The notes under the pieces are model-generated. The model was not told the DNA's origin. It worked only from the letters and a program-made list of their open reading frames with translations, and made no database searches. This document shows, piece after piece, positions 1 to 64,000 of a DNA stretch of 64,000 nt. The position numbers and the translations under genes are program-made. The stretch comes from Botryllus schlosseri. Lineage: Eukaryota. The DNA is taken from contig CM119371.1 of NCBI GenBank assembly GCA_051294905.1, positions 4,776,001-4,840,000 of the forward strand, in the 5' to 3' direction. The number at the start of each line of letters is the position of its first letter. The first letter of the stretch is position 1.

Positions 1-1174
1 GCGCGTTCTGTATGTCATACATGCTCGTAAAATCGTAGCATACTACTCTAATACCAAAAATTAATCCCTTTTCATGGGTGAGGCTCGGGTTGCGAGATGC
101 CACAAAAAAATCAGATTTTGGTGGAGGTCTAAAAATCTGCTTCAAGGTTATGTTATGAATATTCAAGTTATATTGAAATAAAGAGTCGATCAAACAGTAT
201 CGTGACTTTGTTTGATCTTCTCACATACTCGCGAGACAGAAAATTGGATATCGAAAAAAAAAATACAGAACTCATGAGGAAGCAGCGTATCATAAGGTAG
301 CGAGCTCTAATATGCCTACTCTCCTTGACGGTGTTGGAGATTATTTTCCAAGACATCAGGCACAAGCCTCAACACAAACATGTGGATTTTTCACCCTTTC
401 GACAAACTGGAGCCGCCGGGACCCTTGTGTCCTCTCTCAAAAACGATTTCTGCCAGCAAGCGTCCTTCATTCGCGGAAAATACGCTGTATTTTGGATGGG
501 AGTGCAGAACAGTTCTTAAGGCCTGGCCATCCAAACACTGTGGCAGGCGTTATTGTGCAAGATCTGCCGAGAAGCGTTTTAGTGAAATAGCGGAAATCAA
601 ACGAGGGAAAAGAGTTGCCTTTTAATGAGACATAGTTCATGGCCTAACAGCTACGGTAGCCAATTTGTTGCACATCTGAACAGAATATTCTTATGTATCT
701 TCAATCTTCATCTTCATTTTGTATAGCAATTTTCGGTAGGCGTGTGCGAATGAAATTTATTTTCCCAAAAAGGTGCGAATGAAACTCAAAAAGGTTGAAA
801 AGCACTGCTTATGAGTATTCTGTACAAGTAGAAGTACTATTGTTACGGGCTGACTATGCTCACATGCGCTCAGTTGCATCCTTTCTAGTTTATTTAATGT
901 CCAAGTCCAGCAACGGCCGCAAAGTGGTTCAAATAAATGTGCTGAAGGTTTGGAAATATGTCTTGAGCTAGTTGCCATATTATTTCAAAATAGGTTGAAT
1001 ATATCGAGGTTATCGGTAGAGGTGCTACTTATCGGCATTGGCTCAAAAATAAGATATCTGTCGTGTCGGGCTCTAGTTATGAGAGAGACTCGAGTGCGAG
1101 ACCAGAAACGTAATACGATTCAGAATCCAATAAATCAGGAACTCGGTTTTGCCTAGAATTACGAAAAAGCTCAC

Positions 1175-1344
1175 TGTTGAAACTCAAGAGAGGACGCCTT
1201 TGCTGTAGTTGGTTTTCCGAAATTCTAGGCGCCATCGTCATGCAGGTTATGGGCAGTTTCTGAACAATGCAGCCGTTGAAATACTTGTTCGCCGGCATTT
1301 CCTTTACAGGGGTCGATTTCTAACATTCCAATGAGAAGATCACA
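1175..1344 (-). pseudogene. PLK1-like pseudo-exon, end of kinase domain ('E')
   Basis: Minus strand reads CDLLIGMLEIDPCK..MPANKYFNGCIVQKLPITCMTMAPRIS..RRPLLSFN, matching PLK1 [44 protein letters not shown]. It is frameshifted. GTGAG donor at 1174-1170; the 5' boundary is approximate. Confidence 0.8.
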
Positions 1345-2030
1345 TATATAAACAACATCAAAGATAGTACCCAACATTTTCATAACATTGTTTGTTAATC
1401 GGGATTTGTGAATTCAAACTATAATACCAATCAAGATTCGTATTTGGATAGAAATAGATTCAAGTATCAGATAAGCAGATTTGCAGACTTGGACAACTAG
1501 AATATTTTCAGCTTCTCTGAATTAGACTAGAATTAGCATTACAGATACAGAGTTAATTTCCATATTAGAATATAATTATCATGATATCTACACAGTTATT
1601 TCCAAATTAGATTAACCTTAGAATGATAGTTACACATTTTTTTCCGCATTAGATTAGAAATAGAATAAAAGCTACACAGTTTTTTATAAAAACTGATTTC
1701 GTGAACCTTTGGACATGGAATCAAGTTCAGTCCATATCAAACCAGAGTTAATTCTCATAAGCATGAGGATGACAAATGTTTGTACAGGAAGTTTGTCTCG
1801 TTTTGCGCTTCACAGTTCTCCTGTAGCAATTTCAGGAAAACCAGAAATTAGATCAGAATTGAGAGTATAGAAACATTTGCCATATTATAATTAGATTTCA
1901 GACATTCGCTCCAATTAGTTTTATTAGATAACTCTGCTACGATTATTTAGTTGCCAAAGTCTGACTATGACTATCTAAAAGTACTTCGTTACTGATCACC
2001 TCTGACCTAGTACAATGCAAGCAATCTTAC

Positions 2031-2156
2031 CATGATATCTCTGTGACTGACCTTTCAGTCATGAAGATAACCGGCTCCAACCACAATCTGTTGCATGAAA
2101 GAACGAGCTTCTGGTTCTGTGATGGAGCGCCATCTTTTGTGAACTTCCATCAGCGA
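2031..2156 (-). pseudogene. PLK1-like pseudo-exon 'B' (hinge to HRD)
   Basis: 126 bp between cag and gtaag. Translates SLMEVHKRWRSITEPEARSFMQQIVVGAGYLHD*KVSHRDIM, versus PLK1 [42 protein letters not shown]. Contains an in-frame stop. Confidence 0.9.
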
Positions 2157-3392
2157 CTGACAATATAAATTAAAGGTCATCCGATTGACAGGATGAAATA
2201 CCAATGCCATTTGCTGCAACATCTAAAGCAGTGGTTCTCAACCTTTCTAAGCTAGCGGGCCAGTAAAATCTAACAGCAAATTTTTTGAACAAATGAACCT
2301 TCCAAATTGAAAACTTCATTCCATGCTGCCTTTTTGATATTTGACTACCTGACTGATTTGAAATTGAATTGAGTAGTAGGCTCCGAGTCGAGTATTCGCG
2401 TATCACTTATTATGATGCCATACCAGTATGGTTGATGAGAAAATTCAAATATGTGGACTGCCTTTTACACTGCTACAAACAATATACTGCCAGTCCTACA
2501 TCTTATTAAACACAATTTGTTTATTTTCGACCATGCCTATTTCATTGCACTATGTTGTCAATGCTGTGATTGATCACGACGTCACAGACATATCATTTCT
2601 AATAACGTGTATAATTTTGTACTGTATACTTCATATGCCGTGATACTGCTAATTGAGGTTTACAGCATTCAACAGTGGAAAATAGTATCGAAACTATAAT
2701 TCTCATGGATAAATTCACTCCCAGTTAATCTCAGTTTGTTTTTAATCATTTCACCTCTTGTGGCATGGAGCGTATCATTTCAGCACTATAAAAAATCGTT
2801 TTCACTACCAGACTCTGATTATTATGATTTACTCAATTCAGATTCGAATACTCAATTCATTGTGACAAGCCCCTACTGGTCGAAATTGTGCAACTAGAGA
2901 ATTTTCAGCTGTTAGAAACTAGATTAGAATTACAATAATAGCTAAACACGTTTTTTTTCAAATTTGATTAGAATTACAGTGATAACTACACCCTACACAA
3001 GTCTTTCCACTTTAAATTATAATTATAATTACTCATTTATTCAAAGAAATTGTACAAAAATACGGTGTCAGTTCATATCACATCAGGGTTTCTTCTCATA
3101 AGCACGACAATAGCAAATGTCTGCACATGAAGCTTGGCTCGTTTCGTACGATACAGTTCTCGTGTAGCATTTTAGGAACACCAGACATTACATTAAAATT
3201 AAACTGCGGACGTACCGTAAACGCATTGACAAATCAAACTCTCACAAGATTACCAATATTTGGCTCCATTTAGGTTGATTAGACAAGAAGTATGTAGTTG
3301 TCCAAAGTCTGCCAGTAATGAACATTACAGAGCTGATGCAATTGCGCAACACTTTGAGAAACATTACAGTTGTATCAAGAAAATGCTTTTAC

Positions 3393-3532
3393 CCTTCTTT
3401 TGCACAACTCGCGAACGATGTCGACAAAATCCTCGTCTTGGAAAAATCCGTGAAATCCAACGACATGCTCGTGATTGGAACTGCGATGGAGACTCATCTC
3501 TCGGCACATTTTCTATTTCTGACGATCATTTC
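3393..3532 (-). pseudogene. PLK1-like pseudo-exon 'A' (alphaC to ELCKRR)
   Basis: [44 protein letters not shown] followed by a gtaa donor, versus PLK1 [44 protein letters not shown]. Confidence 0.9.
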
Positions 3533-4187
3533 CTGAAATCGAGACTCGTACAAATCACCAATCTAGTTCGGTGGCGAGAAACTAACTATGTCTTTCTCTG
3601 ACTAATTCTATTTCTAATTATTCTCTTTTTCTCTTGAGCTACTCTCTCGTTTCACCAGACAGCATTGTTGCCTCCCAATGTCAATCTCCATAACAATGAA
3701 AAATTCAAGGCTGTTTGCGGGAGTTCCAGGGCCACGAGCGGAATAAAATTAATAGTTTCGTACTCAGTGCAGAGTCAGCTTTCGATTGATACCCGTTTTA
3801 CCAAATTTGCTGCTCGGCAAGCCGTTCAAAAATGACTGTCAAATTGCCTGTAGCCAAATGGAAATTGTGACGCGATACAATTTCACTGAGGCGTGAGATT
3901 TTCCTGTGTCGACACCATATAGGACACTATGGTTATGCACTAAACAGTTCTCCTGTAGCATTTTCAGAAAAAAAACAGAAATTAGATTAAAATTACAATG
4001 GGAGAAACATTTGACAAATTAGATTGGAATTAGATTACCGGCATTTTGCGATTGCCATATCTAATGTGACTTCTAGAAATTTTTAGTTGACCAGATCCGT
4101 CACTAATGAACTGAGAGAACTGATGGAATTATGACCAACAGTGTAATACACACTAAATTTGTAAAAATAACAAGGAAAACCTTTTAC

Positions 4188-4336
4188 CCGTCTTTTGCAA
4201 ATTCGAGAACGATGTAGACAAAATCTTTGTATTCGAAAAATCCGTGAAATCCTACGACGTGCGTGTGATTCACAATGCTATGGAGAAGGACCTCTAGACA
4301 TATTTTGCCTTTATGATGCTCATTCACGAGTAGTAC
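4188..4336 (-). pseudogene. PLK1-like pseudo-exon 'A', second copy
   Basis: cag|[45 protein letters not shown](frameshift)CKRR|gtaa; 149 bp. Confidence 0.9.
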
Positions 4337-4417
4337 CTGAAATTCACACGACATTAATGCTTGTAATCAAAGCGCGACCCATTATAAGTGCGCCGAAAAT
4401 ATCGTACTGGGTACTGC

Positions 4418-5840
4418 GAAATATCAGTATCAGCCACGAGGGAAAAGATATCGGCAATGATGTCACAGCATGGTAGTAAGGAGTCAGAGAATTATCATAT
4501 GCGACTGTTACACTGGGAATATTAATATGTTTTTGTATTTTATAAGTGTCCGGATGCATCCTTTCTAATTTATTTCATGTCCTAGCATAGAAATGACTGT
4601 GAAGCCGCTCTATTTTTGAAATGTTATCAAGCTAGTAGAATATCGAAGTTATGGGCGAAGGTGCTATGGGTAACGGTTCTATCGGCATTGGCTTAAAATC
4701 CCATATTAGTCATACTCTAGCTATAATAAGCATTCAAGAATGGCAATTTACAATATTATCAAAAAATGGCATTGATGCATGCGACAAATATAATCAGTCG
4801 CCTACTGGGTACTGATATAAGACTTGAAGAGAAATATCGGTATCAGCCACGAGGGAAAATATATCGGCAATTTCCATGATGTCACAGCATGGTAGTAATG
4901 AGTCAGAGAACTATCATATGCGACTGCTACACTGGAAATATTAATATATTTTTATATCTTATAAGTGTCCGAATCAGGGCTGTGGAGTCGGAGTCTGGGT
5001 AATTTTCGCTTGATGGAGTCGGAGTCGTGAAAACTATAATAGCCGGAGTCGGAGGGAAAATAATGACTGGACTTGGACTCGGAGTTTGTGAGATTGACCC
5101 TGACTTCGACTCCGACTCCAACTTCTCTATCATGAAAACATTTGCTTTTAAAAAATTTTCAATATAATTTTTATGTACCACCAATCACTGTTATTAATAA
5201 ACATACAGATAAGGTGCGGCCAGCCCATGGCACGCAGGCTAAATTTGGCACACGAGAAGGTTAGGTGTGGCCTGCGAGGTAATTCTCGAAATTATTTATG
5301 AAATCAGGTACAATTGCTTGATTAAGTACATATAGAAAATATTCTTTTCTTTCACAAATCCATCAAATCGAACGACTTGTTTGTTGCTCAACCTGCTATG
5401 GAGACTGGTCTCTTGACACATTTTTTCTTTACGAGGCTTATTCCCTAGAAGTGCCTGAAATGAACGCCAGATTAATGCTTGCATTTATTGCCCTGCCCAT
5501 GATAGGTTTGCCAATAACACCGCATAGATATCACAAAACATATCGGCATCGGCTATGAGAGGCAAAAAATATCGATAATTTCTGCGCGGGCGCAACGTGG
5601 TCACAGACACCTCGCGACTGCTACACAGGAAATATTGATAGCCTCCTTATATCTTACAAGTGTCCATATGCAGACTTTCTAGTTTATTCCATGTCCAGGC
5701 ATAAAAATGACTGTGAAGCTGTTACATTTTTTAAAATATGGCATAATCTAGAAGAATATTGAGGTATCAATTTCATCGGTATTGGCTCAAAAATCCGAAG
5801 TCGGGCTAGCTCTAGTTATAAAAAGCATGTAGAAATGGCA
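4418..5840. repeat. Local direct repeats of an intronic module (three partial copies)
   Basis: 4418-4552 and ~4830-4971 are near-identical (atcagccacgagggaaaa..gatgtcacagcatggtagtaa..ataagtgtccg). A more diverged copy lies at ~5530-5840. Confidence 0.7.
4975..5120. mobile_element. Truncated hAT-like end with GGAGTC subterminal repeats
   Basis: Begins CAGGGCTGTGGAGTCGGAGTC, followed by several GGAGTC/GACTCC motifs. No partner end or TSD found. Confidence 0.5.
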
Positions 5841-7115
5841 AATTTCAAGTTCTTTCCCACATTTGTTTTCACAAGAGTATTTACAAAATTATATTAGTAC
5901 AGGTGAAAAATACATTAGCATTCACACATATTCTATAGTGCCAATAAAGACGACTCAATTTTGGCACATTTTAACAAGCGAAAGCTTGTTTTCTTCAGAT
6001 TTCAGTAAGTTTAATACATTTGGCAAATTCGCCTTTGCCAAGAAATGGACCTCGCTTGTATGGTTCCCAGTAGAGTCATCACACAATTAATTCAGAGATC
6101 TCTTTCGTACTTTTTCAGACATAATTGTGAAATCAAATCCAAATCAATCTGCGAAATGAAATATCGTAAATTGACATGCTGGCAGCAGATTTCCACAAAC
6201 TACTGGATGTTTAAACTCCACAAGTAAATCAGAACGAACGACATTTGAAAATCAGAAACTAACAAAAACACAACTCAATGGATTTGATTCCAAAGCAGCT
6301 CATTAATTATATTTTATCAGAATCAGATAGGCTTTCCACATGAGCATCAGTACAAAATTACTGAAGAATCAGACAGACAAAACTACCACTATACAGGATA
6401 AACTAAGCAATTACTAGCTAGCAATGACTAAAAGATCTTCAAGGAAACAAAAACTGATCACAGCGACATTCAAGAAATGTAGAAGTCTTGTTAAAAAATC
6501 TTGTACATCAATACTCAAAATATGTAGAACAATAGTTGTCTGTTTCATATTAGCCAGTGTTAATGCAATAGGTTGCATGAGTATCATAACATGCACATGA
6601 AAAATATGCGAGCTCATACAGAATGATAGCCAGAAAGATGTAGTAATACGTTCACTCTTCAAGGCAATCACTTAGCACTGCTAGCAGCGAAACAAAGCTG
6701 AGTTAGCTACATCATGCACGACTCAAATCACTCAAGTACTCGATCATGTCCAGCTCCAGTTGTTTACTTGAAATATACACAATTCGGCAACTCTACAAAT
6801 TTGCAACTCTTTCAGATTCGATTAGTCACCAAGTATGCCTTCTTACATTAGCAGATTGTTGATGTGACTGATCATGTTCTAGGCAAAAATGAGTTTTTCA
6901 TAGGAAGAATAACGGTACTGGAGGTTATTTCGAATTCTTCCGACCTTTTTTCACTTGATCGAGACTTATCAAACTTTCGAACTCATCTCAACATGTTAAT
7001 CATTGAGGATATGATGCTTGATGTTAACCGTTGCAGGAAGTTTCGCAATCATGATTTTTGATACCAGCATGTAGACGCATATAAAGATTGCAGTTAGTAA
7101 ATGCTTTTCCACATA

Positions 7116-7637
7116 CCGTAATTCAATGTGTATAATGCGCAAAATTTTACCGTTATTTGTCACAAAATTGGGGGATGTTCATTACGCATTGGTAAAAGTC
7201 TTCGTAATTTTCCATGTATAATGCGCAAAATCGTGAGATGCACATTAGGCATTGGTCTTTAAAAAAATCATGTGAAATAAAACTTGAAATCACACCTTTC
7301 TGCATGTTTGTTGTCAATCCCGCATCACATTCAGCTATCGTGCCAGTAATACGTATTATAAATGTTACACACTGGCAATTAGCAAGAACCATTGTGCTGC
7401 ACGCGCACTCTGGCATTCCTCGCTAATTTATAGCGTCAACGACAGGCCTGAACAACAGGACATGTGTGCAAGATATATTCGCTGGCCTGAACAATTGCAT
7501 CTCCAACATGCCTGGCTCGCACGATATAGGCCCAACTAATCGAATCTATGATAGGGATCTTGCACACGATATCGTTACTGGTCTTAACTATCGCGTCACA
7601 AGCCTCGTAGGGGCGTATTATATTGGAGAAATTACGG
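7116..7637. mobile_element. Tc1/mariner (pogo-like) MITE, family 'CCGTA'
   Basis: ta|CCGTAATT...AATTACGG|ga, inserted within a decayed zinc finger. It shares the internal aaacttgaaatcacacctttct..gtttgtt motif with the copies at 11232, 37924 and 63771. Confidence 0.7.
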
Positions 7638-8042
7638 GACATCACAATAATTAATTTTGATGCCAGCATGCATATCTATATTACGCTTGAGGGTAGCCTA
7701 CCCCTCTTAGTGAATACTTTAACACACAGCACATGTTTGATTTTTGATTCCAGCATGCATCTCCATAATTATGTTCTTTGACGTGGTCCTTCTGAGTGAA
7801 TGCTTTACCACATATATCACAAACATGATTTTCGATGCCAGTATGTTTATCCATATAACGCTTGATCACATATTATGATTTTTGATTCCAGCATGCATCT
7901 TCACATGTTCTTTGAGGTGGCCCTTATGAATGGATGCTTTACCATAAATATCAAAAACATGATTTTTGACTCCAGCATGGTTATCCATATGAAGCTTGAG
8001 GGTACCCTTCTAAGTGAATGCTTTACCACATATAGCACATTT

Positions 8043-9164
8043 CTAATTTTTGATACCAGCATGCATCTTAATATGTTCTTTGAGGTAGCCCGACCGAGTG
8101 AATGCTTTACCACACATATCACACATATGATTTTTGATCCCAGCATGCATATCCATATGACGCTTGAGGGTACCCTTCTCAGTGAATGCTTTACCACACA
8201 TAGCACATGTATGATTTTTTATTCCAGCATGCATATCCATATGAAGCTTGAGAGTACTCTTATGAGTGAATGCTTTACCACATATAGCACATTTATGATT
8301 TTTGATTCCAGCATGCATCTCCATATGTTCTTTTACGTGGCCCTTCTGAGCGAATGCTTTCCCACATATATCACACGCATGATTTTTGATCCCAGCATGC
8401 ATATCCATATGAAGCTTGAGGGTACCCTTCCCAGTGAATGATTTACCACACATAGCACATGTATGATTTTTTATTCCAGCATGCATATCCATATGAAGCT
8501 TGAGAGTACCCTTATGAGTGAATGCTTTACCACATATAGCACATTTATGATTTTTGATTCCAGCATGCTTATCCATATGTTCTTTTACGTGGCCCTTCTG
8601 AGTGAATACTTTACCACATATATCACAAACATGGTTTTTGATCCCAGCATGCATATCCATATGACGCTTGAGAGTACCCTTGTGAGTGAATGATCTACCA
8701 CATATAGCACATTTATGATTTTTGATCCCAGCATGCATATCCATATGACGCTTGAGTGTACCCTTGTGAGTGAATGATCTACCACATATAGCACATTTAT
8801 GATTTTTGATTCCAGCATGCATCTCCATATGCTCTTTTACGTGGCCCTTCTGAGTGAATGCTTTACCACATATATCACAAACATGATTTTTGATCGCAGC
8901 ATGCATCTCCATATGTTCTTTTACGTGGCCCTTCTGAGTGAATGCTTTACCACATATATCACAAACATGATTTTTGATCGCAGCATGCATCTCCAGATGT
9001 TCTTTTACGTGGCCCTTCTGAGTGAATGTTTTACCACATATATCACAAACATGATTTTTGATTCCAGCATGCTTATCCATGTGAAACTTGAGGGTACCCT
9101 TCTCAGTGAATGATTTCCCACACATATCACAAACATGATTGTTGATGCCAGCATGCATATCCAT
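8043..9164 (-). CDS. Residual open frame with 13 complete C2H2 fingers (HAGIKNH linkers)
   Basis: ORF track 8043..9170 (first ATG at 9164) has 28-aa/84-bp repeats C-x2-C-GK-x-F-x5-L/V-x2-H-x3-H. Whether it is expressed after the upstream hAT insertion is unknown. Confidence 0.5.
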   Translation of the reverse strand: MDMHAGINNHVCDMCGKSFTEKGTLKFHMDKHAGIKNHVCDICGKTFTQKGHVKEHLEMHAAIKNHVCDICGKAFTQKGHVKEHMEMHAAIKNHVCDICGKAFTQKGHVKEHMEMHAGIKNHKCAICGRSFTHKGTLKRHMDMHAGIKNHKCAICGRSFTHKGTLKRHMDMHAGIKNHVCDICGKVFTQKGHVKEHMDKHAGIKNHKCAICGKAFTHKGTLKLHMDMHAGIKNHTCAMCGKSFTGKGTLKLHMDMHAGIKNHACDICGKAFAQKGHVKEHMEMHAGIKNHKCAICGKAFTHKSTLKLHMDMHAGIKNHTCAMCGKAFTEKGTLKRHMDMHAGIKNHMCDMCGKAFTRSGYLKEHIKMHAGIKN

Positions 9165-9204
9165 ATGCAACTTCAGGGTACACTTCTGAGTGAATGCTTT
9201 ACCA

Positions 9205-10518
9205 CAGGGGTTCTCAACTTCCCTTGTATAACGGGCCGCATTTTAACGGCAAAAGAAGCTGCGGGCCGCAGAACGTAATTACCATGTATTTGTGGGCTAC
9301 TATGAAATTAAGGCTACTGTAGCCTATTTACCAGTCGTATGCGGGCCTTAACCCTTTCACGAAAGAACCGAATTCTCTGCTTCAAAGCGTGAACGAGCAA
9401 GTATAAAATTACGGTCACTTTTTCGTAACAGAGGCCATTTTCACATTGAGTTCTCAGTGATATAAGAAGAAGTCTGGCGTTCGGGTTCATTTCTGAGCAA
9501 ACCAATCAACCCTTCTCTTTTCATTCCATAGCGGGGGCCGCTTCCCCATTTGTCACATAAGTAAGCTTTGTCAAGTTGATGTTTTTCGCTGGTTACCCTC
9601 CCACGTTTGCCCAGCCAGCATTTCCTCTAGAAATATGCACCCAGATAATTAGCTGTGGAATGTCAGTGGAGTCGGTGAATTCGTCCAATGCTAGGCTAAA
9701 GTAATCTACGCGGAAACGTATTTCAGAACATGCGATAAAAGATCGACTGACATTGCTGTTACTCATTTGGTCACGGTTGAATCAGACAACTGTAGCTTCG
9801 AAATATGTCGGGTAATGTTTTCATTACTGTTAAGTTTCGGAAACAGCGAATACTCGCACAATTTTATTGAAATCACACCTTAGCTAGCAGATTTCTTGGG
9901 CTTAGCGATATTCCCAGCAATTTTGAACGATGTGTCTCCAACGTCGTCGGCAATTTTACAATGCTTCCAAATATGGATTGCTGGGCTTGACACCTAGCTG
10001 GCAACATTTTTCTAAGATCAGGTGATATGTATAACTCCAGACGAAACTCTCGTGGTATAATTTTAAGCTTCATCGCTTCAAAGCTTACGAAAACTGTTTT
10101 TCGACAAATATGACACATCGGATTTCCATTTATATCTGAGAAAGCAAATTCATTGTTCCACGCAGGGTTACAAACCAAGTGTTCGCCGTTTAATTTCCCA
10201 TTCCTAGTTCTTGTTTCTGATCAAACACTCTTTAATAAATTTACCACGTAGCGGGATTCTCTTTAACCAGAGTCCAACCGAATACAAATTCAAAACAATA
10301 ACAATCTAAACTTGAGCATATATCAAGAAACCAGAACACATCAAAAATGAGTAATCAAACGAAACGGAGACGGTGCGATAAGATAGCTAAGCAGCTAAAT
10401 TAATATGTAACAATATCGTGTCAGAAATAATTGCGTTCATGATGAAAGGTGTCGCGGGCCGCAAAATAAACCTCTGTGGGCCGCATGCGGCCCGCGGGCC
10501 GCGGGTTGAGAACCCCTG
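9205..10518 (-). mobile_element. hAT (Buster/Charlie-type) internally deleted transposon
   Basis: TIRs CAGGGGTTCTCAAC and a perfect 8-bp TSD CTTTACCA. Minus-strand transposase remnants: NPAWNNEFAFSDINGNPMCHIC, KLQLSDSTVT and YFSLALDEFTDSTDIPQLIIWV (first catalytic Asp region). A sister copy lies at 53204-54573. Confidence 0.93.
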
Positions 10519-12361
10519 CTTTACCACATACATCACATTCAACATTTCTGATGTCAGCATGCATAATAAGATGCTTGAGATTACTATTCCCAGTAAACGT
10601 TTTCCCATACATATCGAATCGGCGTTCTTTCAAGTGATCAACAGTTAATACTGGATCCACAGAATGCTTTTCTTCAAGACACTAGAGATGCGACCCGCAG
10701 ATTTTCATCATTTCAGCATATAAACGTTGTTCAATTATAGTATGGATACATCTGGAATGCACAAGAGAGTAGAACTATTTCAAACAAAGAGCATTATAAG
10801 ATTGTAGAAAGAGCAATCATGATACCGGGATAGAGTGCAACATACAAAACTATCGATAGCATGGAAATGACTTCAGAAATGAGAGAGTAGATTATGAACA
10901 TTGTAATGTACCGGTAGTCTTATTGTTTCATTTAGTAGGACATCATCAATAGAACTATTGGATTGGTATATCAAGTTTTGATCATTTTAGTAACAAATCA
11001 TTGATAACACAAGAAAAAAACACAATGACTAATGACAATAGCGCACTTCGGTGCATATTTGCAAATCAATTAGAGAAATTTTCCAAGAACCATCAAAATG
11101 TGTACCTGTGACCATGAACATTGAGCAGCTTCAATGAATTTGCCCTGAAGCAGTTTTTCAGTAATAAAGTTCACAATTAACAGTGCTGCTTTTTACTTTT
11201 ATATAGGTTGAAAAAAAATTTTTTCTAGCTACCGTACTTTTCCATGTCCAATGCGCAATATTTTCCTGATTTTTTGTCCAAAATCGGGAGTGGGTATTAT
11301 GCATGGCTACAGCAAGCCTCGAAAAAATCTTTTTCGAAATATAACTTGAAATCACACCTTTCTTCGTGTTTGTTTCAATTGCGCACCACATTCAGCCATA
11401 ACGCCCCGTAATTCGTATTATTAGTGTGACGTGTTGACAATTAGCGAGAAGCCTGTTGCCAATTACCGGTACTGTCTGCGCTGCACAACGGTTAGCGGAT
11501 CAACTGTTCAGTTGGTTGGCCGTTTGTACGCGACGAAATTAGGCCATTTGATTGCAGCACGCGCAGGGGCGTATCTAGTCGGGAAAAAACGGGGGGTACC
11601 TTTAGAATAGGGGGGTGTTTTTAAAAGGAGAGTTTGTTCCTAGTTCTAACCGATTGAGCAGCTTAAATGTATGCAGAAATGCAGATATTACCATGTTCAG
11701 ATAATCTTACTCTTGTTTGTGACTTCTTCATTCGCATATACAAAACTAAGTACAACTGAACATAACATTGTAACCCGTAAGCGAGGATAACAGCATAAAG
11801 AGAGACAGCAAGGTATCTTGACCTTAATTAACAAAGCGAGGATGTTATCACGAAAGTGCGCACCGATCATATTACAACACATTGGTAGATCTCTCCATTT
11901 TGCGCTCATGTACGAACACTCGAACAGTGAAGATACACAAATGAATGTTTTCGTTTGTGTCAATTGTTCAGCCTGTTTTTGCACATGATCTGGATTAATT
12001 TTGTTCTAAATCAATATGATATCTACTGCCTGCCATGATTTTGGGGTGTGGAGATGTTAAATACCAATTAACGCTTGAGCTTGTGCGATTACATCACGTG
12101 AATAACAGTGGCCCGGCGCAGGCTTAGGCTCGCATTCAAAATGCAGTCCTAAATGCGTTTGCGGTGCAAAAGTAACAATTCCGAACTGTCGGAACAAAGA
12201 CTATAGCTTCGCGTTATTACAACATTACGTTGAACATTGATGTAGAACTATCACGTGCCTCAATCGCATCTGTAATAGGTGTCGTGTGCAAGATGTCGCT
12301 GGCTTGAACTATCGCTTCGCGGGCCTCGCAGGCTTTGGCTATTATCTGCTATCGTTTAGAC

Positions 12362-13071
12362 CAGGGCCGGCCAACCCGTGGCCCGCGAGATGGTTTTGAG
12401 TGGCCCGCGAGGTAATTTCCGAAATTTCTAATATCATCAAAAATGGATTGAACAGATTTTGAGCTTGCTAGGCCAACCAAAAATATGATTAGTCTGGCCG
12501 CAATACTTGAGATGTAATGACTAAAATATCAGTTCAGACGCATTGACAGATCCATCAGCCATTCACATATTGGTACATCTTCGTACACTACAATAAAGCA
12601 GAATAATTTGCGATCGATTTATCAAAGGTAAAAATTTTCTACAAGCTTATTAGCGCAATATGTTGTCACTCGATTCCTTGTTTTTATATTGGTGCCCTTT
12701 TGTGAAAATGGAAGAACACCTAATGTATCAGATTGAGTCTAACTATATTCGCGATTACGAGGCAAAGTGTCGTTCAACATATGCGACCTTGTGTTTGCGC
12801 TCGCAGTAAGACCGTCCAACGTGAAACCTATAGGCACGAAATGACTGACGCATGTTGGTCACAGCTTTCGATATCGATAAGTCCATGCGCCGAATAGCCC
12901 AGTCCTCGCAAACTTAGCCCAGCGATATACAGCAGGCCCACAATAGAGCCAAGTGACAATATTATTGACCTATGAACTTCAAAAAATTTTCGCGCTTCGC
13001 GCGGATTGTCGCCCGCGCAAAAGTTCGTCAATCGAATGTGGCCCTTTGGCCGAAAAGGTTGGCCAGCCCTG
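12362..13071. mobile_element. hAT MITE
   Basis: TIRs CAGGGCCGGCCAAC / GTTGGCCAGCCCTG; TSD GTTTAGAC. Related end fragments lie at ~5210-5295 and ~14480-14661. Confidence 0.88.
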
Positions 13072-13079
13072 GTTTAGAC

Positions 13080-13367
13080 CAGTGGTTCCCAATCTTTCTG
13101 TAGACACTCCCCCTTGATGATAGTGAAAAATGTTGCGCCCCCCATATCGTCATATCACAGAATCCGACCGGGATGCTAGCAACCTCAACAGATGGCATGG
13201 AAGGTTATGACTGATGAGAGAATTAAAAAAATATGAAATTGGGTATATATATAGAGAAACACGCGCGAATAGGAGTTTAATTGCGCAGATCCCGATAATT
13301 ATTTCAGTTGACTGCTTCTTCGCACCCGCTTCAGATGCATTCACGCCCCCCAGATTGGGAACCACTG
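13080..13367. mobile_element. hAT MITE (288 bp)
   Basis: TIRs CAGTGGTTCCCAATC / GATTGGGAACCACTG; flanks GTTTAGAC / GTTTAGAG. An inverted sister copy lies at 46844-47129. Confidence 0.88.
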
Positions 13368-16300
13368 GTTTAGAGACAATGCCGTTAAGCGTATGATTAT
13401 GTCATGATTGTTCAACACTGACATCGCAAAACACAATGACATCGACTACTAAAACATAACTATTCATGTACTGCGAATGCAGGGTGCGTACTATACATGA
13501 GTACATGCTTTCCCTCAGAATTTTCACAACATTTTAAGGATGCGTATTGCGTATTATACATTGGGGCATACTATATCCGGAAAATTACGGTATTTGTGGC
13601 TTGTCGTTCCTGTCAGCAGGGCATGGTATGGTATGGAACGTTGATTTTCCATACTTCATACTTGCCTTACTCTCTCCATACCATACTTGCAATTTTCTAT
13701 ACCATACCAACATTGTTTCATACCTTACTTGATAGTTGATACATATTCCATACTTTCAAATACTGCAATATCATAGTAAATTACCTTTTCTAGCACCTGT
13801 ATTATGCTATTTCTAGTGTAATTATTGCGAATCTAATTCCTGGTGATAGTAGATACAGAGTGTGCTTTGGTGAGGTTTAGTTCACGGTGAGGTGTCGTGT
13901 ACGTCTACAGCTTCTGCGAGCAAAATGAGATAGTCAGCGGTTCGTTATCTAGTAGGACCCTCCATAAGAATATCATCGCATGTCCGATACATTGGCATTA
14001 GGCACATGCAAGTTTGAAGTAAAAATTAGCACAATAATTAATAATACAGGCGCACCCACAAAATATCACATCTGCAGGTGATGAATGCTGCAACGATCTG
14101 CGCGATTATTAGTAGAGTATTTAGTTGAGGTTAGCGTGGCGAGATTTTCAAACTATATCCAACGAACTCTCTATAATCCTAATGCGAGAGCGTTTGAAAT
14201 ATGACCCATAGGATACCTTGGTATGTAAATAGTGTAAATGTGACGGACAATGTTTCAGAAGAAATATAATTAAATGATCAATCACATTGAGCTATTAGTA
14301 CATTGCAGCATGATTGCTGGTAAGCTGTCGTCATTCAAGGAATGAGGTGCCGTAGTTAGTGTAGCCTACCTTACTGATTATTGCATAACATGATAGATTA
14401 TGCTCGGAGACGCCGTGTCTAGTAGAATATTGGATCAACCTTACTGTTGTCATTATTGACCTCTCTATATGGAAATGAAAGGTCCTCTAATGTATCAGAC
14501 TGAGTCTAACTATATTCGCGATTACGAGACAAAACGTCGTTGAACATATGCTACCTTGGTTTTGCGCTCGCAGAATAACTGTTGTCTAAAATTTTTGTGT
14601 AGCCTGTGCAATAGATCGTCAATCGACTGTGGCCCTTGGCTGAAAAGGTTGACCAACCCTGCACTAATCAGACCAACATGCCGGTAATATACTTCCAATC
14701 TAATTTCTGAAATATTTCTTTACTCCAATTCAGATTCTAATCGAATGTGTGGAATGTTTCTATGCTCTAATCTGCCATCTGGTTTATTGAAAATGCTACA
14801 GGAGAACTGTATCGTGTGAAACGAGCCAAGCTAACTGCACACACATTTGACATTCTCTTGCTTATGGAAAGGAACTCTGGTTTGCTATGACGTGAAATAG
14901 ATTCGACTTTGGAGTTCACACGAATTCAATAATTTTAATTCTAAACTAATTTGAAGAAAAAATGTGTAGCTATCTAGCTAATTTTGAACAGGTGAAAGAT
15001 TTCTAGTTTTCCAAGTCTGCCTTAAACCCATTATACAAGCCATCAATTTTAGCTTATCTGTCGGAAACACTTACTAGTGATGGTTATATTGTTGTGGATA
15101 GTAAAGTCCCCAAAGGCCGTAAATTGATACCAACACCGGCAACAAGCGATAACAGGACTAAACCTCAAGATTTTAGCACACATTATACACAGAGTGGACA
15201 GTACCTGAGGATCCTAATTTTAAAATTGGTTCTCTTTTTATAGTCCTCATTTCATTTTGAACTTTTGCAATCACAAGATGGAAGAATTTTGTATGGCATT
15301 TGACCATAATTATGAAAATACATAATGAAATGCTACATATATGACTTTTTGAATTCCCGGCGCCATTAAATATGATTTCAACACATTTCATTTCAATTTT
15401 AGACCTCGTAACTTGATGCCCGCATCAGTTCCCCCATTTGTAATCCAGTAGATCTGAATCGAGTATTAGCCTTCGAGTCAAGTTGGGTAGGGCCTATTCG
15501 AATATCCTTCATTGTGACGACATAACTATAAGAAAGATGTGTCAAGTTCAGATATGTACCGTTTAGGCCTATGCGATCACGAAGTGTTTACATACCAATC
15601 TACTTCATAAAACTAGTATATAATTTTATAGGAGATACAATTTGTACGTTCTTCAATGACTCCATGAACTTGGGTATTTTTCATAGTGCTCTAAAAACTG
15701 CCAGAGTTATTCCAATTCACAAAAAAGGCAGCAAAAATTCAATGTCTAACTACCGTCCCATTTCAATTATGTCAAACCTTTCCACTTTATATGAGAAATT
15801 GCGAGATTTGAGGCTCAAGAAATTTTTTGAATTGCAGTCAGTATTCACTCGACATCCCAATTTGGCTTTAGATCGGGTCATAACAATAACCATGCTACCC
15901 TTTCAATTGTGACAAATTACTACAAAATTATTAAACAAAAAAGAGTTGGCTGTAGTATATTGATCTTCGAAAAGCTTTTGATACTGTGAACCACAAAATA
16001 CTGATACGAAAGTTAGAGCATTATGGAATTGAAGGGATTGCCAAGTCCCTACTCATGAACTACCTGGCAAACCGTAAGCAGTTTGTTAAATTGGGTCTAT
16101 CAAAATCAGTAGAAATGGAAGTTGGGTGTCGAGTGCCACAGGGCTCAGTGTTAGGACCGACCCTCTTTTTGATCTACATCAATGATATTATCAACTGTTC
16201 CTCATTTTATACTACAATGTTTGCCGATGATACCCATCTTTTTCCTTCATCCGATACTATAAGCAACCTACAAAGTACTGTGCAGAGTAAACTTGTAATA

Positions 16301-16800
16301 GTCTCCCAGTGGCTTGCTGCCAACAAACTAAGTTTAAATACCGATGAAACTGTGATGATGCTTTGTCTGATGACCTTACTGTGACTCTAAATAATAACTG
16401 TATTTCACTGTGTGACTCAGCCAAATATCTTGGAATCGTTATGACTCTAAATTGTCATGGAAACCGCACATTGCTCACACCATAACACAGCTTGTTAGAT
16501 GTGTAGGTGTAATGACAAAACTCGAGCACAGAGTTCCTAGGACTGTGCTTAGGACAATTTACTTTTCGCTTTTTTACTCGTATCTACAGTATGGCATAAA
16601 TATATGGGGGAATGCTTGTACTTCATTTTGTTCTAAAATTCGTACCTTGCAAAACCGAGGCATGCTTTTGATGGTTGGCTTGCCCCATCAAACCAGACTA
16701 TCAATATTTTTCAAATGAATTGCCTCCTGTGTTTAATGATTTCTTCATCCTTGCTCAAACTGTTCACTCACACAATACTAGATTTTCCTCCCAGGGCAAC

Positions 16801-19800
16801 AGAGTCATATTATGTCAGTTGCTCCAGGCCATATTCCCACAATCTCAAAACTTCATGAAAATAGGCATACTTACAGAGCTTTGTTTTCTGATTTCAGAAA
16901 TCTTGATGTCAGCGAAAAAGGTCAAGTAGAACAGAAGGTATGACCGTCCAAAAATTGACATTTTTGTGATCGCTCGAGCGGAATAAATGACAGAAATATA
17001 TACATGTAACTTAAATTTGCCATAATTAGACACTGTCATACATGTTCATTTACATCCTACTTGATACTTTACCCCCTTCTTTGACACCTTGGGTTGCATG
17101 GTTGCATAGTCTTACCTTAAACCCAGTGATTCTGTTCATGTCTTCAAAAATCGCGCATGCATGACGTCATTTTCAATTACAAATATGCCAAGAGGTGATG
17201 TCATCAAGTGTAAGCTGTCATTGGAAAGCTCTTGGCACGGACTTTCGAAATCAACATTAACATTCTTGGATATAGAATCATTACATACCATAAGAGTGCC
17301 ATGAAACTAACCTGCAAATAACATGTTTTAAAAATTTCATCAATCTTAACATGACACAAACTCTGGGGAACAACTAATTTTACTTTTATTCTATATAAAG
17401 TACCAATTGATCTATAGACAAGCAAATCAGTATAACTCAGAACAGATAATTGCTGACATAAATTATGCTGGAAATAATGTGAGATATTTTTGATAATTGG
17501 AGAAAAATTTGCTACACAGTTTGAACACACAGTACTTTAAAAATGAATCAGAATTCACAACTAACGCAATGATAAGATGCAATATATCATGTGTTCTATA
17601 CAATACATCTGGGCAACGGTCAGCACTAAACAATGAAATGAACAATACCGGTAACAATGAAATCCAATATCAATAACCTGCGGGTTCAGGGTTTGTAGTT
17701 TTCCTATTATGGTGAGATATTAACGATGCACATATCAGAGTCTTCATGCTGTTGGTGAATCTCCATTAAAGCTGCATTCTCTTTCTGGTAATCGAAAAAT
17801 TGACATATCATCAAAGATAAGCATATCGGATATGTGCATAGTTAATATCTCATCATAATATTAAAACTACCAACCCGCAGGACATTGATATTGATTTTCA
17901 TTGTTATTGTTCATTTCATTGTTTAGTGCTGATTGTGGCCCAAATGTATTATGTAGAATAGCCTACATAAAATATTGCATCTTATCATTGCGTTAGTTGT
18001 GGATTCTGATGCATTTTTGAAGTACTTGTGTGTTTACCTCAAACTGTGTAGCAAATTTTTCTCCAATTTTCAAAAATATCTCAAATTATTTCCAGCATAA
18101 TTATGTCAGCAATTATCTGTTCTGAGTTATACTGATTACCTTGTCTATAGATCAATTGGTACTGTATATAGAATAAAAGCAAAATTAGTTGTTTCACAGA
18201 GTGTGTGTCATGTTAAGAAGGTGGGATTTTTAATTAAAACATGTTATTTGCAGGTTAGTTTCATGGCACTCTTATGGTACGTAATGATTCTATATCCAGG
18301 AATGTTATTGTCGATTTTGCAAGCTTTCCAATGACACACTTGATGACATTACCTCTTAGCCAAAAGATATTTGCAATTAAAAATGACGTCATGCATGAGC
18401 GATTTCTTAAGACATGAAAAGAATCACGGGGTTAAAAGTCAGGCTATGCAACCCCAGGTGTCAAAGAGGGGGGGCAAAGTATCAAGTAGGACGTAAATGA
18501 ACAAGTGTGAAAGTGTCACCCTCAACAACCCTAATTTGACCAAAATATAGCAAATAAAAATGTTCATGAAAATCTCAGATGGTGGGGGTCAGGCGCGTAT
18601 CCAGAGCGCGAAAAAGGGGGGTTTTGCGTTACGAAATTGTCTATTAACACGTCATGATTACGATCACTCGTCTCCACGCCATGGCGAAGATTCACGAAAT
18701 ATTATAATAATAAATCGAGAATTGCGGTGAGTGGGAGATGTACGAATACGATACAGACATTGCCTGAATATCGCGTTTTTTATACGGTATGATTGAAAGA
18801 AATTCGTAAATGCTCACATTTAGTAACGAGCCGGCAAGCGCCAAGTTCCGGACAGAGATGGGCCATTTTGTTGGGTTTTGGTGATATTACGCGCACGGCC
18901 GGTAGCAGCGCAGCGGACGAACAAGCGCGGAATAGGGCGGTAGCATAAACGAGGGCGATCGCGATCGCCACAGAGAGGTGTGATGTGAACAGCGTACGTG
19001 GTACACGAATGTGTGCTTTTCGATGGCTTTACTAGCCGTCCGGCTGAGTGTGTAGTACGCGCGAAGATAATTAGACCTTAATTACAATAACGCAAGTCAG
19101 TCAATGGTAATACAGAGTACACACTGGGATAATAACTTGATCGACAGAGAAACTTGTCAGCCGATATAATTAGGTTAGCTTTACTACTAGGCCTACTCAA
19201 TTCTCCCGTTCAGCGGCAACATAGGCTTGAACTTCAACGACAGCAAGCCACTTAACAATCGGGAACGTGGATGGCTAGGCTTGTATTTGAAATGTGAATG
19301 TCAATCGTAGGCCATTTCTCGCCAATAATCGCGAAGACAATGTGGATTTGAGAACAGCATTGTCGTACTGGTGCCGTCGTGTCTGCGTCTCTCTGATCAA
19401 TCAACACGCAGTGCAATTCTTAATTAGGATTTCAAGGCGAGCAGGTGCAGCGAATTCGCGGTTGATGTTGATTGCCGACAACTTCGTCTTTGCAATTACG
19501 TATCGCGTTGACCAAATAGATTAGATTTTCCTAAATGCGTCTCTCGTTTTAGCAATGCGAGAGAGAAATCGAGGGAAGAAAGTTGAGAACGCCGGCAACT
19601 GCCACAGCTGAAATGTAGCGGAACAAGCGTAGAATTTGTATGGAATTAGCGAAATATAATGACTTATTTTATCCTTTCGACTAATTCGGCGCATGATTCC
19701 AATATTTTTTAGGGGTTTTAGTCCCCTTAAATAACATTAAGACGCCATATTCGCCTTCTCATACGTAAAAACGAATATGTTAAACTAATAAATTAGCAAA

Positions 19801-19935
19801 TATTGGAGGCTATATTTGACATCAATTTTTAGGATTTTGAAAAGGGGGGGTTCCGACCCCCTAACCCCCCTGGATACGCCCCTGGTGAGGGTACATTTTG
19901 AAATTTTTCTGGAGCAGCTGAAATGAACTGACCCA
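16801..19935. mobile_element. Non-autonomous foldback DNA transposon inside the LINE
   Basis: Interrupts the LINE frame at SSQGN|YFQR. Imperfect TIRs gagtca..tcagttgctccag / ctggagcagctga..tgaccc; flanks GCAAC/GCATC (possible 5-bp TSD). Internal ~700-bp inverted arms at 17030-17736 and 17830-18517. Confidence 0.75.
18590..19884. mobile_element. hAT-like non-autonomous element (CpG-rich)
   Basis: TIRs CAGGCGCGTATCCAG / CTGGATACGCCCCTG; 8-bp TSD GTGGGGGT/GTGAGGGT (one mismatch). Confidence 0.85.
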
Positions 19936-21004
19936 GCATCTATTTTCAACGACCCACCAGTAACCTCACAAAGAAATCGATCGACTATGCCGGTACTGTC
20001 ACATGGAATTCTATACCCTCATCAATACGGGACCCCCCATACCACTCCTTTAAAAAGGAATTATTAAGTCACCTTGTCTCCCATTATTACTGATCTGCTT
20101 GTCTCACACCAAATTTGTCTTTTGTCAGTATTTTTATTATTCTGCTGAGCTGAATTGAATTGATTGATCCCAACCAATTACATCCAAATTTATGACACAA
20201 TATTTGTATTTGTTAATACAGGGTGTGATCAGACCAGTTGACCCTACCCAGAGTCATATCGGTCACTCCCTGTCCTATACCGTTCATTTATTGTTGTTTC
20301 ATGTGCCAATGTCGTTTTCTTTACGGTTGTACAAATCAATAAATCTCTCTCTCTCTCTCTATAATGCCAGTTTTATATCACAATAAAGATAGCTTGTTGA
20401 TTTTAGACCATAATCATTTCATTCAATTTTGGACAGCAATTCGTGTTTTCAATCCTTCCACAGAAAAAATAGCATTGAAACTATAATTCTCGTTGTCAAG
20501 TTACCTCTTAGTTGCAAGGATCATATGATTTCGAGACTAAAAAATGTCCCTTATTATAATTTTATTTTAAATTTAGCATTGTGGGACCCAAATATCGTTC
20601 TTGGTTTCATAAGGTTTAGTTGACTCTGCAAATGTGCAATAATACAAGCTCATAAGCCCGCTCAATCCAGTTCTAAAGATGGAGTTCCTATCGTATATAG
20701 TATTATCTTTCATAATCCAACATTTCATACCGTACCAGGTACTTCTATGGGTTGGAATTGAGACATATGCATCATTCAATATTTTTGTAGATAACCCAAT
20801 AATTCTATGAGGGAGCCAGTACAGTTTGAATGAAATTTTTGATTGTTATCAAAAATTAATGATTTCTACCTAATAGCTTTTTTTTTCAACAAACTTGGCG
20901 ATTTCATCAACTATAGCCAGTAAAATTCGGAAACAGAAGTAATTTTTAAACAACTCCACCAGTCAGTCTACTTTACACAGCCCAAATAATATAACACTAT
21001 AATG

Positions 21005-21826
21005 CAGTGCTCGAGAACCTATGGCTCGCGAGCCATATATGGCCATGTTGAGTATAAGATATGGCTCTTTGCCAACTATTTATTTCTGTACTGAATTGAT
21101 CAATATTGCAGCGACATGTTGGTAAATTTTCAGTGCGACCAGAACAATTATTCTCGTGCCAGTATCAACATGTCTTTGAGAGGTAAAGACAATGCCGTCT
21201 TCAGGTTTAGCACCCCCTCTTTTCAAAATCATCAAATTTAGTTACTGTCACGCCGGCGGTTAATATCACTCACGAATTATATGTACCAGACTTGAAATCT
21301 TGAATTGTGCGATACGTTGATTAATCAAAGAGCATAGCAGACATGGCAACACCCATTTGAAAATGCGATCCCCGTTCTTGGTTGGTAAGTATAGCGCTGT
21401 CCGCTGTGTAGTACCGGTTATAAAATGTAGGCGTGTAGCGCAACGTCATGTTACCGGCGAATACTTTGAAGATTGAGAAGTCGATAAGTACTTACATTTA
21501 CTGAATCAGTTTGACAGTCACATTCCATTATTATCAGTTATTATAAATTCGAACCTACTTACGATGAATTGCGTTATCAACGGTGAGGCTTGGCCCGTCT
21601 GTGCCTCACCTCTCGTATTTTCGAACAATAAATACCAGTTTTTACACGGAAAATATGGCGCACACGAGGAATCCCATGTAGCGAGTTCAAATTAGTGCTA
21701 CCATTAAGTCGCGAATTGTCAATTGTGATGTAACAGTTATTTGGCATGTATTGCTCTTTGGGAGTTGAGATGGAAAAAAATAGGGCCAATATGGCTCTTC
21801 GGACAAAAAAAGGTTCCCGACCATCG
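21005..21826. mobile_element. hAT (Charlie-like) MITE
   Basis: Degenerate TIRs CAGTGCTCGAGAACC / GGTTCCCGACCATCG; perfect TSD CTATAATG. It is absent from the paralogous arm near 32060. Confidence 0.82.
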
Positions 21827-23221
21827 CTATAATGTGAATGGGAACATTGGCAGTATCCCAAATAGATATCTTCAAGAATATCTTCAACTTTTTAAGACAA
21901 TATTAATAACTTTCACCACCCATTTCTCATCAAATCAAAAGGAAAGGTATTTCGAAAGCCAGAACTGTTTAGATCTGCTTATTGAGCTTTTCTAACGAAC
22001 CTGGCGAGTCCATACGATAATCTGCAAGCCTTCAAGAAACCACAAATTTTCGTTTAGTCACGAAAACCAAAATCTATCCCATTACACAACTGATGCATTA
22101 CTATGGAATACTGGTGCGCAAACTCAATTATGCATAAACAACATCAAAATTACCAAGCAATTATTAAATGATTCTACAAAAAATATTATTGAAGATTTAC
22201 TGCAAATAAGGGCGACTTCTGCTGTGTTAGTCTGGTGTATGTCTTGACCCCCAGAGTACCGCTGCGACTGGCTCAGCGAGACCCCGGGGTTCATGTGATT
22301 GAAAAAAATAAAATACGATATCGGACTACACATATGAATTGAATATCTGGAAGGCGAGTCGCGCTGAGAGCAACAAACAATTTTAATACTCCTGATTATT
22401 CAGTCAATAATATCATGTAGCGTCAGCATACGGATATTTCAGTTTTGTCTCTTCTACAAACCAACTTGAGCTCATCTTAAACCTGTCCGCACGCAATCAG
22501 AAATTGGCAACTCTTTGCAGGTTTTACAGCGTCTGTACTCAAGTCAACTTAGGTTTAGTCTCAGACTTGGACATTTCTTAGCGAACATGAAAATTTAATT
22601 TCAAATGCTGTTCATTAGGAGTCATTAAAATGTGCTACATTATAAAGAGTGGCATTCTACGAAATGCGTCCTCGCCATGCTTTGTGCTTTATCAGAAAAT
22701 ATCTCAACAGATAACAAGCAGACTTAGAGAAATAGATTTCCAGCTTTACGAAAATATACTAGAATTATGAGTCTACTGATACATTTATTTTCAAAACATA
22801 TTACAATTTTCTGAATTCGTGAACACTTGAATCAAGTTCACTTCATATCAGAGTCCATTCTCATAAGCATGAGAAGAGAATAGCAAATGTCTGTATGGCA
22901 AGCTTGACTGGAACTACTATACTGTAGCATTTCCAGGAAAACTAGACATTAGATCAGAATTGGAGTAACGACTCAATGCACAAATTAGAGGAGTATTGGA
23001 TTGCTGGCATTTTCCTCTAATTAAACGGAGGAAACAACTAGATCTATCTTGTTGACCAAGTCTGTATCGGCTATATACATTTACCAGTTACACTCAAGTC
23101 AGGGAAATTTTCTGTTCGTTCATAGGTCTGGTGATCAGTCAAAATCAAACATCGTTGATAAACGATGGATGTTACGACACAATAAAAACATTTCAAATCA
23201 AGATAATATTGGGATGATGGC

Positions 23222-23512
23222 CGATTTTATGGGACTGAATTCTGATTTGATATCGACTGAGCTTCATTTTTTTGTATTTCTTTGTGATGTGGAATTTAAT
23301 ATTTTTCTAGTGTTATGTTGATATGTAATGTATACGAATAAAGATTCTCTCTCTCTCTCTGCCGTTGAAAAATTTCAGAACACAAAATGAGAATGAAATA
23401 AGAATTACTGAATTCGCAAAAGCTTCAAACTTGAATTAAATTCCACATCACAAAGAAATACAAAAAATGAAGCTCAGTCGATATCAAATCAGAATTCAGT
23501 TCCATAAAATCG
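23222..23512. repeat. Near-perfect ~78-bp inverted duplication enclosing a LINE-like 3' tail
   Basis: 23222-23300 is the reverse complement of 23435-23512. Between them is AATAAA..(TC)n at 23337-23360. Confidence 0.85.
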
Positions 23513-26005
23513 AGAATAGGGAATGTCTGTAAATAGAGTTTTGTCAATTTCGCACGATTTCTTGTAGCATTTTCAGAAAGAGCAGAACTTTGATTAGAAT
23601 TAGAACACATTACCATTTCACAAATTAGATTTCAATTATATAACTTCCGTACTATTTAGTCTAATAATACAACTAGAATTAAATAGTTGTCCAATTCGGT
23701 TGTAGTGCTAATAAACATAGGCTGTCACCCAGTATCTCGTGAGTAGTCGTTTGTAAGTCTCGCTGTGAATTTGTTTGCATTTACACTTATCATTTTTCCG
23801 GGCATTGTGTTGGCAGCATGAAAAATACCAAACCAATTTTCAAATAGTAATAACCCTCCTAATTAGATAGAAACAGGATAAGAAAGTGGTTGCATTTTAA
23901 AAAGAGAAATTCAGCTCGTAATAGGTGATTGCTTCAGTTTAAACAAATTCAATCACCCATGTATGGCAGTAATGATAAAACACTTAGTATCATATCAAGG
24001 AGTGTATGATTACAGTACCGTACTTGAAAAAATCATCTTTAATTACTCAACTTGAATCATCACAATTAATAGGCCTACTACATTCGTGAACGTTACTGGA
24101 AGCATTGTGCCTGTGCCCAACGGTACTCATGATATTTTCAACAGTGAAAATATGAATATAAGAACCAACAATATTATACCATGATTAAACAGCTCTATAT
24201 GCTTCTAACACAAATCATAATGCGACTTTGACCAAACAACATGAGACAATATCAATATAACTTTCAGGGATGCAACCTTTATATGACAATAATACAGTAA
24301 GTTGGAAGATTTTGAAAATTAGCCAACGTGCTGCAATACCTTCTCTGGTATGCTCCACACATTGGAGAATGTTTCCCATGATTACCAACAATCAATGTTC
24401 CCCATGAACATGCTGACGAGTGACATTTATGGTTTTTGTGTGATATTTAAATGCTCTCTATTTTCATCTCTTCTGTCTTCACCTGGATATCTCTCTTAAT
24501 CGATAAGACAATTTAGTTGCATTTGACTTGTGAAATACAATGCACTTTTTGAATGTGCGCGAACAATACATCATTTCCGATCGCCAAAACGAAAATGTGG
24601 CAGTGTTAATTATTTCATTCACGTTCACGTACCATAGTCATGGTATTTTTGGGAACACCGATTGCTGGTGATCATGGGGATCACTTCACAATGTGTAAAG
24701 GAGTACTGAAAAAGTGCTGGAGAATGTCAGTAGCCTACTCAGTATCCTGACTGGAATCGCTGGCCGTTTTGCCTGATATATCAGGTGAGCAGCGATGATT
24801 TTTTAAGTTGAAGTAATTTAAAAACAAAATTTCAAAAAAAGAGACATAGTGTGAGCACAGAACATCGATTCCATACAGGCTCAGTATCACAACCTTTTCA
24901 AAGATATATCTTTATACAAACTCTATTACATGTCCTTGTCAAGATAGACATGCATGGAAAAAGCACCGTTCTCCGTCAGACTTGAGCAACTACTGGATTT
25001 TCAAATTGAGTAACCAAAGTTCTAATCACTCACTTTTAGACACGGTAGAAAAAACTCTCCCAACCAGAAATCACAACTATAGATTCAATCCCGAATAGAC
25101 ATCATCTTTATCTTATTAGAATCGGCTTTCCGCATGAACAATGAACATCAGTGCAAATTTGAAATGGGACGGGTTTGACCATCAAAAACCACCTCATTGC
25201 TGTTCAACTGTTACTAGTGATGATTCCGAGCTAGCAATGTCTGCAAGCACATCACCCAATAAAACACTGGCATCACAATTCGCGTTAGATGACAACAAGT
25301 TCTCTACTTCTGATTCAAGTTTTAGTTTATCAGGAGCTAATTTTCTTTTAAATGCACAGTGAGAACTATAACTAGACTCTGTTCAAAATCATGACCTAGA
25401 ATTTGAACTACTTGAAAATCATAACTAGAACTAACAGCTAAACCAGAGATGCCACTGGGATATTTCGGAAAAACCCAGATGTGGAGGCGAAATAAACCCA
25501 GAAAAACCCAGATCCTATATTTCACTCAAAAGACACGAGATAGCTGTGAAAGTGGAGCCCGATAGTCGTCGAATACACTCATACAGTCCTTGAAGCCTTT
25601 GATATTGAATTAAGAACAGTTCATAATATACATTTTGCTTGGTTAATACTGGGAATCGCACAAAAACATGTTGTTTTCCTCTCGACACATCGCAATGAAA
25701 TAATTGGGGCGCAGCGTGAATACTTAATAGTGTACCGGCACTAATTCTATCATCGCGCTGCGAAAGTTCAATGCAATGCCATCCATTCCCTATTTCTAAG
25801 GATGATTTCATGTATTTTCAGCGACCTGGACAGATTGAAAGTAGCTTTCGATTGATTAATCCTGACAATCACTTTTATTTGGAATAATCACAGACCAATA
25901 TATAGTGAAAATAAATACCGTAACTGCCAAATCATGAAATTCAGGGTTAGGGTTCGAATGTGCTGATAACCAATACCTCTGATTAACTTGCTAGGGGTGT
26001 CCAAA

Positions 26006-26027
26006 TAACTAACTAACTAACTCTCTC

Positions 26028-26066
<39 letters not shown>
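26006..26066. repeat. Compound microsatellite (TAAC)n(CT)n
   Basis: Read directly from the sequence. It may be a retroposon tail. Confidence 0.9.
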
Positions 26067-26070
<4 letters not shown>

Positions 26071-26244
26071 GTCCCTGTTGGAACTATAAATATACTCAGA
26101 TAACAGTAGGATTATATTAGTCGAATCATCACTTGGTCTGTTCTGTTCATGTGCTTGTGCATACCATGCAGTTATATGATATTTATCGATACATGCCGAA
26201 TTGTTCACCAAGTGCGGAGTTCGCTACTGGCAATCGTCCTATAT

Positions 26245-27113
26245 CAGGGGCGGGCAACTTCTCCATCAGGCGGGCCGGATAGGGGAACATGAACATGAGG
26301 CGGGCCGGATTCCTGAATTTGTTTTTAATGATTTCAGGGTAACTCCCCCGTGAAAACGCGCCGCACGATCCGCCCATCCTACCCTTCAATATCCTTTGTA
26401 CATATACAATCCAGAGACGCACACATTCCTGCAGCTGGGCGACCGATTCACGGGCGAGCCCAAACCGGTGATAAGAATGTGAATAAAAACCAGAGTATAC
26501 ATGACAGATAGTCGCGCGGAGCGCGAAAATTTTTTGCATAAATAAATGAATGAATTTGATCAATGATATTCGTGAGTGTATGAGCAAGTGGTTTCCTCAA
26601 AAATTAACAGCACTTATAATTTTAAACATTGATCATGGCATAAAAATATACATTCATGAGCTTATCGCAGATTGTTCACCTCGGGTATGGGTTCATTCTT
26701 ATTAATTACTTTGTTGAAAACTCCTGCAACCCAACGGCCTCTGGCTATTCTAGTGTATTTATGATACTGTATTCTCATAATCAAGACAGGCACGTAGAGA
26801 CAATAAACCGCGGCCGGCGCGCGAATTTTTTTTAGTTTGAATCCATCTGCCCGAAAATATTCCACTATTTGTAAATATTACGAATATTCTCGAAAAATTT
26901 GGGAATAACATGATTCCATTCGCCCCTGGATACGTCAATGCGGTGAACATCAGTTGTATTGGAAGGTCGCTTTGTCGTGCTAATGTTCCTGCTTGAAAAT
27001 GTTTGCGCCTAAATGCCTGTAGACGGCGACGCGGGCCTCATCTTCACGTAAGACCGAAAACTGTCGGCGGGCCGCACAAAATCCCGTCGCGGGCCGTATG
27101 TTGCCCGCCCCTG
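26245..27113. mobile_element. hAT (Charlie-like) MITE nested in 25444-27443
   Basis: TIRs CAGGGGCGGGCAAC / GTTGCCCGCCCCTG; perfect TSD TCCTATAT. Confidence 0.92.
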
Positions 27114-27470
27114 TCCTATATGAACATGACTTTCTGCGACGGAAGTCACCATTCAATGAAGCTCCATCGCATCAAGCGGATGCCTCTTATATTAGTAGTG
27201 AAATAGATTCTCAACACTTTGTCGTTACAATAACAGCAAAATCCATCGACAATGGCGAACTGAAGTGCGTGGATTTTACGATATTGCGAGCATACAAATC
27301 TGATAATTAATTTTTGAGCGTAAAACTGCACTGGCGAACTGGATGTTGAAAAAAACCCAGATTTCAAGGATAAAAACCCAGAAACCCAGGTGATGCTCAA
27401 AAAACCCAGATCTGGGTGGAAAAACCCAGGAGTGGCATCTCTGAGCTAAACAGAACGGCCCCGTGGATAT

Positions 27471-28166
27471 ACTCAGATATCGCAGATATCGCAGGTATCG
27501 CAGATATCGCAGATATCACTACTGTGGATATACTCAGATATCGCAGATATCATTGTGGATATACTCAGATAGCGCAGATATCACCAAAATTCGCAGACAT
27601 CGAGGTCATATAAAGGTCACGCTTCGTTTAGAGCGCAGATATCACGTCTTAAGCATGTCTAGGTCGATTCAGTGCGCAGATATCAGGTCCGGACCATGCC
27701 TGGGCTCTTTTGGTGCGCAGATATCAGCTCCGGAGCATGTCCGAATACAAATAGTGCGCAGATATCAGGTCTGGACCATACCTGGGCTCTTTTGGTGCGC
27801 AGATATCAGCTCCTGAGCATGTCCGAATACAAATAGTGTGCAGATATCAGGTCTGGACCATACCTGGGCTCTTTTGGTGCGCAGATATCAGGTCTGGACA
27901 ATACCTGGATTCTTCTGGTGCGCAGATATCAGCTCCGGAGCATGTCCGAATACAAATAGTGGGCAGATATCAGGTCTGGACCATACCTAGGCTCTTTTGG
28001 TGTGCAGATATCAGCTCCGGAGCATGTCCGGATACGAATGGTGCGCAGATATCAGCACCTATATGAGCATTGAACATATAATGCCCTAACCAGTGCGCAG
28101 ATATCAGGTTTGGCGTCTTTTTCATGCGCAGATGTTAGCTTCGGAGCATGTCCGGATACAAATAGA
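27471..28166. repeat. 9-bp (GCAGATATC) repeats followed by ~13 units of a 41-bp minisatellite with A/B alternation
   Basis: Unit A gtgcgcagatatcaggtctggaccatacctgggctcttttg; unit B gtgcgcagatatcagctccggagcatgtccgaatacaaata. Confidence 0.92.
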
Positions 28167-29041
28167 GCGTTGCGACGGTCAACTTAATCGAATACGCAGG
28201 CAGGCCTAGTCGACAAACATGGTAAATACTGTTTAAACAGCTAAATGAGAAACTCCGACCATCTGCGCTTTGTTCGGCTCACGCATTAGCACGAAATCCG
28301 AGCCGTGTCGAATTCTTCGGGAATAATTGGTAGACAATCCGAGAATTATCAACGAAAAACTCAAATAACTTCGCTTCTACTACTTGGAATTGATTCAAAT
28401 TTGTTTTGCATCGTCTTTGAAGAAAATTCAACAATTTCGGGGGGTTGACAGGAAAATTTGAAATTTTTTCAAACATTTTTTCTAATAAATTAAAAATTTA
28501 AATTGGCTCTGCGGTGGCTTATATACTTGTTAGAATTTAACCAAATTTGGCGTGCAGCGTTTTTTACGGTAACCTGACAATTTAATCAGTGAATGGCTGG
28601 AATCTGGAAAAAAAAAGTTATTTTTGAACGACACTGTACTCATGATACACAAAACCTGAAAGTACCTCAGATTTAAACCGCGGTATAAATGCAGTAGCCT
28701 AGCCTACAACATTTTAATCCAAATTCTGCATGCTCGTAGTAACGTAGAATGGTATGCACGTATAGGCACGTAGGATTTATGACCGCTATATAATTCTTAG
28801 TTAGGTTATGTTTTCTTGTACCACTCTTCTCCGCCCTTCGGGTGTGAATACACACTCTTTTCGCAAGGAGTGTGGGGCTATTTGAACATTTATCATGACA
28901 ATTATTCTTATAAGCGTGATAGAAACATGTGCCAATACTACTCTCTACTTTACAAAATCCAAAGAGTAAAAAATATTATTATTTCCCTAAATTTTTTTCA
29001 AGTAGAATTGGATGTAGTACAAAGATATATAACCACTAGAG

Positions 29042-29807
29042 CAGGGGTGTGAAACATACGACCAGACGATTTTATCCGGCCCGCGAAAAAATTTCGGGTT
29101 GATGGAGAAATGCTTGTCCTGCATATTTCTAACAAATGTTCCGATTTTTAGTCCGTGAAACTTCTATATTAAATAATCCCTCAATGCAACAAAGGTCAAA
29201 TATGTGCATAGGCCACATTTTAACTATTATTTTGTGGTTTCGCTCTAGCAGTATTAGCAAAAATTCGGTGACATTGACACGCAATTCCAGGAAGCTAAAA
29301 TGGAGAACACTGAGTTCAGAGTTTTATGGAAAAAATTAACCTAGAATTAGTTATTCACAGAAGCGAAAAAGCCAATGTGAAATCGTTGCATGCATGAATA
29401 TATGGAGAATATAGTAGTTACAAAAATGTAATTCAAATATCTGCGTTCGCACTACTGTATCACTTCTGGCTGAAAAGGTTCCCGACTACCAGAGGAAAAC
29501 GAATCGCGATTTGAATGAACCGAATTCCAACGGCCACATCTACAGTTAAATCTCTTGTATTCCTTCCAACGCATACGCAGAGTTAACGCCAGATTACGAC
29601 TGAAACAAGGGGATCATAGAAATATGCTTATAACGTCGTAAGAGCCCATGTTTTAGCGATTTGTAACTATATTCAACCAGTCAATATTTGTATTTTTGCA
29701 AATTCCATTGTTTGCGAATGAACGTGTCGCTTGAATAGAACCCCTAATCCCCTATGTTCTGAAGGTTTGAATGCGGCCCGAGAAACAACTTGAGTTTGAC
29801 ATCCCTG
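29042..29807. mobile_element. hAT (Charlie-like) MITE nested in the Merlin-like element
   Basis: TIRs CAGGGGTGTGAAAC / GTTTGACATCCCTG; perfect TSD CACTAGAG. Confidence 0.88.
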
Positions 29808-30556
29808 CACTAGAGTAGCCTAAGTGATGCAAGCAGGCAAAATCTGCCTGAGGACTCCAAAAAAACTGTAAGTGGTCTGTTACTGGTCTGCGATATCTGA
29901 GTATATCCACGAGGCCAACAGAACTGAATAGTGAATATGAAAAGCAGTACACCTGAGGTCTGGCATAAGCAATCATTGGGCATACCTTATGGAGTCATAG
30001 CGACACCTTAGGGTTGTAAAACGGCGGGCAGGAAATATTATTTCTAATATTTTTGTTTCGTGTGACAATCATTGTGGAGTTGTTCATTTGATGCACAGTT
30101 GACTATAGGAACCAATATTCTATAGTGGTGTATCAGACGTGCAATGAGATAGATTTTCGATTTTATGTTACTGGCCAATTATTTCGGGCCATAGAAGGCT
30201 TGCTGATTGGCGCAAGAGTTCGCCATGGTAGTAAAGGTTGAATAACCCTGATCTAATATAAGTTTGACAATTTCCTAAATAGATTATTCCACATCTTGCA
30301 TGGTTATTAACTAAGCTTCGGTATGGTCGACGAAATAAAAAACTCTCGTCTGTTTTGTTACCTCTGTGTTTATATAGCTCAGTGTGTGTGATTCGTTTAC
30401 GGCTCATTGACCTCGGCCGCAATATGCACGGGGGACTCCCCTCTGTCTGAGTAGATATTTGATTGTTGCTCAATGCGAACTGCTCAGCAAAAGTATAGAT
30501 TATTACTGTCCGTCAGTTAGTAATAATTCAGATTACTGTTCTTATAAAGAAAAAGC

Positions 30557-31658
30557 GGCACTTCTTCGATGGCAGTCAGAGATCGGAAAGTGTTAACCAT
30601 GATCACCAATGAATGTTTTCCATGAACACGAACAAAAATTTATAAACGTCAAAATAAATTATTTTTGTGTGTCTTTGGAGAGACGGATATTAGGATTGGG
30701 GTGGGGGGTATTAGGGTGGGGGAAAGGGAGATTGGAGGTGGATTAGGGTCAAAGTTGGGGTTAGGTATCCCAAGATCAGGGTTGGGGGATGTTAGGGAAG
30801 GGGGATATTAGGGTGGGGGAAAGGGGGATTGGAGGTGGGTTTGGGTATCCCAAGATTAGGGTTGGAGTATTAGGGTGGGGTTGGGGGGATATTAGGGTTG
30901 CAGGAGGGGGGATATTAGGGTTGTAGGAAGGGGGATATTGGGGTTAGGGGGATATTAGGGTTGCGGGAGGGGGGGTATTAGGGTTGTGGGACGGGGGATA
31001 TTAGGGATGGGGGAGGGGAGGTGGGTTAGGGACAAAGTTGGGGTTAGGGTATCCCAAGATTAGGGAAGGGTGATATTAGGGTTGGGGGAAGGGGATATTA
31101 GGGTTGGGGTAGAGGGGATTGCAGGTGGGTTAGGGTATCCCAATATTAGGGTTGGGGAAGGGGTATATTAGGGTTGAGGGAAAGGGAGATGGGTTAAACC
31201 CCGGTTAGGGGTAATCTAACCCCAACTTTGAACCTAATCCACCTCCAACCCCCCTTTCCCCCAACCCTAATATCCCCCTTTTCCCTAACCCTAATATCCC
31301 CCCTCCCCAACCGTAATATCCCCCTTCCCTAACCCTAATATCCCCTTCCCTAACACCCCCTACCCTAACCCTAATATCCTCCCTCCCGCAACCCTAACAT
31401 CTCCCAACCCTAATATCCCCCTCCCGCAACCTAATATCCCCCTCCCGCAACCCTAATACCCCCCTCCCACAACCCTAATTTCCCCCCTCCCACAACCCTA
31501 ATAACCCCCTCCCGCAACCCTAATATCCCCCCTAACCCTCTCCAAACGCAAAAACAATAATTTTGACGTTTATAAATGTTTATTCGTGTTCATGGAAAAC
31601 ATTCATTGGTGATCATGGTGAACACTTTCCGATCTCTGACTGCCATCGAAGAAGTGCC
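30557..31658. repeat. 1.1-kb palindrome with head-to-head telomere-like TTAGGG / CCCTAA tracts
   Basis: Outer ~120-bp inverted repeats (GGCACTTCTTCGATGGCAGTCAGAGATCGGAAAGTG...). G-rich gatattagggttggggg units at 30690-31210, then complementary C-rich units at 31215-31540. No TSD seen. Confidence 0.9.
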
Positions 31659-31669
31659 TTATTACTACG

Positions 31670-33650
31670 GTAAATCTTCATTAATATTTTTTTTTATTTT
31701 TGCGAAAAATATTCAATAATTTTTACGCTGTTGTTTATGCACAGTTGATTTTGCGCACCAGTATTCTATAGTATTGCATCAGCTGTGCAATGTGATGGAT
31801 TTTGGTTTTCGTAATTAGGCGAAAATTTGTAGTTTGCTAAAGGCCTGCAGATTATCGTATGGGCTTGCCTAGTTATCGTAGTTAGGAAAGGCCAAGAACT
31901 ACTGCTAAAAGAGTTATAGCTTTCACCATGCCTTGCCTTTTCATTTGATAAGTGGGTGGTGAAAGTTTTTAATATTGACCGAGGAGGTGTGTCTTAAAAA
32001 GTTGAAGAACTTCAGTTCTAGGCGATATCTATTCGGGATACTGCCAACGTTCCTGCTCGTATTACAGTGATATAATAATTGGGCTTTGTAAAGTAGACAG
32101 ACTTTTGGGGTTGTTAAAAAATTAATTTTGTTTTCAAATTTTACTGGCTAATTCATGAAAATGCCAAGTTTGTTAAGCGAAAACTAATATGGTCGAAAAT
32201 TATTGATTTTTAACAACAATCAAAAATTTCATTGAAATTTTATCGGCTCCCACATGGAATTGTTAGGTTGTCTACAAAAATATTGAAAGATTTATATTCA
32301 TCAACTCCAACCGATAGAAGTATCAGGGTACGAAATGTTGGATTATGAAAAATAATACTCTTTCCTATAGGACATTTCATCGTTAAAACTGGATTGAACG
32401 GGTTCATGAGCCTGTATCATTGCACAGTTGCAGTCTTGCAGAGTTAACTAGGCCTTGTGAAACCCAAAACGATATTTGGGTCCCGTGATTCTAATTTTTT
32501 TGTAAGCTCCAAAGATGATCTGTAAAGCGCTACAATAGTAATTGCTAGGGCCAGGTAGTGTCCTAGTGGGCACCAGGTTTTAATGAATTGATTGGGACAA
32601 TAAGGGATGGTTTTTTCTGAGTTTCGAAATCATATGATCCTCGCCACTAAGATGTAACTTGTCAATGGCAATTCGAGTTTCGATGCTAATTTTCTTCTGT
32701 GAAAGGATTGAAAACACGAATTGTTCTCAAAAGTTGAATGAAATGGTTGTGGTCTAAAAACACCAAGCTATCTTTATTGTGATATAAAACTGGCATTATA
32801 CACTTCGTGATCGCGTAATTGGTACATATCTGAACTTAACACATCTTTCGTATTGTTATGTCGTCACAATGAAGGATACTCACATCCCCAACTTGACTCG
32901 AAGCCTAATACTCGATTTATATCTACTGATCACACCATGCGGGCACTAAGTTTAAAGGTATAAAATTGGAATGAAACTCGTTAAAACCATATTGAATGGT
33001 TCCGGGAACTCAAAAAGTCATGTACATAGCATTTCATTAACTATATTCATAAATATGGTAAAATGCCATGCAAAATTCCTCCATCTCGTTTTGATTGCAG
33101 AAATTCAAAATGAAATGAGGTCTATAAAAAGGGAACCAATTTGAAAGCTAGGATTTACCAGGCAGTGTCCACTCTGTGTGCAGTATGTGCTAAAATCTTC
33201 AAGTTTAGTCCTGCCGTCAATTGTAGCCAGTGTTGGGTTCAATTCACCACCTTTTCTATCCACGACAATATGACCATCACCAATAAGTGTTTCCGGTGAA
33301 CATGTTAAAATTTATCGTATTCGTAATGGGTTAAGGGCAGACTTGTACAACTAGAAAGCTTTCAGCTTTTTTAAAGTTAGCTAGCTAGCTACACATATTT
33401 TAAATTTCCGAATTTGATTAGACTTAGACTTGCTGATACTGAATTTGTGAAAACTTGGTAGTTGAATCAATTTAATATCATATCAAATCAGAGTTCATTC
33501 CCATACTTATGAGAATGTGTGTACATCAAGCTTGGCTCATTTCACACGGTACAGTTCTCCTCTAGCATTTTCAATAAAATCAGAAAGCAGATAAGAAATA
33601 AAATGAGAGCATATTTACATTTCACAGATTAGATTAGAATCTGTATTTGA
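31670..33650 (+). repeat. Right arm of the inverted duplication; includes a possible decayed upstream ZNF exon (~33100-33280)
   Basis: Homologous to 14690-22200. ttgattgcag| then IQNEMRSIKREP..CAVCAKIFK..CSQCWVQFTTF; the left copy reads CIMCAKILR..CCRCWYQFTAFGDFTIH|gtaag. The exon call is inference. Confidence 0.8.
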
Positions 33651-34049
33651 ACCAGTGTTGGGATAAAGTCTCTACCTTCGAGTCATGTCAGGTCAATCGA
33701 TTTTTGAAGGTGACTCGAGTCAAGTCAAGTCACGAGTCAATTTACGATTCAAGTCAAATTGAATTTTCAAAGTAGGCCTATGAGTGATGATGATGACAGT
33801 TTGCTGACTGTGTGAAATCCAGATTAATTGACCAAAATAATACGCGAGTAACTGAATAGCTACATGCTATACAGTCTGTTATTATCTGCCAAAATGGTGG
33901 ATCGAATACGAAGCCTCGGGATGTTGAAACAAATTGCCATGGTACAATACACTACTCAGCTACATGTCCGTGAGAATTTGAAAGCATAAACTATATTCAC
34001 GCAATTTAGATTATACGAGAGAGTTGGTAAAGGTGAGCACTGCATAATG

Positions 34050-36896
34050 CAGTGGTTCTCAACCGGTGTGCCGCGGCACACTAGTGTGCCATTTACGTCT
34101 CGCAAGTGTGCCGCGAGCGATTTCTTCGGAATTTTAAAATTATGCGCAAAATAATTCGAGTCTATAGCAAACGATCAATAATCTAAATCGAACTTGATGT
34201 GAAGTTTGTAGATTTGCTGAATCAAAATTCATGTCATGCCCGCAATCAATAACCCCCTCGACTTCGCTTTACCCGACATATCGCGTGACTTGAAGGCTGA
34301 TTTAAGTTTTGCACAATACGTTGATTGATCGTAGAGATGGTGGCTCCTGTATCACAATGCGGTTTTCAAATCCTAATTGTCTCCCCAATCACTAGCGAGA
34401 AATGAACTGCCTTGGCATTGATGTTCGCGTTTACATATTTGAATTACAAACATGGCAATCTACATTGCGATTATCGTGCCGGCACTTCCGTTAAAATATT
34501 GGCTTGTAGCACTACCACAATGTTGTGTTACTGTCGACGAATACGAGAATTGACAAGTAAGGTAGATCAAAATATATCAGTCAGCAAACCTCTTCGCCGC
34601 TGAGGTTATAATCTTGGTTTGTTGGAAGTATAATTAAACTGCGGATGAATGCCAGTAGACCTATTGAGGTATGGCTATCGTATCCTCACGCATGATACAC
34701 GATCTGAGTGGAAATACATTGTATATCCTGGTCTATTTTTTTCCAAGGTTGTTTATTCGATTCCAAATACATGAAAATCACATCTACCCTCCCATATTCG
34801 TTAGCGGCGATCATTATTAACCTCTTTGACACAATGCGGCAGTGGGCAGACTTATTGTCAAACAAATCTTATGAAATAGTATCCAAGGGCAGCCCGTCTT
34901 GTTTGTTGTAATCAAGAAGGAACGATATTCTGGCCCGAGGAGAACGACGACTATATATCAATGCTAAGTAAGCTATATGAGGGACGCTATACGCACAAAA
35001 TTTTTCTTAGAGAAATATTAAAATGGAACAGTTTATTTCAAAAGAAAGAAAGTACAGAAACATTTTGCATTGACTGCAAGGGTGTTCAGTAGGGTTGTCC
35101 AAAATTTGGAAAATCTCAAAAAGTCTCCGTGATTGTGTCTCATTCTATAGATTATTGATAAAAAACAACAATTAGCCTGAAAGAAGCTTACAGGAAAGCC
35201 GTTAAGATTTCGACCAAAGCGTTTGAAAGTAGCTGCTCAAGAATGGGCGTGCCACTGACCATAGAACGGTGAGAAGACTAGTAATCAAATAACCACGGCT
35301 CTTGATTGGCTAATCGGATATGCTTCAATGACCACGGCAGCAGCAGCTTGCTGATGAGGTGTTCAAGAAGTCTGCTACCGGCGGGGATTCTGAGTGCGCA
35401 TTGTTAGTAATTTGGCAGGTGATGATTTAAGATTAATTCAGGACATGTTGAGGTACGAACTACATGATGAACAAACAACACCTGCTTCACAGAAGCTTTT
35501 ACAGCATGACTGCTTCATTGTGAAGGAATCGGCTGAAGCCTACATGTCGTGTTTCCATCGAGAGAAAGCAAAGGCGCTTATGCAAGTGTTAGCGAATTCA
35601 CTGTTTCAGTACGGATCCACCATCAGTGAATACAAATATATAACGCTTAACAATGACACTATACGCTGTGTGATCTTATTGGGCTGAAGCTGTAGTATAT
35701 AGGTGACGTTTTGAATGGTCTAGGGATCGGCGGAATCAGCCGGTTATGCTTGGCCCTTATCAGATGCTTACAACAAATTGAATGCACTTGTAGGCGTTGT
35801 TAAAGTCCTTCATGATAACGCAGAAAAGAGGTGGTAATGTACGCACACTCGCACAGGCTGTGCTGGATATGGTATGTCAAAGTCCTTATTGATCCCGCAG
35901 AAAAGAGGTGTAAAGCAAAGCACAGACTATGCTGCATATAGTATTCAGCATAGTTTGGATATCATATCCAGCATAGCCTGTGCTTACCTTAAACCTCTTT
36001 TCTGCAGTATCATTAAGGACTTAGACAACTCTTTTAAGTGAATTCAATTTGCTGTAAGTATAACTGCCAAGCATAACCGGCCGATTCAGTCGATCCCTAG
36101 AACCTTCAATACTTCACTATATACTACAACTTGGATCCAATAAGATCACACAAAGTATAGTGTCATTGTTAAGCTTTATATATTTGTATTCACTGATGGT
36201 GGATCCGTACAGAAACGGTGAATTCGCTCAACACTTGCATAAGCGCCTTTGCTTTCTCTCGATGAAAACACGACATGTAGGCTTCAGCCGTTTCTTTCAC
36301 AATGAAGCAGTCATGCTGTAAAAGCTTCTGTGAAGCAGGTGTTGTTTGTTCATCATGTATTTCGTACCTTAACATGTCCTGAATTAATCTTAAATCATCA
36401 CCTGCCAAACTACTAACAATGCGCACTCAGAATCCCAGCCGGTAGCAGACTTCTTGAACACCTGGTCAGCAAGCTGCTGCTGCCGTGGTCATTGAAGCAT
36501 AGCCGATTAGCCAATCAAGAGCCGCGGTTATTTGATTACTAGTCTTCTCGCCGTTCTATGGTCAGTGGCACGCCCATTCTTGAGCAGCTACTTTCAAACG
36601 CTTTGGTCGAAATCTTAACGGCTTTCCTGTAAGCTTCTTTCAGGCTAATTGTTGTTTTTTATCAATAATCTATAGAATGAGACACAATCACGGAGACTTT
36701 TTGAGATTTTCCTAATTTTGGACAACCCTAGTGTTCAGTGTTCACATTAGTCGGCCTTAAACTGGGTGCTAATAAGTATTCTGGTAGTTTGCAGATGCCG
36801 TAAGCCAAAAAAGTTCGGAACCACTATGATGGTGTGCCGCGAACCCTGTTCTATTTCCAAAGGGTGCCGCGAAGTAAAAAAGGTTGAGAACCACTG
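34050..36896. mobile_element. hAT (Charlie-like) non-autonomous element
   Basis: TIRs CAGTGGTTCTCAACC / GGTTGAGAACCACTG; perfect TSD GCATAATG. Confidence 0.92.
35090..36730. mobile_element. Fully palindromic TAGGG-ended hAT (hATm-like) element
   Basis: TAGGGTTGTCCAAAATT termini; perfect TSD GTGTTCAG. The two ~800-bp halves are reverse complements (ORF track 35394+ and 36426- give nearly the same peptide), with the centre near 35950. Confidence 0.93.
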
Positions 36897-39001
36897 GCAT
36901 AATGTAAGCACTTGATCCGTCTAACAAACAGAGATACGTCCCTATTAGATCGGTGGTTCTCAATCTTTTTGTCTTCGCGTATCCATTTTCAGATCGCAAC
37001 CAACCCCCGTGGACCCCTAATGCATAAGCAATTATGCATCTTTGGTGCCTTTTCTGTCTGCGAATCAGTTCAATTAGCTTGAAATAAATTTCAACTCGGA
37101 GCCTTCAAGGCGAGACAGTGGCATTTACGGATTTCATAAGAAATCTACAAAGATCACCGACAGGACTGAGCATGGTGATCCTGATCTTGAGAATTGGATG
37201 CAATTAGCTCGTGTGTAGAAAAATGCTCATTAAGTAGAGTTGTATATAAATAATATTCTGAATGATGAAGATCATGTGACATCAACAACTGTTATTGGTA
37301 TTGTAATTAATCATGTTTCATAAAACTCCGTTGTGTACGGCTGCTTGTCTGCATCTTCACCATGCCCGTGAAAAGTCGAGCATACTAGCATTAGACATGC
37401 ATTCATTTCGATAAGTGAGGTTTGAGTCGCGAAACGGTAATGTCACTCAGATTCGGGTAGTGCTCGTAAACGTTGAAGAACCACTGGTCTTCAAAAGATT
37501 GTCAAACACACACCTCTGTCGGCTAGTGCTATCGGAGCTGGCGGTTACCGCGACCAAGGTGATGGTCCCTACTCTGAACCAGCTATCCGTCCCTAATCGC
37601 CTGGCCGAACCGGGCTGATGGTGTCAAACTTGTTCCAGAATTGTTTTGAATCTGACATTCTGTCATCCCGGGCAATTGTTGAAGACAGAGTAAATTAACA
37701 GTTTGGTGTCTTAGAGCTGAAATCTATCGGACGATCGAGTTGAAACCTGAACGTCCCAAATATTCTATCCGCAGCCAATATCCGAAAGGGAATCTGAAAT
37801 GTAATTGTGATCTACTAAGTATGTGCAAAACATCTATGAAGAACTACTCGTCTGAATTGGCAGGTTGCCGATTGCCGGTTGCCGATCACAATGCCTAATA
37901 ATTCTACTAAACTGGTATTATTACCATATTTTTCCATGTATAATGGGCGAAATTTTATTGATTTTTTGCCATAAAATAGGGGGTGCGTATTAGACATGGG
38001 TACAGCAAGCCTTGAAAAAATATCCCTCGATCAAAAACTTGAAATCACACCTTTCTTAATGTTTGTTTCCAATCTCGCATCACCTCTAGCCATCGTGCCC
38101 TGTAATTCGTATTATAGAGTGTAACGCGTGCTGCAAAGTAGAGAAGCGTGTTGCCAATTAGCGAAAAGCGTGTTGCCATTTTACGAGAGTCGTCTGCAGA
38201 GCACACGATCTCTTGCTCTGCAGAGCACACGATCTCTTGCTGAGTATTATACATGGGTACTAGGGTTGTTCAAAATTTGGAAACTGTTTGGAATACCGCG
38301 TATCCATGGCTTATTCTGTAGATTATTGTTAAAAAACAATAATGGACCTGAAAGAAGCTCGCATGAAAGCCGGAAACGTTTGTCTAAATGTGTTTGAAAG
38401 TAGCCATCGGCGAGTGGGCGGGGCATCGATGAAGTGGGCGGGCAAACAGGAGTCAATAATCTTGATTGGCTGCAGCCGGTAATAATAAATTACTGATTGG
38501 CTGAAAGATCGACTTTGTGAACACTACCAGTAACGATTTCAATGTGCTGTTGTGAAGTCGTTTCTGTTGGTGGCATTGCAGACATGATCTATTGCCTATG
38601 TTAATGTTGTCATCGAGAGTCTATATACGACATTGCAACCCCATTAGTTAATAATATCTACCTGCAGAATGTCTATAACAGTGTTACAATGTATTGCACA
38701 GGTGCTCTCGTAGTTGAGATACGAATAAACTAGATGCATGCATCTTGCTGTCTTCGACCTTTCCAAAACTTACTGACAGTGAGTGAAACTTGAAAAATTT
38801 CCCACCTGTAGTCAACATCTCAGTAGTACTTGCTATGTCTAGTCGAAGTCTCACCAATAAACAAACGCATATTACACTTTTTATTCGCGATTGAATGAAG
38901 GCAAAAAGCACTATTTACAACAGACATCAAGAAAGTACGCTGCAGGATCAGTGTTGCATTGTCAGTCATAAGTTGCAGATTGCAGGCTTTTGATTAGAGT
39001 T

Positions 39002-39260
39002 GAGAGAGAGAGAGAGAGATGATATTCTTTTTCGCCTGCACCATCGAGATGCTTTGACGACGGACTTGCGATACGGCCGTGAGGTCATCTAGTCTGCGCA
39101 CCCGTTTTTTTTCTCCTCCATGCTATCCGTGATTGCTGAGCGCCTAGCAGGATAGCTGCGGATACCAATTTTCGAGTCTTTGGTATGACCCGGCCGGGGA
39201 TCGAACCCACGACCTACCGCTCGAGAAGCCGGACGCATAACCATTACACTATCTCTATCC
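39002..39260 (-). mobile_element. tRNA-derived SINE (Meta-domain-like core) with (TC)n tail
   Basis: Minus strand has A box TAGTGTAATGG and B box GGTTCGATCC, then GGGTCATACCAAAGACT..AAAATTGGTAT..CTGCTAGGCGCTCAGCA, and ends in (TC)n. The resemblance to the MetaSINE core is from memory. Confidence 0.85.
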
Positions 39261-39971
39261 TGCTGTCTCCAACTGTCTTCCTATGCTGTTCCACAGCTCG
39301 AAGCAGACTGTCTCTTTGTTGTTCATTGTCAGTCAAGATTGCAACATAGTATGTGCTTAGCTTTACACCTCGCTCTGTGGTATCATTAACGACTTTGACA
39401 GAATTGATGTTGGAGCTCATTCTGGTGAAGGAATCTGAACATCAACCAGTTGAGTTAGCCACGCCCCAGAGCATTCAAAATGATCAAATATGTATCATGA
39501 CTGTGGCCCCAAAAATCAGCCAAATTTGCAGTTAACGAGACCGGCCCCTTCTGAAACTTAAGTTATTACCAGCTGCATCACGACCGATGCTGGAAGGTAA
39601 CTAAAAAGTGAACTAAAAACAAATTGAAGCGATCCAGTAGTTCCACTTCTTCAGATTTGTAATGTAACTGATAAGCCCACAGGAACATCTTCTAAGCATA
39701 CAGAATTTGCCCGTCCATCTTGCATGGTGTGTTGCACCCGGTATGTGATGAATGATGTATATCTTCACTTGCATCAAGAAGAGCAAGAGAAATAGTCACA
39801 CATTGTCTGTAGTCATCCCGTGTGAAGAATCTTTTCTGGTCAGTAGTAGCTTGAAGCAACTGTCATTGCTGCTCGTTCTTTTAAAACATATAGGAATAGT
39901 CAGAGTCTTGAATTGCTGTTTTCTATCAAGACTGCACAAGCTCTTCTTAAGGTGGGCCTTCCATGTGATAA

Positions 39972-42900
39972 TAGGGTGGAGTGAAAAATGGAAAATTTTG
40001 AATTTCAAAACGGACACTTGATATGTGGTGCCAAATTTAAAAAAAAAAATTCTATAATAATTTTGGGCTCGTGCATCCTCTAGTGGTCGTGCAATTGCAT
40101 CGAACGAGCCAAAAATAGCTAATTTTGCTATATATTGATTACCGCTTATGCTAGAAAGCTGGTTTTGGGCTTAAAAGATGCTGAAGCAACAAGTTTCTAT
40201 CTCACTTTCTCAGAACTTTTGTCTTAAAAATGAACAGAAAAAAAGTTACAAGCAAATTTTTGATTTTTAGGCTGTTTTAGGTAAAATTAGGCACTGAAGC
40301 AGTGGCTATGATGCCAAAAGCTCCATATTAAAAGAACATAAACTGCAAATCCATATTGAAACACAAAAACATCAATTCTATATTGAAAAAAGATATATTT
40401 CGAATATGGATTCACTACCAGAGTATTAGTACCGTAAACCGGGGTAACTTTGGACTTTAAGGTAACTTTGGACACTAAGCAGTAAAAGATTTAAATGGTT
40501 ATTGACGGAAAAGGGTTGCCGCTGGATGTCCAATTCTTTTTCATGTGGCATCGGTGCCATAAGTAGTCTCAATAGAAGGTGGATTCATTTCAATACCAGA
40601 TAAACTTGACCCAACATTGATAAATTAATGGCGGGGGTTAATTTCATCAAAATTAATGGCCATTTAACTTCTTACAAGCAAACATAGATAACATGTGATT
40701 CGTAGATTGGAAACTTGGCAGCAGATACCTCTAAGCAGTCTTAATCCATGGCAAAAATCTCAGTGGGCTCACCCTCAGATCAATACAAGAAAATGTGATG
40801 TCCAAAGTAACCCCATCAAATTTTATCAGAACGGGGTAACTTTGGACAGTGGAAAATGTGATATTTAGAGCTCTGGAAAGTGGCTGCTTAATCTGTGTCA
40901 AAGTGTATGGTCAACTATATTCCTTATTACCGAACTGATGGCTTTTTAAAATGGAATGAGAAGGATAATAAATTAGAGTTTGCCAAAATATGAAAAAATG
41001 GGTAGGCAATGAGCTGAGAGATTGTAATCGGGTGTAAGCTACTTCAAAAACTTATCACATACTCATAAAGATGTGCCTGCTGAGTGCTGAATATGGGATA
41101 TCGTAAATTACGACAAATATATCCATCAGAGGAGATAGGAAAGGGAAAGTGTATCTTTCAAAGAAGAGTAATATATTTGAAATCGGCAATAAATCACATT
41201 AACATGTTCAACTTTCACTGTCGATTGCTGACACTGCCAGTGGGATATCCCTTACCACCATACGTTATTTATAAGTCCCAATTGGCGAAGGCATGAGGGA
41301 AAATTGAGATAAGAGGGCCCATTAGCCTTCATAAACGACCTAATTTTTTTTTTTTTGGGGGGGGGGGATTAGGTATAAATCATGCAATAGGTCTGACATA
41401 TACCATTTTGTTTCAGTTTTAGCCACTGCTCTCATCAACTCTTACCAAATAAGCCCCATTTACGAAGTTTCATAAACAATTGAGTGTAAAGGCATACAAA
41501 AAACTACATTGTCCAAAGTTACCCCACATGCAGGGATAACTTTGGACACGGATAATTTACAAAAATAAGGTACTTATTTATGACCATGAAGATTTTGGAT
41601 TAGGTAATTCTAATCTATGCTCCATGACCCCTAAAAAACACAAAACTTGCCTCCCCTACACCCCAGCATTTCTGAAATACGAAGCGGAATTGTTGAAAAT
41701 TGTCCAAAGTTACCCCGGTTTACGGTATGCACAAATTTTAAAATCTTGTTTCGTAATAAAATATTTTATCTGCTTTCGAGATTTCAGTTTTTGAGTGATC
41801 AGGCCATCTCTACGTTCAAATCCCTACACATGGGCAATGGGCATATGCTTCGGTCACCACTGTAACGTCTCTTTCCACTGCCTGGTTGTGCCAAGGATGA
41901 TTGATCCTTAATGGTGATGGCCTGAGATTTTCCAGCTCAAGATATGAAAAGCTTTTGATTGCTGGTGGATGTTCCGCATCTTTCAGATGCAAGCTGACAA
42001 TTTGGTGCGATGACTTGGCCGTGATGTTTATAATTGGGATTTTGAACAATCTGATTCTAGTGTCAACGCTGTTTTTAGGTTTCGGTTCATTAACATATCC
42101 TCATTCTAAGTCGCTAATTGGAATCTGATATTCTGTTTGATCTGCTCATAGTTATAGACTTGCAAGTCTTCTGAGGCCTTCATCATCATCACCGAGCATT
42201 CCCAGATGTGCAAAACATGCCTTTTGTTGTAGCAAGGATATTGCAAGGTTACGAATTGTGTATTAGAAAGCTTTTGTAACATGGGAAACTATGTTGCAGA
42301 AGTTTTTAACACCATCAACAATGGAATTGTGCCTTTTTATTTCAAACCATGACGGAAAATAAACCTCAATGCAGAATTGAGCAAGATAGTTCAGATTGCT
42401 TGATGGATGACTTTGTCGCACATAGAAACTCAAAATTCGGCATGTTCTATGTGGGACTGAGTCATCCCTAATTGTACCTTCTTATTTCAAACCATGACGG
42501 AAAATAAACCTCCATGCAGAATTGAGAAAGATAGTTCAGATTTCCTGATTTTTTGAGGTTCTATACATAGCATACATAGCCAGAGTCATCCATCAAGCAA
42601 TCTGAACTATCTTGCTTAATTCTGCATGAAGTTTTATTTTCCGTCATGGTTTGAAATAAAAAGGCACAATTCCATTGTTGATGGTGCTTAAAACTTGTGC
42701 AACATAGTTTCCCATATTACAAAGCTTTCTGATACACAAATTCGCAACCTTGCACTACCTTTGCTACAAGGAAAAGCATGTTTTGCACATCCGGATAATG
42801 TATTTTGGAAATGCTCAGTGATGATGATGAAGGCCTCGGAAGACTTGCAGATTACAACTATGAGCAGATCAAACAGAATACCAGATTCCAATTAGCGACT

Positions 42901-43754
42901 TTGAAGGAGGATATGTTAATGGAACGAAACCTAAAAACAACGTTGACACTAGAATCAGATTTTTTGAAATCCCAATCATAAACGTCAAGGCCAAATCATA
43001 CCACTAAATTGTCAACTTTAATCTAAAAGATATGGAACAGCCACCAGCAATCAAAAACTCACCATATCTCGAGATGGAAAATCCAAGGTCATCTCCGCAA
43101 ACATCCTTGGCGCAACCAGCCAGTGGAAAGAGACGTTTAAGTGGTGACCAAAGCATGTGCCCATGTGTCGGGATTTAAACGTAGAGATGACTCATCAGAG
43201 AAAAACTGAAGTCTCAAAAACAGATGAAATCTTTTAATACAAAACAAGGTTTCAAAGTTTGTGCAGACTAATACTCTGGTAGTGAAATCATCTTCAAAAT
43301 ATATATTTTTTCAATATGGAATTGATGGTTTTGTGTTTTCAATATGAATTAGCAATTTATGTGTTTCCAATACGGAGTTGTCAGTCATAAGAGCGATCAC
43401 TACACGCTTTTGGCCTCGTACCCTGCTTCAGTGCCTAATTTTACCGAAAAATGGTCTAAAAATAAATTAATCTGCTCGTAACTTTTTTTCTGTTCATTTT
43501 TAAGACAAAGTTCTGTGGAAGTGAGATAGAAACTTGTTGCTTCCGCATCTTTTAAGCCCAAAATCAGCTTTCTAGCGGAAGCGGTCATCAATATATAGCG
43601 AATTTAGCTATTTTTGGCTCGTTCGGTGAAATTGCACGACCACTAGAGGGTGCACAAGCCCAAAATTATAATAGAAATTATTTTTTTCAATTTGGCACCA
43701 CATATCAAGTGTCCGTTTTGAAATTCAAAATTTTCCATTTTTCACTCCACCCTA
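39972..43754. mobile_element. Palindromic TAGGGTG-ended hAT derivative made of two transposase 3' ends
   Basis: TIRs TAGGGTGGAGTGAAAAATGG. Each arm carries outward-reading C-terminal remnants (NLNYLAQFCIEVYFPSWFEIKRH.., FAHPDN, HNQAVER..VTEA). TGTGATAA occurs on both flanks but is offset on the right, so the TSD is imperfect. Confidence 0.88.
40432..41725 (+). mobile_element. pogo/Tigger-like deletion derivative
   Basis: TA TSD; TIRs CCGTAAACCGGGGTAACTTTGGAC; internal GGTAACTTTGGAC repeats; DDE_1-like remnant VGYPLPPYVIYKS. The empty site is visible in the opposite arm at ~43265. Confidence 0.88.
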
Positions 43755-44875
43755 ATTGTGATAACGCCATCTTTCGTGCAGGTTTTGAAGTGATCGTACC
43801 ACATGTGATTTCTGCATTGTTGCAATCCTCGCCATTTTCCACACTGTCATTACATCATCCACCACCACATTGCAAGTAGGGGTTGACTGAGGACAATGCT
43901 CTTTCAGATGCAGAAAACATCTCATTACTTCTCATATACTTGGTAATCTCGAGCCAGAGATGTAATCGCAAGTATATCCGACCTCACATAGTTGGTAATC
44001 TCGAGCCACAGATGCAATCGCACGTATATCCGACCAAGTACGGTACTGCTCAGACTTAGATCTTGTTCCTCGCTGTGGCATGTGTACAATCTTTCGCCGT
44101 TTTGCCTTTACCATGACTGCAATATTGTTGCTCCAAATCGTAAACTACTGCTATCGACTCTAAAGCAATCAAAGAACACGTGTTACTGTACTACTAATGA
44201 TTCATCAACCCACAACTCGCTTGAACAGAACCACAGCCGCTCCTAACAGTCTCGACCACAACAAAACAAACTTTCAATTTAGTAAAGCGAAGCACCCGAA
44301 TCCGAGTCAGCTGTTGCAGTAATCATTGAAGCTTAGCCGATTACCCAATCAAGAACCGCGCGTTCGTGATTGCCCGCCTTTTCGCAACTCTGCTGTCGGT
44401 GGCCCGCCCACTCTTCACCAACGACTTTCAAACGCATTTAGACAAATCTTACCGACTTTCCTGCGAGCTTCTTTCAGGCCCATTATTGTTTTTTAACAAT
44501 AATCTACAGAATAAGCCATGGATACGCAGTATTCCAAACATTTTCCAAATTTCGAACAACCCTAATGGGTACAGGCTTTTTCCCAGAATTTATACGGCAT
44601 TTTAAGGGTGCGTATTATACATGGGGGCGCACTTTATTCGGAGAATTACGGTAGATCATAAGTTCGTTATTCTTGGATATTGTTAATTATCACACTGCTA
44701 CGTTTTTGCTAATTCCTAATGTATTTCAGACTGGGTTGATATAATATAAGAATCATAATACTGTGTAATAGCTCATTCCAAGCTATCGTTGAATAATCGT
44801 TTTTAAGCAGATAGCAGCTGATGTATGATTCTTGAAGAAGTAAAGTAATAGGCCCTATACAGCTAATCCAGAAGA

Positions 44876-46060
44876 ATGAGAAGGAACATGTGCTGGATCT
44901 GTGAAAAGAGCTTCCATCGCAAAGACGGATTGAAAGCTCACTTGCGATTCCACCTTATAGATAGAAATACCGAATGTGAGATCTGCGGTAAAACCTTTGC
45001 TGCAATCACTATATTGAAAAAACATTTAATATCACACACTCCTTTGAATAATCATGAACACAAGGGCAATGGCAAAAAGTTTAATCCGATCCGTCACTTG
45101 AAAAGACATGCGGAAACACGTACTGCTCACCATGAAGTCAAAAACCACGACTGTGAGATCTGTGGAATGACGTTTGTGCAGGTTGGTGACCTGAAAACGC
45201 ATGGAAATATACATACTGGAAACTATGCATGTCAGATCTGCGGCAAAGCGTTTGCTCTCATCGGACACTTGAAAACACATGAGAATACACATACTGGAGT
45301 CAAAAAATATGAGTGTCAGATCTGCGGAAAAGTTTTTGCCCGGCTTGGTGACTTGAAAAGACATGAAAATACGCATACTGGAGTCAAAAACTATGAGTGT
45401 CAGATCTGCGGCAAAGCGTTTGCTAGGATCGGACACTTGAAAACACATGAGAATACACATACTGGAGTCAAAAAATATGAGTGTCAGATCTGCGGAAAAG
45501 TTTTTGCCCGGCTTGGTGACTTGAAAATACATGAAAATACGCATACTGGAGTCAAAAACTATGAGTGTCAGATCTGCGGCAAAGCGTTTGCTCGGATCGG
45601 ACACTTGAAAACACATGGGAATACACATACTGGAGTCAAAAACTATGCATGTCAGATTTGCGGAAAACCGTTTACCCAGCTTGGTGACTTGAAACGACAT
45701 GGAATTACACACACCGGAGTCAAAAAGTATGCATGTCAGATCTGCGGAAAAGCGTTTGCTCTGATCAAAGACTTGAAAACACATGAGAATACACATACCG
45801 GAGTCAAAAACTATGATTGTCAGATCTGTGGTAAAGCGTTTAGCATGCCTGGTAACTTGAAAACGCATACGCATACACATACCGGAGTCAAAAACTATGA
45901 GTGTCAGATCTGTGGTAAAGCGTTTACCCTGCCTGGTAACTTGAAAACGCATACGCATACACATACCGGAGTCAAAAATTATGAGTGCCAGACGTGCGGA
46001 AAAGCGTTTTCCCTGCTTGGTAACTTGAAAAGACATGGAAATACGCATACGGTAGAATAG
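44876..46060 (+). CDS. Tandem C2H2 zinc-finger protein (13 intact + 1 degenerate finger, HTGVKNY/KY linkers)
   Basis: Intact 394-aa ORF. Upstream branch/acceptor cctaat..tttcag| at 44715-44729; AATAAA at 46353 and 46488. An in-frame stop lies just before the ATG, so no N-terminal effector domain is in frame. Confidence 0.88.
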   Translation: MRRNMCWICEKSFHRKDGLKAHLRFHLIDRNTECEICGKTFAAITILKKHLISHTPLNNHEHKGNGKKFNPIRHLKRHAETRTAHHEVKNHDCEICGMTFVQVGDLKTHGNIHTGNYACQICGKAFALIGHLKTHENTHTGVKKYECQICGKVFARLGDLKRHENTHTGVKNYECQICGKAFARIGHLKTHENTHTGVKKYECQICGKVFARLGDLKIHENTHTGVKNYECQICGKAFARIGHLKTHGNTHTGVKNYACQICGKPFTQLGDLKRHGITHTGVKKYACQICGKAFALIKDLKTHENTHTGVKNYDCQICGKAFSMPGNLKTHTHTHTGVKNYECQICGKAFTLPGNLKTHTHTHTGVKNYECQTCGKAFSLLGNLKRHGNTHTVE

Positions 46061-46843
46061 CGGAACGCATATCTTTTTCTTCTCGCGATGATGATCTCGA
46101 ACATGAAGCAGTAATATTGACAGGAATACCTTATACTAAAATATGCTGTTACTTAGAGTAGACGTTCATTCACTCTGCTATCGTGTCAATACGATTTAAT
46201 ATTGCGATCAAATGTGTAAGAGTACTCATCGCATATATCTTTGAATCACCTTTCCGGCTAAATGATTACTGTGCCGGCTTGTCTAGAAATTGTGGTGGAC
46301 TTGTATCTTTGTGTTACTAAGGCTCTTTCCCATTTCCATTTGTCGTTGCCACAATAAAAATTTCACTATACGTTGTTTTTTATCATCTATTTTTTTCAGT
46401 TTGAACATGTTTCTCCAATTTTCATATTTTAATCACGGCGTATGATTACTGCCTGAAAATTTGTTTTTCACTGATTTAATCAGTTTCAATAAAGACTGCT
46501 TTTGTAGTAATTTGCGCTGGGTCTGTTGTTTAGAGAAGTTTGATGTGGATATTCAAATCTTTGTATCACAGTGTGATGAGCTAATACTATAGTTTATGTC
46601 ACCTAAATTTTAAGCTTCGTGTACATTATCCTTTGTCATATTGTCTGTTTATTAGCAGTCCGTGCATATCGTTTACACTTTCGTTTCAAATTGTATTGTT
46701 GTGGCCATTCTGTAAATATGTGTTTCTCCTTGTCATCCATTTCATGCAATTTGTCGACATTTTCACTTCCTCGTGAGATTTCAATTCGTTCATAAAAACG
46801 GTTAATCATGGAGCTACAATAAGAAGCTCCTTATAGTCTAATA

Positions 46844-47129
46844 CAGGGGTTCTCAACCTGGGGGGCGTGAAACATCTGTAGGGGGGCGCGAAGAAGCGGT
46901 CACCTGAAAAAATTTTTCGCGCTGCGCGCGATTTACCTCCACTGCATGCGTGTTTCTCTCTGCATAGACCCAATTTCATATATTTTCATTCTTTCATCAA
47001 CATTCATAACCGTCCATACCATCAAACAATCTGTTGGGGTTGCTAGCATCCCAGTTGGATTTTGTGATATGACGATAAGGGGGGCGCGAAATTTTTCACT
47101 ATCAAAAAGGGGGGGCGTGAGAACCACTG
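46844..47129. mobile_element. hAT MITE (286 bp)
   Basis: TIRs CAGGGGTTCTCA / TGAGAACCACTG; TSD GTCTAATA. Same family as 13080-13367. Confidence 0.88.
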
Positions 47130-47567
47130 GTCTAATATAAGATATGATGTTCTACCAGCTTTTTGGTAGTAGACGTGAAATGATACCCCTACGATTTGTG
47201 ATGCAGGTGATTAGCACATCATTGATCGCTATCCTTTGTGATGATGTGATTATAAACAGTCAGCCGCAACAAATATTATTTTTATTCTGTTTCGTTTTGA
47301 AATCTATTGAATATCTGATAAATTCTGTGTGTATTCCTGATAGGCTATACACTCGCTGGATCTTGTCAACAATTTCGTTCCTTCATAAGATTCTGTTTCA
47401 TTCAGACTATTTGTAATTCATACTGCTACAACACTGCACCACAGTGCTCCTTACCTTGTTTTGTTTGATGAAAGATTGAAGCTGCTACGACGAACTCATG
47501 AACCTTGTTTACTAAAGAGGCAAACTGAGGTAAATTGTGATATGAATAATCATTACGCATTCATTCA

Positions 47568-47654
47568 TTCAATGTTTACGTTCCTCAGAAACTGCCGAAA
47601 ACCGGCTCAACCGTGGCGCCCAGCATTTTGGGAAGCCAACTACAGAGTTTCAAC
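47568..47654 (+). pseudogene. Truncated PLK1-like pseudo-exon 'E'
   Basis: FNVYVPQKLPKTGSTVAPSILGSQLQSFN. The downstream intron is homologous to 57940-58290 and to 800-1160 (reverse). Confidence 0.65.
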
Positions 47655-48183
47655 TGAAAGTTTTTTCGTATGTCTTGGCAAAATCTAGTTCTTGATTAAT
47701 TCGATTCTGAATCGAGTATTACGTTTCAAGTAGCGTACTCGAGTTTCATTCATCAACACTAGAGCCCGACCGCTATCATATTGTTGAGCTGATAGCGACA
47801 AGTAGCACCTTCAATGATAACCACAAATATTCAGCCTATAGTGAAATAATATGGCAACTAGTTTGAGACATATTTCCAAACAACTTTGCTATACTTAGGT
47901 ATGAAATAAACGAGAAAGGATGCATCTCAACGCAAACAAGCAGAGACAGTCAGTAGCAATAGTAGCCTACCTCTACTTTTGCAGAATACTCAATAAGGTT
48001 TTGTCCCGCATTTTCACCCTTAGTAGTAGTCACTCAACGAAAAACCGTTATCATGATTCAGGACAAACGAATACACATGTTTTCTAGTTGATCTGCAACT
48101 AAAATATTTTTACATCCACAAGTAGAACTATAGAACTACTCACTTTTTAAAATCTGCAACTGAGTCAAGTATCTGAATTACAG

Positions 48184-48331
48184 GCATTGCTTCTGAAGTA
48201 GCATGAGAAAGACAAATGTGTCAAGAGATCGGTCTCCATCGAAATTTGAATCACAAGCACGTCGTTTGATTTCACGGATTGTTCCAAGACAGGATTTAGT
48301 CTGTATCGTTCTTGAGTTGTGTAAAAGAAGG
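48184..48331 (+). pseudogene. PLK1-like pseudo-exon 'A'
   Basis: cag|ALLLK*HEKDK/MCQEIGLHRNLNHKHVV*FHGLFQD/DLVCIVLELCKRR|gtaa. Confidence 0.88.
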
Positions 48332-48515
48332 GTAAAGGTATGTCCTTATTACAAATGTAATGTACCTCTAACTGTGCCGGTCGAAAATGCATTAGAACTG
48401 TAATGTTCATGACTAGCAGACTTGTACAACCAGATCATTATTGCTCTAGCTAAATATGATAAAATGCTTATAATGTAATTCTAATCTAATTAGTCAACTA
48501 TTTCTATATATATAT

Positions 48516-50822
48516 TAGGGTGGAGTGAAAATGACTTTTTTTTTCAAATCGAAAAAAGGGCTTCCTCAATCCTGACCAATGACCTAAAACTTCAATACAA
48601 AGTGACTTCAGGGTGTTGCCCCCATTTTCCAGCCGGCAACCCCCCAATTTCTGCGCGTGGGGGGGTAAAATGGCCCATCTCGGCAACCGCTGGTCGTAGA
48701 GTCATGATATATAGCTCAAAATCTGCGGAAGCATCATGTTTCTATCTGTCTTCAGAATAAAGTTTTCTCTATTGTGAAAACAAAATGAGTTATAGCCAAA
48801 AAGCGATATATACGCACATTTTTGTTGAAATTCAGCATTTATTCTGACGAATTGTGATCTGTCATCAGTTTTTTTGGAACTAAAAGTAACACACTGACAA
48901 TACCGAATATTGGGCCCATAATACAAATATATTCACAACACAGTCCTTTTAAAATCGGTTCATAACATCATAATGAAACACCCACATTTAACGGCTTATT
49001 GAAAATGCATTTTTGTGTCAAATTTTTTCATCAGTTTACGAGACCTAATTTTTTGGCAATTGAGAGGCCATCTCGTCTTTCAAATCCCGAAACTTGTGCT
49101 GATGCTTCTGTTGCGAGCTTTACATGTCGTTCCACTGTTTGATTGGGGCATGGATGAAACAAAATCAGAGGCTTCTCGCGGCATTCTTCCAACTCTGCAT
49201 CAGTTAAGTGCTAAATCGTTGGAGGAAGTTGTTGATAAGGCTCAATATCAACCAACTCGTGGTATGCCTTGGCTTTGGGACACAGAATAAACGAATAGGA
49301 CCCCAGTTCGATTGGTTGGAACTGCTATGACTTTCAATGTCCACAAGTGAATTTTATTCAGCGGCATGTTTTCGAAACGCAAGCACCTTGGTCACACCCT
49401 TATTTCGTATGTCTTCATTATCATCTACCAGCATTGCAATCATAATCTTTTCGGGGTGTGCGAAATAACCGTTTCTTATCACCACATTCAAAGCAATTTT
49501 CCGAACGTTTCGGTCAGAAAAATTCAAAACCTGTTGAATCAAGTTGAAGATGTTTCTGGATCCATGTGTTATATGTTTGTTTCGCTTGATCTCAAACCAA
49601 GTCGGAAAATATACTTCAAGGCAAAAACGAACCAGAATCTCCAGGTTCAAGGGCGGTTCATCAACTCTTACATAATACCGTAAAACTCTGCACTGCATCC
49701 TAAAGTTAGCCATCTTGAATGCGCAACTGCTCCAACCTCCAAGTAAGCCAGATCATCATCAGCATTTCCTTGAATAATTGCCCAGCACATTTATAAGCAT
49801 ATAACTGGTCCTTACTCAAGTCACTAACAATTTCCAATGGGAGCTTTGGAAAGGCCATAAGTGGTGGCGAGAGCTTTTTGAATTGAGTAACTGGCCAACA
49901 AGATACACTTCCACGTAGTTTTGTTCCAATTGGGTGTGACCAAGGTGCTGGCGATTCGAAAACATGCCGCTGAACAAAATTCACTTCTGGACATTGAGAG
50001 TCATAGCAATTCCAACCAATTGAACTGCGGTTCTGTTCGTTTATTCTGTGTCCCAAACTTGAACTTGGAAGCAAAGGCGTATGAGTTGGTTGATATTGAA
50101 CCCTATATCAACAACTTCCTCCAGCGATTGATCACTTAACTGATGCAGAGTTGGAAGAATGCCGCGAGAACCCTCTGATTTTGTTTCATCCATGCCCCAA
50201 TCAAACAGTGGAACGACATGTAAAGCATCAACAGACGCATCAGCACAAGTTTCGGGATTTCAAAGACGAGATGGCCTCATTCGCCGAAAAATTAAGTCTC
50301 GTAAACTGATGAAAAAACATGACAAAAGAATGCATTTTCAATAAGTCGTTAAATGTCAGTGTTTCATTATGATGTTCTGAACCGATTTTAAAAGGACTGT
50401 GTTGTGAATATATTTGTAATATGAGCCCAATATTCGGTATTGTCAGTGTGTTACTTTTCTTTTAAAAAAACTGATGACAGATCACAATTCGTCAGAATAA
50501 ATGCTGAATTTCAACAAAATGTGCATATATATTGTTTTTTGGCTATAACTCACTTTGTGTACACAATAGAGAAAACTTTCTTCAGAAGACAGATAGAAAC
50601 ATGATGCTTCCACAGATTTTGAGCTATATATCATGACTCTACGACCAGCGGTTGCCGAGATGGGCCATTTTATCCCCCCCACGCGCAGAAATTGGGGGGT
50701 TGCCGGCTGGAAAATGGGGGCAACACCCTGAAGTCACTTTTTATTGAAGTTTTAGGTCCTTTGTCAGGATTGAGGGAGCCCTTTTTTCGATTTGAAAAAA
50801 AAGTCATTTTTACTCCACCCTA
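48516..50822. mobile_element. Palindromic TAGGGTG-ended hAT derivative made of two transposase 3' ends
   Basis: TSD ATATATAT; arms 48516-49400 and 49932-50822. The minus strand carries DLSKDQ..HSRWLT..VYFPTWFEIK..NGYFAHPE..IR, and the C-terminal Q.VERHVK..T.ASAQVSGF.RRDG is present in both arms. Confidence 0.92.
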
Positions 50823-51039
50823 ATATATATAGTGTGAAACAAGTCAAGATTGGTGAACAGTCATTTACTATTCTCGTGCTTATGATAATCAAGTCCGATT
50901 TGATATGAACTGAACTTGATTTCTTTTCCAACTAGGTATTGTGATTCTAATCTAATTTGGAAAAATATGTTTCACATAATTCAAATTCTAATCTAGTTTG
51001 GATAATGTGATCATTTTTTTGTGAAGCAACTGCGATCAC

Positions 51040-51520
51040 TAGGGCTGTGCACAATAATTTGATGACTCAAATCTGAATCGAGTATCAATTCTAATCATTT
51101 GAGTCGAATGGTAGGAAATGATTGTTTCGAGTACTGACAATATACGCTCGATGCCACCAAAGGGAAAAATTATATTAACAATTAGCTGAACTGAACCAAT
51201 GGGAATTATACTTTCGATAATATTTCTCACCGTGAAAAGCTGTAAACCTCGATTGGTCGTATCGCAGCATACGAAACATGTAGTACAAAGCTACTCACGT
51301 TACTGAAAATGACATTTCTGCGAAGTGGGGACCAACCTAAAGCATTGTCCCATAGTAAGATGAAATAGCTATGGTCATAAAGTGCAAAATAATCTTTATG
51401 ACGTGACTAGAACCGGCATTATATTCCTTGTGGTGTTGCTGTGACGTTAACATGAGTGACTCAAACTCATTATTCGATTCAGAATCAAATCACTCACATA
51501 CTCTATTTTAGCCAGCCCTG
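51040..51520. repeat. Old TAGGGCTG-ended MITE-like module repeated in PLK introns
   Basis: Homologous segments at ~2340-2875, 54610-54910, 56410-56837, 60050-60420, 61290-61500 and 62490-62868, sharing aaacctcgattggtcgtatc..tactggaaatgacat. Confidence 0.6.
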
Positions 51521-51710
51521 TTTATTTACACGTTCATTATCAAAAAGCAAGTATTAAATGAAGTTTATAGTTTGGAAGGTTCACCAGTCTGCAAAAACTG
51601 TTGTCCAATTTGACCGTCCCTCTAACTCAGAAAGGTTGAGAATTACTGTCCAACAAATAATATTGTTTTTGTCATTCCAGTAGACCAGCTACCTTATTAT
51701 TTGTTGTCAG

Positions 51711-51809
51711 TCGCTGATGAAAACTACAAAAGAAGATGCGCCATCACAGAACCAGAGACTTGGTGTTGTTTGGTTTCGTGATTGTAAAATCATTCATAGA
51801 GATATCAAG
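51711..51809 (+). pseudogene. PLK1-like pseudo-exon 'B' (internal deletion)
   Basis: cag|SLMK/YKRRCAITEPET..DCKIIHRDIK|gtaac. Confidence 0.85.
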
Positions 51810-52955
51810 GTAACATTGTATGCAGTAGTGCATTCGTAAATAATCTTCGAGAATGATGTCAGAACCAGAGCCGACCGATGATTGGTTTGCTAATTTTGGG
51901 ATAAAACTATGCACCTTATGTACCACTAACGTAAAATGATTGATGGCGGTACAAGCTCTCGAAAGTGGACTTGTACAAACTACTGGATTTTCAACATGCA
52001 CAACAAGAATTAGAATTGCTCACTTTTCCTAATTCTCTACTTGAACCAAGGACCATTGAAAATCTGCTACCAACTAACTAATGCATAACTCATTAATGAT
52101 TATTTCGTTACTAAATTACAAATGAGCTGAGAAATATCGGGGATAGAATTGGCATCTCAAATTGACGGGGTTTCGAGCTCAAAACGGGGGTGGTTTCGAC
52201 CAACCCTGCCTATACTACTTTAGGGCTGGATGACACTGAGTTAGGGCTGCAATGATTCGAGTCATGACTCGACTCGACCCAAACTCAAGTCACACTTATT
52301 TGGTGACTCGACCTAACTCGAGTCATATGACTCAAGACCAGGACTATCACTGTAGCTTCGAAGAATAGTAAAGTCACCACATGATTGGTATTTTGTATAT
52401 CAGTCCTGATACTGGAAAAAAGGGCCAGAAACTGTTAAACTGAGGAAATTAACGATATTATGAATGCGAGCCATTCTATATCACTCGAAGAGAATTGGAA
52501 AAAGTATATTGTACTGATAACTGAACAGTGAACATAATGACTTGCACTCGTACTCAGTTTTCTACTCGCCAACTTGAACTCGGACTTGACTCGATGGTGA
52601 ATTGAAAATGACTCGACTTGATTCGAGTGAAGACTATAAATGTGAGATTGACTTGTGACTAGGTTACAACCCTGCTCTGAGCTAGCAAAGGCTGCAAAAA
52701 TATCATGCAACAGAACACCGGTATCATGACGACATACATTTTCGAGTTGTCGGCAACTACATTTATTTGAATGAACCACTCGCTATTCAAGATCTGCAAT
52801 TACAACTGGAACAACTTGCTTTTAATTTTTTTACTATGCAACTAAAACCTGAACTCCTCAAAATGGCAGTAGTTTGTTGACCATCAACTACCTGGATTGG
52901 TAGTTTGTACAAATCAGTATACCTCAGTAATTGAATACGAAATTTGTATCGACAG

Positions 52956-53150
52956 CTTGGAATCTATTCCTGAACAAGATGGAGGTGAAGATCGGAGATC
53001 TCGTAGAGATGTCATCCTGGCAACCAAAGTCGACTTTGACGGCGAAACAAAAGAATACTTTTTGTGGCACACTCAAGTATATTGCCCGGAAGTTGTTGGA
53101 AAGAATGGGCACAGTTTCGATGTGGAGACCTGGTCGCTGGGCTGTGTTTT
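52956..53150 (+). pseudogene. PLK1-like pseudo-exon 'C' (DFG, T-loop, APE)
   Basis: Frameshifted NLFLNKMEVKIGD..LATKVDFDG..KNTFCGTLKYIA/PEVVGKNGHSFDVETWSLGCV|gtgag, versus PLK1 [62 protein letters not shown]. Confidence 0.92.
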
Positions 53151-53203
53151 GTGAGTATATAAGAACATTCATGTGAAACTTTATTAAACGGGAATAGCTA
53201 GGG

Positions 53204-54573
53204 CAGGGGTTCTCAACCCGCGGGCCGCATGCGACCCGCAGACGTTTGTTTTGCGGCCCGCGACATCTTTCACTATGAACGCAATCACTGCTGGCACGGT
53301 ATTTTCACATAATAATTTAGTCACTTTTAGTTCTCTTATCGCACCGTATCTGTTTCGTTTAAATACTCATTCTTTGATGTGTTCTGGTCTCTTGATATAT
53401 GCTCGAGTTTAGATTGTTATCTTTTTGAATCTGTATATGTCAGGACTCAGGTTTAAGAGATTCCCGCTTCACTCACTGCGAATGGTTTGGACAGAGACAA
53501 GAACAGGGGAGGGGAAATTAAACGGTGAAAACTGGGTTTGTAACTCCGCGTGGAACAATGAAATTGCTTTCTCAGATATAAATGGAAAACCGATCAGTCA
53601 TATTTGTTGAAGAACTGTAGCGTAGAAGATTAAAATGATACCACAAAACATTTTTCCGGATTTACATATCGCCTGTTCTTAGAAAAAACGCTGCTAGTTG
53701 GTGTCAAGCCCAGCGATTCATATTTCGAGGCATTTTTAAAATTGCCTACGATGTTACAGACGCATTGGAATATCGCTAAACCCAAGAAATCTGCTAGAGA
53801 AGGTGTGATTACAATAAAACTTTAACATATTGTGCGAGTATTCGCTGTTTCCGGAACTTAGCAGCGAGGACAACATTACCTGACAAATTTCGAAGCTACA
53901 GTTGTCTGATTCAACCGCCGTGACCAGAAGAGTAGCAGCAATGTCAGTTGATCTTTTATCGCATGTTCTGAAACACGTTGCGGCGTAGACTAATTTAGCA
54001 TAGCATTGAACGAATCCACCGACTTCACAGACATTGCATAGCTAATTTTCTGGGTGCATTTTTTCTGAGTGGACATATTTGCATAAGAAATACTGGAAAG
54101 GCAAACGTGGGTAGGGGAAATGCTCAGAAATGACCCATAAACGTCAGACTTCTTCTCATATCACTGAGAGCTCAAAGTGATAATGGCCTCTGTAACGAAA
54201 AAGTTAGCACAATTTATACTTGTTCGCTCACGCATTGAAACAGAGAGATCCGTTGTTTGGTGGAAGGGTTTGAAGGTACATATACCGACTTGGCAATGGA
54301 TGCAATGCACGATCCATGAAGGAATTTATACTTGCGCCGCAGGAAGATACATATTCTCACAAAAACAGCAATTGTAAACTTACGAATGCTGTCCATTAAT
54401 GCTTTAGAATGCATAAAAATTGACTAAACGCCCGTATACGGCTGGTAAATATGGGCTACAGTAGCCCAAATTTAACAGTAATCCACAAATACATATTAAT
54501 AATGTTCTGCGGCACGCGGAGTCTTCTGATGTTAAAATGCGGCCCGTTATACGTGGGAAGTTGAGAACCCCTG
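53204..54573 (+). mobile_element. hAT (Buster/Charlie-type) internally deleted transposon
   Basis: TIRs CAGGGGTTCTCAAC; perfect TSD AGCTAGGG. Same family as 9205-10518 (WNNEIAFSDINGKPISHIC, LQLSDST, SIALNESTD). Confidence 0.93.
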
Positions 54574-54929
54574 AGCTAGGGTCTCAGGGTAAGGACTGGG
54601 AAAATTGGAGCATCTGAGTGATTTGATTCTGAATCCAGTATTAGCCTTTGAGTCGACTATCCGAGTATCACTTAATATGATGTCATAACAGTATAAATGA
54701 TGTGGGAAGCACAGATAGTACCTTTTACGCGGTCACAAATAGTATACTGTCAATTCTGCATCACATTGAATATTATTTGGTGTTGTTTCGACCGCACCTA
54801 TTTCATTGTACTCTGTTGCAATGCTGTGGGTAGATTACAACTTCACAGATATGTCATTCCATTAACTTGTGTGGCTTTGTACTGCATGTTTTGTATGCTC
54901 TGATACGATTAATAGACTATTACTATTTC

Positions 54930-55497
54930 GATTAATCGATTCACCGATTAAATTTCTAGGTTGCCTAAAAAAGCCTGCACATCGAATTTCGCTCATTTCT
55001 AATAGCCGAAGCCGCGGCAGAGCCAATTGAAAATTGTGAAAATAATCGACGTGGTTCTCGGAGGTACAGCCAAAAATACTCAGGTTCATAAAATGAAAAC
55101 AAATTCAAATTTTTCTGATAATCTCATGAAATTGTCAAGTTGCCTGAAAGAACGATGCATAACAGTTTTGCTCACTCCTAGCCAGCAGAATCGAAGTTAT
55201 TGCAGTTGAAAATTTTGTATATGCAAAAATAGCATTAACGGTGACTAGGCCCAATCCCAGATTTATTGAATAAAATCTCTAATAACTTTGCTTCTACGGG
55301 TTGGAATTGCGTCAAATTTATTTTGCAAGCAAAGAAAAAATTAATTTTCTTGATAAATTGAAAAATTTTGCTGTGCTCGGCCGTGGCTTTGGCTGGTGAA
55401 TTGAGCCAAATTTGGTGCGCAGCCTTTTTTGGCAACCTAACAATTTAATCTATGAATCCACGGAATCTGAAAAAGTTTCTTTTAAACGACCATAGTG
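54930..55497. mobile_element. Possible Transib-like MITE remnant
   Basis: The right end reads CACTATGG on the minus strand. There is an imperfect subterminal inverted repeat (54933-54980 vs 55415-55459) and a related copy at ~28290-28640. The left terminus and TSD are not resolved. Confidence 0.4.
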
Positions 55498-55934
55498 GAC
55501 AGTGCTATCAAAACTATGATGTTTGCCGAGCAGCAAGGAACGTATCATTTTGATGCTTGAAAAAATCATTCCTCGACTCGAATCATTGTGCCTTAGCTAC
55601 TGCATATTGCTCAGACTTCTAACGTTATTATCAACGAGACTTGGCAAAATCCAGCATCACGGTGATTGGATCACGTGTTAAATATTAAGCGTCAAGCATC
55701 GTGGTGATTGGATCACAGGGCCTGTAGCCTGTATCGTGCCAATAAACTGTGCGAATTCTAGTTCTTGTCTGGCTCCATGCTGAGTATAGACTGTCTTATT
55801 ATAAGGTCATAAAACCTACCAATCCCTATTTTAACCTAATATTGGTTTTGCAAAGAAAATGAATTTTTCAGCCCTCGTCACATTTGCATTACTATGATTT
55901 CAAAGTTGTATCATCTAATTTCTTAACTTGACAG

Positions 55935-56082
55935 GTGTTACTAATACAGAGACACAGAAGCACATATGTGACAAACATCATTTGCAGTACCGAATCATCG
56001 GATTTTCGTATGGCAGAATTGGAAGCTCAGCTTGAGAAATTGACCTATACCCATCCAAGATTGCAGTCAGCTATAAATATAG
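55935..56082 (+). pseudogene. PLK1-like inter-domain linker pseudo-exon 'F'
   Basis: cag|...STESSDFRMAELEAQLEKLTYTHPRLQSAINI|gt resembles PLK1 [27 protein letters not shown]. It has phase-1 ends and is frameshifted. Confidence 0.55.
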
Positions 56083-57023
56083 GTTGGTATTTATGTAATC
56101 AGTAGTTGATTTCATTTTGAATCGACCTCCCTCTTACATGTAAGCCTACTTGTACTAATCAGGGATTTTGACACCTTTCATGACTGTAGCGACAACTGAA
56201 AAATATCATAAATTATCTGTGCAAATCCAGTTCGTCAAATGACATTGACGCAAATCTGGTCGATATCTAGAAATCCATGTTATTCTCAAATTCATGTCAA
56301 GTTATAGAGATATGACAGTTCCAAATTACGGCTCTTGCTCGTATGTGACGTTGCTAAGAAGATTGTTGGGCTGTTCGAGCATTATTTTTCTTGATTCCAG
56401 TCAAATAGTTAGAAACGATCCGTTCCATCAAGGAAATCCTGCGCTCCTTGTCATTCAGAGTTGATTGATCAATGAAAATGATTGTTTCCATACTCATGTC
56501 CACTGTGCAAAGCTGTAAACCTCGATTGGTCGTATCCCAACATACTTGACATGTGGCACAAGCATGGCGCATATTACTGGAAATGACATACCGGTGAAGT
56601 CGTGATCAACCCACAGCATTGCCGAAGAGTGCAATGAAATAGATATGTTCAAAGGATACAAAATCGTTTTTAATGTGATGCAGGACCAGCATTATATTGG
56701 CTGTAGTTACATATTTGAACTTACCATGTCATCAACACTGGTATGGCATCATAATAAGCGCTACTCAAACACTCGACTCGAATCCTAATACTCGATTCAA
56801 TTTCAAATCACCCAGGTAATCGTTTTTGACAGCCCTACGTGTAACAAGTCTGATATCAAAATGGCACCATGAAATAAAATTTTATCGGTTCAAAAAATTT
56901 GTTGTCGAGTTTTACCGGCCCGCCGAGTCGAAAAGGATGAGAACCCCTGATTTAGATTTTCCCAACAGATAGTTTTGTTGTTTTCATCCTATTAATCCGA
57001 TTAGCTTTGATTGATGTTTTCAG

Positions 57024-57148
57024 TCGCTGATGAAAGTTTACAAAAAAGACGCGCCATCACGGAAGCAGAGACTCGTTATTGCATGCAACAGATTCTGATT
57101 AACGTCGTTCATCTTCACGATTGTAAGATCATTGACAGAGGTATCAAG
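57024..57148 (+). pseudogene. PLK1-like pseudo-exon 'B'
   Basis: cag|SLMKVYKK/RAITEAETRYCMQQILINVVHLHDCKIIDRGIK|gtaa; 125 bp (1-nt deletion). Confidence 0.88.
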
Positions 57149-57750
57149 GTAAAAATTGTAGTGTAGTTGTCTAATAAAACTAATCAAGCGAATGCCTGTA
57201 ATCTAATTCTAATCTAATTTGTCCTAATTTTTTATGTTATCATTCTAATTTCTGGTTTTCCTGAAATTGCGACAGGAGAACTGTATCGTTCGAAACTAGC
57301 CAAACTCGATGTACAAACATTTGACATTTTCGTGCTTATGAGTATAAATTCTGATTTGATATGAGCTGAACTTCATTCGATGTCAAAGCTTTTGTCAATT
57401 CAGTAATTCTAATCTAATCTAATTTTCAAAAATCTGTAGCTAACATTGTAATATTCTGATTTGGGTAAAGCTACGTAGCTATAATTCTGATTCTATTCTC
57501 TAATATGGATAACAAAAACTTAGTAGCTGTGATTTCAATCCTCATCAAATTTGGAAAGCTGAAAATTTTCTAGTTGATCAAGTCTACAAATAGGCTTATC
57601 CTGATACTTGAGTCTCTTCCTATCGAACTACAGGAATAGTTTACTATTTCAAATCCAAATCTTAATTGCTATTATAATTTTAAATCCACAAATCATGATT
57701 CCCAAACAATCTCATAAAAATATGAGACTAGCTGTGATTTTATTACTATT

Positions 57751-57922
57751 TGTGATTTTGTCACTAGAATATTGGCATGCGACTAGTGCGAGCGAGCGAG
57801 TATTTCAATGGCTACATTTCACGGAAACTGCGCACAACCTGCTTGACCATGGCGTCCAGGTTCTTGGAAAGCCAACTACAGCGACCTCAATAGACTAAGG
57901 CGACCTCTATAGAGTTTGAACA
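57751..57922 (+). pseudogene. PLK1-like pseudo-exon 'E'
   Basis: DFVTRILACD*..SEYFNGYISRKLRTTCLTMASRFLESQLQ..RRPL*SLN|gtaag. Confidence 0.78.
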
Positions 57923-58374
57923 GTAAGATTTTTTTTCTAGCTCTTAGCAAATTAGAGTTTGTGTTTGATTCGATTCTGAATCGAGTGTAACGTTTCGAGT
58001 CGCGTACTTGAGTCTCGTTCACTATAGCTGAAGTCCGACCGATATCTTATTTTGATCCAACTTCAATAAGTAGCACTTTCACCAATAACCCCGCTATATT
58101 CGACCTATATTGAAACAATATGGCAACTAGCGTAAGGCAAATTTCCAAACCTTCAGAGCATTGATTTAAACAACTTTGGGGCCGTTGCTAGAATTGGAAA
58201 TGAAATAAACTAGAAAGACTGCATCTTGTATGCAGAGGTAGTCGGTAACAATAGTAACCTACTTCATTTTTCAGAATACTCAAGTAGGTTTTGCCGTATA
58301 CTTGCTCTAATACTCGAGTCACTCAAATGTTTTTATTCTTGACCTTCCATCAGGATTGTCAGTATAGTTATCAG

Positions 58375-59057
58375 TATGGTGATTTTTGGTCCTAAAAAAA
58401 TAACAAATTTGACCTAAACAAACTGAATTTTGACCTAACGTATGCCAATTAGGTGTCTTCCCACATAATGTTAAAATTGTTCCATTTATCTTCATTTCAG
58501 GTTGGAACTGGCTGTCCTAACGAAGTAGATTGGCCTGAACAAACATTTTTGGCTTGAAAAAACCTATATTTTTACGGCCCGGTGAAGAATTCCAGTGGTT
58601 AGCTTGCCAAAGACGTTCAACAGCAGCAATTGTTGGCTGACAACATTCAAGTTTTGGGTACACTGCTGGTGACACACCGTGTTGCTTCATTCTGAAACTG
58701 TTGTCTACATCACAATTTTCATTATGCGCTTCCTAATATAAGAATGATGCAATGACCAAGAAGTCTTTCTTCAATTAGGATATCGCGGTACGTTGACCAT
58801 AACACCACGTCTACCTATTTGTTTATTTGATCGTTTATGATTCACAATCAGCAGACAATTAGCTACTTACAACGGTAGGCCTATAAAGAAGGCAACAAGC
58901 TGTAAAATATCAAATGATAAGTTCACCGACAGTGCAAAATCTATGATACTAACGAAATGCAGACGTCAAAATAATTTTGACTTTATGAACAATTTTGACA
59001 AATTTTGACCTAACTCTACAATTTTGACAAATTTTGAAAGGTAAAAAAACCACCCTA
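58375..59057. mobile_element. Old TAGGG-ended hAT MITE
   Basis: TATGGTGATTTTT / AAAAACCACCCTA termini; flanks GTTATCAG/GTTATCAA; TTTGAC subterminal repeats. Confidence 0.65.
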
Positions 59058-59723
59058 GTTATCAATGCAATCTCCTAAACGTTCTAGAAACAAATTTCTT
59101 TCGTGATAGCACACGATTCCACGTTGTTATTTCTATATGGAGTACATCATTTCTCCCCGCTGCTCGCATCGCTTCTGTACTGTGGGGCTCAGATTGATAA
59201 GGACATTACTACATTAAAATCTAAAAATGAAGTCTCATTGAATCGCACGTAGCGCGAAGAAAATTTCAAGATCAATTAAATCTTGCAAAGATTAATTAAT
59301 CTCTCAAAAATTAGGGAACCAATTCGTAAATTCAATTGTTATGTCGACGGCCGCCAACACATACTAATTGAATTTTGTGTACACGGCCGCACAAATTTTC
59401 TTCTACGGTTGGTTGACCACGCTTGCACTAGAACTATCCTTTAAAAATCCCCAACTAATAACTGATGATAAGAATTACTGAATTGTAAATGAGCTAAGAA
59501 ATATTGGAGATAGACTCGGCATTTCAATAGGACGGGGTTTCCAGTTTGAAATGAGAGGGCCCCGACTACACTATTCCTAGTAGTGATGATTCTTAGCTGA
59601 CTGCAAGCGCATCGCACTACAGATCACCGGTATCGTGATTGACGCAAAATGTGCAATTCGAACGAGAACTAGTCGGCCCTCACTTTTCAAAATTCGCGAC
59701 TAAAACTAGTATCTGAATTCCAG

Positions 59724-59861
59724 GCATTGCTCGTGAATGAGCATGAGAAAGACAAAATGTCTCTCCACCACAGTTTGGATCACAAGCCCGTCGGTGGATT
59801 TCACGGAATTTTTCAAGACAAGGATTTTGTCTACATCGTTCTCGAGTTGTGCAAAAGAAGG
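59724..59861 (+). pseudogene. PLK1-like pseudo-exon 'A' (open frame, 12-nt deletion)
   Basis: cag|ALLVNEHEKDKMSLHHSLDHKPVGGFHGIFQDKDFVYIVLELCKRR|gtaa. It lacks the four codons that include the alphaC Glu. Confidence 0.9.
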
Positions 59862-60504
59862 GTAAAAGCTTGATTATGTTGTTAACTGAAGTCAAGCAAA
59901 CGTATTTTGATTAACAGTATTTCTTGTGCGAAAAGCTGTAATTCTAATTCTAAGGACATTTGGAAAAACGGTACAAAGATAAAGATTGTGTGACTATAAG
60001 CTAGTTGGGAAAAGCTGAAAGTTTTCTAGTTACACAACTCTGATCACGGGGGCTGGTCGCAATGATTTGAGTGCTCGGATCTGAATCGAGTAATTTATCA
60101 AATGATTCGAGTCAAGTGGTAGGATACAGTTTTGCATAAGGTACTGAAATGATACGCTCCTTGCCAGAAGAGTCAAAATGATCAATGAACCTAGCTAAAC
60201 CTACCTGAGAGGTAATTTCCCAATGAGAATTATGGTTTCGAAAGGATTTCTCACTGTGGAAGGATGTAAATCTCGATTGATCGTATCTTAGCATACGAAA
60301 CATGCAGTACAAAGCTACTGACGTTACTGGAAATGACATATCTGTAAAGTCGTGATCAAGCCACAGCATCGTCAAAAAGTGCAATGAAATAGGTGTGGTC
60401 CAAGAAGCTGCAAAACTGGCATTGCATTCTTTGTGGTCACATTAAAGGTACATATTCTAGATTGACTACTAGACTTCAAGTAAGAACTTGAGTATCATCT
60501 ATAA

Positions 60505-61260
60505 CAGCGGTTCTCAACCGGGGGTCGGCTAAGCATTTTCAGGGGGTCCGCGAAGCCTCAAAATAATTGATAACCCAATTTTGTTTTAAATTCAGAAAAT
60601 TACGAGGCAGTTTGGGTTCATTATACTAGTAAAACTACAGAGCTCACATTAACAGAATGGCCATCTGAGATTAAATATCCTACCCTGTGCAGACTCATTT
60701 CAATTGCCAATAGCCTACTGATACAAAAATTCTGCTGTTTAGAAATGTTTTGTTAGGAATTGTGAAAAAAAGTTTGATGAGTAGGCTGAAGTCAATCACG
60801 AGACTTCGAAATGTTTACAAAAATCATTTTTCCATGATAACTTCGAGATAAGCTGCTAGAATGCTAGATAGAAAGGACCAGGCTTGACGGTATATATTCA
60901 TTAAAACATTTGTTTGTCAATTTTGGTACCATATTGGTTGCGATTATACCCATATGCGTCGTCGGAAGCGTTATGTGCTAATATTAAATTCGCCACCACA
61001 TATGTTTGTGCAAATGGAATTTCGGCACTCGTTCATATCAAATCAAAAGCGCGGATTTTCAAGACCCGACCCCGTACATTTCAAGAAATGCAGTTACGGA
61101 ATTCGATTTGAAATAATAGAAGTCAACCCGAGTTTTACATGAATAGTTTGATCTTATTTTCAAGAAAAGTCATTTTGTGACTGTTTAACTTCGTGGGGGT
61201 CCGCGGGGTCCGTGACGTTCCGAAAGGGGTCCGCGAAGACGAAAAGGTTGAGAACCACTG
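60505..61260. mobile_element. hAT (Charlie-like) MITE
   Basis: TIRs CAG(C/T)GGTTCTCAACC; perfect TSD ATCTATAA; GGGGTCCG subterminal repeats. Confidence 0.92.
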
Positions 61261-61740
61261 ATCTATAATGACGTAGTAAGAACTCGAGTACCATCTATAA
61301 TGACGTCATAGGAGTATGAAAGATGTAGAAAGTTTAAGTATGTTACCGCAAACAATATAATGCCAGTTGCACATCACAATCAAGATAATTTTGTATTTTT
61401 TTGACCACACCTATTTTATTACGCTTTGTGACAATACTGTGGGTTGATCACCACTCACAGATATGTCACCGATGCTTACAGCCTTCTATAGTGGGAATTA
61501 TATTCAAATCACTCGGGTTCTTCATTTCACCAAGACCTACATAGGACATGTCTATTATCAAATAGGCAGCATTACATGTAATTTTTGATTAGACAGGTTC
61601 ACCGATATGCTAAATTAATCGTCAAATTTGACCAGCTCGCTAGCTGAAATAGGTTGAAAATCTCTGATTGAGATGTGCCCGACAAATGATATTGTTGATT
61701 TCATTCGGGCAATCCAATTAGCTTTGATTTTTGTTGCTAG

Positions 61741-61866
61741 TCGCTGATGGAACTTCACAAAAGTCGGTAAGTTATCACAGAAGCAGAGACTCGTTATGAC
61801 ATGCATCAAATTCTGCTTGGAGTCGTTTATCTTCACAAAGGTAAGATCATTCACACGGATATAAAG
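61741..61866 (+). pseudogene. PLK1-like pseudo-exon 'B'
   Basis: tag|SLMELHKSR*VITEAETRYDMHQILLGVVYLHKGKIIHTDIK|gtga. Confidence 0.9.
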
Positions 61867-62245
61867 GTGAAATTTGGTTGAAGTCATACCGTTTGCACAA
61901 ACTATTGAATTTATTGAAATGTGCTACTGGTACTAGAACTAGACTTGGTCACTTTCCAGAATTTTCAACTAGTGCTAGAACTAACGACAATTAAGAATCC
62001 ACAACAGACTACTTAACTAACATATGAATTACTGAATTGTAATGAACTGAGAAATAAGAACATCACACAACAAAAAAAAAGGTATCACGATTTACACGGA
62101 ACGTGTTTCCTAGCTGTCCGACAACTAAACTTTTCAAATCCGCATTTACAACTACTAAAAAAGCAGTCTTTTGATGGCCTCCAACTAACTAGATTGGTAA
62201 TTTGTACAAGTCTTGTGTAACTAAATGCGGAATTTGTATTGACAG

Positions 62246-62426
62246 TTGAAGAATCTCTTCCTGAGCAACAACATGAAGATTGGAGATTTGGCCTAGCTAC
62301 CGAGGTCGACTTTGACATCCAAAGAAAGGACACGTTCTGCGGCACATCCAACAATATTGCCCCGGAAGTTTTACGGAAGTAAGGACACAGTTTCGAAGTG
62401 GACACCCGGTCGATGGGTTGTGTTAT
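62246..62426 (+). pseudogene. PLK1-like pseudo-exon 'C'
   Basis: cag|[59 protein letters not shown]|gtgag. Confidence 0.92.
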
Positions 62427-62944
62427 GTGAGTATGATGCAATATTGGGGTTTCAAGGTTCTTTGGTGTGGACATGGAAAATATCCCGCACCCGAGTAATT
62501 CGATTCTGAATCGAGTCGAGTATTTGAGTAGCATTCATGACAGCGTTAACAACATTATGAATGAAGTACAAAATTCAAATTTGTACCTTTTATGCGGCCA
62601 CAAAGGATATAGCGTCAGTTCTACATCATAGGAAAGATAATTTTGTGTTTTTGCGGCCGTGCCTAATCCATTGCACTTTGTGACAATGCTGCGAGTTGAT
62701 GAGCGTGAATTCATCTCGAAACTCTAATTCTCGTTGATAAGTTAACTCTACTGTCAAGGAGCGTATCATCTCAGTACTTGAAAAAATGATCTCTCGCTAC
62801 CCAGCTCGAACTATCAGAATTGATACTCAATTCACATTCGAGCACTTCAATCATTGTGCCAAACCCTATTGGAAATTTCTGATATTAAGAGTCACCTGCC
62901 CAACAAACATTTCTCTTGGTAACTCGATGCATGCTTTGCTTTAG

Positions 62945-63714
62945 TATACATTGTTGGCCGCTAATTTACCGTTTGAGGGCCAGAATGGACTCAAGTCAAA
63001 TTGTGTAAACGGCATGTGACTTGTGACTCGAAGATAGTTACTTGACTTGACTCGAGTCACGATATGATGATAATGACTTCATATGACTTGTGACTAGAAA
63101 ATAGTAACTTGACTTGACTCGAGTCAAAATATGCAATGACTTGATATGACTTGTGACTCAAAATAGTAACTTGACTTGACTTGAGTCAAAATATGCAATG
63201 ACTCGATATGACTTGTGACTAGAAAATAGTAACTGGACTTGACTCGAGTCAAAATATGCAATGACTCGATATGACTTGTGAGTAAAAAATAATAACTTGA
63301 CTTGACTCGAGTCAAGATATGCAATGACTCGATATGACTTGTGACTAGTAAATAGTAACTTGACTTTACTCAGTCAGAATACTTCTGAATATAAAATAGT
63401 AACTTGACTTGACTCTAGTCAAGATATACAATGACTTGTGACTAGTAAATAGTAACTTGACTTGACTCTAGTCAAGATTGGGAAAGACTTGAGATGACTT
63501 GTAACTTGAAGTCGACTTGATCCCAACACAGAATGTTATCTATTTACCCATCTTAACGACCTGCCGCTAAGCAAGTTGTGTCCACAGCCAGTTTTTGCAA
63601 GGCGACATACCTCAACAACTACCGACCATCTGCTTGACTATCACCATCACATTATCACAACACATCAACTCGAGACAACGTTCAATGGTGAGGTTTTCAT
63701 AATTCTACGACAAG
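62945..63714 (+). pseudogene. PLK1-like pseudo-exon 'D/E' split by a repeat element
   Basis: tag|YTLLAANLPFEGQN (cf. YTLLVGKPPFETS). After 63530 it reads ECYLFTHLN..FLQGDIPQQLPTICLTI (cf. [16 protein letters not shown]). The 3' boundary is approximate. Confidence 0.7.
62988..63530. repeat. 63-bp minisatellite of GACTTGACTCGAGTC units, probably a hAT subterminal region
   Basis: About 8 units gacttgactcgagtcaaaatatgcaatgactcgatatgacttgtgactagaaaatagtaactt. The end GACTTGATCCCAACAC matches, in reverse, CAGTGTTGGGATAAAGTC at 33653. Related motifs occur at 52242-52673. Confidence 0.85.
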
Positions 63715-63770
63715 GTTGTGATAAATTGCGGAGCGGGCAGACTTGAACAACTATAGATCATTTTCAGCTA

Positions 63771-64000
63771 CCATCATTTTTCATGTATAATGTGCAAAAT
63801 TTTACTGATTTTTTGCCTTAAAATAGGGGGATGCGTATTATACATGGTAACAACAAACCTTGAAAAAAATCTCCCTCAATAAAAACTTGAAATCACACCT
63901 TTCTTCATGTTTGTTTCCTACGCGCATCACTTTCAGCCATCGCGCCCAGTAATTAGTATTATCAGCGTAACGCGCTACCAATTACGGAGAAACGTGTTGC
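63771..64000. mobile_element. pogo-like MITE (family 'CCGTA'), runs off the window
   Basis: Homologous to 37924-38170 and 11232-11465. Confidence 0.75.

What the first reader, a model, noticed from the sequence alone, without database searches (positions are those of the whole stretch)
1175..63714. Mirror-image cassette: upstream block, tandem ZNF gene, then an array of PLK1 pseudo-exons, on both strands
Seen: reading outward from the centre, both directions give the same order. First comes the duplicated block (22200-14690 minus / 31670-33650 plus), then a single-exon C2H2 array with an upstream acceptor (10751 minus / 44730 plus), then same-strand PLK1 exon remnants (4336-1175 minus / 47568-63714 plus). 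The two ZNF exon starts show weak similarity (ttgaacaacgtttatatgctga / ttgaataatcgtttttaagcaga; tcttgaagaa). Inference: the amplifying unit of this ZNF family includes a captured piece of the mitotic kinase gene, as a core duplicon or large mobile unit. I know of no described ZNF-PLK1 co-amplified cassette.
Basis: partly seen in the sequence, partly recalled or inferred. Interest (0 to 1): 0.8.

Follow-up and report, generated by a model that had tools for sequence, protein, structure and literature searches.

The report
Decayed PLK1 gene-fragment arrays beside zinc-finger genes
Broken, intron-containing copies of part of a polo-like kinase 1 gene sit in arrays next to two unrelated-looking zinc-finger genes, which looks like ordinary duplication debris in a repeat-rich gene cluster and not a defined mirror-image cassette.

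Summary
There are two C2H2 zinc-finger exons, 8046-9242 (-) and 44867-46057 (+). Each is followed on its own strand by PLK1-derived pseudo-exons: 6 pieces on the left (6105-1173) and 11 on the right (47568-63660). A 2-kb block also occurs in inverted copies.

The pseudo-exons keep their introns and splice sites and carry stops and frameshifts. They form scrambled head-to-tail units that are 61-82% alike. Public DNA runs of the same organism hold tens of copies at least 80% alike, for the PLK pieces and for ZNF2 with its flanks.

The two arms are not copies of one cassette:
- The ZNF flanks do not align (z between -0.6 and 1.0).
- The ZNF-to-PLK junctions differ (PLK exon 1 on the left, a truncated exon 6 on the right).
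- The ZNF arrays are about 60% alike, with different linkers and different repeat periods.
- One apparent shared block is a hAT transposon that inserted twice independently.
- The "upstream block" is non-coding and carries interspersed repeats.

Best reading: an unprocessed PLK1 pseudogene-fragment family, spread by DNA-level duplication as a passenger in a ZNF cluster. Genome-wide ZNF-PLK linkage could not be tested, because no genome is held.

The parts
5932..6105 (-). PLK1 pseudo-exon E1 (P0001 aa 11-68). The start codon region lies just upstream. It has 3 in-frame stops and a frameshift.
   Evidence: tblastn (E 3.5e-6); translations
5323..5457 (-). PLK1 pseudo-exon E2, copy a (aa 59-103), the most diverged copy
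   Evidence: E 7e-6; alignment A2; identities
4193..4339 (-). PLK1 pseudo-exon E2, copy b (aa 59-107)
   Evidence: E 4e-14; Pfam Pkinase fragment; PDB PLK1 hits
3393..3521 (-). PLK1 pseudo-exon E2, copy c (aa 67-109), with one stop
   Evidence: E 4e-15
2034..2159 (-). PLK1 pseudo-exon E3 (aa 109-150), with one stop
   Evidence: E 6e-11
1173..1307 (-). PLK1 pseudo-exon E6 (aa 269-313). E4 and E5 are deleted between it and E3, and interspersed repeat R1 lies in the gap.
   Evidence: E 1e-11; single HSP 812-2720 ~ 58282-56458
8046..9242 (-). ZNF1 C2H2 array (399-aa open frame, HAGIKN linkers, 84-bp unit x16, 252-bp higher-order period). This is the downstream part of an exon split by a transposon.
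9200..10519 (-). hAT-like non-autonomous transposon inside the ZNF1 exon (TIR CAGGGGTTCTCAAC, 8-bp target duplication TGGTAAAG)
   Evidence: 74-83% alike to 53203-54578
10520..10681 (-). Upstream part of the ZNF1 exon (first fingers). An acceptor-like AG lies at 10751.
14724..22232 (-). Left copy of 'block D', in three pieces (14724-15597, 20360-21003, 21823-22232). The insertions that split it include a LINE RT at 15956-16381.
31638..33650 (+). Right copy of 'block D' (2 kb). It is non-coding and contains interspersed repeats R1 (33386-33640) and R2 (32603-32914).
44867..46057 (+). ZNF2 C2H2 array (397-aa open frame, HTGVKN/K linkers, 84-bp unit x11, 168-bp higher-order period). An acceptor-like AG lies at 44730.
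47568..47645 (+). PLK1 pseudo-exon E6, 5'-truncated (aa 278-303), unit U1. About 450 bp of intron follows, shared with U3 and the left arm.
   Evidence: E 7e-4; alignment A1
48207..48331 (+). PLK1 pseudo-exon E2 (aa 68-109), unit U2, with a stop and a frameshift
   Evidence: E 9e-9; A2
48507..50831 (.). Foldback transposon (arms 91% alike) inserted in intron 2 of U2
   Evidence: high depth
51719..51812 (+). PLK1 pseudo-exon E3 (aa 113-152), U2, frameshifted
   Evidence: E 4e-4
52961..53152 (+). PLK1 pseudo-exon E4 (aa 154-214), U2, frameshifted
   Evidence: E 5e-13; Pfam
53203..54578 (+). Second copy of the hAT-like transposon (target duplication AGCTAGGG). It is an independent insertion.
   Evidence: X1 mean word depth about 22,000 in bins 53339-54672
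55971..56081 (+). PLK1 pseudo-exon E7 (aa 330-366)
   Evidence: E 1e-4
57032..57151 (+). PLK1 pseudo-exon E3 (aa 113-152), unit U3
   Evidence: E 2e-9; Pfam
57795..57884 (+). PLK1 pseudo-exon E6 (aa 275-304), U3. It has the same E4/E5 deletion and R1 element as the left arm.
   Evidence: E 6e-9
59721..59861 (+). PLK1 pseudo-exon E2 (aa 59-109), unit U4
   Evidence: E 2e-14; A2
61741..61869 (+). PLK1 pseudo-exon E3 (aa 110-152), U4, with one stop
   Evidence: E 4e-12
62287..62427 (+). PLK1 pseudo-exon E4 (aa 168-214), U4, with one stop
   Evidence: E 2e-16; PDB
63530..63660 (+). Weak PLK1 E5/E6 remnant (aa 257-299), U4
   Evidence: E 0.005; weakest piece

Best explanation
The window lies in a repeat-rich, duplication-prone zinc-finger gene cluster. 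The cluster carries the decayed remains of an unprocessed (intron-containing) copy of a PLK1-type gene.

That pseudogene was duplicated at the DNA level. Part of it, roughly exons 2-7, became head-to-tail units. These units were then rearranged by unequal exchange, deletions and transposon insertions. Larger pieces of the array were later copied elsewhere, giving tens of copies in the genome. The PLK pieces have no function and travel as passengers.

The two ZNF exons belong to different subfamilies, and each expanded its own finger array. They sit next to PLK arrays because both lie in the same amplifying region, not because a fixed ZNF+PLK module is the unit. The mirror order reflects an old inversion or inverted duplication of variable extent, or partly chance.

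Shown: the identity, decay, intron retention, tandem junctions and multi-copy state of the PLK pieces, and the lack of flank homology. Inferred: the passenger role, the mechanism (non-allelic recombination and segmental duplication), and the order of events.
For: PLK1 origin:
- 9 of 16 candidate proteins passed E<=0.001. All 9 are protein kinases, 8 with polo boxes, and the named ones are PLK1/polo.
- 17 tblastn pieces match PLK1. All left pieces are on the minus strand and all right pieces on the plus strand.
- In the PDB, PLK1 scores 45 bits against 31 for PLK2 and 23 for PLK3. A second piece scores 33 for PLK1 against 23 for PLK3.

Decay: the alignments show stops and frameshifts. No polo-box exon is present.

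DNA-level copying: all five E2 copies share the acceptor cag|G and the donor AGG|gtaaaag. Three E6 copies share about 450 bp of the following intron.

Tandem units: the E6-to-E2 junction is shared, 47640-48003 ~ 57907-58293 and 48139-48336 ~ 59679-59866.

Common descent across the arms: 812-2720 ~ 58282-56458 is one HSP that shares the E4/E5 deletion and the R1 element.

No arm-specific clustering: E2 identity between arms is 63-80%, within the left arm 61-73%, within the right arm 82%. E6 identity between arms is 76-77%, within the right arm 74%.

Multi-copy state: PLK positions have summed depth 84-375, against about 8.5-9 for identical single-copy-like contigs, and 2-22 variant contigs in X1 (up to 36 in X5).

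Against a fixed cassette:
- Flank alignments have z = 1.0, -0.6 and -0.2, and 0 mirrored bases.
- The junction is ZNF1->E1 on the left and ZNF2->truncated E6 on the right.
- The block 9200-10519 ~ 54578-53203 is a hAT element with different 8-bp target duplications at its two sites.
- The ZNF arrays are 58-62% alike and have 252-bp and 168-bp periods.
Against: - Two of two ZNF exons in the window have a co-oriented PLK array starting 1.5-2 kb downstream. That would be very unlikely if the two kinds of element were scattered independently.
- Paralogous contigs covering the ZNF2 body, the ZNF2 end plus flank, and the PLK units show similar divergence (83-88%), as co-duplication of a large block would give.
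- The mirror anchors (block D inner end, ZNF arrays, E2a/U2-E2, E3/U2-E3) share x+y of about 53.6-54.2 kb. I estimate this has roughly a 1-in-several-hundred chance. It is unexplained.
- The summed contig depths are not true copy numbers, as itself warns.
- Only the right arm was laid against reads.
- The ZNF-PLK spacers are short (about 1-1.5 kb once repeats are excluded), so a single deletion could have erased shared flank sequence.
Confidence: 0.5

Rival explanations
1. A defined module, [upstream block]-[single-exon ZNF]-[PLK1 fragment array], is the unit by which this ZNF family amplifies (a core duplicon or large mobile unit). The window holds two old copies of it in inverted orientation.
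For: - The order and relative orientation are the same in both arms.
- Both ZNF2 with its flanks and the PLK units have tens of copies >=80% alike, with paralog pieces 83-88% alike for each.
- The anchors are spaced symmetrically, x+y of about 53.6-54.2 kb.
- Concerted evolution inside each ZNF array (86% higher-order repeats) could exaggerate the ZNF1-ZNF2 divergence.
Against: - The flanks do not align at all in mirror orientation, although neutral PLK introns of the same arms still align at 65-77%.
- The junctions differ: E1 against a truncated E6.
- Block D has no conserved reading frame and contains repeats R1 and R2, which also occur separately elsewhere in the window.
- Block D copies are about 77% alike against about 71% for the PLK inter-arm blocks. 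That is only weakly consistent with a single event.
- Depth at the ZNF2 3' flank (430-1070) is 3-7 times that at the first PLK piece (134-156).
- Closer relatives of the right arm lie elsewhere, so the arms are not sisters.
- None of the listed ZNF2 homologues carries a kinase domain, and the best is 53% identical.
Confidence: 0.25
2. Transposon-mediated gene capture. A DNA transposon (Helitron-like, or a Pack-type hAT, Mutator or CACTA element) picked up a genomic piece of PLK1 with its introns and spread it. The copies accumulated in ZNF clusters, which tolerate insertions.
For: - The exon-plus-intron structure fits a genomic DNA copy.
- The unit copies show star-like divergence with no clustering by arm.
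- Tens of dispersed copies are closer to each unit than its neighbours in the window are.
- The region is packed with active DNA transposons: hAT and a foldback element.
Against: - The units are joined head to tail through a shared E6-intron-to-E2-intron junction. That is what tandem duplication gives.
- I saw no terminal inverted repeats, target duplications or Helitron-type ends where unit homology stops, near 808, 48003 and 58293. This was by inspection only.
- The left arm keeps exon 1 with its start codon, as a whole-gene duplicate would.
- The outer ends of both arrays lie outside the window.
Confidence: 0.15
3. Chance juxtaposition or assembly artefact. The ZNF genes and PLK arrays are unrelated neighbours, or the inverted arrangement is a mis-join in a repeat-rich region.
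For: - Every bin of the right arm contains high-copy sequence, which makes assembly difficult.
- Mirror homology is limited to three kinds of element.
Against: - The arms are only 60-80% alike, so they are not a foldback read artefact.
- X1 contigs identical to the window exist at single-copy-like depth, at 54615-54903 and 57277-57576.
- ZNF-PLK adjacency occurs twice, both times co-oriented.
Confidence: 0.08

Closest known systems
Unprocessed (duplicated) pseudogenes and gene-fragment-bearing segmental duplications, such as primate 'core duplicons' (recalled from general knowledge; no paper read here)
   Same: Genomic copies that keep introns and splice sites, decayed by stops and frameshifts, multi-copy, mixed with transposons, and travelling with neighbouring genes.
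   Different: The source gene is PLK1. The units form scrambled head-to-tail arrays. No transcribed fusion gene or conserved core was shown. Copy numbers are only rough estimates from contig depths.
Lineage-specific tandem C2H2-ZNF gene clusters, such as KRAB-ZNF clusters on human chromosome 19 (recalled)
   Same: Single large exons encoding many fingers, internal higher-order finger repeats, many paralogues, and a repeat-rich setting.
   Different: No KRAB or other N-terminal domain was seen here. The linkers are unusual (HAGIKN, HTGVKN). One gene is split by a hAT insertion. No close homologue was found in the protein database (<=53% identity).
Transposon gene capture (Helitrons, Pack-MULEs; recalled)
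   Same: Amplified host-gene fragments that include introns.
   Different: No transposon termini were found at the unit ends. The units are joined in tandem through a shared junction. Exon 1 with its start codon is retained in one arm.
Large inverted duplications and palindromes
   Same: Mirror order and orientation of three kinds of element around about 27 kb, with similar distances from the axis.
   Different: The arms do not align outside those elements. Identity is 60-80% with no homogenisation, and the insertions are arm-specific.

Membership tests
PLK1-derived sequence | Kinase-domain similarity that is best to PLK1 and weaker to other polo-like kinases | tested here: met
   PDB: PLK1 45 bits against PLK2 31 and PLK3 23; PLK1 33 against PLK3 23.
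Functional PLK1 gene | Uninterrupted reading frame across all kinase exons plus the polo-box domain | tested here: not met
   Stops and frameshifts in most pieces. Exons are out of order and repeated. There is no significant match (E<0.1) beyond aa 366, so no polo-box exon. P0001 itself has polo boxes at aa 388+.
Processed (retro) pseudogene | No introns, contiguous cDNA-like sequence | tested here: not met
   The exon pieces are separated by 0.4-3.4 kb. The ag|G acceptor and G|gtaaaag donor are conserved, and intron sequence is shared.
C2H2 zinc-finger gene | Tandem zf-C2H2 domains in an open frame | tested here: met
   zf-C2H2 E 2e-75 and 7e-73. ZNF2 is open for 397 aa. The ZNF1 exon is split by a transposon.
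Inverted segmental duplication (mirror cassette) | The arms align along their length in inverted orientation, including unique flanks | tested here: not met
   0 mirrored bases in the ZNF 3' flanks, the ZNF-to-block-D interval and the centre. Local alignment z = 1.0, -0.6 and -0.2.
Co-amplified ZNF-PLK duplicon | The same ZNF-to-PLK junction in different copies | tested here: not met
   On the left, ZNF1 is followed by E1 at 6105. On the right, ZNF2 is followed by a truncated E6 at 47568. The spacers do not align.
Co-amplified ZNF-PLK duplicon | Genome-wide co-occurrence and co-orientation of PLK arrays with ZNF exons | not testable with these tools
   No genome is held. The one read-laying run was used on the right arm, and its contigs are too short to link the elements.
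Transposon-captured gene fragment | Transposon termini and target-site duplications bounding the captured piece | tested here: inconclusive
   Nothing was evident where homology ends in A1. This was inspection only, and the outer array ends lie outside the window.
hAT transposon (the 1.3-kb block 9200-10519 / 53203-54578) | Terminal inverted repeats and 8-bp target-site duplications; high copy number | tested here: met
   TIR CAGGGGTTCTCAAC / GTTGAGAACCCCTG, with duplications TGGTAAAG and AGCTAGGG. X1 mean word depth is about 22,000 in bins 53339-54672. No transposase domain was found.

The most novel reading that the evidence does not exclude
The PLK1-derived array is an integral 3' module of an amplifying ZNF unit. 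Each new ZNF gene copy in this lineage would then carry a stretch of mitotic-kinase pseudo-exons downstream. Those pseudo-exons could be read through into ZNF transcripts, or give rise to small or antisense RNAs related to PLK1. That would make a previously undescribed ZNF-PLK1 duplicon family.
Probability: 0.15. Interest if true: 0.55.

Novelty: new member of a known kind. Interest (0 to 1): 0.3.

Why it matters
If the passenger reading holds, this is a routine example of how duplication-prone ZNF clusters drag neighbouring pseudogene debris along. It is mainly useful for annotation: the kinase-like hits here should not be called genes, and ZNF1 is interrupted by a transposon.

It would matter more if the assembly showed that PLK1 fragments systematically accompany ZNF genes. 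That would define a lineage-specific duplicon and raise the question of whether PLK1-related transcripts arise from it.

Three full-text literature searches found no description of amplified PLK1 fragments of this kind. One returned 0 papers, one returned 3 and one returned 5. I judged all of these irrelevant from titles and abstract starts only.

Tried and rejected
Searches took all 244 ORFs >=40 aa in 1-5200 and 47000-64000. One search took 146 of the 206 ORFs >=55 aa in 5200-47000, those up to about 35.1 kb. The remaining 60 ORFs, between 35 and 47 kb, were not scanned.
- Three look-ups of earlier scan findings returned nothing.
- The ZNF2 homologue search gave only generic C2H2 proteins, <=53% identical. 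None carried a kinase domain, and the organism did not emerge from it.
- A search with the 97-aa ORF holding E6 (near lengths) found nothing: 4 candidates, 0 significant.
- No RNA holder was listed for the stretch. In RNA run X23, 6976 of 7025 laid reads lay only partly on the stretch, and 4348 were under 90% alike. I draw nothing on expression of this locus from that.
- No tRNA-like genes were found, so no tRNA-SINE label can be given to R1-R3.
- Block D as a shared coding 5' exon was rejected: all six frames are equally conserved, and all carry stops.
- The block 9200-10519 ~ 53203-54578 as cassette homology was rejected: it is a hAT element with separate target duplications.
- I did not run the representative-protein HMMER job, structure prediction or complex prediction. 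They would not bear on the question.

Full report
**What is in the window.**
Stop-to-stop ORF listing finds two long C2H2 arrays, 8046-9242 (-) with 399 aa and 44867-46057 (+) with 397 aa. Both score strongly as zf-C2H2 (E 2e-75 and 7e-73). The window is 36-45% G+C in 2-kb windows and full of internal repeats. No genome is held for it, and earlier scan notes are empty.

**The PLK pieces are real and derive from a PLK1-type gene.**
- Pfam scans of all 244 ORFs >=40 aa in 1-5200 and 47000-64000 gave weak Pkinase fragments. Three were on the minus strand on the left and five on the plus strand on the right.
- Searching the 60-aa ORF 4187-4366(-) against longer proteins returned 9 of 16 candidates at E<=0.001. 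All were kinases and 8 had polo boxes. The named ones are PLK1/polo of Styela clava, Bemisia tabaci and Thrips palmi.
- tblastn with these proteins maps 17 pieces (P0001 numbering).
  - Left, minus strand: E1 aa 11-68 (6105-5932), E2 three times (5457-5323, 4339-4193, 3521-3393), E3 (2159-2034) and E6 aa 269-313 (1307-1173).
  - Right, plus strand: E6 (47568-47645), E2 (48207-48331), E3 (51719-51812), E4 (52961-53152), E7 aa 330-366 (55971-56081), E3 (57032-57151), E6 (57795-57884), E2 (59721-59861), E3 (61741-61869), E4 (62287-62427) and a weak E5/E6 (63530-63660, E 0.005).
- A relaxed search adds nothing significant between 6.2 and 47.5 kb, and no polo-box exon anywhere.
- PDB searches rank PLK1 (45 bits) above PLK2 (31) and PLK3 (23) for E2, and PLK1 (33) above PLK3 (23) for E4.
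- Upstream of E1, the start-codon region of PLK1 is recognisable but frameshifted.
- Most pieces carry stops or frameshifts.

**They are DNA-level, intron-containing copies arranged as scrambled tandem units.**
- Five E2 copies share the acceptor (cag|G) and the donor (AGG|gtaaaag).
- Three E6 copies share the donor and about 450 bp of the following intron.
- The E6-intron-to-E2-intron junction occurs twice: 47640-48003 ~ 57907-58293 and 48139-48336 ~ 59679-59866. That is the signature of head-to-tail duplication.
- The left segment 812-2720 aligns as one HSP with 58282-56458 (68% over 1987 columns). Both lack E4/E5 and both hold the same interspersed repeat, R1, between E3 and E6. They therefore descend from one already-damaged unit.
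- Copies do not cluster by arm. E2 identity is 63-80% between arms, 61-73% within the left arm and 82% within the right arm. E6-plus-intron identity is 76-77% between arms and 74% within the right arm.

**The family is multi-copy in the organism.**
One stretch (44001-54000) was used to find runs. The right arm (44001-64000) was then laid at >=80% likeness on two DNA-contig runs, one RNA raw-read run and one presumed RNA contig run.
- In X1, 149,632 contigs were laid.
- X1 contigs identical to the window have depth 8.5-9.2.
- Positions inside PLK pieces have summed depths of 84-375, with 2-22 variant contigs in X1 and up to 36 in X5. Examples are 375 with 22 contigs at 57823, 284 with 17 at 62353, 201 with 7 at 61764, 182 with 7 at 56003 and 156 with 3 at 47632.
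- The ZNF2 exon start (44739-44825: depth 325-591, 10-26 contigs) and its 3' flank (46219-46733: depth 430-1070, 8-17 contigs) are multi-copy too.
- The listed paralog pieces are 83-88% alike: ZNF2 at 45542-45843 and 45892-46327, and PLK at 56969-57413, 61664-62144 and 62259-62563.
- The tool warns that summed depths are not copy numbers, so "tens of copies" is an order of magnitude only.
- Each right-arm unit has closer relatives elsewhere than in the left arm. The two arms are therefore not sister copies.

**Test of the mirror cassette.**
Mirrored alignments between the arms cover 3255 of the left 6.2 kb of PLK array, the ZNF arrays (58-62%, family level) and block D (1.9 kb). They cover 0 bases in the ZNF 3' flanks, 0 in the interval between ZNF and block D, and 0 in the centre.

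Smith-Waterman scores against shuffles:

| Region compared | Score | Shuffle mean | z |
|---|---|---|---|
| ZNF 5' flank and exon start | 15 | 13.3 (max 18) | 1.0 |
| ZNF 3' flank | 14 | 14.9 | -0.6 |
| Block D to ZNF | 17 | 17.2 | -0.2 |

- The ZNF-PLK junctions differ: ZNF1 is followed by E1, and ZNF2 by a truncated E6.
- The arrays differ in linker (HAGIKN against HTGVKN/K) and in higher-order period (252 bp against 168 bp, each 86% matched).
- One block looked like shared sequence next to ZNF1: 9200-10519 ~ 54578-53203, 74-83% alike. It is a hAT-like transposon with terminal inverted repeats and different 8-bp target duplications. TGGTAAAG lies inside a ZNF1 finger, and AGCTAGGG lies just after PLK E4. 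Its right-arm copy lies in bins of very high depth.
- Block D has no conserved reading frame. It contains repeats R1 and R2, which also occur separately in the PLK introns and elsewhere. Its left copy is split by insertions that include a LINE reverse transcriptase.
- Depth drops 3-7-fold from the ZNF2 3' flank to the first PLK piece. This argues that most close ZNF2 paralogues do not continue into this PLK unit.

**What still favours some real association.**
- Two of two ZNF exons have a co-oriented PLK array 1.5-2 kb downstream. Independent scattering of a family of tens of arrays in a large genome would hardly give this.
- Paralog divergence is similar for ZNF2 and for the PLK units.
- The anchors share x+y of about 53.6-54.2 kb, even though the intervening sequence does not align and the insertions are arm-specific. 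I cannot explain this beyond coincidence.
- The ZNF-PLK spacers are short, so one deletion could have erased shared flank sequence.

**Conclusion.**
The best-supported reading (about 0.5) is an unprocessed PLK1 pseudogene-fragment family, amplified by tandem and segmental duplication as a passenger within a duplication-prone ZNF cluster, with no fixed ZNF+PLK unit. An artefact or pure chance is unlikely (about 0.08).

Literature searches for amplified PLK1 fragments found nothing relevant. They returned 0, 3 and 5 papers, judged from titles and abstract starts only.

The finding is a new example of a known kind of genome feature and is of modest interest. The decisive test is a genome-wide intersect of PLK fragments with ZNF exons on the assembly, which these tools could not run.

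Noticed in passing
9200-10519 and 53203-54578: A hAT-like non-autonomous transposon (TIR CAGGGGTTCTCAAC, 8-bp target duplications) splits the ZNF1 exon inside a finger. Removing it together with one copy of the duplication would rejoin an intact finger. A second copy sits just after PLK E4.
   Followed up: yes
48507-50831: A 2.3-kb foldback element with about 900-bp arms that are 91% alike, and two 132-133-aa ORFs on the minus strand with no significant Pfam match (best E 0.0089, below threshold). It looks like the youngest insertion in the right PLK array. The bins are high-depth in the DNA runs.
   Followed up: partly
30868-31018 and 31259-31533: Head-to-head arrays of 22-23-bp repeats that contain TTAGGG / CCCTAA (telomere-like motif), immediately inside the right copy of block D.
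   Followed up: no
27671-28060; 63017-63381: A 41/82/123-bp tandem repeat near the centre of the window, and a 63/125-bp tandem repeat inside the last PLK unit.
   Followed up: no
15956-16381 (+): A LINE reverse-transcriptase fragment (RVT_1, E 4e-18) inside the insertion that splits the left copy of block D.
   Followed up: partly
22232/31638; 7645-9207/44975-46054; 5457/48207; 2159/51719: The mirror anchors lie at nearly equal distances from about 26.9 kb (x+y 53.6-54.2 kb), although the sequence between them does not align and the arm-specific insertions differ. Unexplained.
   Followed up: partly
57823 (PLK E6 of unit U3): In RNA run X23, all 18 reads over this position have the first mate on the + strand and none on the - strand, and all carry the non-window letter. 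They come from an expressed paralogue or from the real PLK1 mRNA, not from this locus.
   Followed up: no
7106-7397, 11221-11459, 37922-38163, 63761-64000: A short interspersed repeat (about 240-290 bp, 68-84% alike) present four times. One copy lies between ZNF1 and PLK E1, and one lies after the last PLK piece.
   Followed up: no

Follow-up and report, generated by a model that had tools for sequence, protein, structure and literature searches.

An element built from two 3′ ends, with no 5′ end, was described in an earlier note at positions 48516-50822 of the window, that is, the whole 64-kb stretch of DNA that was analysed. The locus raises the question of how such an element was formed, whether it moved in this form, and whether it might supply a hairpin RNA against its own family, as the note proposed by likening it to Mu killer of maize.

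Structure and family of the element

The element is an inverted repeat, whose two arms and unpaired loop are listed in Table 1. Alignment of one arm with the other gave 823 matches, 50 substitutions and 11 gaps, and both termini read TAGGGTGGAGT(G/A)AAAATGAC. Pairing of the arms breaks off at the gggtgtgaccaagg motif, at 49400 and 49932, where the junction had previously been placed. Compared by tblastn with homologs of 756-760 aa, the minus strand encodes transposase residues ~438-755, unbroken from 49931 to 49002, through the loop and into the left arm, and the plus strand encodes residues ~613-755 from 49932 to 50338, the C-terminus pointing outward on each strand. No residue upstream of ~438 was found in the element with a profile of 121 homologs, which bears out the claim that it has no 5′ end. 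The description as the last ~1.4 kb of a transposase gene plus an inverted copy of ~890 bp holds for the two-3′-end build, but the 1.4 kb is the end of the transposon rather than of the gene: this collinear part consists of ~935 bp of coding sequence and a 3′ tail of 480 bp, with ~410 bp of coding sequence per arm. The element's 5′ part is replaced by its inverted 3′ part, which is the type of rearrangement that defines Rpmar17 and Rpmar49.

The DGRKD (307), DGT (380) and CLLH (409) motifs of the homolog are absent from the remnant, and the ERHVK motif (713) is retained. Because the first three motifs are missing, the element is unable to encode an active enzyme; the first two catalytic aspartates are lost. 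An autonomous element has an intact transposase with all catalytic residues, and 48516-50822 has residues ~438-755 only, with frameshifts.

Elements of the hATm family are defined by TAGGGTG...CACCCTA ends and TSDs of 8-9 bp (PMC6004678); for Hydra hATm-3, the TSD is given as TATATATA (PMC8721813). The termini 5′-TAGGGTG ... CACCCTA-3′ are present on 48516-50822, and the loci of unnamed transposase homologs also bear hATm-type ends. A homolog search with the longest frame of the loop gave, out of 83 candidates, 5 proteins, which include three with lengths of 756-760 aa; hAT-type motifs are conserved in the homologs (D307, D380 and CLLH, of the form CxxH). A first fold, computed from 5 sequences, was discarded (pLDDT 41.5); the model of homolog P0002, computed from 121 sequences, reached a pLDDT of 89.5. 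In a search of PDB structures, this model matched best Hermes (4d1q, E 8.8e-5, TMq 0.31, 11% identity), then ISCth4 and the P element. The predicted fold of P0002 is that of the hAT superfamily, a statement that concerns the homolog as distinct from the remnant itself. The Pfam hAT domain PF05699, reported for hATm-6 (PMC6004678), gave no match in 6 window fragments or 5 homologs, and a PDB sequence search gave no match below E 0.25. On the basis of its termini, its motifs and the fold of the homolog, 48516-50822 is assigned to the hATm family of hAT, with which its target site would be compatible. The transposase family P0002-P0154 is large, with 11,090 representatives at a cutoff of E 0.001, and none of 5 scanned members was matched by a Pfam model.

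The direct repeat that flanks the element, ATATATAT, had been called a perfect 8-bp TSD. The match is indeed 8/8 at 8 bp, yet 6/6 at 6 bp and 9/10 at 10 bp also fit, and because a TA run surrounds the site, the sequence leaves the length of the duplication unfixed. The flanks (47500-48515 and 50823-52000) are the halves of one older dispersed repeat, collinear across the site with other copies in the window, and therefore both ends of the element lie at a single insertion site. An empty-site alignment to copies of the host repeat (~60-65% alike) was likewise collinear, with similar scores whether or not 8 bp were removed, and did not fix the TSD length either. Many copies of this host repeat, 65-80% alike, are found throughout the window.

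Since palindromic chimeras are a known artefact of amplified or long-read libraries, the inverted repeat might be a fold-back chimera of the assembly. The 50 substitutions and 11 gaps between the arms, and the collinear flanks bounded by a direct repeat, speak against this, and an independent contig, from run X7, spans the junction, which refutes it in practice. We regard the chance of an artefact as negligible.

Table 1. Positions of the element, its parts, its flanking repeat and a second 3′/3′ element in the window
Feature	Position	Strand	Description
Presumed TSD, left copy	48508..48515	+	ATATATAT, 8/8, inside TA run
Left arm	48516..49399	-	884 bp, collinear with loop; hATm 3′ end with TAGGGTG terminus and non-coding tail of 480 bp; residues ~613-755 outward
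Own long TIR part (approximate)	48516..48800		~250-300 bp, judged from relatives
Decayed hATm transposase remnant	48996..49931	-	residues ~438-755 and stop 48996-48998; frameshifts and a stop; from tblastn, profile and motif positions
Unpaired loop	49400..49931	-	532 bp; transposase residues ~438-612
Rearrangement junction	49931..49933		loop end joined to inverted arm; spanned by X7 record 19
Right arm	49932..50822	+	891 bp; inverted 3′ end replacing 5′ part; residues ~613-755; stop 50342-50344; 478-bp tail; terminus CACCCTA
Presumed TSD, right copy	50823..50830	+	ATATATAT
Second, independent 3′/3′ hATm element	39972..43754		residues 515-755 on minus strand (42442 to 41740), 523-755 on plus strand (42578 to 43253)

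Ends of relatives and origin of the inverted arm

A metagenome scan for loci encoding relatives of the transposase, selected on central motifs, gave 79 loci, 61 of them distinct after merging. Twelve were picked by eye as possibly complete; L009, L010, L026, L043 and L054 were dropped, their ends being unpaired, and the other seven (six distinct) were re-tested. TIRs measured ~290 bp at 87% in L006, 250 bp at 86% in L011/L037, and 320 bp at 91% in L020, which has a TSD of 8/8. Those of the TAGGGTGGGCC group (L004, L048, L068) measured ~130-160 bp at 75-80%, with TSD matches of 7/8 for L048 and 7/9 for L004 and L068. The long TIRs, of 250-320 bp, are found in relatives whose ends begin like those of 48516-50822. 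The terminal 257 bp of the latter match both ends of L006 about equally (66-68%) and, with the 5′ end of L033 included, at 66-69%. Read depth over its terminal 250 bp is 1.6-5.3 times that of the arm-coding part, which fits long TIRs plus short derivatives. Judging from these relatives, ~67-70% like the element, the two ends of such transposons appear to be nearly equivalent, and a 3′/3′ element would keep a terminus that resembles the normal left end. Each arm of 48516-50822 probably consists of ~300 bp of ordinary TIR and an extension of ~590 bp.

Alternatively, an autonomous parent might itself have TIRs of ~890 bp that include the transposase C-terminus, as the earlier note had allowed, and 48516-50822 would then be a plain internal deletion. 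Long hATm TIRs exist, of 417 and 575 bp in two autonomous hATm-6 members (PMC6004678), and ORF ends have been recruited into TIRs by Galileo copies (PMC4168063). However, none of the seven re-tested relatives (six distinct) has a TIR that reaches coding sequence: end-to-end similarity stops at 130-320 bp, and the TIRs of those with ends like our element's stop at 250-320 bp. Transposase on both strands was found at 0 of the 79 related loci (61 distinct), a count biased against such loci by the breaking of short-read contigs at palindromes and by the selection on central motifs. The extent of the arms also differs between two elements of the window (residue 613 versus ~520). A parent of this kind is thus very improbable.

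The second of these elements, 39972-43754, has arms that differ at 132 of 1172 aligned bases, a multiply folded centre (42405-42580) and an imperfect target repeat (ATGTGATAA / ATTGTGATAA). Its first 16 bases are identical to those of 48516-50822, but the DNA further in is unrelated (59-68% in patches), and the element represents a different hATm family. Both of the window elements that have C-terminal hATm coding sequence (2/2) are 3′/3′. Element 39972-43754 interrupts an outer hATm-type element, 38261-44564, which has TAGGGTTGTTC ends, a 169-bp TIR at 88% and ATGGGTAC as TSD, and holds an N-terminal remnant of transposase on the minus strand (43988 to 43761). A fully palindromic 1.6-kb element at 35090-36730, with arms 89% alike and an 8/8 TSD (GTGTTCAG), matches 255 bp of the 5′ end of 38261-44564 and 165 bp of the 3′ end; because the match to the 5′ end is the longer one, this element may be a 5′/5′ foldback form. 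No homolog was found for the ORF in this palindrome.

Other repeats were seen in the window. Inside the left arm of 39972-43754 lies an insertion of ~1.3 kb (~40430-41724) with inverted ends (TACCGTAAACCGGGGTAACTTTGGAC). The segment 17029-18517 is a 1.5-kb palindrome, 81% self-complementary, with no obvious TSD, and 30557-31658 is an inverted-repeat element whose arms contain G-rich / C-rich tandem units of ~22 bp with TTAGGG-like words. Two arrays have a period of 84 bp, with 16 units on the minus strand at 8043-9242 and 11 units on the plus strand at 44867-46060; we take both to be of the C2H2-type zinc-finger kind.

At the end of the loop, relatives encode Gly-Pro-Ile-Gly, and the CC of the Pro codon in the window doubles as the final CC of the inverted arm. 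Compared with these relatives, ~70% alike, the junction at 49931-49933 would contain at least 2 bp of microhomology. The following course of events may be proposed. The starting point would be an hATm subgroup with nearly identical ends of ~250-300 bp. In the repair of a break or of an excision gap, the strand entering the 5′ TIR would be copied from the 3′ TIR, 891 bp inward, after which microhomology of 2-3 bp would let it join what was left of the 3′ part. The terminal sequence of the family being complete at both ends, the transposase of an intact element could move the 3′/3′ form, and a multi-copy sublineage would result. The copy at 48516-50822 would have landed in the TA run of an older repeat and undergone neutral decay, each arm separately. 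Repair from the opposite TIR, which has been proposed for Galileo (PMC3573991), appears to be the best explanation of the structure.

Another route, also compatible with mobility, would be a deletion between neighbouring inverted copies, or alternative transposition, followed by a jump to the present site. Deletion between close copies is the route proposed for Rpmar49 and Rpmar17 (PMC4678618), and the nesting of hATm elements in one another within the window favours it. At the locus 48516-50822 itself, such a deletion is excluded by host flanks that are collinear across the site. Two further observations argue against a deletion between two copies: a minority allele at 50197 is common to both arms and suggests a single template, weakly since only one site is concerned, and the multiply folded centre of 39972-43754 resembles template switching. 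We hold this route to be quite unlikely as compared with repair from the opposite TIR.

Decay of the two arms was read from 17 right-arm differences among the best-supported rows of a table that has 314 further rows. The left arm has the pool base at 11 of these 17 sites, both arms share the difference at 3, and the remaining 3 are other cases. The arms mutated independently after insertion, with no sign of homogenisation. The terminal 300 bp diverged less (14/299) than the part further in (36/574), but no signal of selection was detected in the element by this comparison (P 0.36).

Probable mobility of the 3′/3′ form

The TSD had been taken as a sign that the element transposed in its 3′/3′ form. 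This argument fails, since rearrangement in place would leave the TSD of a copy intact and ATATATAT is part of a TA run. The TSD would date the arrival of whatever element landed at this site, and is no proof that the rearranged form moved. Rather than arriving as it is now, a full-length hATm element could have been inserted here, making the TSD, and have had its 5′ part overwritten later by its 3′ part, without ever moving again.

The segment 49400-51800 (loop, right arm and right flank) was compared with contig sets X1, X5 and X7 and with RNA run X23, which are 4 of 24 runs. X1 and X5 are organism-A runs, and X7 is a separate run with a different organism label. Record 19 of X7 (depth 11.2) spans the junction, covering 49771-49974, and the junction therefore exists outside the assembly. 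Record 18 of X7 (depth 59.9, ~87% alike) matches 49922 to 49693 and has another 805 letters upstream, as expected of a parent-type copy.

Between record 19 and the window there are five differences, at 49817, 49824, 49826, 49836 and 49923. The window base is nearly private at 49817 and 49923 (0-6% of depth). At 49824, 49826 and 49836, it has a summed depth of 946 in X5 (versus 33 at 49923) and accounts for 83-92% of X1, and at these three sites record 19 has the base of record 18, the divergent, outgroup-like parent type. By parsimony, the simplest reading would be that the junction arose first, and that the sublineage bearing it then gained the alleles at 49824, 49826 and 49836 and multiplied. 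The three linked alleles might alternatively stem from gene conversion by a parent-type subfamily.

The summed depth of the arm-coding part relative to the loop was 2.33 in X1, 2.09 in X5 and 3.0 in X7 (medians 1.9 in X1 and 2.0 in X5), near the 2:1 expected for 3′/3′ copies; summed contig depth is not the same as copy number, and other deletion derivatives that keep the 3′ end would also raise this ratio. Among the pieces listed for X1, X5 and X7, no second copy was found with the 49931/49932 junction and different flanks. This last result fits an element that was rearranged in place, and so does the depth of the X7 junction contig, 11.2, which resembles that of nearby pieces (11.8 and 9.4) and could be that of an orthologous single copy; the TSD would survive such an event. 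Set against it, three of the sites that distinguish the X7 contig from the window are linked and, instead of being private, segregate in X1 and X5 at high depth, and the arm:loop depth is ~2 in both organism-A runs. Rearrangement in place is thus unlikely, though deserving to be kept in mind, and the element was probably mobile in its 3′/3′ form.

Such mobility would not be surprising, because the TIRs of 250-320 bp seen in relatives make both ends nearly equivalent. It is not general in hAT, since Hermes requires asymmetric ends (PMC10368747). The proposal that right-end/right-end elements are mobile in this lineage is therefore retained on other grounds than the TSD: the 3′/3′ form recurs, at 39972-43754, and the X7 alleles and the depth ratio make mobility likely. 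Taking origin and mobility together, we lean to the view that 48516-50822 is a non-autonomous hATm derivative, whose 5′ part was replaced by an inverted 3′ copy through repair, and which then became mobile and multi-copy. An element of this sort would behave like a large MITE or a foldback parasite, and a silencing role would be unneeded as an explanation.

Possible hairpin formation and comparison with known systems

Inverted duplications silence Mu (PMC3440606) and Ac (bioRxiv 2020.01.07.897926) in maize. In Mu killer, the mudrA-side TIR and part of mudrA are present twice; the locus is transcribed, and its silencing phenotype led to its discovery (PMC3440606). With these precedents, 48516-50822 could be a locus of the same kind, from which read-through transcription, or a promoter within the symmetric TIR, would produce a hairpin, and then small RNAs silencing the autonomous transposase. 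A transcript would fold, as 49000-50340 taken as RNA forms one long stem (-741 kcal/mol), and the arms share 12 perfect runs of at least 21 bp, 472 bp in all. Two features of the element argue the other way: the 5′ region is absent from it, and the arms gather mismatches independently, with no sign of homogenisation.

RNA was looked at in X23, raw reads representing ~6% of one bulk RNA run. Over 49400-51800, flank included, 909 reads were placed, of which 4 were at least 99% alike, and 98% continued in sequence unlike this segment. RNA depth in this ~6% of a run was 0/0 over 49805-49966, that is, none across the junction; it was at most 4 in the loop and ~0.2 at the right boundary, and over 50048-50533 it ranged from 12 to 37 in either mate direction. 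Because depth at the junction is zero and 4 of 909 reads are at least 99% alike, the signal over the arm comes from related copies. That such copies give RNA reads on the 3′ region in both mate directions would agree with a silencing locus, but the flank repeat also has equal coverage from the two mate directions, so that strand is unreadable here. A-to-I editing, which the earlier note had suggested as a check, was not visible as an excess of A>G plus T>C in X23: 40 of 142 changed sites in RNA, versus 41 of 168, 46 of 187 and 55 of 239 in DNA (one-sided P 0.27, 0.27 and 0.16).

The RNA result speaks weakly against a silencing locus, to which, all evidence considered, we give little credence. 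What stands of the Mu-killer-like hairpin is an inverted duplication able to fold, for which one run gave neither RNA depth at the junction nor an A>G/T>C excess, and the analogy with Mu killer is structural only. Also improbable, in our view, is a wider scenario in which the hATm families here routinely collapse into mobile foldbacks (3′/3′ in two, probably 5′/5′ in a third, in one 64-kb window) that outnumber their parents. With an inward promoter possible in the symmetric TIR, each copy would be a self-propagating source of hairpin, a mobile ‘killer’ whose spread would depend on the very transposase that it silences, and the family would be shut down as copies rise.

Mu killer and Ac killer resemble 48516-50822 in being inverted duplications of part of a transposase gene, from which a long hairpin is possible. 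They differ in being defined by transcription, small RNAs and dominant silencing, whereas 48516-50822 is likened to them by structure alone (PMC3440606; bioRxiv 2020.01.07.897926). Copies of this type, if shown to give rise to small RNAs, would amount to a Mu killer counterpart in an animal, and a mobile one.

Closer parallels are found among transposons that have replaced one of their ends. In Rpmar49 and Rpmar17, mariner elements of Rhodnius prolixus, the 5′ part was replaced by the 3′ part and the product was then amplified by transposition; there are 13 independent copies of Rpmar49, and 227 rearranged copies were analysed for Rpmar17 (PMC4678618). Like our element, they have an inverted 3′ part with transposase homology at the 5′ side, long TIRs as a result, and no autonomy. 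They differ in belonging to Tc1/mariner and in size, ~0.9-1 kb with an arm of 221 bp in Rpmar49 (PMC4678618), as compared with an hATm element of 2.3 kb with arms of ~890 bp. Sublineages of Drosophila mariner MITEs also had one end replaced by the inverted other end, giving long TIRs, and were amplified, but in 7 of 7 the polarity is opposite, the 5′ part having taken the place of the 3′ part (PMC4161770). The extended-TIR (2RT) copies of Galileo in Drosophila mojavensis and D. willistoni share with 48516-50822 a long-TIR parent and the inverted recruitment of internal sequence (PMC3573991, PMC4168063), and in one Galileo copy, both TIRs recruited sequence from the end of the ORF, exceeding 500 bp (PMC4168063). 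Galileo differs by its superfamily (P), its 7-bp TSD and the internal tandem repeats of its TIRs (PMC3573991, PMC4168063).

Within hATm, hATm-6_RP and hATm-6_CV have the same TAGGGTG...CACCCTA ends and long TIRs as our element, and 8-9-bp TSDs, to which its presumed TSD would conform, whereas the published members are autonomous or short MITEs, with no 3′/3′ coding duplication described in the available part of that source (PMC6004678). The part available of PMC5490172 holds nothing on end replacement, and no report of 3′/3′ end replacement in hATm was found in a literature search that left aside Repbase and most subscription journals. End replacement being known in mariner and Galileo, the hATm case is a further instance of a known architecture. 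It extends this rearrangement to a little-studied family, in which long symmetric TIRs are suggested to make end replacement routine. Hermes, although of the same hAT superfamily and the best fold match of the P0002 model, has TIRs of 17 bp and dissimilar ends, and symmetrising them to LE/LE left no activity in cells (PMC10368747); the ends of hATm, by contrast, are nearly symmetric. Set beside this asymmetry-requiring enzyme, hATm transposases would lend themselves to testing how identical ends are paired by hAT enzymes.
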